This document shows positions 1 to 40,201 of a DNA stretch of 40,201 nucleotides, in pieces; the stretch's first letter is position 1, and every line of letters starts with the position of its first letter. The DNA lies in contig CBFGVC010000002.1 in assembly GCA_965652255.1 (NCBI GenBank), forward strand, positions 1 to 40,201, written 5' to 3'. A model generated the notes under the pieces. It was not told where the DNA came from and ran no database searches. It worked only from the letters and a program-made list of their open reading frames with translations. A program made the position numbers and the translations under genes. Origin of the DNA: an uncultured Fibrobacteria bacterium. GTDB lineage: Bacteria > Fibrobacterota > Fibrobacteria > UBA11236.

Positions 1-153
1 GGGCGACAGGGTAACTGTTACGGGCGCGCCTGGGCTCGCCCTTTGGAGCACGGAAACCCCGGTACCCGCGCCCGCCCGGTCGTCCCCGAAGCGCCCGGAC
101 AGCCCGGCGACCCCGAAAGCCCCCCACCGCGACTTTCTATCTTTGCCCGTACC

Positions 154-1074
154 ATGGAGAACTTCGCCTCCAGGGACGAGAAGCCCGAAATCCTCAAGCG
201 CATCGAGGCCATTGGCAACCGTGAGACGGATGCCCTGGATTCGTCGCGCCTTTTGCGCGGGTTCCTCGATTCGGGCGACATCGAGATCGTGACCGCCGCC
301 GTGCAGGCTTCGGGGCCGTTCGTCTCCGACCAGGGCCTGTTCGAGAAAATCCTCGCGCTGGCCGCTTCGCATCCCGACGAGGAGGTCCGCGGCATGGCGT
401 CGAGCTGCCTGGGCAACGTGATCTTCGACGGGCTCGAGTTCGAGGACGACTTGCCCGAGGGCATCGAGGCTCCTCCGCCCTCGGTCGATCCCGAGTTCTA
501 CGCGGCGGTGAAGGACTTTTTGTTCTCGCGCGTGGACGCGCTCATGGAGAGCATGGAGGTGCGCCGCCGCGTGCTGGAGGCCCTGGGCCACCTCGCATGG
601 AAGCCCGACGTGCGCGCCATCGTGCTGCGCTTCTACCGCGAGGCGCCGAACTCCTGGGTGAAGGTGAGCGCGCTCTACGCCATGGGCCTCGTGCGCGACC
701 CGGTGTTCGAGCGCATCCTGCTCGAGGAATTGTACAGCGAGAACGAGCACATCCTCATCGAGGCGTCCCACGCCTCGCACATGCTTCAGCTGCGCGCCGC
801 CGAGAAGCGGCTCGAGGAGCTGGCGCGCCACCCCAGCATCGACGTGCGCTACGAGGCCGTGGTCGCGCTCGCGACCGTGGGCGGGCTCGAGCGCCTGCCC
901 GGCGTGCTGAGCGCCATCGAGGGCGAGAATGTCGGCTCCCAGGACATCGCCGAGGCGCTGGAGCAGGCGCGAGGCATTCTCAAGCAGCGCCGTATGGTGG
1001 AGAGCGGCGAGCCCCTGTGGGACGACAAGCGCCTCCTCGACGAGATCGACGAGATGCTAGGTCCTCACCCCTAA
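154..1074 (+). CDS. HEAT/armadillo-like repeat protein (hypothetical)
   Basis: ORF 43..1074 begins with TTG. The first ATG is at 154 (MENFASRDEK...). Repeated helical units carry D/E-x-VR motifs (DEEVRGMA, SMEVRRRVLEAL, DVRYEAVVAL). The last codons and the stop lie inside repeat 1063..1179. Confidence 0.6.
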   Translation: MENFASRDEKPEILKRIEAIGNRETDALDSSRLLRGFLDSGDIEIVTAAVQASGPFVSDQGLFEKILALAASHPDEEVRGMASSCLGNVIFDGLEFEDDLPEGIEAPPPSVDPEFYAAVKDFLFSRVDALMESMEVRRRVLEALGHLAWKPDVRAIVLRFYREAPNSWVKVSALYAMGLVRDPVFERILLEELYSENEHILIEASHASHMLQLRAAEKRLEELARHPSIDVRYEAVVALATVGGLERLPGVLSAIEGENVGSQDIAEALEQARGILKQRRMVESGEPLWDDKRLLDEIDEMLGPHP

Positions 1075-1179
1075 CCCCCCGACCCCCTTCCCCCTCTCCT
1101 CGTAACGCTTCACGTCGAGGAGAGGGGGAAGGGGGCAACTCCCCGATCCGGTTCGACTTTCCCGGGGATGGGGGTGAGG
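1063..1179. repeat. GC-rich nested-palindrome repeat, copy 1
   Basis: Outer inverted repeat cctcacccc (1063-1071) pairs with ggggtgagg (1171-1179). The inner hairpin is cccccttccccctctcctcg, loop taacgcttcacgt, then cgaggagagggggaaggggg (1083-1135). Related copies lie at 19831..20071 and 22861..23090. Confidence 0.85.
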
Positions 1180-1232
1180 GCCCATGGACCCGAGTCCATC
1201 CTTCGCCCTCTCTCTTTCTACGTCTCCAGTCC

Positions 1233-2693
1233 ATGTCCCCCCGACCTCCCTCCCTCTCCGCCTGCCACTTCTCCGGCCTCGCCGGCGGAGGCATGAGCGC
1301 GCTGGCGTGGTACCTGAGGCTCTCGGGCCGCGAGGTATCCGGCTCGGACCGCGCCTTCGACAAGGGCGACCCGTCGGTCGCGGAGGCGCGCGCGGCCATG
1401 GCGCGCGCGGGGATGCGGGTGACCCCGCAGGACGGCTCGGGGCTAACGGAAGGCGCCACCGCGCTCATCGTCTCCACCGCCATCGAGGGCGACAGCCCCG
1501 AGGTGCGCCGGGCTAAGGAACTGGGCGTGCCCGTGCTGCACCGCTCCGAGCTTCTCGCCTTGCTCGCCGCCGAGAAAAAAACCATCGCCGTGGCCGGGAC
1601 CTCGGGCAAGTCCACCGTCACCGGCATGATCTGGCAAATCCTGGACGCGGCCGCCGCGTCCATCGGCGGCGCGCCCTCGCTCATCACCGGCGCGAACCTG
1701 CCCTCGCTCACGGAGAAAGGCCTGCCCGGCAACGCGTTCTTCGGGGAAGGCGGCTGGCTCGTGATCGAGGCCGACGAGTCCGACGGCAGCCTCGTGCGCT
1801 ATCGCCCCGAGATCGCCGTGCTGCTCAACATCGAAAAGGATCATCAGGAGATCGACGCCCTCATGCCTCTCTTCGCGACCTTCCGCGACAACTCGAAGGC
1901 GGCCGTCGTGAACGCGCGGGACGCGCGCTGCATGTCGCTGAAGCGCGCGGGAGACGCGGAGTTCGACGCGGGCGCGGCGGGTGAAGGGAGCAACGCGAAA
2001 ATGTCGGCGGGGGGCTTCTCCGCGGACGACGTGTCGTTCGGTGATTGGGAGTCGTCCTTCCGCTGGAGGGGCGTGTCGTTCCGGGTTCCCGTGCCGGGAC
2101 GGCACAACGTGGAGAACGCGCTGGCCGCGCTCGCCGTGGCGACGCGGATCGGAGTGGCTCCGGAGGACGCCGCGCGCGGCCTCGCCGCGTTCAAGGGCGT
2201 GGAGCGACGTTATGTTCGCGTCGGCGAGGCGAACGGAATCACCGTGATCGACGACTTCGCCCACAACCCGGCCAAGGTGCGCGCGGCGCTCGAGACGGGC
2301 GCGCGCCTGGCGCGCAAGTCGGGCGGAAGGCTGCTCGCGATCTTCCATCCTCACGGCTTCGCGCCCATGAAGCTGGTGGGGCGCGACATCATGGAGGAAG
2401 CGGCCCACACCCTGGGTCCGGAGGACCTTCTTTACGTGCCGCCCATCTATTACGCGGGCGGAACGGCCGACCGCGCGATTTCTTCGGAGGACCTCGTCTC
2501 GCACCTGAACGCGCAGCGCGGGGTCGCGGGCCGCGTCGGGAAAGCGGCGGGAATCGCCCCGGAGTCGAAGGACGCGGCCCTGGCGGCGGTGTCCGCCGCC
2601 GCGCGCCCGGGAGACGTGATCCTGTCGATGGGCGCGCGCGACCCCGCGCTCGGGGGCTTCGCGAAGCGGCTCCTGGCGGCGCTTCAGCGGTAA
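1233..2693 (+). CDS. Mur ligase family protein, MurC-like (UDP-N-acetylmuramate--L-alanine ligase-like)
   Basis: This is the 3' part of ORF 597..2693, with an ATG at 1233. The N-terminus HFSGLAGGGMSALAWYLRLSGREVSGSD resembles the MurC Rossmann start. It has a P-loop AVAGTSGKST, an EADESDGS motif, GRHNVENALAA and DDFAHNPAKV. The upstream 597..1232 extension overlaps the HEAT gene and the repeat. Confidence 0.8.
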   Translation: MSPRPPSLSACHFSGLAGGGMSALAWYLRLSGREVSGSDRAFDKGDPSVAEARAAMARAGMRVTPQDGSGLTEGATALIVSTAIEGDSPEVRRAKELGVPVLHRSELLALLAAEKKTIAVAGTSGKSTVTGMIWQILDAAAASIGGAPSLITGANLPSLTEKGLPGNAFFGEGGWLVIEADESDGSLVRYRPEIAVLLNIEKDHQEIDALMPLFATFRDNSKAAVVNARDARCMSLKRAGDAEFDAGAAGEGSNAKMSAGGFSADDVSFGDWESSFRWRGVSFRVPVPGRHNVENALAALAVATRIGVAPEDAARGLAAFKGVERRYVRVGEANGITVIDDFAHNPAKVRAALETGARLARKSGGRLLAIFHPHGFAPMKLVGRDIMEEAAHTLGPEDLLYVPPIYYAGGTADRAISSEDLVSHLNAQRGVAGRVGKAAGIAPESKDAALAAVSAAARPGDVILSMGARDPALGGFAKRLLAALQR

Positions 2694-2698
2694 GTCGG

Positions 2699-2741
2699 GA
2701 ATGGCCGCAAAAGGACGCAAAGGACGCAAGGGCGGCCATTC
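2699..2741 (+). terminator. Hairpin downstream of the Mur ligase gene
   Basis: A perfect 10-bp stem, gaatggccgc (2699-2708) with gcggccattc (2732-2741), starts 6 nt after the stop. The loop contains the direct repeat aaaggacgc twice. There is no clear T-run. Confidence 0.45.
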
Positions 2742-2750
2742 GTTCCCGAA

Positions 2751-2813
2751 AAACCCCTGTTTGCGGAAAATCCTCCCGGTTTCGGCCCATAAGTCCTTGA
2801 CAAACAGGGGTTT
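2751..2813 (+). promoter_or_regulatory. 13-bp perfect inverted repeat in the leader of the basic mini-gene
   Basis: aaacccctgtttg (2751-2763) pairs with caaacaggggttt (2801-2813) across a 37-nt loop. The right arm ends 46 nt before the ATG at 2860 and contains a TTGACA hexamer. Confidence 0.4.
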
Positions 2814-2859
2814 GGTAATGACTTTTGCCTCTCCCTTTTTTTGAGCCTTAGAGGTTACG

Positions 2860-2955
2860 ATGCCCTGTGGAAAAAAGCGTAAGCGGGCGAAAATGGCGAC
2901 GCACAAGCGCAAGAAGCGCCGCCGCCGCAATCGCCACAAGAAGAAGATCTCGTAA
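2860..2955 (+). CDS. 31-aa ultra-basic mini-protein, AURKAIP1/COX24-like (bS22/mS38-like ribosome-associated peptide)
   Basis: Not in the ORF track because it is under 60 aa. It translates as MPCGKKRKRAKMATHKRKKRRRRNRHKKKIS plus a stop. From memory this matches the short KRKRxKMxTHKRKKRxRxNRHKKK peptides conserved in FCB-group genomes. A strong terminator follows. Confidence 0.6.
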   Translation: MPCGKKRKRAKMATHKRKKRRRRNRHKKKIS

Positions 2956-3008
2956 CCGGTGCGGCGCGCCTCTTTTGAGGACGCACGCCGCCGACCGTAG
3001 AACCGAAG

Positions 3009-3045
3009 AAAAAAGGCTCCCCGTCTCGCGAGGGGAGCCTTTTTT
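3009..3045. terminator. Bidirectional rho-independent terminator
   Basis: A6, ggctcccc, a 9-nt loop, ggggagcc, T6. It sits between the convergent mini-gene (+) and the DUF4321 gene (-). Confidence 0.85.
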
Positions 3046-3080
3046 CGTTCATTCGTTCGCGGCCCTCGGCGCCTCTGGCT

Positions 3081-3392
3081 CTAGTTGCGCCACCACTTCA
3101 GCAGGTAGAGCGCCGCGCCCATCCCGAGCAGGCTGCACACGTTGAACTTGAAGCCCAGGCCCAAGCGCACCTTGAACATGTAGAGGTCGAGCGTCCAGCC
3201 TCCGCCGTTGTAGCCGAGGTCGATCTCGAGCGCCTTCACGAAGAAGTTGCGGATGGGATTGTCGGCGCCGCCCCCGCTCATCTCGCCGAACTTGCCGAGG
3301 ATGTAGCCGAGCGACTCGCCCAGCACGCCGCCGATGATGAGGCCGAGCACGACGAAGAAAATCGTCCATCCCAGCTTTTTGTTCCGTTCCAT
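3081..3392 (-). CDS. DUF4321-like small membrane protein
   Basis: 103 aa with an ATG start. It has an N-terminal TM helix (WTIFFVVLGLIIGGVLGESLGYILG) and a C-terminal hydrophobic segment. The layout matches my recollection of DUF4321. Confidence 0.75.
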   Translation of the reverse strand: MERNKKLGWTIFFVVLGLIIGGVLGESLGYILGKFGEMSGGGADNPIRNFFVKALEIDLGYNGGGWTLDLYMFKVRLGLGFKFNVCSLLGMGAALYLLKWWRN

Positions 3393-3461
3393 CCCTCGCT
3401 CCTCGCGGCCCCCGGCCGCCCGAATGTTTCCTTGAACGTTTCGCGTTCTTCCGGACCCGAA

Positions 3462-3479
3462 CCCCGGCCTGCGCCGGGG
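3462..3479. repeat. 18-nt GC hairpin module ccccggcctgcgccgggg
   Basis: An identical 18-mer recurs at 4376..4393. The stem is ccccggc/gccgggg with loop ctgc. Confidence 0.8.
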
Positions 3480-3504
3480 AAGGCCCCCGAACCCGAACCC
3501 GGAC

Positions 3505-4266
3505 TTACGCTCCCGGATCGTAGCCGTCGGGGTATTCCACCTTCGCCAGGCACAAGCCCTGCGGCGGCGCCCAGAACCTCTCGCCCTCGAAGCGCCCCTC
3601 GAGGATGGCGCGCACCAGCCCCGGCGGGTGCGCGCCCCGCGCCGCGTCGAGCGCCGCGCCGATCAGGGAGCGCACCATCTTGTGCAGGAACCTGTCGGCC
3701 GCCACCGTGACGTCCAGGAATGCCCCGCCCCGCTCGCCGCCCGTTTCGACTTCGGCCTGAAGCAAGGTGCAAGCGGTGGACTTCCCGTCGTCGCGCGGCA
3801 CCGAGAAGTTTAGGAAATCGTGCCGGCCCAGGGCGGAGCGCAGCTCGGCGCGGAGCAATCCCACGTCGAAGGGCCAAGGCGGATGCCACGAGAGGTCGGC
3901 CATAAGCGCCACGGGGCGCAGGGCGAGGCGATAGACGTAACGGCGCGAGAGCGCGTCGAAGCGGGCGTGGAAGGCGTCGTCGCAGCGCTCCATGCCGCGA
4001 ACGCGGACATGCGGGCCGGAGAGGGCATTGAGCGAGAACTGCACGCGGCGCGGCTCGATCTCCTCCGGCGCGTCGAAGTGGGCCACCTGTCCCGTCGCGT
4101 GCACGCCCGCGTCGGTGCGGCCCGCGCCGTGCACGCGCACGGGGCGGCGGAGCGCGGTCGCGAGCGCCTTTTCCAGCGCGCCCTGCACGGTCTCGGGGCC
4201 GTCTTGCAGCTGCCAGCCGGCGAAGGCCGCGCCGTGATATTCGACGCCGAAGCGGTAGCGGGGCAT
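3505..4266 (-). CDS. truA: tRNA pseudouridine(38-40) synthase TruA
   Basis: 253 aa. The N-terminus MPRYRFGVEYHGAAFAGWQ is followed by the catalytic GAGRTDAGVHA motif and the FLHKMVR block. Confidence 0.95.
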   Translation of the reverse strand: MPRYRFGVEYHGAAFAGWQLQDGPETVQGALEKALATALRRPVRVHGAGRTDAGVHATGQVAHFDAPEEIEPRRVQFSLNALSGPHVRVRGMERCDDAFHARFDALSRRYVYRLALRPVALMADLSWHPPWPFDVGLLRAELRSALGRHDFLNFSVPRDDGKSTACTLLQAEVETGGERGGAFLDVTVAADRFLHKMVRSLIGAALDAARGAHPPGLVRAILEGRFEGERFWAPPQGLCLAKVEYPDGYDPGA

Positions 4267-4366
4267 GGGGGAAAGGTAGGTCGGGGAGGAAGGGGAGGAA
4301 GAGAGGGGATTTTTCGGAGGCCTTTCTCCGGATGGTTCGGGATTCTTTGCGGGCGAAGCTTCGTCG

Positions 4367-4417
4367 CTGCCTCACCCCCGGCCTGCGCCGGGGTAAACTG
4401 CGGCGGGGGTGAGGCAG
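4367..4417. repeat. Nested hairpin (repeat-family module) in the truA / secreted-protein divergent region
   Basis: The outer 13-bp inverted repeat ctgcctcaccccc (4367-4379) pairs with gggggtgaggcag (4405-4417). It encloses the 18-mer hairpin 4376..4393. The nearby 14-mer ggttcgggattctt (4334-4347) is identical to 8349-8362. Confidence 0.8.
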
Positions 4418-4519
4418 TTCGCCCGCAGCGAAAACCGATTCCGAAGAGCCGCCGACGAAGCATCCCGCCCCCCGCCTCTTTGTACCTTGTCCCGCCTGAA
4501 TCTCTCTGCCCGGACGCCC

Positions 4520-7500
4520 ATGATCGCCAAGGTTTCAAGCCCGCTTCGCTTCCTTTTCTCCTTCGCCGGTCCTGCGCTGTCCGGGATGCTTTTCGCCCTG
4601 GGCGCGGCGCTCGCCCCCGACCCGGCTCACGCGGCGCCCCGCCCCTCGCCCTTCCTCGCCAAGACCGCCGCCAACGGCGAGCCCGACACCCTCGAGGTGT
4701 TCGTGCTTTACGTGGAGTTCAAGGACGAGACCGACGCGGCTGACGAACCCGGCACAACGGGCAAGGGCACTTTCGGATCCGACAAGGATCTCGACTACGA
4801 ACTCGACCCCAACGGCTCGGTCCGGCTGCGCACCCCTTACTTGACCCGGCGTTTCGAGTTCGCGCAGGATTACTTCGACAAGGTCTCGGGCGGCCGGGTG
4901 GTGATCGAGCCTCGCATCTTCCCGCCGCCCTCCAACGACAGCGTCGTGACTCCGCTCCGGCTCGAGGAGCGCATGAAGTTTTACAACCCGGCCTTCGAGG
5001 ACAAGTCCGCCAAGCAAAAGACCAGCGACTTCAACAAGCAGCGGGCGGTCCAGCTGATGCGCTTCGTGAGCGAGACGGCGCGCCTGTTCGACGCGGAGCA
5101 GGACGCCGCCCGCAATCCCTTCCGCGTCGCCTTCACCGAAGCCGCGGCGAATCCTTCGCCCAACCGCCATCGCGCCTTCCTCATCTTCCACGCCGGACAC
5201 TCGCGGCTGATCGACGGCGGCACGTTGGGCTACCTGGGCGCGAACACGCCCAACGACTTCACCGACTTCTTCGTCACCAAGCCCGATTTCCAGTTTCTCG
5301 GCGACTCCACGGCTCCCCCCGCCTTTCATCGCGATTCGGCCGGGGTCGTGGTGGGCGACACCGTCGTCACGCAGTTCATGATGCTCTCGGAGTCGGCCAC
5401 GCAGGAGGGCGTCAACTGGGGCATCAACGGCATCCTCATCAACCAGCTCGCGCGGCAAATGGGCATGCCGGACCTCTTCGACGTGGTGAAGGGCATCTCG
5501 CAGGTGGGCACCTTCGACGTCATGGACTTCGCCGGGTACAACACCATGAACGGTTTCCTGCCCATCTTCCCCTCGGCGTGGTCGCGCAGCTTCATGGGCT
5601 GGGACGAGCCGGTGACGGCGAGGCCGGGCGACAACCCGTGCCCCGGGATCGAGGACTGCTCGGAGTACACGATCCACGCCGCCGACCAGCCGGGGCCGGG
5701 ACGCGTCCGCACGCTCCGCGTCCCGATCAACGAGCGCGAGTACCTGCTGGTGGAGAACCGCCAGCGCGCCGCCGGCGCTGACTCCGTGACGGTGTGGTTC
5801 AGCGCCAAGGCCAATGAAACGGACGTGATGTTCTCCAAGCGGGACTCGATAGACGTTCCCTACGCCTTCCTCGACTCCTTGTTCCTCGACTCGCTGTGCA
5901 CCGGAACGGGCTCGAACCGTTGCTCCGAAAAGCAGCCGAATCCCAAGCGCCCCACGGGCGTCATCACCCGCGCCAGCCACTACGACATGGGGCTTCCGGG
6001 CAACGGCCTTCTCGTCTGGCACGTCAACGAGTGGTTCCTCGAGGCCTTCCTTCCCTTCGGGGCGGTGAACGCTTGGCTGGGCGACACGCTGCGCAACCAG
6101 TACAAGGGTTTGGAGCTCGTCGAGGCCGACGGCGTGCCCAGCATCGGCAAGGAGTTCACCGACCCGCTGGGCCAGCCCGCCTTCGACTACGGGACCGCGC
6201 GCGACATGCTGCCGCACGTCTATCGCAAGCGGAGGAATCCCCCCAAGGACACCTCGTGGGCCGCGCCCGACACCCTCACGCGGATCGGGCCGTACAGCTT
6301 CACGAACACCAATTCGTGGAACGACGGGCGAACCCACGTCACGATCGAGGCGCTGCTTCCGTCCTCGGCGTCGCTCGCGCCGACCGTCAGCTCCTTCAGC
6401 GGCGATTCGGTGCGCACGGTGCGCGATTCGGTGATCACCGTGCGCGTGCATTGGGCCGGCAACAACAGTTTCGCCCGTCCCGCGGGCTCGCGTTGGCCCG
6501 TCCACACCGCCCCCGCGGGCAACCCGCGCGCGGTGAGCGTGGTGCGCGACGGCCTTGGCCGCGCGCACCTTGTCAGCGCCGCCGACGGCGGCTTGCTGCA
6601 GACCTACGCCGCCACGGGGCGGCCCGCGCTGGCCGCGCGCGACACCGTGCGCGACTCGTCGCGCTACGCGGGCGTCGATGTGCTGCTCCCTTCCGGAAAC
6701 AACCGTCCGGTGAACGCCGCGCCCGTGAACTCCTTCTCCGACGTCGCGGGCGCGACCCTCGGCGCGGCGGTCGTGAACGACTCGATCCTCGCGGTGCTGA
6801 CGCCCTCGGGACTGCGGCTGGCGCGCGCGCGCGCCGACTCGCTGGCCGCGGGCTGGGACACCACGCTCGCGCCGAGCCTGAAGGGAGGCGCCGACACCCT
6901 CATCGCCTTCGCGGGCAAGGCCGGCCCCATGGCGTGGGGCGGCCGCGTGTTCGCCCTCGACAGCGCGGGCGCCTTGCGCTGGTGGAATCCGGATGGCTCC
7001 GCCGCGGGCTCCGTCGCGCTGCCGTCCGGTGCGGCGGGGAACTGGCAGGCGATGGCGGGGCTCGTCTTCGGGAGCGGCGCGGATTCCTTGCAAGTCGTCG
7101 TGGCCGGAGCGAACGGCACGGCCGTGCGGGTGAACCCCGCGGGCGCCGCCTTCGATGACCTCGCGCCGAAATGGGATCCGGACTGGACGCATGACCCCGA
7201 CGAAACCTTCACGGCCACCGTCTCCGACTTCGACCGCGACGGGCACGACGACGTGTTCCTGCTCGGCTCGCGCGGCGCGGCGATCCTGGTGCATGCGCGC
7301 CAGGATCGCCCGGGCCAGCCCCTGCCGGGCTGGCCGCCGCAAAGGCGGCTGCCGCGCTCGCTCGCCTTCGCCGACTCGCTCTCCGACTCGTTGGGCAACT
7401 ACGTGGCAGAGGACCGAACCCCTCCCGCGCTCGCCGATCTCGACCGCGACGGCTTTCCCGACATCATCTTTTCGGGCACCAACGGCGTGTACGCCTACGA

Positions 7501-8320
7501 CCGCCGCGGCGCTTCCCTGCGCGGCTGGCCCTTCCGCATGCAGCCGCGCCAGGCAGTGGGCTTCGCCTACGCCAACCGCGGCCTGCCCGCCTCGGTGATC
7601 GGCTCCACGCCGCTCGCCATCACGCTGCGCGGCTCGCCCACCGTGCTCGTCGCCTCGCCCGACGGGCTCGTTCACGCCGTGGACAGCGCCGGCAAGGCGG
7701 TGCGCTACAGCTCCTTCCAGCCCGCGCAGGGCAAGGGCGCCGGCGTGCTGATGAGCGATCGCGCCGACTGGCCGCTCAGCGTCGGGGGGCTCACGCTCGA
7801 CTCGACGCGGTCTCCCTTCATCCATATCATGGTCGCGCGCCTCGACAGCGGAGCGGGCGCCGGCGCGGGCGACCCCGCGCTCATCGCTCAGACCGCCGCG
7901 GGCTCGCTCAACGCCTGGACGTTGCGCGAGGCGCAGGCCACCGCCGCCGGCTGGCCCATGCCCGGCGGCGACCCCGCGCGCACCCAGCGCCTGGCCGCCT
8001 CGAACCTCGGCGACACGATCGTGGCCGCCGCGCGCGAGAGCATCGAGGAGTTCCGCCTGTACCCGAGCCCCCTGCGCGGCGGCATCGCGAAAGTGCACCT
8101 CAAGATCGGCGCCGCAGCGTCGTCGGCGCGCATCCGCGTGTACGACCTCTCGGGCCGGGCGGTCAAGGATGAGACCTTCCCGCTGCAAGCCGCGGGCACG
8201 CAGCCGACGCGCGAGATCGACTTGCGCCACTTGGGTCCCGACGTGTACAGCGTCGTGTGCGAGGTGAGTTTTCCCGGCGGAAAGAAAACCGCGCGGCAGA
8301 GGTTGGGAGTGGTGAAGTAG
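4520..8320 (+). CDS. Secreted multidomain protein: M6 (InhA)-like domain with degenerate zinc site, FG-GAP/VCBS-like repeats, T9SS-type C-terminal sorting domain
   Basis: The ATG at 4520 gives the signal peptide MIAKVSSPLRFLFSFAGPALSGMLFALGAALAPDPAHA. An M6-like start (LEVFVLYVEFKD) and a GMPDLFD block are present. FG-GAP-like motifs are DFDRDGHDDVFLLG and LADLDRDGFPDIIFSG. The last ~85 aa (FRLYPSPLRGG...RIRVYDLSGRAV...VYSVVCEV) resemble a T9SS/FlgD-Ig-like CTD. Confidence 0.85.
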   Translation: MIAKVSSPLRFLFSFAGPALSGMLFALGAALAPDPAHAAPRPSPFLAKTAANGEPDTLEVFVLYVEFKDETDAADEPGTTGKGTFGSDKDLDYELDPNGSVRLRTPYLTRRFEFAQDYFDKVSGGRVVIEPRIFPPPSNDSVVTPLRLEERMKFYNPAFEDKSAKQKTSDFNKQRAVQLMRFVSETARLFDAEQDAARNPFRVAFTEAAANPSPNRHRAFLIFHAGHSRLIDGGTLGYLGANTPNDFTDFFVTKPDFQFLGDSTAPPAFHRDSAGVVVGDTVVTQFMMLSESATQEGVNWGINGILINQLARQMGMPDLFDVVKGISQVGTFDVMDFAGYNTMNGFLPIFPSAWSRSFMGWDEPVTARPGDNPCPGIEDCSEYTIHAADQPGPGRVRTLRVPINEREYLLVENRQRAAGADSVTVWFSAKANETDVMFSKRDSIDVPYAFLDSLFLDSLCTGTGSNRCSEKQPNPKRPTGVITRASHYDMGLPGNGLLVWHVNEWFLEAFLPFGAVNAWLGDTLRNQYKGLELVEADGVPSIGKEFTDPLGQPAFDYGTARDMLPHVYRKRRNPPKDTSWAAPDTLTRIGPYSFTNTNSWNDGRTHVTIEALLPSSASLAPTVSSFSGDSVRTVRDSVITVRVHWAGNNSFARPAGSRWPVHTAPAGNPRAVSVVRDGLGRAHLVSAADGGLLQTYAATGRPALAARDTVRDSSRYAGVDVLLPSGNNRPVNAAPVNSFSDVAGATLGAAVVNDSILAVLTPSGLRLARARADSLAAGWDTTLAPSLKGGADTLIAFAGKAGPMAWGGRVFALDSAGALRWWNPDGSAAGSVALPSGAAGNWQAMAGLVFGSGADSLQVVVAGANGTAVRVNPAGAAFDDLAPKWDPDWTHDPDETFTATVSDFDRDGHDDVFLLGSRGAAILVHARQDRPGQPLPGWPPQRRLPRSLAFADSLSDSLGNYVAEDRTPPALADLDRDGFPDIIFSGTNGVYAYDRRGASLRGWPFRMQPRQAVGFAYANRGLPASVIGSTPLAITLRGSPTVLVASPDGLVHAVDSAGKAVRYSSFQPAQGKGAGVLMSDRADWPLSVGGLTLDSTRSPFIHIMVARLDSGAGAGAGDPALIAQTAAGSLNAWTLREAQATAAGWPMPGGDPARTQRLAASNLGDTIVAAARESIEEFRLYPSPLRGGIAKVHLKIGAAASSARIRVYDLSGRAVKDETFPLQAAGTQPTREIDLRHLGPDVYSVVCEVSFPGGKKTARQRLGVVK

Positions 8321-8348
8321 GAGGGAAGCGTTGGAATCGATGCCTTGG

Positions 8349-8508
8349 GGTTCGGGATTCTTCGGAGCCTTCCCTTCGGATGGTTTGGGTTCGGGGTAGC
8401 CCCAAGGAACGAATCCGGTTCGTGAGCGGTTTCCCAAACCATCCAGCGGGCTGAAAACAGGCGAATCCCGGACCACCCAAAGAAAAGATTCCGAAGAATC
8501 CCAAACCT
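8349..8508. repeat. Structured intergenic element (nested inverted repeats)
   Basis: The outer 18-bp inverted repeat is 8349-8366 with 8490-8507, with one mismatch. The inner perfect 12-bp inverted repeat is ggatggtttggg (8378-8389) with cccaaaccatcc (8433-8444). It shares sub-modules with 4321-4347. Confidence 0.75.
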
Positions 8509-8523
8509 TCTAACTTTCCCCCC

Positions 8524-9009
8524 ATGAACATCTCCCGCGAAAAAGTGGTCGGCATCGAGTACACGCTCAAGGGCGCCGACGGCGCCGTCATCGATTCCAA
8601 CGTCGGCGACGAGCCGCTCTTCTTCCTCCAGGGTTTCGGGACGCTGGTTCCCGGGCTCGAGGCCGCCCTCGAGGGGCGCGCAGTCGGCGACCGCTTCGAG
8701 GTGGAAGTGAAGGCCGCCGACGGCTACGGCGAGTATGACCCGCAGCGGTTGCGCTCCATCCCGCGGGCCAATTTCCCGCAGCTCAAGGACGCGAAACCCG
8801 GCATGATGCTGGAAGCGCGCGGGCCCGAGGGAGTCTCCGCCGTCACCGTCTCCGAGGTGACCGAGACGACGATCGTGATCGACGGCAACCACCCGCTGGC
8901 CGGCAAGGACCTCTTCTTCTCGATCTACGTCTCAGACGTGCGCGAGGCGACGGAGGAGGAGAAGTCCCACGGCCACGTGCACGGTCCGGGGGGACATCAC
9001 CATCATTAG
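8524..9009 (+). CDS. slyD: FKBP-type peptidyl-prolyl cis-trans isomerase SlyD
   Basis: 161 aa. It has an FKBP fold with an inserted flap (VGIEYTLKGADG...GFGTLVPGLEAAL...DGNHPLAGKDL) and a His-rich tail HGHVHGPGGHHHH. Confidence 0.85.
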   Translation: MNISREKVVGIEYTLKGADGAVIDSNVGDEPLFFLQGFGTLVPGLEAALEGRAVGDRFEVEVKAADGYGEYDPQRLRSIPRANFPQLKDAKPGMMLEARGPEGVSAVTVSEVTETTIVIDGNHPLAGKDLFFSIYVSDVREATEEEKSHGHVHGPGGHHHH

Positions 9010-9141
9010 CTGACAGCGCGCAGCGGGTAGCGAACAGCGAAATCCCTTGAGTGGGCTTTCTCCCGGAGTTCCAGCCCCGCTGCCACGACTGGTGGTTTTG
9101 CGTTGACCGTCCGCTGTTTGCCGTCAGCTATCTTTCTCCCC

Positions 9142-10029
9142 ATGCCCTCCTCCTTCAAGCTCGCGGTCGTCCAATGCCGCGGAAACGCCCTTGATCCCGA
9201 GCGCTTCGCGACCCTCGAGCGACTGATCCGCGAGGCCGCCGCCAAGGGCGCGCAGGCCGTCCTGCTTCCCGAGCTGATCCTCCATGATTACTTCTGCCGC
9301 ACCGAGGAGCAGCGCCACTTCGACCTCGCGCACACGCTCGAGTCGGAAGCCTCGAAGGCCTTGCAGGCGCTTGCCGCCGAATTGAAGGTCGCGGTCGTGT
9401 TTCCATTCTTCGAGCGGCGAGCGGCCGGCGTGTACCACAACTCGGCGGCCGTCTTCGACGTCGACGGTTCGCTCGCGGGCCTCTATCGCAAGATGCACAT
9501 CCCGCACGATCCGGGCTTCAACGAGAAGTATTACTTCACGCCCGGCGACCTGGGATTCAAGGCCATTGTCACCAAGCCGGGCAAGCTCGGCGTGCTGATC
9601 TGCTGGGACCAATGGTTCCCCGAGGGCGCGCGGCTCACGGCCATGCAGGGCGCCGACGTGCTGCTTTATCCCACCGCCATCGGCTGGGACGATGCCGAGT
9701 CGGGGGCGGTTCCGGCCGAGGAGGCGAAGGCGCTGGAGGCCCGCCATCTCGACGCATGGATCACCGCGCAGCGCGCGCATGCCATCGCCAACGGCGTTTT
9801 CGTCGCGGCGGCGAACCGCGTGGGCCGCGAGGGACACTTGCGCTTCTGGGGAAACTCCTTCATCGCGGGCCCGGGCGGCGAGATCATCGCCCGCATGGAT
9901 TCGGAGACCGAGGGCGTGATCCTCGCCGATATCGATCTCGCGCGCACGGAGACCGAGCGCCGCACCTGGCCCTTCCTGCGCGACCGCCGCGTGGACGCGT
10001 ACGGAGGCATGACGGGAAGAGGGACGTAG
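9142..10029 (+). CDS. aguB: N-carbamoylputrescine amidase (carbon-nitrogen hydrolase family)
   Basis: ATG at 9142 (MPSSFKLAVVQ). Motifs are LPEL, KMHIPHDPGFNEKYYFTPGDLGF and the catalytic-Cys block VLICWDQWFPE. Confidence 0.88.
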   Translation: MPSSFKLAVVQCRGNALDPERFATLERLIREAAAKGAQAVLLPELILHDYFCRTEEQRHFDLAHTLESEASKALQALAAELKVAVVFPFFERRAAGVYHNSAAVFDVDGSLAGLYRKMHIPHDPGFNEKYYFTPGDLGFKAIVTKPGKLGVLICWDQWFPEGARLTAMQGADVLLYPTAIGWDDAESGAVPAEEAKALEARHLDAWITAQRAHAIANGVFVAAANRVGREGHLRFWGNSFIAGPGGEIIARMDSETEGVILADIDLARTETERRTWPFLRDRRVDAYGGMTGRGT

Positions 10030-10190
10030 GGGAGTTCTTCGCCGGCCATGCTTCGCCGGTTCGGGAAAAGCGGAACGCAGCATTGCTCTATAGTTGCATT
10101 GTCTTCTCCTGGATCCTCCAGAGAACCGATCCCGAAGGATCCCGAACCAACCACCGTCCGTCCGCGGAGAATCCCCATCCCCTGCCGACC

Positions 10191-12050
10191 ATGACCCGCC
10201 TCTCGTCCCTTCTACGCAACGACGCCGTGATCGGATGCGGCATCGCGCTGGCCGCATTCCTGGTTTACCTCCGGACGCTGTCGCCGACGGTCGGATTCAT
10301 GGATTCGGGGGAACTGGCCGCCGCGCAACACGGGCTGGGCATTGCGCACCCCACCGGATATCCCCTGTTCACGATGCTGGGGCGGGCGTTCCTCCTGCTC
10401 CCCTTCGAGGGGCGCGTGATCTGGAAGCTGAACCTGATGACGGCCCTGGTCGCGGCCCTCGCCGTCGCTGCGTTCTACCGCCTGATCCTCTTCGTGCTCG
10501 CCGGCTCCTTCGCCGCGGCCGGGACGGCCTCAGGCAAGGACCGCGTCGCGGCGGGCGCGGCGGCCCTCGCGCTGGCGTTCTCGGTCGTGTTCTGGGCCGA
10601 CGCCGTCCTGCTCGAAGTGTACTCCCTCCATCTCCTGTTCCTCGCCGTCGTCACGCTGCTGTTTCTTCGCTCCCTCGGGGAACCGGGCGAAGCGCGCCCC
10701 TGGATGCTGTTCGCCTTCGTCCTGGGGTTGTCCTTCACGAATCACATGATGACGGTTTTGCTCGCTCCCGCCTTCCTGTACCTGCACTTCGCGACGTTCC
10801 GGTTCGGCAAGGCGTCGTGGCGGCGGATCGCCGTGGCCGCGCCGCCCTTCCTGCTCGGCCTGACGCCGTACCTCTATCTTCCCATTCGCGCGGCGGCTCG
10901 TCCCCTCATGAACTGGGGCGACCCCTCGACATGGGACGCCTTTTGGCGGCACGTGAGCGGGGCCCAATTCCGCTTCTTCCTGTTCCCCTCGACCGAATCG
11001 GCCCTCGAAAAACTGTCCGCATTCCTTCCCGATCTCGCGCGGAGCTTCGGCTACGCGCCCTTGCTACCGGCTGCCGTGGGAATGTGGGCCATGGGAAAAT
11101 CGCGGCCGCGGCTGCTGGTTTTCTCGATCCTCCTCTTCGCCGCGGGCGCGGCCTACCCGGTCAGCTACGGCTTCGAGGATCCCGACTTCGCGTTGAACGC
11201 CTATCCGCCGGTGGCGCTCTGGATCGCCTTCGGCATCCGCTTCGCGATCAACGCCGTCAAGGGAAGGGCGCGGGGGGCGTCCTTCCGGGTCGCGGCGATG
11301 GCGGCGACGCTTTCGTTCGCATTTCCGTTGTCGCTGAACTGGCGCGGCGCGGACGCGAGCCGCGACCACGCCTACGAGGACTTCGCGCGCAACGTCCTCG
11401 CCTCCCTCGACACCGGCGCGATCGTGCTCACCCGGGCCTTCGGCGCCCTCACCTCTCCGACCTTGTACCTGCAGGCCGTGGAGGGAGTGCGGCCCGATGT
11501 CGTGGTCATCCAGGCCGACCTGTTGATGACGGCGTGGTATCCGGCCCACCTCGACACGCGGGATTCCTCCGTCGTCGCGGCTTCGCGCGCGGAGTTCGCC
11601 GCGCTGGGAAGCGCCATCCGGAACGGGGCTCCGGAGAACCTCGTCCACAACCTGTACGGCCGGGTCGTCTTCGAGTCCATCATCCGCAACAACCGCGCGA
11701 CGCGGGCGGTGCACGCCACCGCCGACCTGAACCCGGGGGTTCTCGGCGGAGTGCAGTGGGGAATGATGCACCGCTTCTTTCCGGAATCCACGATGCGGGA
11801 GGGGCCGCCGCCCTTCGATGATCCGGAGCCGCGGTTCCGGCCCATTCCGCGTCGGGACACGCGCAACCGCGTCATACGGTCGCACTACGCCGCATTGTTC
11901 GCCAATCATGCCGTGCGGCTTCTGAACGCCGGGGATTCGACGGGAGCCATCGAACGGTTCCGGATCGCGGCGGCCCTCGAGCCCGAACGGCCGGCGCTGG
12001 CCGCGCGCCTACGGGAGCTCGAGGCCGCGCGTTCCGCCTCGGTGCGATGA
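10191..12050 (+). CDS. DUF2723 (glycosyltransferase-117/TMEM260-like) polytopic membrane protein with C-terminal TPR-like tail
   Basis: The ATG at 10191 (MTRLSSLLRND) lies within ORF 9612..12050. The N-terminus reads LRTLSPTVGFMDSGELAAAQHGLGIAHPTGYPLF, followed by many TM segments. Confidence 0.82.
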   Translation: MTRLSSLLRNDAVIGCGIALAAFLVYLRTLSPTVGFMDSGELAAAQHGLGIAHPTGYPLFTMLGRAFLLLPFEGRVIWKLNLMTALVAALAVAAFYRLILFVLAGSFAAAGTASGKDRVAAGAAALALAFSVVFWADAVLLEVYSLHLLFLAVVTLLFLRSLGEPGEARPWMLFAFVLGLSFTNHMMTVLLAPAFLYLHFATFRFGKASWRRIAVAAPPFLLGLTPYLYLPIRAAARPLMNWGDPSTWDAFWRHVSGAQFRFFLFPSTESALEKLSAFLPDLARSFGYAPLLPAAVGMWAMGKSRPRLLVFSILLFAAGAAYPVSYGFEDPDFALNAYPPVALWIAFGIRFAINAVKGRARGASFRVAAMAATLSFAFPLSLNWRGADASRDHAYEDFARNVLASLDTGAIVLTRAFGALTSPTLYLQAVEGVRPDVVVIQADLLMTAWYPAHLDTRDSSVVAASRAEFAALGSAIRNGAPENLVHNLYGRVVFESIIRNNRATRAVHATADLNPGVLGGVQWGMMHRFFPESTMREGPPPFDDPEPRFRPIPRRDTRNRVIRSHYAALFANHAVRLLNAGDSTGAIERFRIAAALEPERPALAARLRELEAARSASVR

Positions 12051-12227
12051 TGCCGAAGGCCGCCGGGGAATCCTTGTCGAAAGTCCGTCCCGCCCCCCTT
12101 CACCGTGTTTTCGTATAACTTTGACGACGTTCCGTTTCCCTTCGATCTTTTCCCGTGTTCCTCCCGTTGCCGCAGGCATGAGGCCGCGTGTCGGCCGAAT
12201 CACCCGAACCCCCAAAGCGTTGACTCG

Positions 12228-13256
12228 ATGACTTCCTTCTTCCTTCCCCCCGAGTGGGCGCCGCAGCGCGCCGTGTGGTTCACTTGGCCGCAGAACGCCG
12301 ACACCTGGACGCCCGTGTGGGAGGAGGCGCGCAAGGCGTACGAAACCGTGATCGGGCACGCGCTGCGGTTCCAGGACGTCGTGCTCACGGCCTCGACTCC
12401 GGAGTTGAAGGCGGAGCTGGAAGGGCGGCTCGCGTCCGCGCGCGCGGGCAAGCCGCACGCGCTCGAGATCGTGGTATGCCCCACCAACGACAGCTGGATC
12501 CGCGACTACGGCGGCCAGACGGTGCGCGCGCACGAAGCCGACGGCAAAATGCGGCCGGTGATGCTGAACTTCGGGTTCAATTCGTGGGGCGGCAAGTATC
12601 CGCCTTGGGACGCCGACAACGCCGTGCCGATCTTCATGGCCGCGCACCGGGGTTATGAGCGCGTGGACGTTCCCCTCGTCCTCGAGGGCGGATCCATCGA
12701 CGTGAACGGCGAGGGGTTATTGCTCACCACCGAGTCCTGCCTTCTCAATCCCAACCGCAATCCGTCGTACTCGAAGGAACAGATCGAGGAGACGCTCAGG
12801 CAGGCCTTCGGCCTGCGCGAGGTCCTCTGGCTGGAGTCGGGCATCGACGGCGACGACACCGACGGCCATATCGACGACCTCGCGCGCTTCACCGACGCGC
12901 GCACCGTGGTGTGCGCGGTCGAGTCCGATCCCGCGGACGAGAATTGCGACGTCCTGTGCCGCAACGCGGAGCGGTTGAAGGAATACGCGGGGAGACTGGG
13001 CCTGCGGGTGATCGAGGTGCCCATGCCCGGCAGGCAAATCCGCGCGGGCCTGCGCACTCCGGCGACTTACATGAACTTCCTGATCCTCAACGGGGCGGTG
13101 CTTTTGCCCGTGTTCGACGACCCGCGCGACGCGGCGACGATCGAGCTGTTCAAGGACCTGTTCCCCGGGCGCGAGATCGTACCGGTGGACTGCCGGGCGC
13201 TGGTCTACGGCCAGGGAGCGATACACTGCAGCAGCATGCAGGAGGCGAGGATTTGA
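12228..13256 (+). CDS. aguA: Agmatine deiminase
   Basis: ATG at 12228 (MTSFFLPPEWAPQRAVWFTWP). Motifs are WIRDYGG, GGSIDVNGEG, DGHIDDLARF and the C-terminal catalytic GAIHCSSMQ. Confidence 0.92.
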   Translation: MTSFFLPPEWAPQRAVWFTWPQNADTWTPVWEEARKAYETVIGHALRFQDVVLTASTPELKAELEGRLASARAGKPHALEIVVCPTNDSWIRDYGGQTVRAHEADGKMRPVMLNFGFNSWGGKYPPWDADNAVPIFMAAHRGYERVDVPLVLEGGSIDVNGEGLLLTTESCLLNPNRNPSYSKEQIEETLRQAFGLREVLWLESGIDGDDTDGHIDDLARFTDARTVVCAVESDPADENCDVLCRNAERLKEYAGRLGLRVIEVPMPGRQIRAGLRTPATYMNFLILNGAVLLPVFDDPRDAATIELFKDLFPGREIVPVDCRALVYGQGAIHCSSMQEARI

Positions 13257-13345
13257 AACATGAAATCAGAAATCGGAAATATGAAAGAACACAAAGGGGC
13301 ACGCGCTGTTCACGTGTTGGATTTCTGATTTCATATTTCTGATTT
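13257..13345. terminator. AT-rich imperfect palindrome at the convergent aguA/trpF junction
   Basis: Left arm atgaaatcagaaatcggaaatatgaaag, right arm ttctgatttcatatttctgatttctgatc. Both are built from gaaatca/gaaatat short repeats. The right arm overlaps the last codons of trpF. Confidence 0.55.
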
Positions 13346-13987
13346 CTGATCTTCAAGGATTTCCAGACACAGCCTCACCATCCCCGCGTCCTTCTCCCCC
13401 GGCGCGGTCTCGACGCGGCTGTTGAGGTCGAAGGCGAAGGGCCGCGCCACGCGCGCGGCGTCCGCGACGTTCTCCGGGCCGATCCCTCCCGCGAGGAAGA
13501 ACGGGACCGGGAAGTTCGCCGAACGAAGGCTCGTCCAGTCGAACACCGCCCCCGTCCCGCCGAATCCCTTTTCCGTCTTCGTGTCCACCAGAAACCATTG
13601 CGGCTGCTTGCCGGGATGCTTGTCCCAATCCGGCTTGAGCCCGCCCCAGTCGGCGATGCGGTCCTGCGGGATGGCCTTGATCACGGGCAGGTCCACGCGG
13701 GAGAGGGTATCCCACCCCTCGGAGCCGTGAAGTTGCGCGATACGAATGCCCGTCAACCCGGCGATGCGGTTGACTTCCTCGGCGGAGTGGTCCACGAAGA
13801 CGCCGACGGGCGTCGCGTGCCGCAGCGAGGCGATGAGGGGCGCGGCCTTTTCAGGGGCGATGTAGCGTTTGCTGCCGGGCCAGAAGTTGAAACCCAGCCA
13901 GTCCACGGAAGCGTCCATGGCGCGGGCGTCCTCGGCTCGCGTGATCCCGCAAACCTTGACCTTCGCGCGGAGGCTGGACCCGGCCAT
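13331..13987 (-). CDS. trpF: N-(5'-phosphoribosyl)anthranilate isomerase
   Basis: ATG at 13987 (MAGSSLRAKVKVCGITRAEDA). The LGFNFWPGSKRYI, QLHG and FLAGGIGPENV blocks are present. The longer ORF to 14470 overlaps the upstream gene. Confidence 0.9.
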   Translation of the reverse strand: MAGSSLRAKVKVCGITRAEDARAMDASVDWLGFNFWPGSKRYIAPEKAAPLIASLRHATPVGVFVDHSAEEVNRIAGLTGIRIAQLHGSEGWDTLSRVDLPVIKAIPQDRIADWGGLKPDWDKHPGKQPQWFLVDTKTEKGFGGTGAVFDWTSLRSANFPVPFFLAGGIGPENVADAARVARPFAFDLNSRVETAPGEKDAGMVRLCLEILEDQKSEI

Positions 13988-13988
13988 C

Positions 13989-14480
13989 TCAAAACTCCAG
14001 CAGCGCGCCGCCGCGGACCACGAGGCCGCCGCGCCCGTCGAAACCTTCGTACTCGCAGCCGAGCAGGAGGCTCGAGCGGCGTCCGTTCTTGATGTCGAGG
14101 AGCCCTCCTCCGCGCCACAGGAATCCGCCGCCTTCGCCGAGCGCCATGCCGATGCCGCCCGTGGCGGCCGGCACGAAGACGCGGCCGAAGGGCAGGCGCA
14201 TGAAGCCCGCGGCGAGCACGGGAACCAGCGTCGGTTTCCCGGCCACGCCCTGGCCCGTTTGCACGCCCAGGAGCACTTGCTGGTCGTAGCGGCTGTAGAT
14301 CGAGACGTTGTAGCCGAAGCCGGATCCCTCGAAGTCGGGGCGGCTTTGCAGGCCCAACGTTCCCGCGACCGCAAGGGGCGGAAGCGCGCGAACATCGGCG
14401 GCGAGGAGGGCGATGAGGAAAACCGGGGCGAGAATCGAGGCGAAGCGCACGGGGGGAATAATAGCCTCACCCCGCGCCAT
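13989..14480 (-). CDS. Small outer-membrane beta-barrel-like protein (hypothetical)
   Basis: The ATG at 14480 gives the signal-like MARGEAIIPPVRFASILAPVFLIALLAADVRA. The sequence has alternating Gly/aromatic beta-strand character and a C-terminal ...GGALLEF, with a terminal Phe typical of OM barrels. The stop lies 1 nt before the trpF start. Confidence 0.55.
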   Translation of the reverse strand: MARGEAIIPPVRFASILAPVFLIALLAADVRALPPLAVAGTLGLQSRPDFEGSGFGYNVSIYSRYDQQVLLGVQTGQGVAGKPTLVPVLAAGFMRLPFGRVFVPAATGGIGMALGEGGGFLWRGGGLLDIKNGRRSSLLLGCEYEGFDGRGGLVVRGGALLEF

Positions 14481-14491
14481 CGGCGGCGGCG

Positions 14492-15838
14492 CTACTTCCC
14501 GATGCAAAACCCCGCGAAGAGCCGGTGCAGCACGTCGTCGGCGCTGATGTCGCCGAGCAGTTCCCGCAGCGCCAGGCACGCCTCGCGCACCTCGAAGGCC
14601 AGGATCTCCACTGCGGGCTTGCCACGCAAGTGCTCCTCCGCCGCCAGCAGCCGGTCGCGCGCGCGCTCGAGACCTTCGCGCTGGCGCTCGGTCACCGCCA
14701 CGGCCTCATCCCCGGCGTCGCCGCCGCCCGCGCCTTGGCCGGCGAGTCGCCGTTCCAGCTCCTGCAGCAGGCCGGGGATGCCCTCGCCCGTGACGCTTGA
14801 AACGGAATGCCAGCCCGCGCGCGACACGAATCCGGGTTTGTCGCCCTTGGTCAGCACGCGAAGGTCGGCGGGGGATCCTTCCGCATCCTTCCCCTCTCCG
14901 GTTTCCTTCGCCATCGTGCCATCCTGCACGTGGATGCGGAGGTCGGCCTCGGCGAGCTGCAGGCGCGTGCGCTCCATCGCGCGCTCATCGAGCGCGTCCA
15001 CGGGCGTCCCGAGACCGGCGGTGTCGACAAGTTCCGCGAGCGCCCCGCCCGGCCCTCCCAGGCGAAGCGGAACGTCGACGAAGTCGCGCGTGGTGCCGGC
15101 GATCTCGGAGACCAGGAGACGGTCGCGACCCGTCAGGGCGTTGACGAGGCTCGACTTGCCCGCGTTGGGCGGGCCGAACACCACCACGCGCGGCGCGCGG
15201 TTCCACGCCCGCCCGCGCTCGAACCCGCGCAGAAGCGCTTCCACTTCCGCGCGCGCTTCCGCCACGCGCGGCGCCCACGACGCGAAGTCGGGATCGGCCT
15301 CCTCCTCGGCGAAGTCGGCGTCGAGCTCGAGGCGCGCCGAGAGGTCGAGCAGCCTGTCGCGCAGGGCGCGCAGGCGGCCCGAGAGCTCGCCTTCGAGGAG
15401 GCGCAAGGCGTTGCGCAGCGCCGCGCGCGACTGCGCGTGCACGAGGGCGGCCACGCCTTCGGCCTGAACCAGGTCCACGCGGCCGTTCTCGAAGGCGCGG
15501 CGCGTGAACTCGCCCGGCCCCGCCATGCGCACCCCGGGGTGCGAAAGCAAGGCGCGGAGGATCGCCTCCACGATCAGCGGATTGCCGTGCGGAAAGATCT
15601 CGAGCACGTCCTCGCCCGTGGGCGAGGCGGGGCCGGGCAGCAGGTGGAAGGCCAAGTGGTCGAGGACTTCGCCCGAACGCGGGTCGGTGAAGGCGGCCGC
15701 GTGCAGCACTCGCGGCTTCCAGTCGCCTCGGCCCAGAAAGACCCGCGCGGCTTCCGCGCAGGCGGGGCCCGAGAGGCGGACCACCGCCAGCCCCGAGACG
15801 CCAGGGGGCGTGGAGAGGGCGAGGATGGTGTCGGTCAT
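14492..15838 (-). CDS. mnmE: tRNA uridine-5-carboxymethylaminomethyl modification GTPase MnmE
   Basis: MTDTILALSTPPG start at 15838. The alternative ATG at 15871 adds 11 aa encoded by a ggctgat heptamer repeat. The G-domain has GPPNAGKSSL and DTAG, and the C-terminus is FCIGK. Confidence 0.95.
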   Translation of the reverse strand: MTDTILALSTPPGVSGLAVVRLSGPACAEAARVFLGRGDWKPRVLHAAAFTDPRSGEVLDHLAFHLLPGPASPTGEDVLEIFPHGNPLIVEAILRALLSHPGVRMAGPGEFTRRAFENGRVDLVQAEGVAALVHAQSRAALRNALRLLEGELSGRLRALRDRLLDLSARLELDADFAEEEADPDFASWAPRVAEARAEVEALLRGFERGRAWNRAPRVVVFGPPNAGKSSLVNALTGRDRLLVSEIAGTTRDFVDVPLRLGGPGGALAELVDTAGLGTPVDALDERAMERTRLQLAEADLRIHVQDGTMAKETGEGKDAEGSPADLRVLTKGDKPGFVSRAGWHSVSSVTGEGIPGLLQELERRLAGQGAGGGDAGDEAVAVTERQREGLERARDRLLAAEEHLRGKPAVEILAFEVREACLALRELLGDISADDVLHRLFAGFCIGK

Positions 15839-15873
15839 GGCTGATGGCTGATGGCTTGGTGCCCGTGACATAC

Positions 15874-15960
15874 CATCACGGCATCACGGCAACACAACAA
15901 TGGAACGCGCCATGGAACGTGACTTTTGTGTTCATGTTGCCGTGATGTTGTGATGCCGTG
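15874..15960. repeat. Imperfect ~30-bp inverted repeat between yidC and mnmE
   Basis: The left arm ccatcacggcatcacggcaacacaaca and right arm tgtgttcatgttgccgtgatgttgtgatgccgtg flank a ~25-nt centre. The arms contain catcacgg short repeats. It may be a yidC terminator or an mnmE leader structure. Confidence 0.55.
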
Positions 15961-15998
15961 CTGCCTTCGCGTTGCTCCGGGCTCGGGCCGCCTTCCCG

Positions 15999-17828
15999 TT
16001 ACTTCCCCTTCTTCTTCCCCGCCTTCGACGGCGCGGGAGAGATCGACGAGGGCTTCAGGGCCGCGCCCGTGCCCGCGCCCGGCGCGGGCGGCTTCACCGT
16101 GCCGAACACCTTGGTCTGTCCGATGGTGAACACGTTGGAGACGGTCCAGTACAGCACGAGGCCCGAGGGGAAGGAGCCCGAGAACACGAAGAGGATGACG
16201 GGCATCAGCCAGATCATCGCCTTCTGGTTGGGGTCCTTGATGGTGAGTTTCATCTGGATCCACATGGTGGCGGCCATCAGGAACGGCAGCACGGTGAGGC
16301 CAACGGGGAAGATGTAAGGGACCTTGAAGCCCGCCCAGATCACGTCGGGACGCGAAAGGTCCGAGATCCACAGGAAGAAGGGCGTCTCGTGCAGCTCCAC
16401 CGCGCGCCCCAGCACGTTGAACAGGGCGATGAACACGGGCATCTGCAAAAGCAGCGGGAAGCAGCCCAGCACCGGCGCCATGGGGTTGATCCCCTGCTGG
16501 CGGTAGTAATCCATGATCGCGACCTGCATCTTCTGCCGCTCGCCCTTGAACTTCTCCTGGATCTTGCGGATCTCGGGCTGGTGCACCGCCAGCTTCGCGG
16601 CCTGCCGCGTCTGGTTGATCGAGAGCGGCAAGGTGATGAACCGGACCAGCAGGGTCAGCAGGATGATGGCGATCCCGTAATTGGGAATCCACGAGTAAAA
16701 CATGTTCAGGAGGTTCAGCACCAGCCCGCACAGCTTCACGTACCACACGTCGGCGCGCAGGAACCACTCCCACCCCGTGAACAGGATCTGCTCGTAGTTG
16801 CGGTCCAGCGCCTTGAGGCTCTTGTACTCAAGCGGCATCACGCGCACGTCGAAGTTGAGCGCCGCCCTTTCGTCACCCCCGCCGGCGACGCGCAGCGCGT
16901 AGCGGTGCGGCGCGCCCTTGGGCAGGCCCGGGTCGGTGGATCCCGTCGCGTCGAGGCGGTCCTGCACGCTCCTGCCGAAGTCGAGCACCACGGCCACGTA
17001 CTTGCGGCGCATGCCCACCCAGCGCAGCACGCCGCTTTGCGCGTTGAACGACTTCTCTCCCAGGAACGACTCGCGCTGCGCGCTCGTGCCGTTGTCGAAC
17101 ACCACTTCGCTGAAGTAGGTCGCCGTGAGCCCGATGCCCGTCCCCTCGGTGAAGCGGTCGGTCTCCTCGAGGCCCCCGTTCCATTCCAGCGCGTAGCTGC
17201 GGATCGCGCCCTCGGGCGCGATGAAGGCATGGCCGATATGCGCCTGCCCGGGAGCGAACGTGTAGGACCGCGTGACCGGGATCCCTCCCGGAAGCGACGT
17301 GGAGAAGGTCACCGTCACCGGCAACGAGTCGGCCCTGAGGTAATCCTCCCCCGTCGAGACGCTCCAGACGACGTCGGAGAGGTCGCTCCCGTTCAGCGAC
17401 AAGGTGAGCGCGCCTTCGCTCTCGGGGCGGATCAGCACCGGGTTGTACGGCTCCTTGCCGCCCACCTCCGGCACGCGCAACTCCGCGATGCGCGCTCCGC
17501 GCGCGTCGAGCACCGCGGTGAAACCGTCGGCCTGCACCGTGATCGCGCGGGCTTCCGAGGCTTCCGCCTCCGCGCTGCGCGTCCCCGCAGCCGCCTGCAG
17601 CCCGGCCTCGCGCGGCTCCCTCGCCGCGCCGATCGTCGGCGTCTTCTCCGGGGCCGGCGCCAGGCGCGCCGGATCGGCCTCGCGCGCGTCTTCCCGCGCC
17701 AGCGAATCCGCCGCGAGCAGCTGTTCCCTCTGTTCCTGCAGTTGGCGCGCCTGATGGCTCTTGTACTGCGTCCAACCGAGGAACAGCGCCATCAGCAGCG
17801 CCCAGCCGAGAATGAGGTTGCGGGTCAT
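15999..17828 (-). CDS. yidC: Membrane protein insertase YidC
   Basis: 609 aa. It has an N-terminal TM, a large periplasmic domain and the conserved C-terminal core (NYGIAIILLTLLVRFITLPL...MQVAIMDYYRQQGINPM...PSGLVLYW). An AGGAG RBS precedes the ATG. Confidence 0.95.
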   Translation of the reverse strand: MTRNLILGWALLMALFLGWTQYKSHQARQLQEQREQLLAADSLAREDAREADPARLAPAPEKTPTIGAAREPREAGLQAAAGTRSAEAEASEARAITVQADGFTAVLDARGARIAELRVPEVGGKEPYNPVLIRPESEGALTLSLNGSDLSDVVWSVSTGEDYLRADSLPVTVTFSTSLPGGIPVTRSYTFAPGQAHIGHAFIAPEGAIRSYALEWNGGLEETDRFTEGTGIGLTATYFSEVVFDNGTSAQRESFLGEKSFNAQSGVLRWVGMRRKYVAVVLDFGRSVQDRLDATGSTDPGLPKGAPHRYALRVAGGGDERAALNFDVRVMPLEYKSLKALDRNYEQILFTGWEWFLRADVWYVKLCGLVLNLLNMFYSWIPNYGIAIILLTLLVRFITLPLSINQTRQAAKLAVHQPEIRKIQEKFKGERQKMQVAIMDYYRQQGINPMAPVLGCFPLLLQMPVFIALFNVLGRAVELHETPFFLWISDLSRPDVIWAGFKVPYIFPVGLTVLPFLMAATMWIQMKLTIKDPNQKAMIWLMPVILFVFSGSFPSGLVLYWTVSNVFTIGQTKVFGTVKPPAPGAGTGAALKPSSISPAPSKAGKKKGK

Positions 17829-17840
17829 GCGGGAATTCTC

Positions 17841-18212
17841 CTAAGCGCGAAAAGTCGGCGAGGGACGTGAATCGGTGCGCGGGGATCCGTCGCGCGAGCC
17901 TTGGGGACGGGCGGGACGCGAAGCCCGCGGCTCGGGGACGGGGTCGAAGCCCCCGCGGCAAAGCGGTTGGCAGCGCGCGATGCGCGCGAGGGAGAGCCAC
18001 GAGCCGCGCAGCGGGCCGTGCAGTTCCAGCGCCTCGATGGCATAGTGCGAACAAGTGGGATGGAAGCGGCACGAGCCGCGGAAGAAGGCGACATGCACCG
18101 CCTGGTAGGCGCGGATGGGAATGATCAGCGCGCGCGCGGCGAGCCGCGAGGCGAAACGGAGGCCCGAGGAAACAGCGGAGGCGACCCCGGAGAAGACGAC
18201 CGCGGAATTCAT
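17841..18212 (-). CDS. yidD: Membrane protein insertion efficiency factor YidD (with ~45-aa C-terminal extension)
   Basis: The ATG at 18212 overlaps the rnpA stop by 4 nt (ATGA). The core reads IIPIRAYQAVHVAFFRGSCRFHPTCSHYAIEALELHG...ARCQPLCRGGFDPVP. Confidence 0.85.
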   Translation of the reverse strand: MNSAVVFSGVASAVSSGLRFASRLAARALIIPIRAYQAVHVAFFRGSCRFHPTCSHYAIEALELHGPLRGSWLSLARIARCQPLCRGGFDPVPEPRASRPARPQGSRDGSPRTDSRPSPTFRA

Positions 18213-18646
18213 GCCGCGCCCCGCGACAAGGGCGCCAGCAACTTCTCCGCCTTTTCCCGGAAGTCGGCGCGCGTCGTGCCGGCGGACTTCTCCGACACGT
18301 CGAACACCACCCATGCGGGACGCGCGAAGCCGGGAGCGCGCAGCCGGAAAAGCTCCCGCAGCACCCGGCGCATCGCGTTGCGCAGCGGCGCGACGCCGGT
18401 GCGCTTGCGGATCACGAAGCCGACGCGGCTTTCGGTGATGTCGTCGGCTTGCAGGGTGCGCATGGAGAGGGGGAAGTTCCGCGTCGCGATTCCTTCGGCC
18501 CGGACCCGCCGGTACATGTCCGACGGGGTTTTTCCGGAGCGGCGTGGGCTTCCGGACGCGGCGGGATTCCTTTCGGAGTTCCGTGGCGCGCCGGAGCAGG
18601 GCCCGCTGGACCGCGGGGATCGCTTCCGCGGGGTCGGGCCAGGCAT
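18209..18646 (-). CDS. rnpA: Ribonuclease P protein component
   Basis: ATG at 18646; the track start 18649 is a TTG. It lies 15 nt downstream of rpmH. The basic N-terminus, the RVGFVIRKR block and the position in the rpmH-rnpA-yidD-yidC order support the call. Confidence 0.8.
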   Translation of the reverse strand: MPGPTPRKRSPRSSGPCSGAPRNSERNPAASGSPRRSGKTPSDMYRRVRAEGIATRNFPLSMRTLQADDITESRVGFVIRKRTGVAPLRNAMRRVLRELFRLRAPGFARPAWVVFDVSEKSAGTTRADFREKAEKLLAPLSRGAA

Positions 18647-18661
18647 CAACCGGTCGGCCGG

Positions 18662-18823
18662 TTAGATGTCCTTGTGGGCCATCGAGTCGCTGACCGTCAG
18701 GCGCCAGCGGCCTTTCGCCCGGCGGGCGGAAAGGACCTTGCGGCCGTCCTTGTCGGACATGCGGGCGCGAAAGCCATGCTTGTTGACGCGCTTGCGGTTG
18801 CGGGGTTGGTACGTTCTTTTCAT
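18662..18823 (-). CDS. rpmH: 50S ribosomal protein L34
   Basis: [44 protein letters not shown] plus a 9-aa tail. ATG at 18823, within the longer ORF 18662..19114. Confidence 0.95.
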
Positions 18824-18853
18824 GATAAAGCCCCTAGGGACGGGAGCGGTTGA

Positions 18854-18882
18854 ATTTAACTCCGTAATCCCTTTAATTTCAA
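18854..18882 (-). promoter_or_regulatory. Candidate sigma70-type promoter for rpmH
   Basis: On the minus strand: TTGAAA (18882-18877), a 17-nt spacer, TTAAAT (18859-18854). The -10 lies 31 nt upstream of the rpmH ATG, in a local AT-rich patch. Confidence 0.35.
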
Positions 18883-18887
18883 GGGTT

Positions 18888-19865
18888 ATGGGGGCTTCTG
18901 CCGGGACAATTCTTCGTCGGGGGTCGGGGGGCGGTCTGGGCCGGGACGTTCCGGGCGAGCCGTGGCTCGCCCCTACGGAATCCCTTTCGCCCCCGCGATC
19001 CATTGTGCGGGCCGTTTTGCGGCCCACGGCCATCGTTTTTTCGGGCGTGATCGGTCTCATTTTCGCCGCTTCCTGGGTGCGCGAATCTGTGATTCGTCGA
19101 AATTTCGCCATCATGGGGCTCGAAAAGCCCCGGTTTTTCCGCCTGCGGCTCGGCTTTGCCCTCGCCGGGAATCTCTTCGACCTCCTGATGCCCGGGCGGC
19201 TGCCCGCGCCGCGAATTCACTCTCGTTCGGTGCGCCACGCGGCGGCACTGGGCGGGGATGCCTGTAGGGTCGCGGCTAGCCGCGGCCCTACAGGATCGCT
19301 GTTATTGACCGCCCATTTCGGAAATTGGGAGGCACAGGCCGCCGCGTGGCGGGCCCTCGGCGTTCCGCTGCTCGGCGCCGCGCGGCCTATCCGCTCGGCC
19401 CGGGTGGCCGCGCTCGTTGCAAGGATTCGCGCGCGGCACGACATCCGCGTGGTTCACGCGGGCGTGCCGCGCGCCGCCCTTCGTCACCTGGGAGCGGGGG
19501 GATGCTTCGGCTTGCTCTGGGATCAGCACGCGCCGGATTCCATCCGGCCGGGCCGGTTCTTCGGCGCGGAGACGTCGCTGAATCCGCTGCCTTTTTTCCT
19601 GCTGCGAAAGCATCCCTGCCCGGTGTACTTCGGCGTGCTGTCGCCCGGGGGCGCGCTGCGGCTGGTCCTGTTGCTCGATCCCGTCCGAGGCTTTCGCGAC
19701 GGGTGGGAGGATCGCCTCGCGCGCCGCTATCACCGCGTGCTCGAGACTCTCGTCCGCGCGCGCCCCGCGCAGTGGCACGGCATCCTGCACGCGAGGTTCA
19801 AGACGCTGGGGAAGTATCCGGGACATCGGTCCTCACCCCCAACCCCGGGAAAGTCGAGACGCTGA
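18888..19865 (+). CDS. Lysophospholipid/lipid A acyltransferase family protein (LpxL/HtrB-like)
   Basis: An HFGNWE acyltransferase motif, an N-terminal TM ([16 protein letters not shown]) followed by RRNF, and the C-terminal [11 protein letters not shown] are present. The start is uncertain: ATG 18888 or GTG 19005. The last ~11 codons and the stop are supplied by repeat 19831..20071. Confidence 0.72.
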
Positions 19866-20071
19866 GGCTACGCCCCCTTCCCCCTCTCCCTCTAACGCTA
19901 CGCGTGAGGGAGAGGGGGAAGGGGGGCGCCCGACTTGCGCCGAGCGCAGTCGAGGCGAGGGCGGGGGTTGGGGGCGAGGATCTTCGACGACAAAGAATCC
20001 ACAACCCGTCGAAGAAAACCTCCCCTCTCCATCCTCGCGCAGCGTTGGATGGAGAGGGGCCGGGGGTGAGG
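19831..20071. repeat. GC-rich nested-palindrome repeat, copy 2 (composite)
   Basis: The outer inverted repeat is cctcaccccc (19831-40) with gggggtgagg (20062-71). Inside are hairpins ccccttccccctctccctc / loop taacgctacgcgt / gagggagagggggaagggg, then tcttcgacg/cgtcgaaga, then cctctccatcc/ggatggagagg. The left flank is the reverse complement of the copy 1 right flank. Confidence 0.85.
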
Positions 20072-20139
20072 CGCGTAGCGACGAAGCTTCGACTCCGGAG
20101 AACCCCGAACGAAGGACGGCCCGGAGCTAAGTTTCCCCC

Positions 20140-20388
20140 ATGCACCCCTTCCTCCCGGTCCTGTCCGTCGTGTTCTCGCTTTCGGCCGCGGTCGCGGCGA
20201 TCTTCCTGCGGCTGAACGGGGAGCATCCCGAGGTCGCCGCGCACGCCCACTCGGTGCTTACCTTCGTGTTCCTGAACCTGCTCATCGGGGGCGGGCTGGC
20301 CTTTTGGCTCCGCCGTTTCGGATTGCGTTTTCCGAGCTGGGTCGCGATCCTGTCGCTGGCCTTGGCGGCGCTGCTGGCGATCGCCTGA
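20140..20388 (+). CDS. Small hypothetical membrane protein (3 predicted TM segments)
   Basis: 82 aa with an ATG start and three hydrophobic stretches. No recognisable family. Support comes only from ORF integrity and hydrophobicity. Confidence 0.4.
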   Translation: MHPFLPVLSVVFSLSAAVAAIFLRLNGEHPEVAAHAHSVLTFVFLNLLIGGGLAFWLRRFGLRFPSWVAILSLALAALLAIA

Positions 20389-20482
20389 AACCTCCCTCGA
20401 CCCCGCCGCCGGCCTGCCCCGGGGCATGAAGGTTTGTATAAATAGGGCTATCTTGCCCGCGACCAGCCCGTTCACATGCCGC

Positions 20483-22861
20483 ATGGGAGTTTTTTTGCGC
20501 GCCTTCCGCCTTTCGTCCCGTATCTTCCTGCCCGCCCTTGCCGCCCTCGCGGCGGTGCCGCCCATGCCGGCGCACTCCCAGGGCAACGCAGCCGTCATCA
20601 CCTTGGTGATGCCCGTGGGCGCGCGCCAGCTGGGCATGGGCGAGGCCGCCGTCGCGCTTTCCGACGACGTGTACGGAACCTACTGGAATCCTGCGGGCCT
20701 GGCGTTCGGGCCCGTCTCCAACGAGTGGGAGCTCATGTATCCCGCCGCGCGGGCGGGCGGCGCGCGACGCGAGTTCACCGCCCTCGCGGCCCGTCCGCGC
20801 ACCGGCTTTCTTTCGCGTCCCGCCCTTTGGGTGGGCGCGCGCGACGGGCTGGTTTTCTATGACGGTCGCCGCTGGCGCGCCCACCACGAGCATGTGCTCG
20901 AACAGGGCGAGCGGATACACGCCGTGGTGCGCCGCTACGTCGGCGGTTCGGACGGGCTCGATTCCCTCGTCGCGCTGGTGCGCGCCTACAACGACGTCAA
21001 CACACGCGAGGACGAAGAGGATCTCATATCGCTCAGGATCCCCTACGACCTGCTGTTCCCCGGCCAACCCGTCACCGCGCTGGCGCTCGACAATACCGAT
21101 CGCCTGTGGGTGGGAACCCCCGAGGGGCTTTTCCGCTTCGACGGACAAGGATGGAAGGCCTTCGACCGCGAGGAGAACTTCACCTACCTGCCGCGCGGCA
21201 CGGCTCCGGCCGACACCGCGGAGATGGACACGGCGGCGGCTCCCGGGGCTTTCACGGGCGCGGGCGCGCAGGCCGGAGACACCGCCGCCAGCCCCTTCCG
21301 CAAGCTGGGCGTGACGGCGCTGGCGGTTAAGGGCGCCACGCTGTGGATCGGCACCACCGACGGGTTCTACGAGTACCGCCAGAACGCCATGTTCCGCCGC
21401 GGCCAGAACATCCTGCCCACGCAGCGCATCACCTCCATCGCGGTGCACGAATCGGTGGAGGACATCTACGTGGGCCTCGAGGGCGCCGGCGTCGCTCGCT
21501 ATCGCCCTCCGCGCTCCGCCGCCGCTCCGGCTCGCTGGCGCGTGTTCACCGCCACCGACGGCCTGCTCGACGACAACGTGACCCGCGTGCTCGTGGATCG
21601 CTTCGGCCACGTGTACACGGCGCACCCCGAGGGCGTCTCGCATTTCACGCTGCGCTCCTGGGAGAAAATCCGGTTTCGCGGCCAGCAGGTTCGCGGGCTT
21701 TCGCTCGACGAGAAGAACCGCGTTTGGGTCGCCACCTCGGAGGGCGCCTGGCAGTTCACGCCCACCCATGCCACTCCCAAGGGCCGGCGCCAGGCGGAAA
21801 AGGATCGCGCCGCCGGAGGCGCCGCTTCCGAGCGCATGGGCGGGGATTGGGCCCACTTCCACGCGGGCAACGGCCTGAGCGACAAGGACGTGGCGGCCAC
21901 GATGGCGGAAGGCAACGACGTGTGGTTCCTCACGGCGGCCGGCGTTGAGCGCTACCACAACGCCAAGGCGCAGGTGGGCTTCTTCTACGAAACGCTTTTG
22001 CCGGTGCTCAATCTCGACGACCTCTACCACGCCTACATGGCGGCAACGTTCCCCATCGAGGAGTGGGGCACGGTGGGCGGCTTCGTCAACTACGTGTCGT
22101 TCGGCCAGAACCTCACCACGGGCGAGGAAAACAGCCAGGCCACCTTCAGCGCCTATGAAATGGTCGCGGGCCTCACCTACGCCACGCGGCTCAACCGCAA
22201 CGCGGGCCTCGGCATCAACGCCAAGTTCATCTACTCCGCGCTGAGCCGCGGCGTCACCTCCAGCGGCGAGAAAACCGACGGCATCGCGGCCAGCTATGCG
22301 GTGGACGTGGGCTTTTTGCAAAAGAACCTGTTCGGGGTGACCGGCCTCTCGTACGGCCTCATGCTCCAGAACATGGGGCCGGCGGTCTTCTACGTCGACC
22401 AGGCCCAGTCCGACCCCATCCCGTTCACCTGGAAGACCGGTTTCGCCTACACCCTCATCAACCAGCCGAACCACCGGCTCGTCGCGGTGGCCGACATCAA
22501 CCGCGAGGCATTCTCCCATTCCGGAAACAGCACCGATCCCTTCTGGATCGGCGCGTGGAAGGAGGTCGTCAGCCCCTCCGGAACGGACATGAGCGGATCC
22601 TTCAGCGACAAGTTCGGCCGCGTGCTGGCGGAGAACTCCCGCCGCGCCGTTTACAATACCGGCGCGGAATACGTGTACGCCAACGTGGTCGCCGTGCGTT
22701 CGGGCTACCTGCACGACATCAGCGGCAAGCGCCGCGAGCTCGACGTGGGCCTCGGCTTCATGCTCTCCGACATCCTGCAGATCGACGGCACTTTCATTCG
22801 CTCGTTCGATGACGGCATCCGCAACGGCCAGCAGCGGTACAGCATGATTCTTCGATTCTGA
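20483..22861 (+). CDS. PorV/PorQ-like outer-membrane beta-barrel with an inserted ~7-repeat propeller (two-component-regulator-propeller-like) domain
   Basis: The ATG at 20483 gives signal MGVFLRAFRLSSRIFLPALAALAAVPPMPAHS; the alternative start is 20426. The N-terminal GARQLGMGEAAVALSDDVYGTYWNPAGLA matches the PorV-family signature. Seven hWVGT-x-GL/F-like repeats follow (LWVGARDGLVFY, LWVGTPEGLFRF, LWIGTTDGFYEY, IYVGLEGAGVARY, VYTAHPEGVSHF, VWVATSEGAWQF, VWFLTAAGVERY). A barrel body then ends ...RYSMILRF. Confidence 0.75.
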   Translation: MGVFLRAFRLSSRIFLPALAALAAVPPMPAHSQGNAAVITLVMPVGARQLGMGEAAVALSDDVYGTYWNPAGLAFGPVSNEWELMYPAARAGGARREFTALAARPRTGFLSRPALWVGARDGLVFYDGRRWRAHHEHVLEQGERIHAVVRRYVGGSDGLDSLVALVRAYNDVNTREDEEDLISLRIPYDLLFPGQPVTALALDNTDRLWVGTPEGLFRFDGQGWKAFDREENFTYLPRGTAPADTAEMDTAAAPGAFTGAGAQAGDTAASPFRKLGVTALAVKGATLWIGTTDGFYEYRQNAMFRRGQNILPTQRITSIAVHESVEDIYVGLEGAGVARYRPPRSAAAPARWRVFTATDGLLDDNVTRVLVDRFGHVYTAHPEGVSHFTLRSWEKIRFRGQQVRGLSLDEKNRVWVATSEGAWQFTPTHATPKGRRQAEKDRAAGGAASERMGGDWAHFHAGNGLSDKDVAATMAEGNDVWFLTAAGVERYHNAKAQVGFFYETLLPVLNLDDLYHAYMAATFPIEEWGTVGGFVNYVSFGQNLTTGEENSQATFSAYEMVAGLTYATRLNRNAGLGINAKFIYSALSRGVTSSGEKTDGIAASYAVDVGFLQKNLFGVTGLSYGLMLQNMGPAVFYVDQAQSDPIPFTWKTGFAYTLINQPNHRLVAVADINREAFSHSGNSTDPFWIGAWKEVVSPSGTDMSGSFSDKFGRVLAENSRRAVYNTGAEYVYANVVAVRSGYLHDISGKRRELDVGLGFMLSDILQIDGTFIRSFDDGIRNGQQRYSMILRF

Positions 22862-23090
22862 TCCTTCGTACGCGCCTCACCCCCCGCGCCTCCGGCGCGT
22901 GCCCCCTCTCCGTCCTCGCGCTTCCGCGGCAAGACGGAGAGGGGGCACCCCTCACCCCCATCCCCCGCCCTTGCGGGCACCCCCTTCCTCCTCTCCTCGA
23001 CGCAAAGCGTTACGAGGAGAGGGGGAAGGGGGGATAGCCCCGAGTCCCTTCGACTCCCTTGGGGATGGGGGTGAGGCGCGTACGAAGGAT
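22861..23090. mobile_element. MITE-like non-autonomous element (repeat family copy 3)
   Basis: It has a perfect 24-bp terminal inverted repeat, atccttcgtacgcgcctcaccccc (22861-22884) with its reverse complement (23067-23090). TGA is present at both junctions (22859-61 and 23091-93). The interior holds two hairpins and no ORF. Confidence 0.7.
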
Positions 23091-23233
23091 TGAATTCGAA
23101 GGAACCCCCTGCGAAAGAATGGACGCGGAAGGTTCCCCCCACCCCGGAAAAAAAATCGAAATCACCCCCTTGAAACACTTTCCGTAGTTACCTTGATTCC
23201 CGTCCGACACAACATATTGGGTGGGAGGCCGCT

Positions 23234-23650
23234 TTGAAGAATGTGACCAAGCAGGACCTTATCCAGGAAGTCTCGCGTTCCAGCGGCCGTTCGCAGGTGG
23301 AATCGCGAGGAGTGGTCGAGGAGTTCATGAAGGTCGTCACGGACCTTCTCGAAGCCGGCAAGATGATCGAGATCCGCGGCTTCGGCACCTTCTACGCGAA
23401 GGAGCGCAAGCCCCGGCCCGCGCGCAATCCCCGCACCGGCGAGGTTTGCCCGCTGGGCGCCCGCCGGGTGGCGTTGTTCCGGTTCTCTCCCGATGTGCGC
23501 CAGCACATCCACGAGGTGCCCGAGTTGCGTGAAGCGTTGGCGGCGCGAACCCTCGAGGAGGAGCGCGGTGTTTCGCTTGACCTCAAGGGCGACCTTGAGG
23601 GGGTCGGCCTCGATAAATCCGCTTACCGGGAGCCCCGACCGGTCGCGTGA
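23234..23650 (+). CDS. HU/IHF family DNA-binding protein with C-terminal extension
   Basis: TTG start at 23234; an in-frame GTG at 23243 is the alternative. MKNVTKQDLIQEVS...IEIRGFGTFYAKERKPRPARNPRTGEVCPLGARRVALFRFS is the HU/IHF fold with its beta-arm. About 45 aa of extra acidic/basic tail follow. Confidence 0.85.
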   Translation: MKNVTKQDLIQEVSRSSGRSQVESRGVVEEFMKVVTDLLEAGKMIEIRGFGTFYAKERKPRPARNPRTGEVCPLGARRVALFRFSPDVRQHIHEVPELREALAARTLEEERGVSLDLKGDLEGVGLDKSAYREPRPVA

Positions 23651-23798
23651 CGGCGGTTATTGGCGTTTTTTCGGGGCGGCAACGCCCCCGGCGTCCGCTT
23701 CGGTTTCCCTTTCCCCCCTCTCCTCTATCATTACCGGTCGGTGAGCCGGAGTTCTTTGGGCAACCCCGTTCCTCGGTAGGCCAGTCAACCGGGGCGGT

Positions 23799-23817
23799 GT
23801 CCAAAGACTTTTTGGAC
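23799..23817. promoter_or_regulatory. Perfect palindrome GTCCAAA-N5-TTTGGAC upstream of P1
   Basis: gtccaaa (23799-23805), gactt, tttggac (23811-23817). It is centred about 58 bp upstream of the TATAAT at 23866. Confidence 0.4.
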
Positions 23818-23865
23818 AAAATGACCAGATTGCGGGAATAATGGATTTGAATTATTCGTGTTGGC

Positions 23866-23871
23866 TATAAT
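23866..23871 (+). promoter_or_regulatory. Candidate -10 box (TATAAT) for P1
   Basis: A perfect TATAAT hexamer sits in an AT-rich patch 99 nt upstream of the P1 ATG. The -35 is weak (TGGATT with an 18-nt spacer). Confidence 0.35.
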
Positions 23872-23969
23872 TGCCTGATATCCTGCCCAGAAGCGCTCAC
23901 GGAGCTTCCTGAAGCCTCCGTTCCTTCGGGGTGAAAGCTGCAAAGATTACCGGAGTGCGTAGCGAGAAA

Positions 23970-25079
23970 ATGAATCAGGTCGCGCGAAAACTCTCGAGCA
24001 AAGCAAGGTGCGCGGCATTCGCGGCCGTTGCATCGTTCTTCGCGCTCTCGGGTTGCCTTGGCGGTGGCGGAAGCCTGACCAACTTGCCCGCCAACGAGGC
24101 GACCTTGCTGAACCTCCACATCCGGTTGGGGAAGGTGGACGCATCGGCACCCGCCAACTCGGGAGTCCTGGGCAAAGCGGCGAACACGTTGACCAATGAT
24201 GAGCAGATCATTCTTAAGAACATGACCCTTCGCTTCACCTCGAACCTCAAGGATACGGTTTGGGACGTGGTGGACATGATTTCGGATACATCGCTGGGCG
24301 TCGGCGGCTTTCCCACCGGTGAAATTTCTGGCGACCGTTCCGTATGGGTGGACGTCAGCCTTCCCCCGCTGCGCTGGTGGGCCATCGAAATCAAGACCTA
24401 TGATATGCGTGACAGCGTCATTCATCAGGGAACGGTGACGGGCGTGTCCAGCAAGGGCGGGCAGACCGTGAATATCACCGTGCCCCTGCTGAACTCCCGC
24501 TTTTCCCTTTACGAGGCCCGTTATGTGCTGCCCGGCGAGATCTACGCGGCCGGGGTTCCCGAGGAGCAGCGCGTTTACCAGAAGGTCTTCTTCAGCCGGC
24601 TCGTGCTCGCGGTCGATGGAAAGGTCGTGCGCGACAGTTCCTCCTTCTCTCCAAGCATCACCTCGGCGGGCACGCGGTTCATCACCGCGGGAGACGCGTT
24701 GCGTGGCGCGGCGGGCCGGTTCTTTTTCCGCCCCGGCGCCGCGGGATCCGACACCATCACCCACCTGCAAACCTATCAGTATGTCGAGACGGGACTGCGG
24801 AGCTTCGATATCAGCGCCTATGGCTACCTCGAGGGCGATACCCTTGGCATGGAGCCCCGACTGTTGTTCCAAGGCAGCGCCACGCTGAACATCGCCGCGG
24901 GGGAGAACATCCAAAGCACGCCCGTGGTCCTTGCCTGGAAGGGGCCCGGGAGCTCGCCGAACGACAGCACGGTGACCCCCGGACATCCCGACTGGACCGG
25001 CGTGGGCATGAACGTGTTGATCGGCAAGACGGGTAAGGTAACCCAAACGATCGACATACCCGGGGGGCTGAACCTCTAG
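23970..25079 (+). CDS. Paralogous lipoprotein P1 (divergent family member, no propeller)
   Basis: The ATG at 23970 gives MNQVARKLSSKARCAAFAAVASFFALSGC with a lipobox. It shares the family blocks LRWWAIEIKTYDMRDSVIHQG, SRFSLYEARY and the C-terminal IGKTGKVTQTI. Confidence 0.8.
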   Translation: MNQVARKLSSKARCAAFAAVASFFALSGCLGGGGSLTNLPANEATLLNLHIRLGKVDASAPANSGVLGKAANTLTNDEQIILKNMTLRFTSNLKDTVWDVVDMISDTSLGVGGFPTGEISGDRSVWVDVSLPPLRWWAIEIKTYDMRDSVIHQGTVTGVSSKGGQTVNITVPLLNSRFSLYEARYVLPGEIYAAGVPEEQRVYQKVFFSRLVLAVDGKVVRDSSSFSPSITSAGTRFITAGDALRGAAGRFFFRPGAAGSDTITHLQTYQYVETGLRSFDISAYGYLEGDTLGMEPRLLFQGSATLNIAAGENIQSTPVVLAWKGPGSSPNDSTVTPGHPDWTGVGMNVLIGKTGKVTQTIDIPGGLNL

Positions 25080-25090
25080 CCGTGGCGGTA

Positions 25091-25106
25091 CGGCACGGTT
25101 TTCGCT
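25091..25106 (+). promoter_or_regulatory. sigma54 (-24/-12) promoter candidate for P2
   Basis: CGGCACGGTTTTCGCT has GG and GC at the exact canonical spacing (TGGCACG-N4-TTGCW). It lies 12 nt after the P1 stop and 43 nt before the P2 ATG. Confidence 0.6.
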
Positions 25107-25148
25107 CCTTTTTCGCTTCGTTGGGATCTGAGTCATCGAAGGGCTTTC

Positions 25149-26069
25149 ATGAGCATCAATTTTTTCAAAATTTCCGCACTTGCCTGCTTGGCCGCCTTCG
25201 TGGCCTTGGCTACGGGTTGCCTGAATGACAGCGGGGCCAGCCGGAATGACGAGGCCCGCCTGGTCGTCATGGCCGGCATGAAGGACGTCAACAAGGTCCG
25301 TCCTTTGGGGAAGACCTCCGTCATTTCGCTCCAGAAGCTGGTCATCACGCTGACTTCCAGCGTTCCAACGGATTCGGTTCGTCGCGACACGATCCTCGCC
25401 GACACCAACGCATCCTTCGTCTCCAACGCCACCATCGACCAGCAATTCACGCGTAACTATTCGATCAAGCCGCTGCGCAGCTGGACGATCGTCGTCAAGA
25501 CGCTCGACGCCAACGATTCCGTGATCCACTACGATTCCTCCGTGGCGGCGAACATGCTTGCGGGCGAGACGCGTCCGGTGACTGTCAACCTGGCCTCCCG
25601 CTTCGTGATGTACGAGGCCAAGTTCACCCTGCCTGACAGCCTGAACTTCCAGTTGTCCGGCTTCAAGGAGCAGCTCAAGGTGAACCGCGTGGTGCTCCGT
25701 GTGGACGGAACCATCGTGGCGGACTCCACGCGCAATCCGCGCTTCGAGCCCGGTTCCCCTTCGCCCACCATCCACACCGTGCGATTCGATTACATCCGCG
25801 TGAACCAAACCCCGGATGTCAAGGTCGAGTTCTACGGCAAGATCGGTAGCTACCCCGTCGATACGTTGCTCTTCGCCGTTGAATTCGAGGATGTGGATCC
25901 GGGCGATCCGAATCCCGCGCCCAAGGCACCCGATTATGTCGGCCCCAACGCGGAGGAAATCGCCGGCACCGCCATCGCGGGAATGGTGATCAACATCGGC
26001 AAGGTCGGCACCGTCGTGTTCAACACGAATATCAACGGAAACGTGTTCGGAAAGCCCTCTGTCGACTAG
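25149..26069 (+). CDS. Paralogous lipoprotein P2 (no propeller)
   Basis: MSINFFKISALACLAAFVALATGC has a lipobox. Family blocks are KPLRSWTIVVKTLDANDSVIHYDS, SRFVMYEAKFTLPDS and NIGKVGTVVF. Confidence 0.82.
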   Translation: MSINFFKISALACLAAFVALATGCLNDSGASRNDEARLVVMAGMKDVNKVRPLGKTSVISLQKLVITLTSSVPTDSVRRDTILADTNASFVSNATIDQQFTRNYSIKPLRSWTIVVKTLDANDSVIHYDSSVAANMLAGETRPVTVNLASRFVMYEAKFTLPDSLNFQLSGFKEQLKVNRVVLRVDGTIVADSTRNPRFEPGSPSPTIHTVRFDYIRVNQTPDVKVEFYGKIGSYPVDTLLFAVEFEDVDPGDPNPAPKAPDYVGPNAEEIAGTAIAGMVINIGKVGTVVFNTNINGNVFGKPSVD

Positions 26070-26086
26070 AGGGATCGCGACGAAAT

Positions 26087-26144
26087 CCTCCCGCAATACC
26101 GGGAGGGAAGACACAAGGGGGGCTTAAGGCCCCTCCTTTGTTTT
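26087..26144 (+). terminator. Tandem hairpins plus T-run after P2
   Basis: The first hairpin is cctcccg, caatac, cgggagg (26087-26106). A GC-rich stem follows at 26115-26138, then tttgtttt. Confidence 0.65.
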
Positions 26145-26207
26145 GGGGATGGTTTGGCCGGAGTGTTCGCATTCGGAGTCATTTTGACCATGAAACACTT
26201 GGGGGCG

Positions 26208-26220
26208 TGACACACTGTCA
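26208..26220. promoter_or_regulatory. Palindrome TGACA-cac-TGTCA (candidate enhancer/UAS for the P3 sigma54 promoter)
   Basis: The 5-bp arms are perfect. The centre lies 113 nt upstream of the -24 GG at 26327. An A7 tract and the palindrome aaaacgatcgtttt (26237-26250) lie between it and the promoter. Confidence 0.5.
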
Positions 26221-26325
26221 AAAAAATATGCTGGCGAAAACGATCGTTTTTAAGCCTTGCCGGGAAAACGACCTTTTCTGCAGAAGAATGTGGTTCTACG
26301 ATTCCGATTGAAATTCAAGGGGTGA

Positions 26326-26341
26326 TGGCACGATTCTCGCT
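26326..26341 (+). promoter_or_regulatory. sigma54 (-24/-12) promoter candidate for P3
   Basis: TGGCACGATTCTCGCT matches TGGCACG-N4-TTGCW at 11 of 12 specified positions with correct spacing. It lies 38 nt upstream of the ATG at 26379. Confidence 0.7.
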
Positions 26342-26378
26342 CCTTTCAGGGGTCAGGTAATAACGGAAAGAAGCAAAC

Positions 26379-27335
26379 ATGAAAATCAAGAGCCTTTTCC
26401 TCGCGACTTCGATGATCGGCGCCACGATCCTGGGCGGCTGCTTCATGACCGACGGGGGGAAACCCTCCGGTGACAACCAGCGCCCGGCGAATCTCGTCAT
26501 CAGCATGGGCGTCAAGGACGTGAACAATCTGTCCAAGCCCGGACTTTCCAAGTCCGCCGTCGCCAATGACGGCATCGTGCTGAGCAAGTTGGTCGTCACG
26601 CTCACCTCCAGCGTGGTCACCGATGCCGTCATTCGAGACACGGTGCTGGCGGACACCGGCGACTTCGTTTCCACTTCCACCGACGCTCAGCAGGTCCTCC
26701 GCAACTACGCAGTGAAGCCCTTGCGCAACTGGACCATCCAGGTCAAGACCCTCGACGTGAACGACTCCGTCATTCACATCTCCAGCTCGGTCCAAAACAA
26801 CCTCACCGTCGGCGAAGTTCGCCCGGTGACCTTGAACCTTGCCTCGAAGTTCGTGGTGTACGTCGCCAAGTTCGTGCTTCCGGACAGCATCGGATCGCAG
26901 TCGAGCGACCAAAAGCAGAAGCTTTACGTCCACCGCTTCATGATGGTGGTTGACGGCGACACCGTGCGCGACACCTCCACCACCCCCCCGGATTACTTCT
27001 CGGCGGCACCCGACACCCACAAGGTGTTCTGGAACTACGTGAAGGCCGACACGGTCCACACCCTGCAGTTGTACGTTTATGCCGACAGCCTGGGCGATTG
27101 GGATCCGAACCTGCCCATCTTCGGCGACACCATCCAGATCACCTCCACCGACACGACCTATACGCCGGAGCTGCCGTGGATGGGCCCGGGTTCCGAGCAC
27201 GACCCCGCTTGCCAGGCCAACCCGTCCAACTGTGGCGGCGCGACGACTGGGCTGACCATCAATATCGGCGCCGTGGGATCGGTGGTGATCGTTCCCGGCG
27301 TGCCCGAGAACCCGCTGCCGAAGCGCAAGTACTGA
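26379..27335 (+). CDS. Paralogous lipoprotein P3 (no propeller)
   Basis: MKIKSLFLATSMIGATILGGC has a lipobox. Family blocks are KPLRNWTIQVKTLDVNDSVIHISS, SKFVVYVAKFVLPDS and NIGAVGSVVI. Confidence 0.82.
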   Translation: MKIKSLFLATSMIGATILGGCFMTDGGKPSGDNQRPANLVISMGVKDVNNLSKPGLSKSAVANDGIVLSKLVVTLTSSVVTDAVIRDTVLADTGDFVSTSTDAQQVLRNYAVKPLRNWTIQVKTLDVNDSVIHISSSVQNNLTVGEVRPVTLNLASKFVVYVAKFVLPDSIGSQSSDQKQKLYVHRFMMVVDGDTVRDTSTTPPDYFSAAPDTHKVFWNYVKADTVHTLQLYVYADSLGDWDPNLPIFGDTIQITSTDTTYTPELPWMGPGSEHDPACQANPSNCGGATTGLTINIGAVGSVVIVPGVPENPLPKRKY

Positions 27336-27360
27336 TCGCTGCGATCCAGGCCCGATAACG

Positions 27361-27389
27361 AAAAAAGGGAGGCATAGCCTCCCTTTTTT
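27361..27389 (+). terminator. Rho-independent terminator after P3
   Basis: aaaaaa, gggaggc, ata, gcctccc, tttttt: a perfect stem with a T6 run. Confidence 0.85.
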
Positions 27390-27454
27390 CGTTTGGCTCC
27401 ACTCAGGGTTGTCTTGAGAGTTTGCCTTCCTGGCAAATCAGCGGCCTCGAACCG

Positions 27455-27467
27455 TGACACATTGGCA
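27455..27467. promoter_or_regulatory. Half-degenerate copy of the TGACA-N3-TGTCA motif upstream of P4
   Basis: TGACA-cat-TGGCA, embedded in cgtgacacattg (compare cgtgacacactg at 26206). The centre lies 131 nt upstream of the -24 GG at 27592. Confidence 0.35.
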
Positions 27468-27590
27468 ACAAGGAGAGGGGGCCACGGCATCGATTTTCGG
27501 CCCTTTTCGGCATTCGGTATAAAAGCCCCCTAAACGCCCTAAAAATGGCCGTTATTCAAAGAAAAATGAGCTTTTCAGGGGTTAAATCCT

Positions 27591-27606
27591 TGGCACGACT
27601 CTCGCT
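27591..27606 (+). promoter_or_regulatory. sigma54 (-24/-12) promoter candidate for P4
   Basis: TGGCACGACTCTCGCT differs from the P3 promoter at 1 of 16 positions. It lies 55 nt upstream of the ATG at 27661, which has an AAGGAG RBS at 27649-54. Confidence 0.7.
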
Positions 27607-27660
27607 TTAGCTAGGTTTCAAAGCCGTTAATCGGCGGATTTTATCAGCAAGGAGCCATTG

Positions 27661-28572
27661 ATGCGCAACTTCACCAAACACCTTTCGCTTGCGGCGGTTT
27701 CTGTCGCCGTTTTGGTCTTGAGCGCTTGCTTCGGCACGGCGTCGAACCCCGTCTCCACCTCCGAAGGCGAGGCCACGGTCGTGATCCAGACCAAGACGAA
27801 CAACGTCAACCGCCTGAGCAAGCCCGGCCTCGGGAAGTCGGCGGCCATCACCCTCGATAGCCTCATCGTGACGGCGATCTCCAACGCCTCCACCCCCGAC
27901 ACGGTCATCGTGAAGCTCGGCGTGGGCGATAGCGGCTTTTCCTCGGTCGCCACCTCGGACCAGAACATCGGCATCGTGCTCAACCTGAAGGCGCTGCGCA
28001 ACTGGACGATCTCGGCCAAGACGATCGACGTGAACGACTCGATCATCCAGGAAGGCTCCGTCGTCACGGGCAACCTCTTTGCCGGCCAAACCAAGATCGT
28101 GACGCTCAACGCCACCCCCAATTACACGATCTACACGGCGACCTTCAACTTCCCCGACAGCATCCAGTCGCCTACCGGAAACTTCAAGCAGAAGATCACC
28201 TTCAACAAGATCGAGCTTTTCTTCGACGGCGTGATGGCGGATGACTCGGTGGGAACCTTGGCTCCTTCCGTCAACCAGGTCCTCTCGTATGACTACGTGC
28301 CCACGGGAGTGCTGGCGCCTGATTCCGTGACCCTGAAGGTCTTCGGCAACATCGAGAACGCCGACACGCCCTGGAATGCGGGCAGCAACCTGCTGTACGA
28401 CACCACCGTCGCGATTTCCACGCTGAGCGCGGTTTACCCCGCGACGAATTCCGTCCCGCTCCTCTGGCGGGGTCCCGTGGATGGCGTCGTCGACCTGACG
28501 GTCGAGATCGAGAAGGTGGGCCAGGTCGCCATTGACGGCGAGACGAATCCCATCGTCCTGTCCAAGAAGTAA
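27661..28572 (+). CDS. Paralogous lipoprotein P4 (no propeller)
   Basis: The track start 27658 is a TTG; the ATG at 27661 has an AAGGAG RBS 6 nt upstream. MRNFTKHLSLAAVSVAVLVLSAC has a lipobox. Family blocks are KALRNWTISAKTIDVNDSIIQEGS, YTIYTATFNFPDSI and EIEKVGQVAI. Confidence 0.82.
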   Translation: MRNFTKHLSLAAVSVAVLVLSACFGTASNPVSTSEGEATVVIQTKTNNVNRLSKPGLGKSAAITLDSLIVTAISNASTPDTVIVKLGVGDSGFSSVATSDQNIGIVLNLKALRNWTISAKTIDVNDSIIQEGSVVTGNLFAGQTKIVTLNATPNYTIYTATFNFPDSIQSPTGNFKQKITFNKIELFFDGVMADDSVGTLAPSVNQVLSYDYVPTGVLAPDSVTLKVFGNIENADTPWNAGSNLLYDTTVAISTLSAVYPATNSVPLLWRGPVDGVVDLTVEIEKVGQVAIDGETNPIVLSKK

Positions 28573-28584
28573 TCGCCACGACAG

Positions 28585-28613
28585 CGGACGAACGTGAAAT
28601 AACCGTTCGTCCG
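28585..28613 (+). terminator. Hairpin after P4
   Basis: A perfect 10-bp stem, cggacgaacg with cgttcgtccg, has a 9-nt loop. A weak T-run (gttttc) lies 8 nt downstream. Confidence 0.5.
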
Positions 28614-28687
28614 TCTCCCGCGTTTTCTTGGGCTCGCGAGGGCCCCCCCTGGGCTCGAATTTCAACCACAGCCTGAGAAAAGAAATC

Positions 28688-30448
28688 ATGAAGTTCTCCG
28701 CGAAAAACACCCTGCACGGCGCGACGGTCCTCATGGCCGCCCTTGCCATGGCGGGGTGTTTCGCGTCGGGGAACCCCACCTCGTCCCGACCGATCCCGCA
28801 AGGCGACGAGGTGGGCCTCAAGATCCGCATGGGCGTCGGCAGCGTGACCGCCTTGGGCAAGTCATCGGTTATCACCCTCGACAAGCTCGTGCTCGTCATC
28901 TCGTCGAGCGCCAACGACACGATCCGCGACACCATCACGTCGTCGACGACGCCGGCTCTCAACCCCGTCTCCACAACGGGGCAGACCGTCTCCAAGAACT
29001 ACACGCTCAAGGCGCTTCGTTCCTGGAAGATCGTCGTGACCTCGCGCGACGTGCTCGACAGCGTCATCCACGTCGACTCGGTGGTGGTGCCCGCCCTGTA
29101 CGCGGGCGACACGGCCCAGGTGAACCTCAATCTTTCGTCGCGGTACAGCATGTACGAGGCGAAATTCCTCTCGTTGCCCGACAGCATCCAGTCGGCCACC
29201 CCCTCGCAGCCGAAGCAGGCGCTTTGCATCAACCGGCTGGTGCTCAAGATCGACGGCGCCTCGGTGCGCGACTCTTCCTCGACCGGGCCGTGCTTCGCGT
29301 CGGCAACCACGCACACGCTGGCATACGATTACGTGAGCCTCGGCGCCAAGACGATCGTCGCCTCCGGATCCTCCCAAACCCTGTACGGCATCCACTTCCC
29401 CACGGCTGACACGGGTTACATCGTGGGCGACGACGTCACGTTGAGGAGCGTGGACGGGGGCGCCACCTGGTCGCCGCAAGCCACGGGCGGGACGGCCAAG
29501 ACCCTGCGCGCCGTTCATTTCCTCAATGGCACGACCGGTGTCATCGCCGGAGGCGGCGACAGCGTCGTCATCCGCCGAACCACCAACGCCGGTTCAGGTT
29601 GGACCCGCCCCGTGGGCTCTTCCAGCGCCAACACCATCCGCGCGCTTCACATCGTCAACGACACCGGCTGGGCGTCGCGCTCGCACCTGACCTCGCCGAC
29701 TGGCAGCTACCAGTACTACATCACGGTCGACGGCGGCGCGAGCTGGACGGCCACTGTCAACCAGAACCAGGCCTATTCGATCCGCGGCGTGAACGGCACG
29801 ACGGCCTGGGCCGTCGGTCCCGCGGGAATGATTCGAAAGAACACCACGGCCGCCGGGCATTTTTCCACGGTGCAAACCAGCGGCACCACCCGCACCTTGC
29901 GCTCGGTGTTTCCCGTGAACGCGAACCTTGTCTACGTGGTGGGCGACACGGGCACCGTGTTGCGCACCACGGACGGCGGCGCCAACTGGGCGGCGAAGAC
30001 GAGCGGCACCACCCTGAACCTGAATTCCGTTTACTTCCTCGATGCGGCCACCGGTTTCGCCGTGGGCGACAATGGCATCGTCCTCAGCACCTCCGACAGC
30101 GGCAACACGTGGACCTCGGAGTCCAGCCCCGCTTCCGTGAACTTGAACGCCATCACGTTCGTGGGCGGCAAGGGGTATGTGGTGGGGGCGAACGGCACCT
30201 TGTTCACGGTGAACGGCCCCCGCCAGGTCGAGATGCTGGCCTACGGCCCGATGAATTCCTGGAACGTTGCGCTGCCGCTGTACAGCGGGTCGAAGTACAT
30301 CAACGCGCTTCCCGGAACGGATGCGACGCTTCCCCTCACGCTTTCGTGGACCGGTCCCACCACCGGCACCGGCAAGATCGACGCCGAGCTCGGGAAAGTG
30401 GGCAAGATCACGATCAACGGCACATTGCCAGGGACCACGATGCCCTGA
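28688..30448 (+). CDS. Paralogous lipoprotein P5 with one inserted 7-bladed Asp-box (Ycf48/BNR-like) beta-propeller
   Basis: The ATG at 28688 gives MKFSAKNTLHGATVLMAALAMAGC with a lipobox. The family N-module is present (KALRSWKIVVTSRDVLDSVIHVDS, SRYSMYEAKFLSLPDSI). Seven ~40-aa blades carry SxDxGxTW-type Asp-boxes (SVDGGATW, TTDGGANW, TSDSGNTW) at about 29381-30220. The family C-module follows (VEMLAYGPM...LGKVGKITING). Confidence 0.85.
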   Translation: MKFSAKNTLHGATVLMAALAMAGCFASGNPTSSRPIPQGDEVGLKIRMGVGSVTALGKSSVITLDKLVLVISSSANDTIRDTITSSTTPALNPVSTTGQTVSKNYTLKALRSWKIVVTSRDVLDSVIHVDSVVVPALYAGDTAQVNLNLSSRYSMYEAKFLSLPDSIQSATPSQPKQALCINRLVLKIDGASVRDSSSTGPCFASATTHTLAYDYVSLGAKTIVASGSSQTLYGIHFPTADTGYIVGDDVTLRSVDGGATWSPQATGGTAKTLRAVHFLNGTTGVIAGGGDSVVIRRTTNAGSGWTRPVGSSSANTIRALHIVNDTGWASRSHLTSPTGSYQYYITVDGGASWTATVNQNQAYSIRGVNGTTAWAVGPAGMIRKNTTAAGHFSTVQTSGTTRTLRSVFPVNANLVYVVGDTGTVLRTTDGGANWAAKTSGTTLNLNSVYFLDAATGFAVGDNGIVLSTSDSGNTWTSESSPASVNLNAITFVGGKGYVVGANGTLFTVNGPRQVEMLAYGPMNSWNVALPLYSGSKYINALPGTDATLPLTLSWTGPTTGTGKIDAELGKVGKITINGTLPGTTMP

Positions 30449-30462
30449 TTCGGAGTGATCGC

Positions 30463-32232
30463 ATGAAAGCCCGCAATCACTCCGTTCAACTCATCCTTGC
30501 GGTCGGGCTGTTCCCGGTTCTTCTCCTGCTTGTCGGTTGCTTCGACTCCGGAACGTCTCCCCGGTCAAAGCGTGCTTTCTCCGTCGACCCCGTCCTGAAG
30601 CTGCGCGTGGGCATGGCAGGCTTGAAGTCGCTCGCGAAAAGCTCCGACATTTCCCTGGACAAGCTGGTCATCGTCCTCAGTTCAAGCGCGAACGACACGA
30701 TCCGCGACACCCTCACGTCGCTGACCACGCCGGCATTGAACCCGCTTTCCACCAATCCCCAGACGATCGCCAAGCCCTACGCGCTCAAGGCCCTTCGTAC
30801 ATGGAAGGTGGTCGTGACATCGCGCGATGTTCTCGACAGCGTCATTCACAGGGATTCCGCCCTTATTCCCGTCCTGTATGCGGGCGATACGGCGGTGGCC
30901 AACTTGAATCTTTCCGCGCGCTACAGCATGTATGCGGCGACGTTCCTGAGCATCCCCGACAGCATTTCGTCCGCTTCCGGGACGCACAAGCAAAAACTGA
31001 ATATCGACCGCCTGGTCTTGAAGATAAACGGCACGGTAGAGCGCGATTCCGCCCCGGATCCCGGCCCTTATTTCGCCTCCGGCATCCCCTACGTTCTGGA
31101 CTACGACTATGTGCCCACCGGGACGGCCGGTGGGTGGGGGCTGGTCTCGAGCGGCACGATGCAGGACCTTTACAGCGTCGCCTTCAGCGGTCCGGACACC
31201 GGCTTTGCCGTGGGCGACAACATGACCCTCAGGACGCTGGATGGAGGCAAGACCTGGGGCGTGAGGGACCATGCCCCGCTCATCATGCGGGCCGGATTTG
31301 TCGTGAACGGCCTCACGGCTTACGGCGCCGGCGACATGGGCTTGGTCTCTTCCACGCATACCGGCGGGGAGGACGGCAACGCGCAGTTCCTTCCGGAGCC
31401 GGACTTTCCCGAGGCCGCCGACAATCCCTCCCTGAACACCCTCTTTTTCACGAGCGCTTCCACGGGCTATGCCGCCGGCGACGGCGGGGCCATCTGGAAA
31501 ACGACCGACAGCAGCAACGCTTGGGTCGCCCAGACGAGCGGCACGTCGCAGCATCTCCGATCCGCGCATTTCGCGGACGCCGCCACGGGCTGGATGGCGG
31601 GCGACGGCGGCGTCATCCTGAAGACGACCAACGGCGGGACCGATTGGGCGGCGCAAACAAGCGGTACGGCGAACGGACTGAACGGGGTCCACTTCGTCGA
31701 TGCCGGAAACGGATGGGCCGTGGGCGCGGCCGGGACGATTCTCAAGACGACCAACGGCGGAGCCGATTGGACGCCCCAGGCCAGCGGCGTTTCCCATCAC
31801 CTCCGCACCGTTTATTTTCTGGACGCTTCCACGGGCTATGCCGCCGGCGACAGCGGGACATTGCTGAAAACCTTAAACGGCGGAAGCACCTGGACCCGGG
31901 AATTCACGGGGATCACCCACAGGCTCCGCTCTCTCCGGTTCTCCGGACCCAGGGGCTATGCCGTGGGCGACGCGGGAACGGTCCTTTCCTTGGTTCCCGG
32001 AAATGTCCTGATCGAGATGCAGGCCTATGGACCCATGGGTTCGTGGAACACCGCCGAACCCCTGTACCAAGGCGCCAAGGTGATTTCCACCCTGGCCGGG
32101 CAGGACTCCACCGTTTCCTTGACCCTGAATTGGGTCGGTCCGGCGACCGGTGCGGGAAGTCTGGAGGTTGAGGTGGGCAAGGTCGGAAAAATCACGATCG
32201 ACGGTACCGTACCGGACGTCGTCACGCCCTGA
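30463..32232 (+). CDS. Paralogous lipoprotein P6 with one inserted 7-bladed Asp-box beta-propeller
   Basis: The ATG at 30463 lies 14 nt after the P5 stop, with a GGAG RBS, so the two are probably an operon. MKARNHSVQLILAVGLFPVLLLLVGC has a lipobox. It is the closest paralogue of P5. Seven blades lie at about 31168-32000, and the C-module is IEMQAYGPM...VGKVGKITIDG. Confidence 0.85.
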   Translation: MKARNHSVQLILAVGLFPVLLLLVGCFDSGTSPRSKRAFSVDPVLKLRVGMAGLKSLAKSSDISLDKLVIVLSSSANDTIRDTLTSLTTPALNPLSTNPQTIAKPYALKALRTWKVVVTSRDVLDSVIHRDSALIPVLYAGDTAVANLNLSARYSMYAATFLSIPDSISSASGTHKQKLNIDRLVLKINGTVERDSAPDPGPYFASGIPYVLDYDYVPTGTAGGWGLVSSGTMQDLYSVAFSGPDTGFAVGDNMTLRTLDGGKTWGVRDHAPLIMRAGFVVNGLTAYGAGDMGLVSSTHTGGEDGNAQFLPEPDFPEAADNPSLNTLFFTSASTGYAAGDGGAIWKTTDSSNAWVAQTSGTSQHLRSAHFADAATGWMAGDGGVILKTTNGGTDWAAQTSGTANGLNGVHFVDAGNGWAVGAAGTILKTTNGGADWTPQASGVSHHLRTVYFLDASTGYAAGDSGTLLKTLNGGSTWTREFTGITHRLRSLRFSGPRGYAVGDAGTVLSLVPGNVLIEMQAYGPMGSWNTAEPLYQGAKVISTLAGQDSTVSLTLNWVGPATGAGSLEVEVGKVGKITIDGTVPDVVTP

Positions 32233-32398
32233 GCAATCCCCTCGCGATGCTCCTCGCCGCATGTCTCCCGGGTCGAACCGGGCCTTTGCTCCGGGCCGTG
32301 CGGCCGTCGCGGAACCGTTTGCCATAATTTCAAATGTTTGCGTTACGAAACCTTTCTGAGGCCAGTTAAATTTTGTGCTGACAGGGACTTAAACACCC

Positions 32399-35300
32399 AT
32401 GATTGTTGGAAATACCAGCAGATTCCCGAACCGGCCGAGAGCGTCGCATCTCGTCGCGCGCGCGGCCTTCGGTGTGCTGGCCACCGCGCTTTTCGCCTCG
32501 TGTCTGCTTGACCCCGATCGCGGGGGATCCCAATCGGCGCGCAGCGGCGCGCCCGGCTACGTCGGCTTCGAGCTTTCGCTCGAGCGCAACCAAAGGGCCT
32601 TGGGCAAGGCGATGGCGGGGGGCGACACCACGTTCACGCTCGACTCGCTGATCATCGTGCTCACGGCCCCGGGTGCGGACACGATCGTCGAGCGGCTTTC
32701 CATTTCGGGCCGAGCCGACACCGGCGCCATCGACGTGGCTCCCCGGTTTTACACCCTGTTGTCGCTCCGCAACTGGAAGGCCCGCTTCTACACCATCGAC
32801 ACCACCGTGACCCCCTCGCGGCGCGACACGGTGCACATCGACTCCGTGGTTTTCGCCGTGCGGCCGGCCGATACGACGATGGTGACCAAGACCGTCTCCG
32901 CGGCATTCGCCATTCTCCGTGCACGGTTCTATTCCGACAAGCGCGACTCCCTCGGCGCGGGAATCCGCTTCGTGCGCATCCGCGTGCGCGGGGCGACGCG
33001 CGATTCCATCGCGCTCACCGGCGACGTCCTGAATGCCGTGTGGTTCGCCAACCCCGCCACGGGCTGGGCCGTGATGGATACCGGCCGAATCCTGAAGAGC
33101 ACCGACAGCGGCCGCACATGGTTCCCCCAACCGAGCGGCACGACGGCTCACCTGCGCACCCTGAGCTTCGCGAGCACCTCGATCGGGTGGGTCGCCGGCG
33201 ACGACGGCGTCATCCGCAAGACCACCAACGGCGGCACGAGCTGGAGCGCGCAGGCGAGCGGAACGACCCGGCGCATCCGCCGGATTTTTTTCGTGGACGT
33301 GGACAAGGGATATGTCGTGGGCGACTCGGGGCTGGTGCTCAAGACCGTCAATGGCGGGTCCGATTGGTTCCCGATCCACGGCGGCTGGCTGGGCATGAAC
33401 GTCGGCGCGGGCTCCACCACGCTGAACGACGTCTGGTTCTCCGGGGCCACCGGCTATGTCGTGGGCAACGGCGGCATGATCCGCAGAAGCACCGATCACG
33501 GCGCCACCTGGAACGCCATGACGAGCCCCACGGGCAACAATCTCGTCAACCTGGCGTTCGGGAGCGCCTCGGCAGTTTATGCGGCCGGCGCGGCGGGAAC
33601 GATCTCGAAGTACAACGGAACGTCGTGGAGCAACCTTTCCACGGGCACCACCCAAGCGTTGTCGGGGATTCACTTCGGCGATGCGAACCGAGGCTGGGCG
33701 GTCGGCAACGCGGAAACGGCGATCCGCACGGTCAACGGCTCGGGCTGGTCGCGCGCGGCCGCGGGATGGAACCCCAAGACCAGCGGCACGTCGAACGCCC
33801 TGAACTCCGTGAATTTCGGCGGCGCCGACACCGGTTGGGCCGCCGGGGCCTCAGGCACCCTTCGCAAGACCGTGAACGGGGGACAGAACTGGGGGGCCGT
33901 CGCAAGCGGGACGTCCGGCGACCTGAACGCGGTGTACGCGGCCAACGGCACGAAGGCCTGGGCGGTGGGCGCCGGGGAGACGATCGTGCGCACTGCAAAT
34001 GGAACCGACTGGAGCGAAGCCCTCCCTTGGTTCGCCCTCGCCAGCAACACCACCGATTCCCTGTTGTCGATCCACTTCGGATCCGCCACGAACGGCATCG
34101 CCGTGGGAGCCGGCGGCCGGGTTTCGCGCACCTCCACCAGCGGAAACAACTGGACGGCCTCCACCTCCGGAAGCAACCGGCTCAACGCGGTCTGGATGCG
34201 CGACGGGAACAACGCGGTGGCCGTGGGCGTCGGCTCCTCGAACGCCAACATCCGGTACACAACCAATGGCGGTTCCGGCTGGACGGCGGTTTCCAACAGC
34301 GGAACATCGAACGAATTGCGCGGTGTCTGGTCGGACGCCGGCGGCACGCGCTACTTCGCGGTGGGAGCCGGGGGGGTGATCCGCGGCGCCACCACCGTGA
34401 CCGCCAATCCTTGGACCACCCATACATCGGGTACCACGAACCGGCTCAATGCAGTATTCTCGAACGGATCGCGGGCATGGGCCGTGGGCGACGGGGGTGT
34501 CATCCGCCGCATCACCACCATCTCGAACACGAATTGGAGCACCGTGACGAGCGGTACGACCGCCCAGCTCAACGGGGTGTATTTCACGAGCAACAACGTG
34601 GGCTACGTGGTGGGCAACGGGGGCCTCATCCGCAAGTGCACCAACAGCAACAACAACAACTGGACGACGCAGGCCAGCGGCACCACCGAGGACCTGTTGC
34701 ACGTGTTCTTCCGGGGCACGAGCGATACGGGCTATGTGACGGGAGCGAACGGCACGATTCTCAAAACGGTGAACGGGGGGGCGGCCTGGACACCCTTGGC
34801 CACCGGCTCCAGCCAGGTCCTGAACGCGGTTTTCGTGCGAGGGGTCGCCGCCGACACGGTGTACGCCGCCGGGGCGGGCGGGGCCATCCTGAAATCCACC
34901 TCCGGCGGGCGCTTTTCGCGCCGCGGCACGTTGCAAGGCCTGCGGGCCGCTCATTTCTACAACGCCACGTCGGGCTTCGCGGTGGGCGATTCGGGCACCC
35001 TTGCGCGCACCTTGACGTCGGGAGACAACTGGACCAACCTGAACAGCGGGGTCAGCACGCGCCTCAACGCGGTGTTTTCGAACGGCACGCGGGCTTGGGT
35101 GGTGGGCGACGGCGGAATCATCCGCCGCATCACGTCCATCTCGGCCACGAGTTGGAGTTCGGTGACCAGCGGCACGACGACCCAGCTCAACGGGGTGTAC
35201 TTCACGAGCAACAACGTGGGCTACGTGGTGGGCAACGGGGGCCTCATCCGCAAGTGCACCAACAGCAACAACAACAACTGGGCGACGCAGACCAGCGGCA

Positions 35301-36736
35301 CGACGGAGGACCTCTTCGCGGTCTGGTTCAAGGGCAACGGGTCCAGCGACACGGGCTATGTTTCCGGCGCGAACGGGATCCTGCTGAAAACCACCAACGG
35401 CGGCACCAACTGGGTCGCCATGTCGACCGGCACCTCGCAGGGACTGCGCGGCGTGTTCGTGCATCCCGCGGGCGCCGACACGGCGGTCGCGGTGGGTGGT
35501 AACGGCACCATCCTCAAGGTCGGGAAGATCTCGGGCAAGGGCGCTGCGCAGGCGCTTCGCGGGGTGCATTTCCCTACGCTGGCCATCGGGTATCTCGCCG
35601 GTGATTCGGGTGTCATCGCCCGCAGCATCGACAGCGGCAAGACCTGGGTGGCCCGGACAAGCGGCGTGAACACTCCCCTGCGTTCGGTTTATTTCGCCTC
35701 CGCGTCCACCGGATGGGCCGTGGGCGACGGGGGTGTGATCCGCAAGACAACCGACAGCGGCGCGACCTGGAATCCCCAAACAAGCGGCACGGGATCGAAT
35801 CTCACGCGGGTCCGCTTCTCCGACGCGAACAACGGCTGGATCTCGGGCGAAAACGGCGTGATCCTTCGCACCACCAATGCAGGCACGAACTGGACCGCGC
35901 AAACGAGCGGCGTGTCCACCAGCCTGGCGAGCGTGTTCGCGGCGAGTTCCGACACGGGTTATGCCGTCGGAGCCGGCGGCGTCATGCGCAGGACGATCTC
36001 CCAAGGCGTCGCGCACATCCCGCAAACCCACCACATCAACGGGTTCTACGCCCGCAACGACTCGCTGTACCTGGTCGGAGACGGGGCCACCGCGTATCGC
36101 AGCCGCAACGGCGGATCCTCGTGGACCCAGCTCACCGGCGCCACGCAAAATCTCAACGCCGTTTTCTCCACGGGAAACAACGCTTACATCGTGGGCAACG
36201 GGGGGCAGATCGTCACCATCAACCACTCGACCTCGAGCACGTCGCTGATAACCCGAACCAGCAACACCATCCGCAACCTGCACGGCGTGTGGGGCGCGCC
36301 CACCGTCGGCTCCACGCGCATCCACGCCGTGGGCGACTCCGGCACGATCCAGATGCTCCTGGGCGGCGTGGACAGCGCATGGCAAACCTTGGGCGGCAGC
36401 CTCAGCGAATCCTTGCGAAACGTCCAGTGTTCAGGGGTCGGGCTCGGGGAGAAATTCTGCTGGACGGTCGGTGACAACGAGATGGTGCTCCGCACCGAGG
36501 ACGTGGACTGGTCCTTGCTGACCCGCGGGGCGAAGGTGTTCGACAGGCTGCTGACCTTCAAGTACATGAAAGTCGGCACGGTCGATACGGTGCTGATCCA
36601 GGCCATCGATCGCGAGTCGCCCTTGCGCGGGTACGAGAAGCGAGTCATCGTGAACATCGGCGCGGGCCAGGATACGACGATCACGACGGGCCTGACCCGT
36701 TGCGGTTACGGCGGCCCGGCCTGCACCTCGCCCTGA
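32399..36736 (+). CDS. Paralogous lipoprotein P7 with a 28-blade Asp-box propeller array (about four 7-bladed propellers)
   Basis: The ATG at 32399 gives a signal peptide ending ATALFASC with a lipobox. The family N-module is a divergent subtype (SLRNWKARFYTID, RRDTVHIDSVVF, AAFAILRARF). I counted 28 units of ~40-45 aa of the form L-x-x-V-x-F...G-W/Y-A-V-G-D-x-G-x-I-x-K-T-x-D/N-G-G-x-x-W, at about 33029-36513. Confidence 0.85.
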   Translation: MIVGNTSRFPNRPRASHLVARAAFGVLATALFASCLLDPDRGGSQSARSGAPGYVGFELSLERNQRALGKAMAGGDTTFTLDSLIIVLTAPGADTIVERLSISGRADTGAIDVAPRFYTLLSLRNWKARFYTIDTTVTPSRRDTVHIDSVVFAVRPADTTMVTKTVSAAFAILRARFYSDKRDSLGAGIRFVRIRVRGATRDSIALTGDVLNAVWFANPATGWAVMDTGRILKSTDSGRTWFPQPSGTTAHLRTLSFASTSIGWVAGDDGVIRKTTNGGTSWSAQASGTTRRIRRIFFVDVDKGYVVGDSGLVLKTVNGGSDWFPIHGGWLGMNVGAGSTTLNDVWFSGATGYVVGNGGMIRRSTDHGATWNAMTSPTGNNLVNLAFGSASAVYAAGAAGTISKYNGTSWSNLSTGTTQALSGIHFGDANRGWAVGNAETAIRTVNGSGWSRAAAGWNPKTSGTSNALNSVNFGGADTGWAAGASGTLRKTVNGGQNWGAVASGTSGDLNAVYAANGTKAWAVGAGETIVRTANGTDWSEALPWFALASNTTDSLLSIHFGSATNGIAVGAGGRVSRTSTSGNNWTASTSGSNRLNAVWMRDGNNAVAVGVGSSNANIRYTTNGGSGWTAVSNSGTSNELRGVWSDAGGTRYFAVGAGGVIRGATTVTANPWTTHTSGTTNRLNAVFSNGSRAWAVGDGGVIRRITTISNTNWSTVTSGTTAQLNGVYFTSNNVGYVVGNGGLIRKCTNSNNNNWTTQASGTTEDLLHVFFRGTSDTGYVTGANGTILKTVNGGAAWTPLATGSSQVLNAVFVRGVAADTVYAAGAGGAILKSTSGGRFSRRGTLQGLRAAHFYNATSGFAVGDSGTLARTLTSGDNWTNLNSGVSTRLNAVFSNGTRAWVVGDGGIIRRITSISATSWSSVTSGTTTQLNGVYFTSNNVGYVVGNGGLIRKCTNSNNNNWATQTSGTTEDLFAVWFKGNGSSDTGYVSGANGILLKTTNGGTNWVAMSTGTSQGLRGVFVHPAGADTAVAVGGNGTILKVGKISGKGAAQALRGVHFPTLAIGYLAGDSGVIARSIDSGKTWVARTSGVNTPLRSVYFASASTGWAVGDGGVIRKTTDSGATWNPQTSGTGSNLTRVRFSDANNGWISGENGVILRTTNAGTNWTAQTSGVSTSLASVFAASSDTGYAVGAGGVMRRTISQGVAHIPQTHHINGFYARNDSLYLVGDGATAYRSRNGGSSWTQLTGATQNLNAVFSTGNNAYIVGNGGQIVTINHSTSSTSLITRTSNTIRNLHGVWGAPTVGSTRIHAVGDSGTIQMLLGGVDSAWQTLGGSLSESLRNVQCSGVGLGEKFCWTVGDNEMVLRTEDVDWSLLTRGAKVFDRLLTFKYMKVGTVDTVLIQAIDRESPLRGYEKRVIVNIGAGQDTTITTGLTRCGYGGPACTSP
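34442..35677 (+). repeat. Intragenic tandem duplication, 2 x 618 bp (five blades per unit) inside P7
   Basis: Unit 1 is 34442-35059 and unit 2 is 35060-35677. The core 34563-34663 differs from 35181-35281 at 1 of 101 positions by my manual alignment. The flanks are visibly more diverged. Each unit has an (AAC)4 tract (34649-60 and 35267-78). Confidence 0.85.
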
Positions 36737-36827
36737 TCGGTTTTCGTCGCTGAAATTTTCTCCGAATTTTCGGGTGATTTCAACGTGCCGGCAGGTTTGC
36801 CAAAATTACATTACCGAGGAATCTGTT

Positions 36828-36840
36828 TGACAGGGTGTCA
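36828..36840. promoter_or_regulatory. Palindrome TGACA-ggg-TGTCA (candidate enhancer/UAS for the P8 sigma54 promoter)
   Basis: This is the same TGACA-N3-TGTCA architecture as 26208-26220. The centre lies 89 nt upstream of the -24 GG at 36923. The adjacent palindrome attgat-tgc-atcaat (36840-36854), AT-rich DNA and an A8 tract (36883-36890) follow. Confidence 0.5.
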
Positions 36841-36921
36841 TTGATTGCATCAATTTTTATTCAAAAATTAGAAATTTTCCCCAAAAAAAAGCCTTGCTAG
36901 TCCGAGTCTAACATGACGTAA

Positions 36922-36937
36922 CGGCCCGGTATTTGCG
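36922..36937 (+). promoter_or_regulatory. sigma54 (-24/-12) promoter candidate for P8
   Basis: CGGCCCGGTATTTGCG has GG at 36923-24 and TTGC at 36933-36, with canonical spacing. It lies 68 nt upstream of the TTG start at 37005. Confidence 0.55.
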
Positions 36938-37004
36938 AACCTACGGGTGGGTTGCCTCGCCATCGTTCAAGCGTGGGGAGAGCGATCGAGGCAAAGGGTC
37001 GATT

Positions 37005-40000
37005 TTGAATTTCCGCCAGATCACTTTGGGTATCCTGAAACCGGCGGCAGTGCTTTCCGCGCTGTCGTTGGCCGCGTGCATGCTCGTGGAGCCGGGCAAG
37101 GCTCCCGGCGCCCGGATTTCGGGTGAGACCGGCTATGTGAACCTGAAGCTCGATCTCGAGCGCAACAAGCGTCGGGCGCTTGGAAAGTCCGCCGCGGCCG
37201 ACACCGCGTTCCAGCTTGACTCGCTGATCGTGGTCCTCGCGGCGCCAGGTTTCTCCGAAGAGACGCACCGCTATCCGATTTCCGGGCGCCCCGACACCGG
37301 GGACATCTCCGTGATGCTGCCGACGTATCAATTGGCGGCGCTCCGGAACTGGACGGCTCGCTTCTACTCCATCGATGAGCGAGTGAGCCCGCCTGGGCGC
37401 GACACCGTGCACATCGACTCGGTGGTGTTCGGCATCTTTCCGGGCGACACGACGGCGGTCTCGAAGATCGTTTCGCCCGCCTTCGCGATTTTACGCGCGC
37501 GATTCGTCTCCTCCCTGGCCGATTCGATCCCCAACAACGTCCTGTGGCTGCGTCTCCGCGTCGATGGCGTGGTGCGCGACTCCCAGCCCGTGGGCGGCAG
37601 CAACGCCAGCCTCAACTGGCTGCAGGCCCTTTCGGGATCGCGGATCGTGGCCATGGGCGACTCGGGCAAGATCCTGCGTTCGAGCAACAACGGTTCCTCG
37701 TGGTCGTTGCAAACCCTTTCGGGCTATCCCGACATGGCCGCGGGCTATTTCCCCAGCGAGACGGAGGGCTTCGCGGTAAGTCGCGCCGGCATGCTTTACA
37801 AGAGCGCGGACAGCGGCAAGACCTGGATTTCGCGGAACGCGTTCCCGGATTCGGTGAACACCGTGTTCATGACGGGTCCCACGGAGGGCTTCGCGGCGGG
37901 CCGGGGCGGGGGCATCTACAAGTTCATCGGAGAAGGATGGACGAAGCATACGACCATCAGCAATACCTCCCAGCGCCTCAACGGGCTTCATTTCCCGAGC
38001 TCTTCGATCGGCTACGCCGTGGGCGAGAACGAGACCATCCTCAAGACCATCAACGGAACCACCGACGGCTACAACGTGCTGTGGAGCGCGGTGGCGGGGG
38101 GGTGGTTTCCCCAGAACAGCCAGACGTCGAGCGACATCCGCGGCGTGCACTTCATCAGCAAGGACACGGCCTGGGTCGTGGGAGCGGGCGGGTACGCGCG
38201 CGTCACTTACGACGGCGGCGCCACGTGGCAGGATCGCAACCGTAATTTCAACATCAACTCCATCAGCTTCTGGGGAGCCTCGAGGGGATGGATGGCGGGA
38301 GATGGCGGCGAGATCCGGCAGTACGTCTCCGAGTACAACTGGAAGTCCGACGTGAACTCGGGGACATCCCAGAACCTTTACGAAATCCGCGCGATCGGAA
38401 ACGACACGGTCTTCGTCGTCGGAGCGAACGGCGCGCTGCGCCGCACCGTCAACGGCTCCGCGGCCTCGCACCTGGTCGTGTGGTCGGGCATGAGCCTTCC
38501 GGTTTCGCAGGCTTCGGCCTGGACGGCCAAGACCAGCAACACGACGACCGCGCTGAACGCGGTGCACTTCGCCAACGCAAACAAGGGCTACGCGGTGGGA
38601 GCGTCGCGCAACGTTTCGGTCACGAGCAACGGCGGCGAAAGTTGGTCCTCGGCATCGGTTGGAAACACCGGCGGAACCTATCACGCCGTGTTCGCGGTCA
38701 ACGCGGACGTGGCCTATATCGGGGGCAGCGGCGGAAACAACAACGGCGCGAACGCGAACTTTCGCCGCACCACGAATGGCGGCTCGAGCTGGACGGGCGT
38801 TCCCTCCGGGATTTCCACCGATATCCGCGGCATCGCCGCCGTTTCCACTTCCGTGGGATGGATCGTGGGCCCGTCGAACGTGATCCGCAGCACGGACAAT
38901 CTCAACGCCGGAACCCCGACCTGGACCGATCGCAATGCCGGCACCGGAAATTACAACGCCATCGACATCACCAGCGACAACGTCTGGGTGGTGGGCGAGA
39001 ATGCCCAAGTACGCCGGGCCTGGGGCAAGGGACATAACGCGGCCTTCTCGGTCGTCAACAACTCCGGTCTCGGTTCCACCAACCTGCGCGCAGTGCAGTT
39101 TCTAGCGAGCGACAACGCCGTGGGCTGGGTCGTTGGCGACGGAGGCCTCATCGCCAAGACCACCAGCGGCACCTGGTCGGTGGACTGGGTTGTCCAGGGC
39201 TCCCCGGTCACGGAGGATCTCGTCGACGTGATGTTCCTCAACGCCGATACCGGTTATGTCACGGGCGCCAACGGAACGGTGCTCAAGACCGTCAACGGCG
39301 GCGCGGTCTGGGCGGTGAGCTCCACCGGCAGCAGCCAGCCCCTGAACGGCGTGCATGCCTGGAACGGAAGCACGGTTGTGGCGGTGGGCGGCGCGGGAAC
39401 CGTGCTCAAGACAACCATCGGCGGCCAGCAGCCCGGCCTGAACCGGAACTTCCGCAGCGTGCACCCGGTCACCTCCTCTCTGGTGTACCTCGCAGGCGAC
39501 AGCGGGACGATCGGCAAGACCACCAACGGCGGCGCGGTTTGGCAGCTCCAGACCTCGGGCACGAGCGCGCACCTTTACGGCATCCACTTCGCCAACGCGA
39601 ACGTCGGGTGGGCGGTGGGCGCGGGCGGCGTCATTCGCAAGACCACCGACGGCGGCGCCAACTGGAACCCGCAAACGAGCAACACCACCCAAAACCTTCG
39701 CTCCGTGCGCGCCGTCTCGGCTGACACGGCCTATGCGACGGGCACCGGCGGCCTCATGCTCAAGACCGTGGACGGCGGCGCGACGTGGTACACCCAGGAA
39801 ACCCCGGCGGGAACGCCTCAACTCAACCGCGTCCACTTCCTGAACGCTTCCGTCGGCTTCGCCGTGGGCGCGAACGGCACCATCCTCAAGGCGGTGAACC
39901 AAGGCGACAACTGGACCGGAGGCGGCATCAAGCGCTCGCTCAAGGGCGTTTACTTCGTCAGCACCACCACGGGGTGGATCGTGGGCGCCGACGGCATCAT

Positions 40001-40201
40001 CCTCAAGACCACCGACGGCGGAGCCACGTGGGTGGAACAGCGCCGGCAGGTCGGACAGACGCTATACGGGGTTTATTTCCGCAGTTCCACCCTGGGTTGG
40101 GTGACGGGCGATAACGGCCTCATCCTCAAGACCACCGACGGCGGTACCAACTGGACGACGCAAACAAGCAACACCTCCATCGCCTTGCGCTGGGTGCAAT
40201 T
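37005..40201 (+). CDS. Paralogous lipoprotein P8 (5' partial view; continues past the window end) with at least 20 Asp-box propeller blades
   Basis: It is absent from the ORF track because there is no stop in the window; the frame is open from 36912. The TTG at 37005 gives (M)NFRQITLGILKPAAVLSALSLAAC with a lipobox; TTG 37026 is an alternative. The first ATG falls after the lipobox Cys. The N-module is closest to P7 (ALRNWTARFYSID, GRDTVHIDSVVF, PAFAILRARF). Blades run through to 40201. Confidence 0.8.
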   Translation, partial: MNFRQITLGILKPAAVLSALSLAACMLVEPGKAPGARISGETGYVNLKLDLERNKRRALGKSAAADTAFQLDSLIVVLAAPGFSEETHRYPISGRPDTGDISVMLPTYQLAALRNWTARFYSIDERVSPPGRDTVHIDSVVFGIFPGDTTAVSKIVSPAFAILRARFVSSLADSIPNNVLWLRLRVDGVVRDSQPVGGSNASLNWLQALSGSRIVAMGDSGKILRSSNNGSSWSLQTLSGYPDMAAGYFPSETEGFAVSRAGMLYKSADSGKTWISRNAFPDSVNTVFMTGPTEGFAAGRGGGIYKFIGEGWTKHTTISNTSQRLNGLHFPSSSIGYAVGENETILKTINGTTDGYNVLWSAVAGGWFPQNSQTSSDIRGVHFISKDTAWVVGAGGYARVTYDGGATWQDRNRNFNINSISFWGASRGWMAGDGGEIRQYVSEYNWKSDVNSGTSQNLYEIRAIGNDTVFVVGANGALRRTVNGSAASHLVVWSGMSLPVSQASAWTAKTSNTTTALNAVHFANANKGYAVGASRNVSVTSNGGESWSSASVGNTGGTYHAVFAVNADVAYIGGSGGNNNGANANFRRTTNGGSSWTGVPSGISTDIRGIAAVSTSVGWIVGPSNVIRSTDNLNAGTPTWTDRNAGTGNYNAIDITSDNVWVVGENAQVRRAWGKGHNAAFSVVNNSGLGSTNLRAVQFLASDNAVGWVVGDGGLIAKTTSGTWSVDWVVQGSPVTEDLVDVMFLNADTGYVTGANGTVLKTVNGGAVWAVSSTGSSQPLNGVHAWNGSTVVAVGGAGTVLKTTIGGQQPGLNRNFRSVHPVTSSLVYLAGDSGTIGKTTNGGAVWQLQTSGTSAHLYGIHFANANVGWAVGAGGVIRKTTDGGANWNPQTSNTTQNLRSVRAVSADTAYATGTGGLMLKTVDGGATWYTQETPAGTPQLNRVHFLNASVGFAVGANGTILKAVNQGDNWTGGGIKRSLKGVYFVSTTTGWIVGADGIILKTTDGGATWVEQRRQVGQTLYGVYFRSSTLGWVTGDNGLILKTTDGGTNWTTQTSNTSIALRWVQ

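Follow-up and report, generated by a model that had tools for sequence, protein, structure and literature searches.

Described systems closest to the array

Among described systems, the closest to the eight lipoprotein genes considered here (P1–P8, in a window of 40,201 nt, the whole stretch of DNA that was analysed) are the type V pili, including FimA-E and Mfa1-5 of P. gingivalis and the “putative cell adhesion proteins” of Bacteroides and Parabacteroides. To our knowledge these have so far been reported only from the class Bacteroidia. Their subunits are encoded in operon-like paralogous arrays with adhesin-bearing genes at the 3' end, those for tip adhesins lying downstream of anchor and stalk genes. 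As in the array, they are lipoprotein precursors with two tandem beta-sandwich domains (for the array, in structural models), a basic residue in the flexible loop that follows strand 1, spaced similarly from the lipobox Cys, and a C-terminal strand that small subunits have and large distal ones lack. The array differs in its lack of detectable sequence similarity to pilin families and in its host class, Fibrobacteria. The candidate site has Lys (L-x-K), whereas those of FimA and Mfa1 have Arg, and no array member is without the motif, so there is no anchor-type subunit. One to four whole seven-bladed propellers lie inside the second pilin domain rather than being appended, array genes have sigma-54-type promoters, and for the array both cleavage and polymerisation are putative.

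Other systems share single features. Ycf48/HCF136 (PSII_BNR, PF14870) is, like P5–P8, a lipoprotein with a propeller, but there are no photosynthesis genes in the window, the host is classed as Fibrobacteria, and a single chain here can hold as many as four propellers, set within a pilin-like module. In other FCB-group bacteria, most “YCF48-related” multi-propeller proteins carry the T9SS C-terminal domain PF18962 and not a lipobox module. For the Fibrobacter “major paralogous domain” lipoproteins (PF09603/TIGR02145), distant members of the present family fuse an array-type module to PF09603, which ties the family to Fibrobacterota surface-protein repertoires; P1–P8 themselves have no PF09603 or TIGR02145 match, and the module they share is distinct from that domain and had not been defined before. 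Chaperone-usher pili are fibres of Ig-like subunits with strand complementation, as proposed below for the array, and Gram-positive sortase pili are Ig-like fibres in which a conserved Lys is used for linkage. Unlike either, the array subunits are lipoproteins, and their models resemble these pilins less than type V pilins; the examined parts of the window contained no usher, chaperone, or sortase gene.

The gene array

The genes of the array are as follows.

23970–25079, + strand: P1, 369-aa lipoprotein, the most divergent of the module-only paralogues
25149–26069, + strand: P2, 306-aa module-only lipoprotein with an L-G-K loop and C-terminal strand INIGKVGTVVF
26379–27335, + strand: P3, 318-aa module-only lipoprotein, structure modelled
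27661–28572, + strand: P4, 303-aa module-only lipoprotein
28688–30448, + strand: P5, 586 aa, module plus one seven-bladed Ycf48-like propeller
30463–32232, + strand: P6, 589 aa, architecture as P5
32399–36736, + strand: P7, 1445 aa, 28 blades (four propellers)
37005 (TTG start) to 40201 (window end), + strand: P8, more than 1065 aa, at least 20 blades

All eight (23970–40201) are in the high-GC3 frame of the + strand, each with a signal peptide and a lipobox Cys (in order LSGC, ATGC, LGGC, LSAC, MAGC, LVGC, FASC, and LAAC). In P1 the lipobox is followed by a conserved C-LGGGGSLTNLP; this protein also has an L-G-K loop motif and an IGKTGKV C-terminal strand. Orthologues of P8 have 1149–1196 aa, so about 100–130 aa of it should lie past the window end. 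The closest relationships are between P2 and P3 (42% identity, E 2e-63), P5 and P6 (47%, E 7e-162), and P7 and P8 (35%, E 0), while P1 matches P2–P6 at E 1e-10 to 2e-21; an HMM of the module matched P1–P6 at E 1e-58 to 1e-139 and P8 at 2e-8. Paralogy of P1–P8 is far beyond chance, and gene models, lipoboxes, and pairwise E values all bear out a preliminary description of this locus as eight tandem paralogous lipoproteins on one strand.

Module and propellers

The shared unit is about 260–300 aa long and comprises two beta-sandwiches, with propellers, where present, inserted into the second. The preliminary description had recognized separate N- and C-terminal modules, but these are halves of one unit: in P5 and P6 the profile matches in two pieces (positions 7–222 and 222–305) around a propeller of ~290 aa. 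In P5 the insertion spans about residues 223–511, and the C-terminal strand (LGKVGKITI) is retained. P7 runs from lipobox through first domain, start of the second, 28 blades, and remainder of the second, and stops shortly past a W/Y-x-G-P motif, ending in TRCGYGGPACTSP. The C-terminal strand is thus absent; all P7 and P8 orthologues terminate in the same way. The G-K/A-V-G-x-h-x-I ending earlier ascribed to P1–P7 is a conserved C-terminal strand of P1–P6, and not of P7.

The propellers of P5–P8 score above the gathering cutoff for PF14870 (PSII_BNR, Ycf48-like), and their closest solved relatives are the Ycf48 structures 8am5, 2xbg, and 5ojp. A blade HMM built in this analysis gave the blade numbers originally listed: none in P1–P4, about seven each in P5 and P6, 28 in P7, and 20 in the visible part of P8 (at least 20 in all). 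Stepwise propeller gain by serial duplication, as first suggested, now seems too simple. Separate orthologues of every paralogue type occur in other genomes, which makes the duplications old, and in some genomes the P5-like gene has no propeller. On a weak alignment, the loop that holds the propeller seems not to be the same in P5/P6-type and P7/P8-type proteins, in which case the blade series would not be one of simple stepwise addition.

Searches of Pfam and NCBIfam with 58 family members gave no match to the module even at E<=10, and a sequence-profile search of the PDB found nothing. Just 338 cluster representatives among 1.84 billion matched it, and every homologue is annotated “hypothetical protein”, so the family appears undescribed at the level of sequence. 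It includes a distant low-GC subfamily, encoded by single or paired genes, in which highly variable binding domains (Laminin_G_3, Fib_succ_major, LVIVD, PQQ, Kelch, BNR, RCC1, FGE-sulfatase-like, PA14, and F5/8C) lie C-terminal to the module. The conserved “donor” strand is internal in these proteins, preceding lectin or propeller domains.

Predicted fold

Two independent AF2 models were made, of P3 from the window (pLDDT 77) and of P0341, a module-only protein of the distant subfamily (pLDDT 83). The P3 model has two beta-sandwich domains, a flexible loop (48–61) containing an invariant K58, and a poorly placed C-terminal strand (301–304). The P0341 model has 7 + 7 strands plus an extra C-terminal one; Mfa1 has been described as beta1 to beta14 plus betaC (PMC13655056).

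With Foldseek, the top PDB matches of both models were Bacteroidales type V pilins of the FimA/Mfa class, at E 1e-5 to 3e-3 (including 3r4r, 3up6, 3pay, 3gf8, 4jg5, 4gpv, 5nfi (Mfa2), 4q98 (FimA), and 5nf4 (Mfa3)). TM-scores to these were modest (0.30–0.43), with maxima of 0.36 and 0.43 that were the highest in the two lists. Tandem FN3, C2, and transglutaminase folds reached only about 0.2, and Gram-positive pilins were among the weaker matches, with TM-scores lower than those of type V pilins. Tandem beta-sandwiches are a common shape. The preliminary description could not place the module in any named family; this holds for sequence families, but structure prediction and Foldseek, proposed at that stage as a check, made type V pilins the best PDB folds for both models.

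Processing-site and strand landmarks

L-x-K is invariant in a low-confidence flexible loop directly after strand 1, and is kept by every array member of five genomes and by the distant subfamily. It lies 31–40 residues past the lipobox Cys; Rgp cleaves FimA and Mfa1 27 and 29 residues past theirs. This makes it a candidate processing site.

The sequence of the C-terminal strand (h-x-I-G-K/A-V-G-x-h) is conserved, but neither model docks it confidently. In the distant subfamily it was the best non-self match of a strand-1 HMM in 60 of 62 proteins, with a median of 9.5 bits against a maximum of 1.3 for shuffled sequences. The HMM also matches the C-terminal strands of P2, P3, and P4; within the window's own subgroup, resemblance between the two strands was not significant. 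Judging from these sequences, it is a candidate donor strand. In every genome examined, it is precisely the large multi-propeller proteins encoded at the 3' end that lack it; donor strands are likewise absent from type V tip pilins (PMC13655056). In this respect P7, its orthologues, and those of P8 appear tip-pilin-like.

Gene neighborhood

Two genes lie upstream of the array.

20426–22861, + strand: PorV/PorQ-family outer-membrane barrel with a Reg_prop beta-propeller inserted past the first strands
23234–23650, + strand: HU/IHF-like DNA-binding protein, directly upstream of the array

The barrel scores 175.8 bits with NF033709 (PorV_fam; cutoff 90) and also matches PF19572 and PF07494. It had been reported as the array's upstream neighbor, and it is indeed present, with the HU/IHF-like gene intervening; the latter matches IHF-alpha and HU models at 5.7e-22 to 4e-8, all below curated cutoffs. 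Array composition and order are conserved in four other genomes (L001, L003, L004, and L005), and lipoboxes in relatives are conserved as well; the preliminary description had named both as points on which its proposal depended. It had also asked whether arrays adjoin PorV-like genes in relatives. They do in all three other genomes whose contigs extend upstream (L001, L003, and L004), with gene order conserved and the PorV-like gene at the equivalent place; PF00216 genes occupy the equivalent place in L001 and L003. No PorV-like neighbor was found beside family members elsewhere (L006–L010), including a second, shorter array in L006 of three small genes and one P8-type gene. The window also encodes a relative of T9SS-dependent M6-like proteins with a FlgD_ig-like C-terminus.

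A possible type V-like fimbria and other readings

The best explanation, to which we give a probability of roughly 0.4, is that P1–P8 are the building blocks of a type V-like (FimA/Mfa-like) fibre on the cell surface, or else a pilin-based set of adhesins closely related to one. The array may thus form an adhesive fibre or show propeller domains on the surface. Export and lipidation are read from sequence, and later steps are drawn by analogy with Porphyromonas Fim/Mfa pili (PMC13655056). Each P protein would be exported by Sec, lipidated at the lipobox Cys, and transferred to the outer face of the outer membrane. A Lys-specific protease would then cleave the flexible loop at L-x-K, loosening the lipidated “anchor” strand, and the C-terminal strand of the next subunit would fill the vacated groove; no candidate protease gene was seen in the scanned parts of the window and related loci. 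P1–P4 would form the stalk or serve as adaptors, P5 and P6 would each be a subunit that bears a single propeller, and P7 and P8, with three or four propellers and no donor strand, would be distal tip adhesins, the Ycf48-like propellers being the putative ligand-binding parts. Polymerisation, surface exposure, and ligand capture are inferred. P1–P4, which have no binding domain whatever, are natural as structural subunits and hard to explain as stand-alone adhesins.

It is possible, though rather unlikely, that these are instead monomeric surface lipoproteins, with the two-sandwich module a lipid-anchored stalk for binding domains and the pilin resemblance due to shared ancestry or convergence of a stalk fold. 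The layout of the distant subfamily, with its variable binding domains, single or paired genes, and internal strand, fits monomeric display better than a fibre. The lack of an anchor-type member and the Ycf48-like relatives in the FCB group, mostly T9SS cargo displayed or secreted singly, point the same way. Left unexplained are the four to six conserved module-only paralogues (here P1–P4), the invariant L-x-K in a flexible loop, the undocked C-terminal strand that mimics strand 1, and its consistent loss in only the giant terminal proteins.

Two further readings start from the neighborhood. An improbable one makes P1–P8 periplasm-facing outer-membrane lipoproteins for envelope biogenesis, BamB-like or Ycf48-like assembly factors. 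Ycf48 is itself an assembly lipoprotein with a seven-bladed propeller, certain Bacteroides relatives of pilus tip adhesins reside in the periplasm, and in the window, L001, and L003 the array is beside yidC/yidD/rnpA/rpmH, a lipid A acyltransferase-like (LpxL-like) gene, and the barrel gene. Family members elsewhere lack this linkage, however, the predicted fold matches adhesive pilins, and eight paralogues with up to 28 blades and lectin, PA14, and F5/8C relatives look more like an extracellular binding repertoire. It is very improbable that the barrel forms a T9SS-related sorting device with P1–P8 as its clients or partners, its Reg_prop propeller receiving or holding them and the Lys or C-terminal strand acting as a docking or transpeptidation element. 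The propeller-bearing barrel two genes upstream in the window, L001, L003, and L004, and the M6-like relative, would suit this; P1–P8, though, lack a C-terminal T9SS domain of the PF18962 or TIGR04183 type, no PorV-like gene neighbors the second array (that of L006) or any distant member, and the barrel's adjacency may be mere conserved gene order of related genomes. Overall, the array would be better described as a system of pilin-like lipoproteins outside the Bacteroidia that is possibly a type V-like fimbria. If the fibre reading is true, this pilus type extends to an uncultured high-GC Fibrobacteria lineage.

Promoters and terminator

Putative expression signals were found between the small genes.

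25091–25106, + strand: sigma-54-type promoter CGGCACG-N4-TCGCT, 43 nt upstream of the P2 start
26117–26145, + strand: intrinsic terminator 3' of P2, GC-rich hairpin plus T-tract
26326–26341, + strand: sigma-54-type promoter TGGCACG-N4-TCGCT, 38 nt upstream of the P3 start
27591–27606, + strand: sigma-54-type promoter TGGCACG-N4-TCGCT, 55 nt upstream of the P4 start

Across loci, all 13 matches to the sigma-54 motif sit 49–109 nt upstream of array genes, and 12 of them precede small module-only genes of the P2, P3, and P4 types; the promoter upstream of the P3-type gene is found in all five aligned loci. The P2 terminator is likewise conserved in five loci, where the alignment shows changes on both sides of the stem. 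Separate promoters together with a conserved terminator after P2 suggest that the array subunits may be made in unequal dosage.

Lipoprotein genes of the array

Throughout positions 23651–40201 of this ~65% G+C window the high-GC3 frame is always on the plus strand, and it yields eight consecutive genes. The preliminary description of the array was essentially correct in its lipoboxes, paralogy and blade counts.

Lipoprotein paralogues P1–P8 (coordinates, strand, product)
23970–25079, +, P1, 369 aa, lipobox LSGC
25149–26069, +, P2, 306 aa, lipobox ATGC
26379–27335, +, P3, 318 aa, lipobox LGGC
27661–28572, +, P4, 303 aa, lipobox LSAC
28688–30448, +, P5, 586 aa, lipobox MAGC
30463–32232, +, P6, 589 aa, lipobox LVGC
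32399–36736, +, P7, 1445 aa, lipobox FASC
37005 (TTG start) to window end, +, P8, more than 1065 aa, lipobox LAAC

All eight products begin with a short charged stretch, followed by a hydrophobic stretch and an L/h-[ASG]-[GAS]-C lipobox. The precursors are predicted lipoproteins, presumably lipidated. All-against-all BLASTP bears out their paralogy and the closest pairs proposed earlier (P2/P3 42%, P5/P6 47%, and P7/P8 35% identical). P8 is cut by the end of the window; judged from its orthologues, its full length is 1149–1196 aa. The spacer before it (36737–37004) is strikingly AT-rich, e.g., AATTTTTATTCAAAAATTAGAAATTTTCCCCAAAAAAAAGCC, compared to the 65% G+C genome.

Propellers and module architecture

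The propellers of P5–P8 score well above the gathering cutoff of 27 bits for PF14870 (PSII_BNR, Ycf48-like), at 70.8, 76.7, 194.1, and 167 bits, respectively, in the Pfam search that had been proposed for them. With an HMM built from the array proteins themselves, the earlier blade counts were recovered: 28 in P7, at least 20 in as much of P8 as the window contains, about seven each in P5 and P6, and none in P1–P4. Their nearest solved relatives are Ycf48 structures, but all four miss the NCBIfam Ycf48 equivalog cutoff (326 bits) and are therefore relatives of Ycf48 rather than orthologues.

The N- and C-terminal modules described separately at first are parts of one unit. A profile from alignment A1 (the ~300-aa paralogues) splits on P5 and P6, with positions 7–222 matching before the propeller and 222–305 after it, so the propeller interrupts the second half of what is one unit, ~260–300 aa long. 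P7 and P8 retain the first domain by profile and, by eye, also the last second-domain strands after the propellers; they stop just past a W/Y-x-G-P motif, ending ...TRCGYGGPxCxP. The conserved strand that closes the module, h-x-I-G-K/A-V-G-x-h (here the C-strand), had been assigned to P7 as well, but is absent from it and from all recovered P7/P8 orthologues.

Stepwise addition of blades along the array also proved too simple a series, because the propeller entry loop in P7/P8 types appears, from a weak alignment, to differ from that in P5/P6 types, and because propeller-less P5-like genes are present in two relatives. In these (L001 12325–13212 and L004 12311–13276, on other contigs), a P5/P6-like paralogue of ~295–320 aa without a propeller adjoins a propeller-bearing one, which shows that a whole propeller has been gained or lost within one paralogue type.

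Predicted fold of the module

An AF2 model of P3 from a 58-sequence alignment (pLDDT 77, pTM 0.68) is all-beta, with two sandwich domains; its low-confidence parts are a loop directly after strand 1 (residues 48–61) and the C-terminal tail with its conserved strand. The top Foldseek matches in the PDB are Bacteroidales type V pilins (3r4r, 3up6, 3gf8, 4jg5, 3pay, 4gpv, 5nfi [Mfa2], 5cag, 4rdb, and 4h40), with E-values from 8.5e-5 to 2e-3, probabilities of ~1.0, and TM-scores of 0.26–0.36; Gram-positive pilins, FN3 tandems, and transglutaminase domains have TM-scores of 0.15–0.26. A replicate model was made for P0341, a 272-aa module-only protein of a distant subfamily, from a separate 62-sequence alignment (pLDDT 83, pTM 0.72). 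Its 7 + 7 strands are followed by a C-terminal one that is poorly placed, and its leading match is again a type V pilin (3up6, E 1.1e-5), with TM-scores of 0.43 to 4gpv, 0.42 to FimA (4q98), and 0.41 to 4jg5; 3gf8, 3pay, 4h40, and Mfa3 (5nf4) were also matched, and other tandem-domain matches are at TM ~0.2. Both predicted structures are consistent with the type V pilin as the closest fold, at modest TM-scores (0.30–0.43 for the top matches), and the transthyretin-like arrangement of two sandwich domains in those pilins is a candidate one for the module. A G-K-S/T motif was rejected as a Walker-A, given the all-beta fold.

The structural comparison suggested in the preliminary description gave a lead in fold, but no sequence family, and the module, which could not be placed at first, is still without a named one. 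The module has no family in Pfam or NCBIfam searches of P1–P8 or in a Pfam search of 58 family members at E ≤ 10, where pilin families were likewise without a match, as they were in a profile search of PDB sequences. The only match in the latter was a TNF-receptor-like protein (E 0.008), rejected as chance-level.

Distribution of the family and conservation of the array

A P3 query against an indexed set of 5.8 billion proteins gave 79 matches, none with a Pfam domain or a name that gives a function; “hypothetical protein” is the only name they bear, and one of them is from a “Fibrobacteria bacterium” MAG. P3-type genes were found in only two GTDB species genomes, and are therefore rare among species representatives. 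When 1.84 billion cluster representatives were searched exhaustively by HMM, only 338 proteins were recovered at E ≤ 1e-3. With some 338 cluster representatives, this previously unnamed domain family would mark the adhesin repertoire of Fibrobacterota-like genomes.

P3 orthologues (45–57% identity to P3) lie on metagenomic or MAG contigs L001/L002, L003, L004, and L005, where the array is conserved as the same types in the same order: P1-, P2-, P3-, and P4-type genes with extra small paralogues, one or two of P5/P6 type, one of P7 type, and then one of P8 type where the contig continues. Upstream in L001 and L003 are trmE-yidC-yidD-rnpA-rpmH on the opposite strand, an LpxL-like acyltransferase, a small membrane protein, a PorV/PorQ-family barrel, an HU/IHF-like gene, and the array. 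The upstream context in the window (14492–18661, minus strand) is as in these relatives, with trmE and yidC, the two genes of the cluster that were scanned there, and with short ORFs on the minus strand at the places of yidD, rnpA, and rpmH in L001 and L003. The trmE-yidC-yidD-rnpA-rpmH cluster is a classical one, found near dnaA/oriC in many bacteria, and the array may, judging from this gene order, lie near the replication origin. A second, shorter array, with three small genes and one of P8 type, is found in an unrelated context in L006. The public title of L004 (CAZKRC010000030.1) is “uncultured Bifidobacterium sp.,” a label that looks wrong because the contig has 63% G+C and Fibrobacteria-type synteny and array.

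The barrel in the window (20426–22861, +) matches the PorV/PorQ family model NF033709 at 175.8 bits (cutoff 90), but is below both the PorV and the PorQ equivalog cutoffs. A Reg_prop beta-propeller of ~380 aa is inserted after its first conserved strand segment, an unusual architecture that is kept in L001, L003, and L004. The PorV-like neighbor that was to be looked for beside orthologous arrays is present at these same three loci, but not at L006–L010.

The distant subfamily (P0162–P0436, including loci L007–L010) is encoded on contigs of 40–44% G+C, by single or paired genes. Its members share the lipobox, an L-A-K loop, and an L-G-A-V-G-T-V strand, and end in a C-terminal domain that varies widely, with dozens of kinds, for example Laminin_G_3, PF09603 (the Fibrobacter “major paralogous domain,” Fib_succ_major), LVIVD, PQQ/BamB-like, Kelch, BNR, YVTN, RCC1, FGE-sulfatase/C-type-lectin-like, Ig, PA14, F5/8C, or CARDB. 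This variety shows the module to be a general carrier of binding domains. The two tandem copies at L007 share 88% identity across the module, yet their C-terminal domains differ, a pattern suggestive of binding domains exchanged like cassettes. Minus-strand genes beside the L008 family member were considered as possible relatives, but are not members of the family.

Promoters and a terminator within the array

The ~300-nt spacers of the array contain two conserved elements, a terminator and a motif of the TGGCACG-N4-TCGCT type; the motif was scored against a sigma-54 consensus of TGGCAC-N5-TTGC-type −24/−12 elements with GG-N10-GC spacing.

Candidate transcription signals in the window (coordinates, strand, element)
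25091–25106, +, sigma-54-type promoter upstream of P2
26326–26341, +, sigma-54-type promoter upstream of P3
27591–27606, +, sigma-54-type promoter upstream of P4
26117–26145 (hairpin 26117–26135 plus T-tract), +, Rho-independent terminator after P2

In the window the motifs match 10–11 of 12 consensus positions and lie 38–55 nt before start codons. A scan of both strands of L001, L003–L008, and the window found the same motif in L001 (9922, 11239), L003 (9939, 11178, 12408), L004 (9892, 11200), and L005 (94, 2429, 3815). All 13 matches are on the coding strand, 49–109 nt upstream of array genes, and 12 precede small genes of the P2, P3, and P4 types that encode the module alone. They are taken as putative sigma-54-type promoters, with RpoN dependence a candidate property of the array; the product of the neighboring HU/IHF-like gene would be a plausible partner for them. 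Another conserved element, TTGnCAAA, lies upstream of the P3 promoter, ~130 nt away; in the window it is part of an inverted repeat (TGACAcacTGTCA), and it might be an activator site. A weaker sigma-54-like match (9 of 12 positions), CGGCCCGGTATTTGCGA, is located in the spacer before P8.

The terminator after the P2-type gene is kept in five loci (the window, L001, L003, L004, and L005), where the alignment has changes in both arms of its stem, and so P1–P2 are probably transcribed apart from P3 onward. A generic scan for promoters and terminators was overall no richer than shuffled sequence, and of its candidates only the P2 terminator is backed by conservation.

Comparison with type V pilins

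Type V pilins have a lipoprotein precursor, N- and C-terminal domains that are both beta-sandwiches, and, after an N-terminal anchor strand, a loop bearing the protease site; stalk and anchor pilins have C-terminal donor strands, which tip pilins lack, and the anchor pilin has no cleavage site (PMC13655056). FimA, with its lipobox MTAC at residues 16–19, is cleaved at Arg46, 27 residues past the Cys, and Mfa1 (FASC, 17–20) at Arg49, 29 residues past it (PMC13655056). P1–P8 have the signal peptide and lipobox Cys in common with these. An L-x-K motif in the low-pLDDT loop after strand 1 is invariant in P1–P8, all array members of other genomes, and the distant subfamily. At 31–40 residues past the Cys, compared to 27 in FimA and 29 in Mfa1, this motif is by analogy a candidate protease site.

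The C-strand has a distribution like that of the donor strand in stalk and anchor versus tip pilins: it ends the P1–P6 types and is always missing from the P7/P8 types. It is conserved in sequence, but docked confidently in neither model. In the distant subfamily, unlike the array proteins, it is internal, and there an HMM of strand 1 finds it as the best non-self match in 60 of 62 proteins (median 9.5 bits, vs. a shuffled maximum of 1.3). The same HMM also matches the C-strands of P2, P3, and P4, although within the window's own subgroup the mimicry between the two strands is not significant in either direction. The position of the strand-less multi-propeller genes at the 3′ end also has a parallel in Bacteroides, where tip adhesins are encoded downstream of anchor and stalk genes.

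Other features differ. L-x-K is present in each array member of five genomes, so that there is no classical anchor pilin, and in sequence the module falls outside the FimA/Mfa pilin family. Membership in the type V class is putative, and the resemblance is one of predicted fold and architecture. Current descriptions confine type V pili to the class Bacteroidia (PMC13655056), and a literature search found no paper linking them to Fibrobacteres or other non-Bacteroidia FCB phyla.

Possible role of the array

On the evidence, the array is best read as encoding a type V-like fimbria or an adhesin system based on pilins. P1–P4 would be its structural subunits, P5 and P6 subunits decorated with a propeller, and P7 and P8 tip adhesins without a donor strand, with maturation by cleavage after the invariant Lys; we infer that P1–P8 are lipidated, exported to the surface, and cleaved, that they exchange strands, and that they bind ligands. 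The one indirect support for protease-mediated strand exchange is the strand 1/C-strand mimicry of the distant subfamily. In its full form this reading is given roughly one chance in three (0.35): a true type V-like pilus outside the Bacteroidia, in Fibrobacterota, with protease-triggered strand exchange, a pilin family unlike FimA/Mfa in sequence, Lys-specific maturation at L-x-K, from one to four whole Ycf48-like propellers set within the second of the two pilin domains, no classical uncleaved anchor pilin, anchoring perhaps by the neighboring PorV-like barrel that contains a propeller, and a module that in relatives is a carrier for dozens of binding domains.

The main rival is that the module displays its cargo as a lipid-anchored monomer. 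The distant subfamily is the chief argument for this, because the C-strand is internal in its proteins, and the varied binding domains carried by the module there fit such a role. Monomeric display leaves unexplained, however, why P1–P4 have no additional domain, why the loop Lys is invariant, and why the C-strand has been lost selectively from the P7/P8 types. A periplasmic assembly-factor role is less likely. So is a role coupled to the T9SS: a C-terminal sorting domain (PF18962/TIGR04183 type), present in many propeller relatives of other lineages, is absent from P1–P8, which were for this reason rejected as T9SS cargo, and the array at L006 and the genes at L007–L010 have no PorV-like neighbor.

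The family is unnamed and is found beyond the Bacteroidia, the class that type V pili are now assigned to. If a pilus-forming array in Fibrobacteria is structurally related to type V pili, an operon-organized system there would place the origin of this pilus class earlier, in the FCB superphylum. With such a second and highly divergent case, the lipobox, cleavable strand-1 loop, and donor strand could be told apart, as essential features, from Arg-gingipain processing and the anchor pilin, which would be specific to a lineage, and propellers inside a pilin domain would be an unusual route to a multivalent fiber. If the proteins are monomeric, the family would still be a new surface-display scaffold.

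Other genes in the window

Rfam (gathering thresholds) and tRNA scans of the whole window gave no matches. An ORF at 9612–12050 encodes an 812-aa homologue of TMEM260-like protein O-mannosyltransferases, flanked by aguB-like (N-carbamoylputrescine amidase, 9103–10029) and aguA-like (agmatine deiminase, 12105–13256) genes; its start is uncertain because the 9103–10029 and 9612–12050 calls overlap. The protein first described as a T9SS cargo (4409–8320, 1303 aa) matches NF052323, the model for a “T9SS-dependent M6-like inactivated metalloprotease,” below its cutoff (2.9e-61). It is without an HExxH motif, and has FG-GAP repeats and a FlgD_ig-like C-terminal domain.

Follow-up and report, generated by a model that had tools for sequence, protein, structure and literature searches.

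Short elements in front of three consecutive lipoprotein genes (P2, P3 and P4) of this Fibrobacteria contig are very probably promoters dependent on sigma-54 (RpoN), and those of P3 and P4, together with a weaker one at P8, would belong to self-contained regulatory modules. The window analysed is the entire contig, 40,201 nt in length.

The lipoprotein array and its -24/-12 elements

The genes considered here are:

23973-25079, + strand: P1, lipoprotein paralogue
25149-26069, + strand: P2, lipoprotein paralogue
26379-27335, + strand: P3, lipoprotein paralogue
27661-28572, + strand: P4, lipoprotein paralogue
37005-40201, + strand: P8, large paralogue that shares the N-terminal domain of the others and adds BNR/Ycf48-like repeats, running past the end of the window

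Without exception, the paralogues and homologues have the lipobox Cys of the lipoprotein signal peptide. The P1-P4 family gave no match in Pfam (including the FimA/Mfa families), NCBIfam or the PDB sequences and, as far as sequence comparison can tell, these lipoproteins are outside every described family. The elements preceding P2, P3 and P4 are:

25091-25106, + strand: P2 -24/-12 element CGGCACGGTTTTCGCT, its first base 12 nt past the P1 stop codon; predicted transcription start ~25117
26326-26341, + strand: P3 -24/-12 element TGGCACGATTCTCGCT; predicted transcription start ~26352
27591-27606, + strand: P4 -24/-12 element TGGCACGACTCTCGCT; predicted transcription start ~27617

The site sequences quoted by the first-pass annotation are exact, with GG and GC 10 nt apart in each, and the downstream sequence TCGCTCCTTT is indeed common to P2 and P3. 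All three elements are non-coding, have the same orientation as the gene and are located 37-54 nt 5' of the start codons (gaps of 42, 37 and 54 nt to the ATGs of P2, P3 and P4 at 25149, 26379 and 27661, respectively). They match 11-12 of the 12 positions of the consensus TGGCAC-N5-TTGCW, and the GG-N10-GC spacing is exact.

We then compared the frequency of these sequences with that expected by chance. There are three copies of the pattern YGGCAYG-N4-TCGCT (YGGCAYGNNNNTCGCT) in the window, whereas 100 dinucleotide shuffles gave 0.08 on average and never as many as three. When up to three mismatches to TGGCACG-N4-TTGCW were allowed, the whole window was not enriched (40 matches versus 61 expected). 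The only one-mismatch matches to this sequence in the 40-kb window are the P3 and P4 sites, and bases 1-23000 contain no site having GG/GC plus at most one mismatch; the earlier statement that the housekeeping DNA holds no comparable match therefore stands. In the proven sigma-54 promoter of Salmonella glnA, TGGCACAGATTTCGCTTT (PMC3844500), the -12 box likewise reads TCGCT, with the same C at -14, and 14 of 18 bases match between the element and that promoter.

No sigma-70-type promoter was predicted at the places of the P2, P3 and P4 elements, including the P3 and P4 leaders. The missing sigma-70 consensus is weak evidence, because the housekeeping promoters of Fibrobacteria are uncharacterised. 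Envelope proteins are often under ECF sigma factors, and the type IX secretion genes of Porphyromonas are controlled by one; the element might thus be a promoter for such an alternative sigma factor of the sigma-70 family. However, its conserved blocks are 4 nt apart, as opposed to 16-18 nt in -35/-10 promoters, and there is no conservation where a -35 box would fall, which makes an ECF-type promoter highly improbable.

Conservation across syntenic loci

Syntenic loci were searched for with a profile built from the alignment of orthologues, the alignment of the eight paralogues being too divergent. The 16-mer element precedes the orthologues of P2, P3 and P4 in some 20 syntenic loci from metagenomes or MAGs, of which the named ones are from Fibrobacteria. 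Between these loci the encoded proteins share just 40-70% identity, and the intergenic flanks have diverged. Exact matches to the element number 27, present in 15 of the 22 loci compared; all are on the + strand, which is the gene strand, and all except one (26/27) are located just upstream of P2, P3 or P4 orthologues.

The intergenic regions were aligned with MAFFT blind to the motif, and the only invariant columns in these alignments correspond to a terminator, two upstream boxes and TTGGCA..CTCGCT. Among the 13 P3-type upstream regions (alignment A4) the columns GGCA..T.GCT are invariant, and among the 14 P4-type regions (alignment A3) the invariant sequences are TTGGCA and CTCGCT. Most of the orthologous gaps between P1 and P2 keep the P2 element as CGGCA(C/A)G-N4-T(C/T)GC(T/A); two loci (L018 and L019) lack it. 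Alignments A3, A4 and A6 and an anchored profile all show an element kept in orthologues while its flanks diverge, which points to purifying selection.

Since P2, P3 and P4 are tandem paralogues, the similarity of the elements might be a functionless remnant of tandem duplication. However, the three proteins share just 27-44% mutual identity, their upstream regions are unalignable outside the motifs, and the motifs occupy orthologous positions in about 20 genomes with diverged flanks. We regard this explanation as effectively refuted, its probability being negligible.

Terminators, paired boxes and spacers

Two intrinsic terminators, both conserved in the alignments, separate the transcription units:

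26117-26144, + strand: intrinsic terminator after P2, isolating the P3 unit (conserved in alignment A4)
27361-27391, + strand: intrinsic terminator after P3, isolating the P4 unit (conserved in alignment A3)

The terminator of the preceding gene is shown to be part of the module for P3 and P4. It also bears on the possibility that the conserved block acts in RNA, as a structure or processing site of the 5' UTR, with transcription starting further upstream. A small CCGG-loop-CCGG hairpin does follow the element in the leaders of the P4 orthologues, but a search of the whole window against Rfam gave no match, RNAalifold on the P4 leaders detected no consensus structure or covariation, and the block is kept as a fixed sequence without compensatory changes. 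Moreover, the stretch from the terminators, 180-200 nt upstream, to the element contains no predicted promoter. We therefore see very little chance of a role in RNA.

Two dyad boxes of the type TGNCA-N3-TGNCA precede each of P3, P4 and P8, ~90-165 nt upstream of the -24 element. These boxes, together with a match to the box motif before P1, are listed here without strand:

26177-26189: P3 distal enhancer-like box AGTCATTTTGACC, 13.0 bits with a weight matrix (PWM) from other loci only, 31 bp from the proximal box
26208-26220: P3 proximal enhancer-like box TGACACACTGTCA, centre 112 nt before the -24 element
27423-27435: P4 distal enhancer-like box TGCCTTCCTGGCA, centre 162 nt upstream of the -24 element
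27455-27467: P4 proximal enhancer-like box TGACACATTGGCA, centre 130 nt upstream of the -24 element
36798-36810: P8 distal enhancer-like box TGCCAAAATTACA, 118 nt upstream of the -24 element
36828-36840: P8 proximal enhancer-like box TGACAGGGTGTCA, centre 88 nt upstream of the -24 element
23814-23826: P1 enhancer-like box GGACAAAATGACC

The sequence TGNCANNNTGNCA is present three times in the window versus 0.39 expected, each time 88-130 nt upstream of a -24/-12 site. The box PWM trained on other loci only gave nine matches in the window compared with 3.4 in shuffles; eight of the nine are within the array, seven in intergenic regulatory regions and one inside the P2 coding sequence. In the 264 kb screened, 62 of the 128 box-like matches fall in the 3.8% of the sequence located 40-260 nt upstream of -24/-12 sites. 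No enhancer boxes were found beside P2, where the 69-nt gap leaves no room for them.

The geometry of the pairs is also constrained. In 22 of 25 promoters the two boxes are separated by 31-33 bp, and the distances between box and promoter cluster at steps of ~10-11 bp (Rayleigh R 0.52-0.57 for periods of 10.5-11.5), although these sites are not independent because they are related by descent. The P3 boxes of the window are one helical turn nearer to the promoter than those of the orthologues (112/143 versus 122/154). With the same reservation about statistical independence, the pairs fit the description of NtrC-type enhancers, namely dyad symmetry, one helical face, and positions that are flexible but phased. 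Judged by sequence, the paired boxes have classic enhancer geometry.

Two further sites resemble the -24/-12 elements:

36922-36937, + strand: P8 weaker -24/-12 element CGGCCCGGTATTTGCG; predicted transcription start ~36948
23927-23942, + strand: P1 degenerate site CGGGGTGAAAGCTGCA, aligning with CGGCACG-N4-TTGCA of loci L014 and L002

The fourth site claimed earlier, before P8 at 36922, is real, yet weaker than the other three, with three mismatches to the consensus. It gains support from the boxes 88 and 118 nt upstream and from GG-N10-GC sites that precede its large BNR orthologues (TGGCATGCACCTTGCG in L020 and L021, TGGCCCGAAGCTTGCA in L001). The P1 site in the window is probably a weakened version of that in L014 and L002. 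No -24/-12 element precedes P5-P7, which are probably co-transcribed or served by another promoter; a P7 element was sought, and in the candidate sequence GGCCAGTTAAATTTTGTGC GG and GC are 15 nt apart. A TATAAT-like box and a TAnnTTTG-like box are present before P1 and P7.

These last boxes can be read in favour of another explanation: an ordinary sequence-specific repressor or activator would bind the 16-mer as its operator, the same or another factor would use the TGNCA boxes as further operators, and transcription would begin at an unrecognised housekeeping-type promoter. The position of the element near the genes, where repressors bind, would suit an operator, and so would the uncharacterised state of Fibrobacteria housekeeping promoters. 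However, the element is asymmetric, and an unrelated factor would have to mimic by coincidence the sigma-54 consensus, the GG-N10-GC spacing and the 14/18 match to glnA. In addition, two phased dyads 90-165 nt upstream typify enhancers, not operators. We consider operators quite improbable, and the identification of the elements as sigma-54 -24/-12 promoters, proposed in the first-pass annotation, is supported by their spacing, consensus match, strand and distance to the gene, conservation in orthologues, the phased dyads and the lack of a sigma-70 prediction.

The spacers between enhancer-like boxes and promoters are AT-rich, with a GC content of 0.40-0.50 versus 0.62-0.66 for the loci. Matches to the IHF consensus (WATCAANNNNTTR) in these spacers are scattered and have one mismatch, and none is at a conserved position. 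A gene for a protein of the IHF/HU family is located directly upstream of P1:

23234-23650, + strand: IHF/HU-family gene (77.8 bits with the IHF-alpha model, below its cut-off of 111)

A Bac_DNA_binding gene holds the same place in all syntenic loci. The IHF-like protein is a candidate DNA-bending partner that may act at these spacers, a role that is conjectural.

Proposed mechanism and comparison with known systems

The order of the module is terminator, two boxes ~32 bp apart, AT-rich spacer of ~80-120 nt, TGGCAYG-N4-TCGCT, 5' UTR and lipoprotein gene, the predicted 5' UTR being 27-57 nt long with a Shine-Dalgarno sequence. We propose that sigma-54 RNA polymerase forms a closed complex at the -24/-12 element. 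A single AAA+ enhancer-binding activator, with its gene in another part of the genome, would bind the paired boxes of P1, P3, P4, P8 and perhaps P7, oligomerise, loop to the polymerase and open the promoter using ATP; the spacer, which is AT-rich and intrinsically bendable, or the IHF-like product of the gene next to P1 might help the loop to form. With one activator on the boxes of several genes, the array would be turned on together by a single signal. P2 presumably borrows the neighbouring enhancers or receives read-through from P1.

That the activator is encoded outside the window had been anticipated, and the searches agree. A six-frame screen for the signatures of enhancer-binding proteins and RpoN (GAFTGA, RpoN-box, Walker-A) found none in the window or in any of the syntenic loci, and a Pfam search for an activator in the housekeeping half of the window found none. 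A lone GAFTGA in a PorV-like protein was rejected as a chance occurrence. The lipoprotein array adjoins the PorV-like gene. Both Fibrobacteres genomes present in IMG in 2011 had RpoN, which is evidence at the level of the phylum only (PMC3372290). The literature on sigma-54 in Fibrobacter yielded one phylum-level table only, and Fibrobacter is unmentioned in a cross-phylum survey of sigma-54 regulons from 2025. The description of sigma-54 control of surface lipoproteins as unusual was overstated, as a controlling role of sigma-54 at the cell exterior, which extends to lipoproteins, had already been described (PMC3162934).

IHF-assisted promoters such as nifH and Pu have an AT-rich spacer between enhancer and promoter, as here, and an IHF-family gene is conserved in this locus; the difference is that no IHF consensus is found here at a conserved spacer position.

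The array also has features in common with type V pilus (FimA/Mfa) loci, which contain tandem paralogous lipoproteins of ~300 aa with two beta-sandwich domains. The top Foldseek matches of P3 are the type V pilins 3up6, 3r4r, 5cag, 4rdb and 5nfi (E 1e-5 to 1e-4, TM only ~0.3), while 3r4r and 3up6 were obtained for P4 at E 2.5e-3 to 4.5e-3, amid C2 and other sandwiches. Type V pilins have a protease site behind the N-terminal strand and polymerise by strand exchange. Of 45 sequences of the present family, 44 carry an L-x-K-[STGA] motif 30-40 aa past the lipidated Cys, in a loop of low confidence that follows the first strand, and its conserved basic residue is comparable to Arg46/Arg49 of FimA/Mfa1 (PMC8512630). 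To date, reports of type V pilins come from Bacteroidia only (PMC8512630), and the low TM value, the weaker and mixed matches of P4 and the lack of a sequence match set the proteins described here apart. The predicted fold weakly resembles that of the Bacteroidia pilins, which we take as a lead only. A tentative and rather unlikely extension would be that the array encodes surface lipoproteins of Fibrobacteria that form a pilus-like structure or polymerise in some other way, and that this system is related to type V pili. In that case P1-P4 would make up the shaft or the anchor, and the tip adhesins would be the BNR-propeller giants P5-P8; several of the subunit genes would have a sigma-54 enhancer-promoter module of their own, under one activator, with a dedicated IHF-like architectural protein.

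In Pseudomonas, Myxococcus and Geobacter, type IV pilin genes are controlled by PilR/PilS and sigma-54, so that there, too, the expression of structural proteins of a surface appendage depends on sigma-54 and an enhancer-binding protein; the sites of PilR-type activators are tandem, with a TGTC-type core. This likeness is likewise a lead only. The structural proteins are unrelated, and the array described here has several promoters and no two-component genes nearby. In the Rrp2-RpoN-RpoS pathway of Borrelia, sigma-54 governs the expression of surface lipoproteins (cited in PMC3162934). Control is indirect there, with one sigma-54 promoter at rpoS, whose product then drives the lipoprotein genes, whereas here the -24/-12 elements directly precede the lipoprotein genes and are accompanied by enhancer-like boxes.

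Fibrobacteria are an uncultured high-GC lineage in which nothing was known about transcription signals, and a promoter, an enhancer box and their geometry are now defined comparatively for a putative sigma-54 regulon element. Used jointly, both motifs can serve to scan Fibrobacteria genomes for the remaining regulon and the activator, and they single out a conserved but unannotated tandem lipoprotein family as a putative co-regulated surface system that merits characterisation. The understanding of sigma-54 action itself is unchanged.

A close known counterpart is glnAp2 of E. coli and Salmonella, which is activated by NtrC at sites located at -140 and -108. Both systems have two dyad activator sites about three helical turns apart and >100 bp upstream. 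Their cores are near-identical (glnA TGGCACAGATTTCGCTTT versus P4 TGGCACGACTCTCGCTTT; PMC3844500). They differ in that the box is TGNCA-N3-TGNCA here and a longer dyad for NtrC, that the targets here are lipoproteins instead of nitrogen assimilation, and that the module is repeated gene by gene. The proposed gene switch is a well-preserved one of an ordinary bacterial kind, in a new place.

Layout of the array and the encoded lipoproteins

The window (40.2 kb, GC 65.8%) contains housekeeping genes in its first 20 kb (Mur ligase, trpF, mnmE, yidC and an acyltransferase), and its second half is filled by an array of eight co-oriented lipoprotein paralogues, P1-P8. Common to all eight are an invariant lipobox Cys and an N-terminal domain, to which P5-P8 add BNR/Ycf48-like propeller repeats.

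20426-22861, +, PorV-family gene fused to a Reg_prop propeller, 5' of the array
23234-23650, +, IHF/HU-family gene, directly 5' of P1
23973-25079, +, lipoprotein paralogue P1
25149-26069, +, lipoprotein paralogue P2
26379-27335, +, lipoprotein paralogue P3
27661-28572, +, lipoprotein paralogue P4
28688-30448, +, lipoprotein paralogue P5
30463-32232, +, lipoprotein paralogue P6
32399-36736, +, lipoprotein paralogue P7
37005 to window end, +, lipoprotein paralogue P8

The first of these genes encodes a PorV/PorQ-family outer-membrane barrel with an N-terminal two-component-regulator propeller region, and is kept at the head of the locus.

P1-P4 matched no Pfam, NCBIfam or PDB sequence family. 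The AlphaFold models of P3 and P4 (pLDDT 73-74) show two beta-sandwich domains. The best Foldseek matches of P3 are Bacteroidia type V pilins/anchors (3up6, 3r4r, 5cag, 4rdb and 5nfi; E 1e-5 to 1e-4, TM ~0.3), and entries from this list recur for P4, more weakly and amid generic sandwiches. We take this modelled likeness of P3 and P4 to type V pilins as a lead, not as membership. A disordered loop past the first strand carries an L-x-K-[STGA] motif, 30-40 residues C-terminal to the lipidated Cys (in P3, residues 56-60, window ~26544-26558, +; equivalent positions in the paralogues). All eight window paralogues share the motif, as do 44 of 45 family members; the loop is otherwise variable and of low confidence. 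The motif may serve as a protease processing site, recalling those of FimA/Mfa1 at Arg46/Arg49 (PMC8512630).

Conservation of the -24/-12 element

The first-pass annotation claimed sigma-54 promoters before P2, P3 and P4, and the three 16-mers are located exactly where it had placed them (25091, 26326 and 27591). The pattern YGGCAYG-N4-TCGCT occurs three times in the window versus 0.08 expected, a count reached by none of 100 dinucleotide shuffles. The window is not enriched in loose matches (at most three mismatches to TGGCACG-N4-TTGCW; 40 versus 61 expected), and the only one-mismatch matches are the P3 and P4 sites. Scanning the window with this consensus also bore out that the housekeeping half lacks a comparable site. 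The fourth proposed site, 36922 before P8, is weaker: GG-N10-GC is kept, but there are three mismatches to the consensus. A CGGCACG-N4-CCGCG sequence inside the acyltransferase-like gene (19434-19449, +; also at L001 1090, L006 1079 and L020 3361 in related loci) most likely reflects coding conservation; intragenic sigma-54 sites are documented in other systems (PMC4591121).

The P3 homologues (n=79) all derive from metagenomes or MAGs, the named ones being 'Fibrobacteria bacterium'. For the window's own P3, the longest recorded contig has 40201 bases, which makes the window an entire contig. We fetched 22 loci for comparison, and synteny extends throughout them (mnmE, yidC, yidD, rnpA, rpmH, acyltransferase, small ORF, PorV-like, IHF/HU-like, P1-P4 and then giant BNR-repeat genes). 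The 'uncultured Bifidobacterium sp.' MAGs L001 (CAZKRC010000030.1) and L004 (CAYQFG010000124.1) bear a Fibrobacteria-type locus of ~62% GC, and their taxonomic labels look wrong.

Exact YGGCAYG-N4-TCGCT matches number 27 in 15 of the 22 loci; all are on the gene strand, and 26 are directly 5' of P2, P3 or P4 orthologues, which at the protein level share only 40-70% identity with those of the window. The intergenic regions were aligned with MAFFT, blind to the motif. In the P4-type (A3) and P3-type (A4) alignments, invariant columns are confined to the preceding gene's terminator, two upstream boxes and TTGGCA..CTCGCT; elsewhere, mean column identity is 37-50%. Because of this cross-locus pattern, a passive remnant of duplication is ruled out.

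The P2 element lies directly 3' of the P1 stop in most loci; those in which P1 directly adjoins P2 lack it. Upstream of P1, eight loci contain TGGCAYG-N4-T[GA]GCT, and L014 and L002 contain CGGCACG-N4-TTGCA; at the same position the window has only a weakened CGGGGTGAAAGCTGCA. The BNR giants are preceded by more variable GG-N10-GC sites (e.g., TGGCATGCACCTTGCG and TGGCCCGAAGCTTGCA), which supports the P8 site of the window.

Enhancer-like boxes and predicted promoter modules

The alignments exposed two conserved TGNCA-N3-TGNCA boxes upstream of P3 and P4. The exact pattern occurs three times in the window (0.39 expected), at 26208, 27455 and 36828, each 88-130 nt 5' of a -24/-12 element. A PWM trained only on boxes of the other loci gave nine matches versus 3.4 in shuffles, eight of them inside the array, of which seven are in its regulatory regions.

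26177 and 36798, second boxes (PWM)
23814, single box before P1 (PWM)
32320-32332, single box before P7 (TGCCATAATTTCA, 16.1 bits)

Another box, TGCCTGAATGACA (25218-25230, 13.4 bits), falls within the sequence encoding the P2 signal peptide, 127 nt 3' of the P2 promoter element, and could be due to chance or be a downstream enhancer for P2.

Across all loci, 62 of 128 box-like matches fall in the 3.8% of sequence located 40-260 nt upstream of -24/-12 sites. Inter-box spacing is 31-33 bp, three helical turns, in 22 of 25 promoters, and the distances from proximal box to promoter form classes ~10-11 bp apart (112-114, 121-123, 129-133, 142-144, 154 and 167). The Rayleigh maximum is at a period of 10.5-11.5, a statistic that is only indicative because the sites share ancestry. 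The P3 pair of the window (26177-26220) lies at 112/143, versus 122/154 in most orthologues, i.e., ~10 bp or one helical turn closer, a shift consistent with a face-of-helix constraint. At sigma-54 promoters, AAA+ enhancer-binding activators (EBPs) typically use paired, phased dyads roughly 90-170 bp upstream.

Conserved intrinsic terminators precede P3 (26117-26144) and P4 (27361-27391), and these genes therefore appear to form independent units, with the predicted order terminator, enhancer pair, AT-rich spacer, promoter, leader and gene. Spacer GC is 0.40-0.50 versus 0.62-0.66 for the loci, and no sigma-70-type promoter was predicted in the P3 and P4 leaders. In the P4 5' UTR, a small hairpin, GCCG-TTAAT-CGGC, is present at 27623-27635; in P4 orthologues, CCGG-loop-CCGG occupies the corresponding position and precedes a conserved ACCAAGGAGTTGTAATG. 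RNAalifold gave no consensus structure for the P4 leaders. The possibility that the -24/-12 element itself acts as RNA is not supported by the Rfam and RNAalifold results.

The element is absent before P5-P7. The gap between P5 and P6 is 14 nt, and both genes probably follow P4. The P7 leader lacks GG-N10-GC despite its enhancer-like box; its GGCCAGTTAAATTTTG (32360-32375), shared with L006 and L017 (there TAAATTTG), resembles the Bacteroidetes -7 box TAnnTTTG. Upstream of P1, a conserved TATAAT-like box, GGCTATAATTGCC (23863-23875; CG(C/T)TATAATTTCG in L014, L002 and L001), is located ~25 nt before the position of the P1 -24/-12 site of other loci and may be a second, sigma-70-type P1 promoter.

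Probable sigma-54 control and comparison with known systems

Judged by their footprint in orthologous loci, the paired and phased boxes before P3 and P4 and the glnA-like -12, the P2, P3 and P4 elements are very probably sigma-54 promoters, as first proposed. If they were ordinary operators, the sigma-54 consensus, including its spacing, would have to be mimicked by chance, and an ECF-type promoter is excluded, the two blocks being only 4 nt apart.

No EBP or rpoN signature was found in the window or the fetched loci; a 'GAFTGA' string at 21245, in a low-complexity linker of the PorV-like protein, is a chance occurrence. The best model for the IHF/HU-family gene is IHF-alpha (77.8 bits, below cut-off), and every syntenic locus has a Bac_DNA_binding gene at this position. 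A scan of the spacers gave no IHF consensus site at a conserved position, so an architectural role of the gene product at these promoters is a conjecture.

The TCGCT of the window looked atypical compared with TTGCW, but the proven glnA promoter of Salmonella, TGGCACAGATTTCGCTTT, has exactly this -12 sequence (PMC3844500). Sigma-54 control of a lipoprotein array had been called unusual, which is too strong: published work already presents sigma-54 as controlling the bacterial exterior in general, lipoproteins included (PMC3162934). Both Fibrobacteres genomes covered by a 2011 survey had RpoN (PMC3372290). Seen against these reports, the array is a new case of an already known mechanism.
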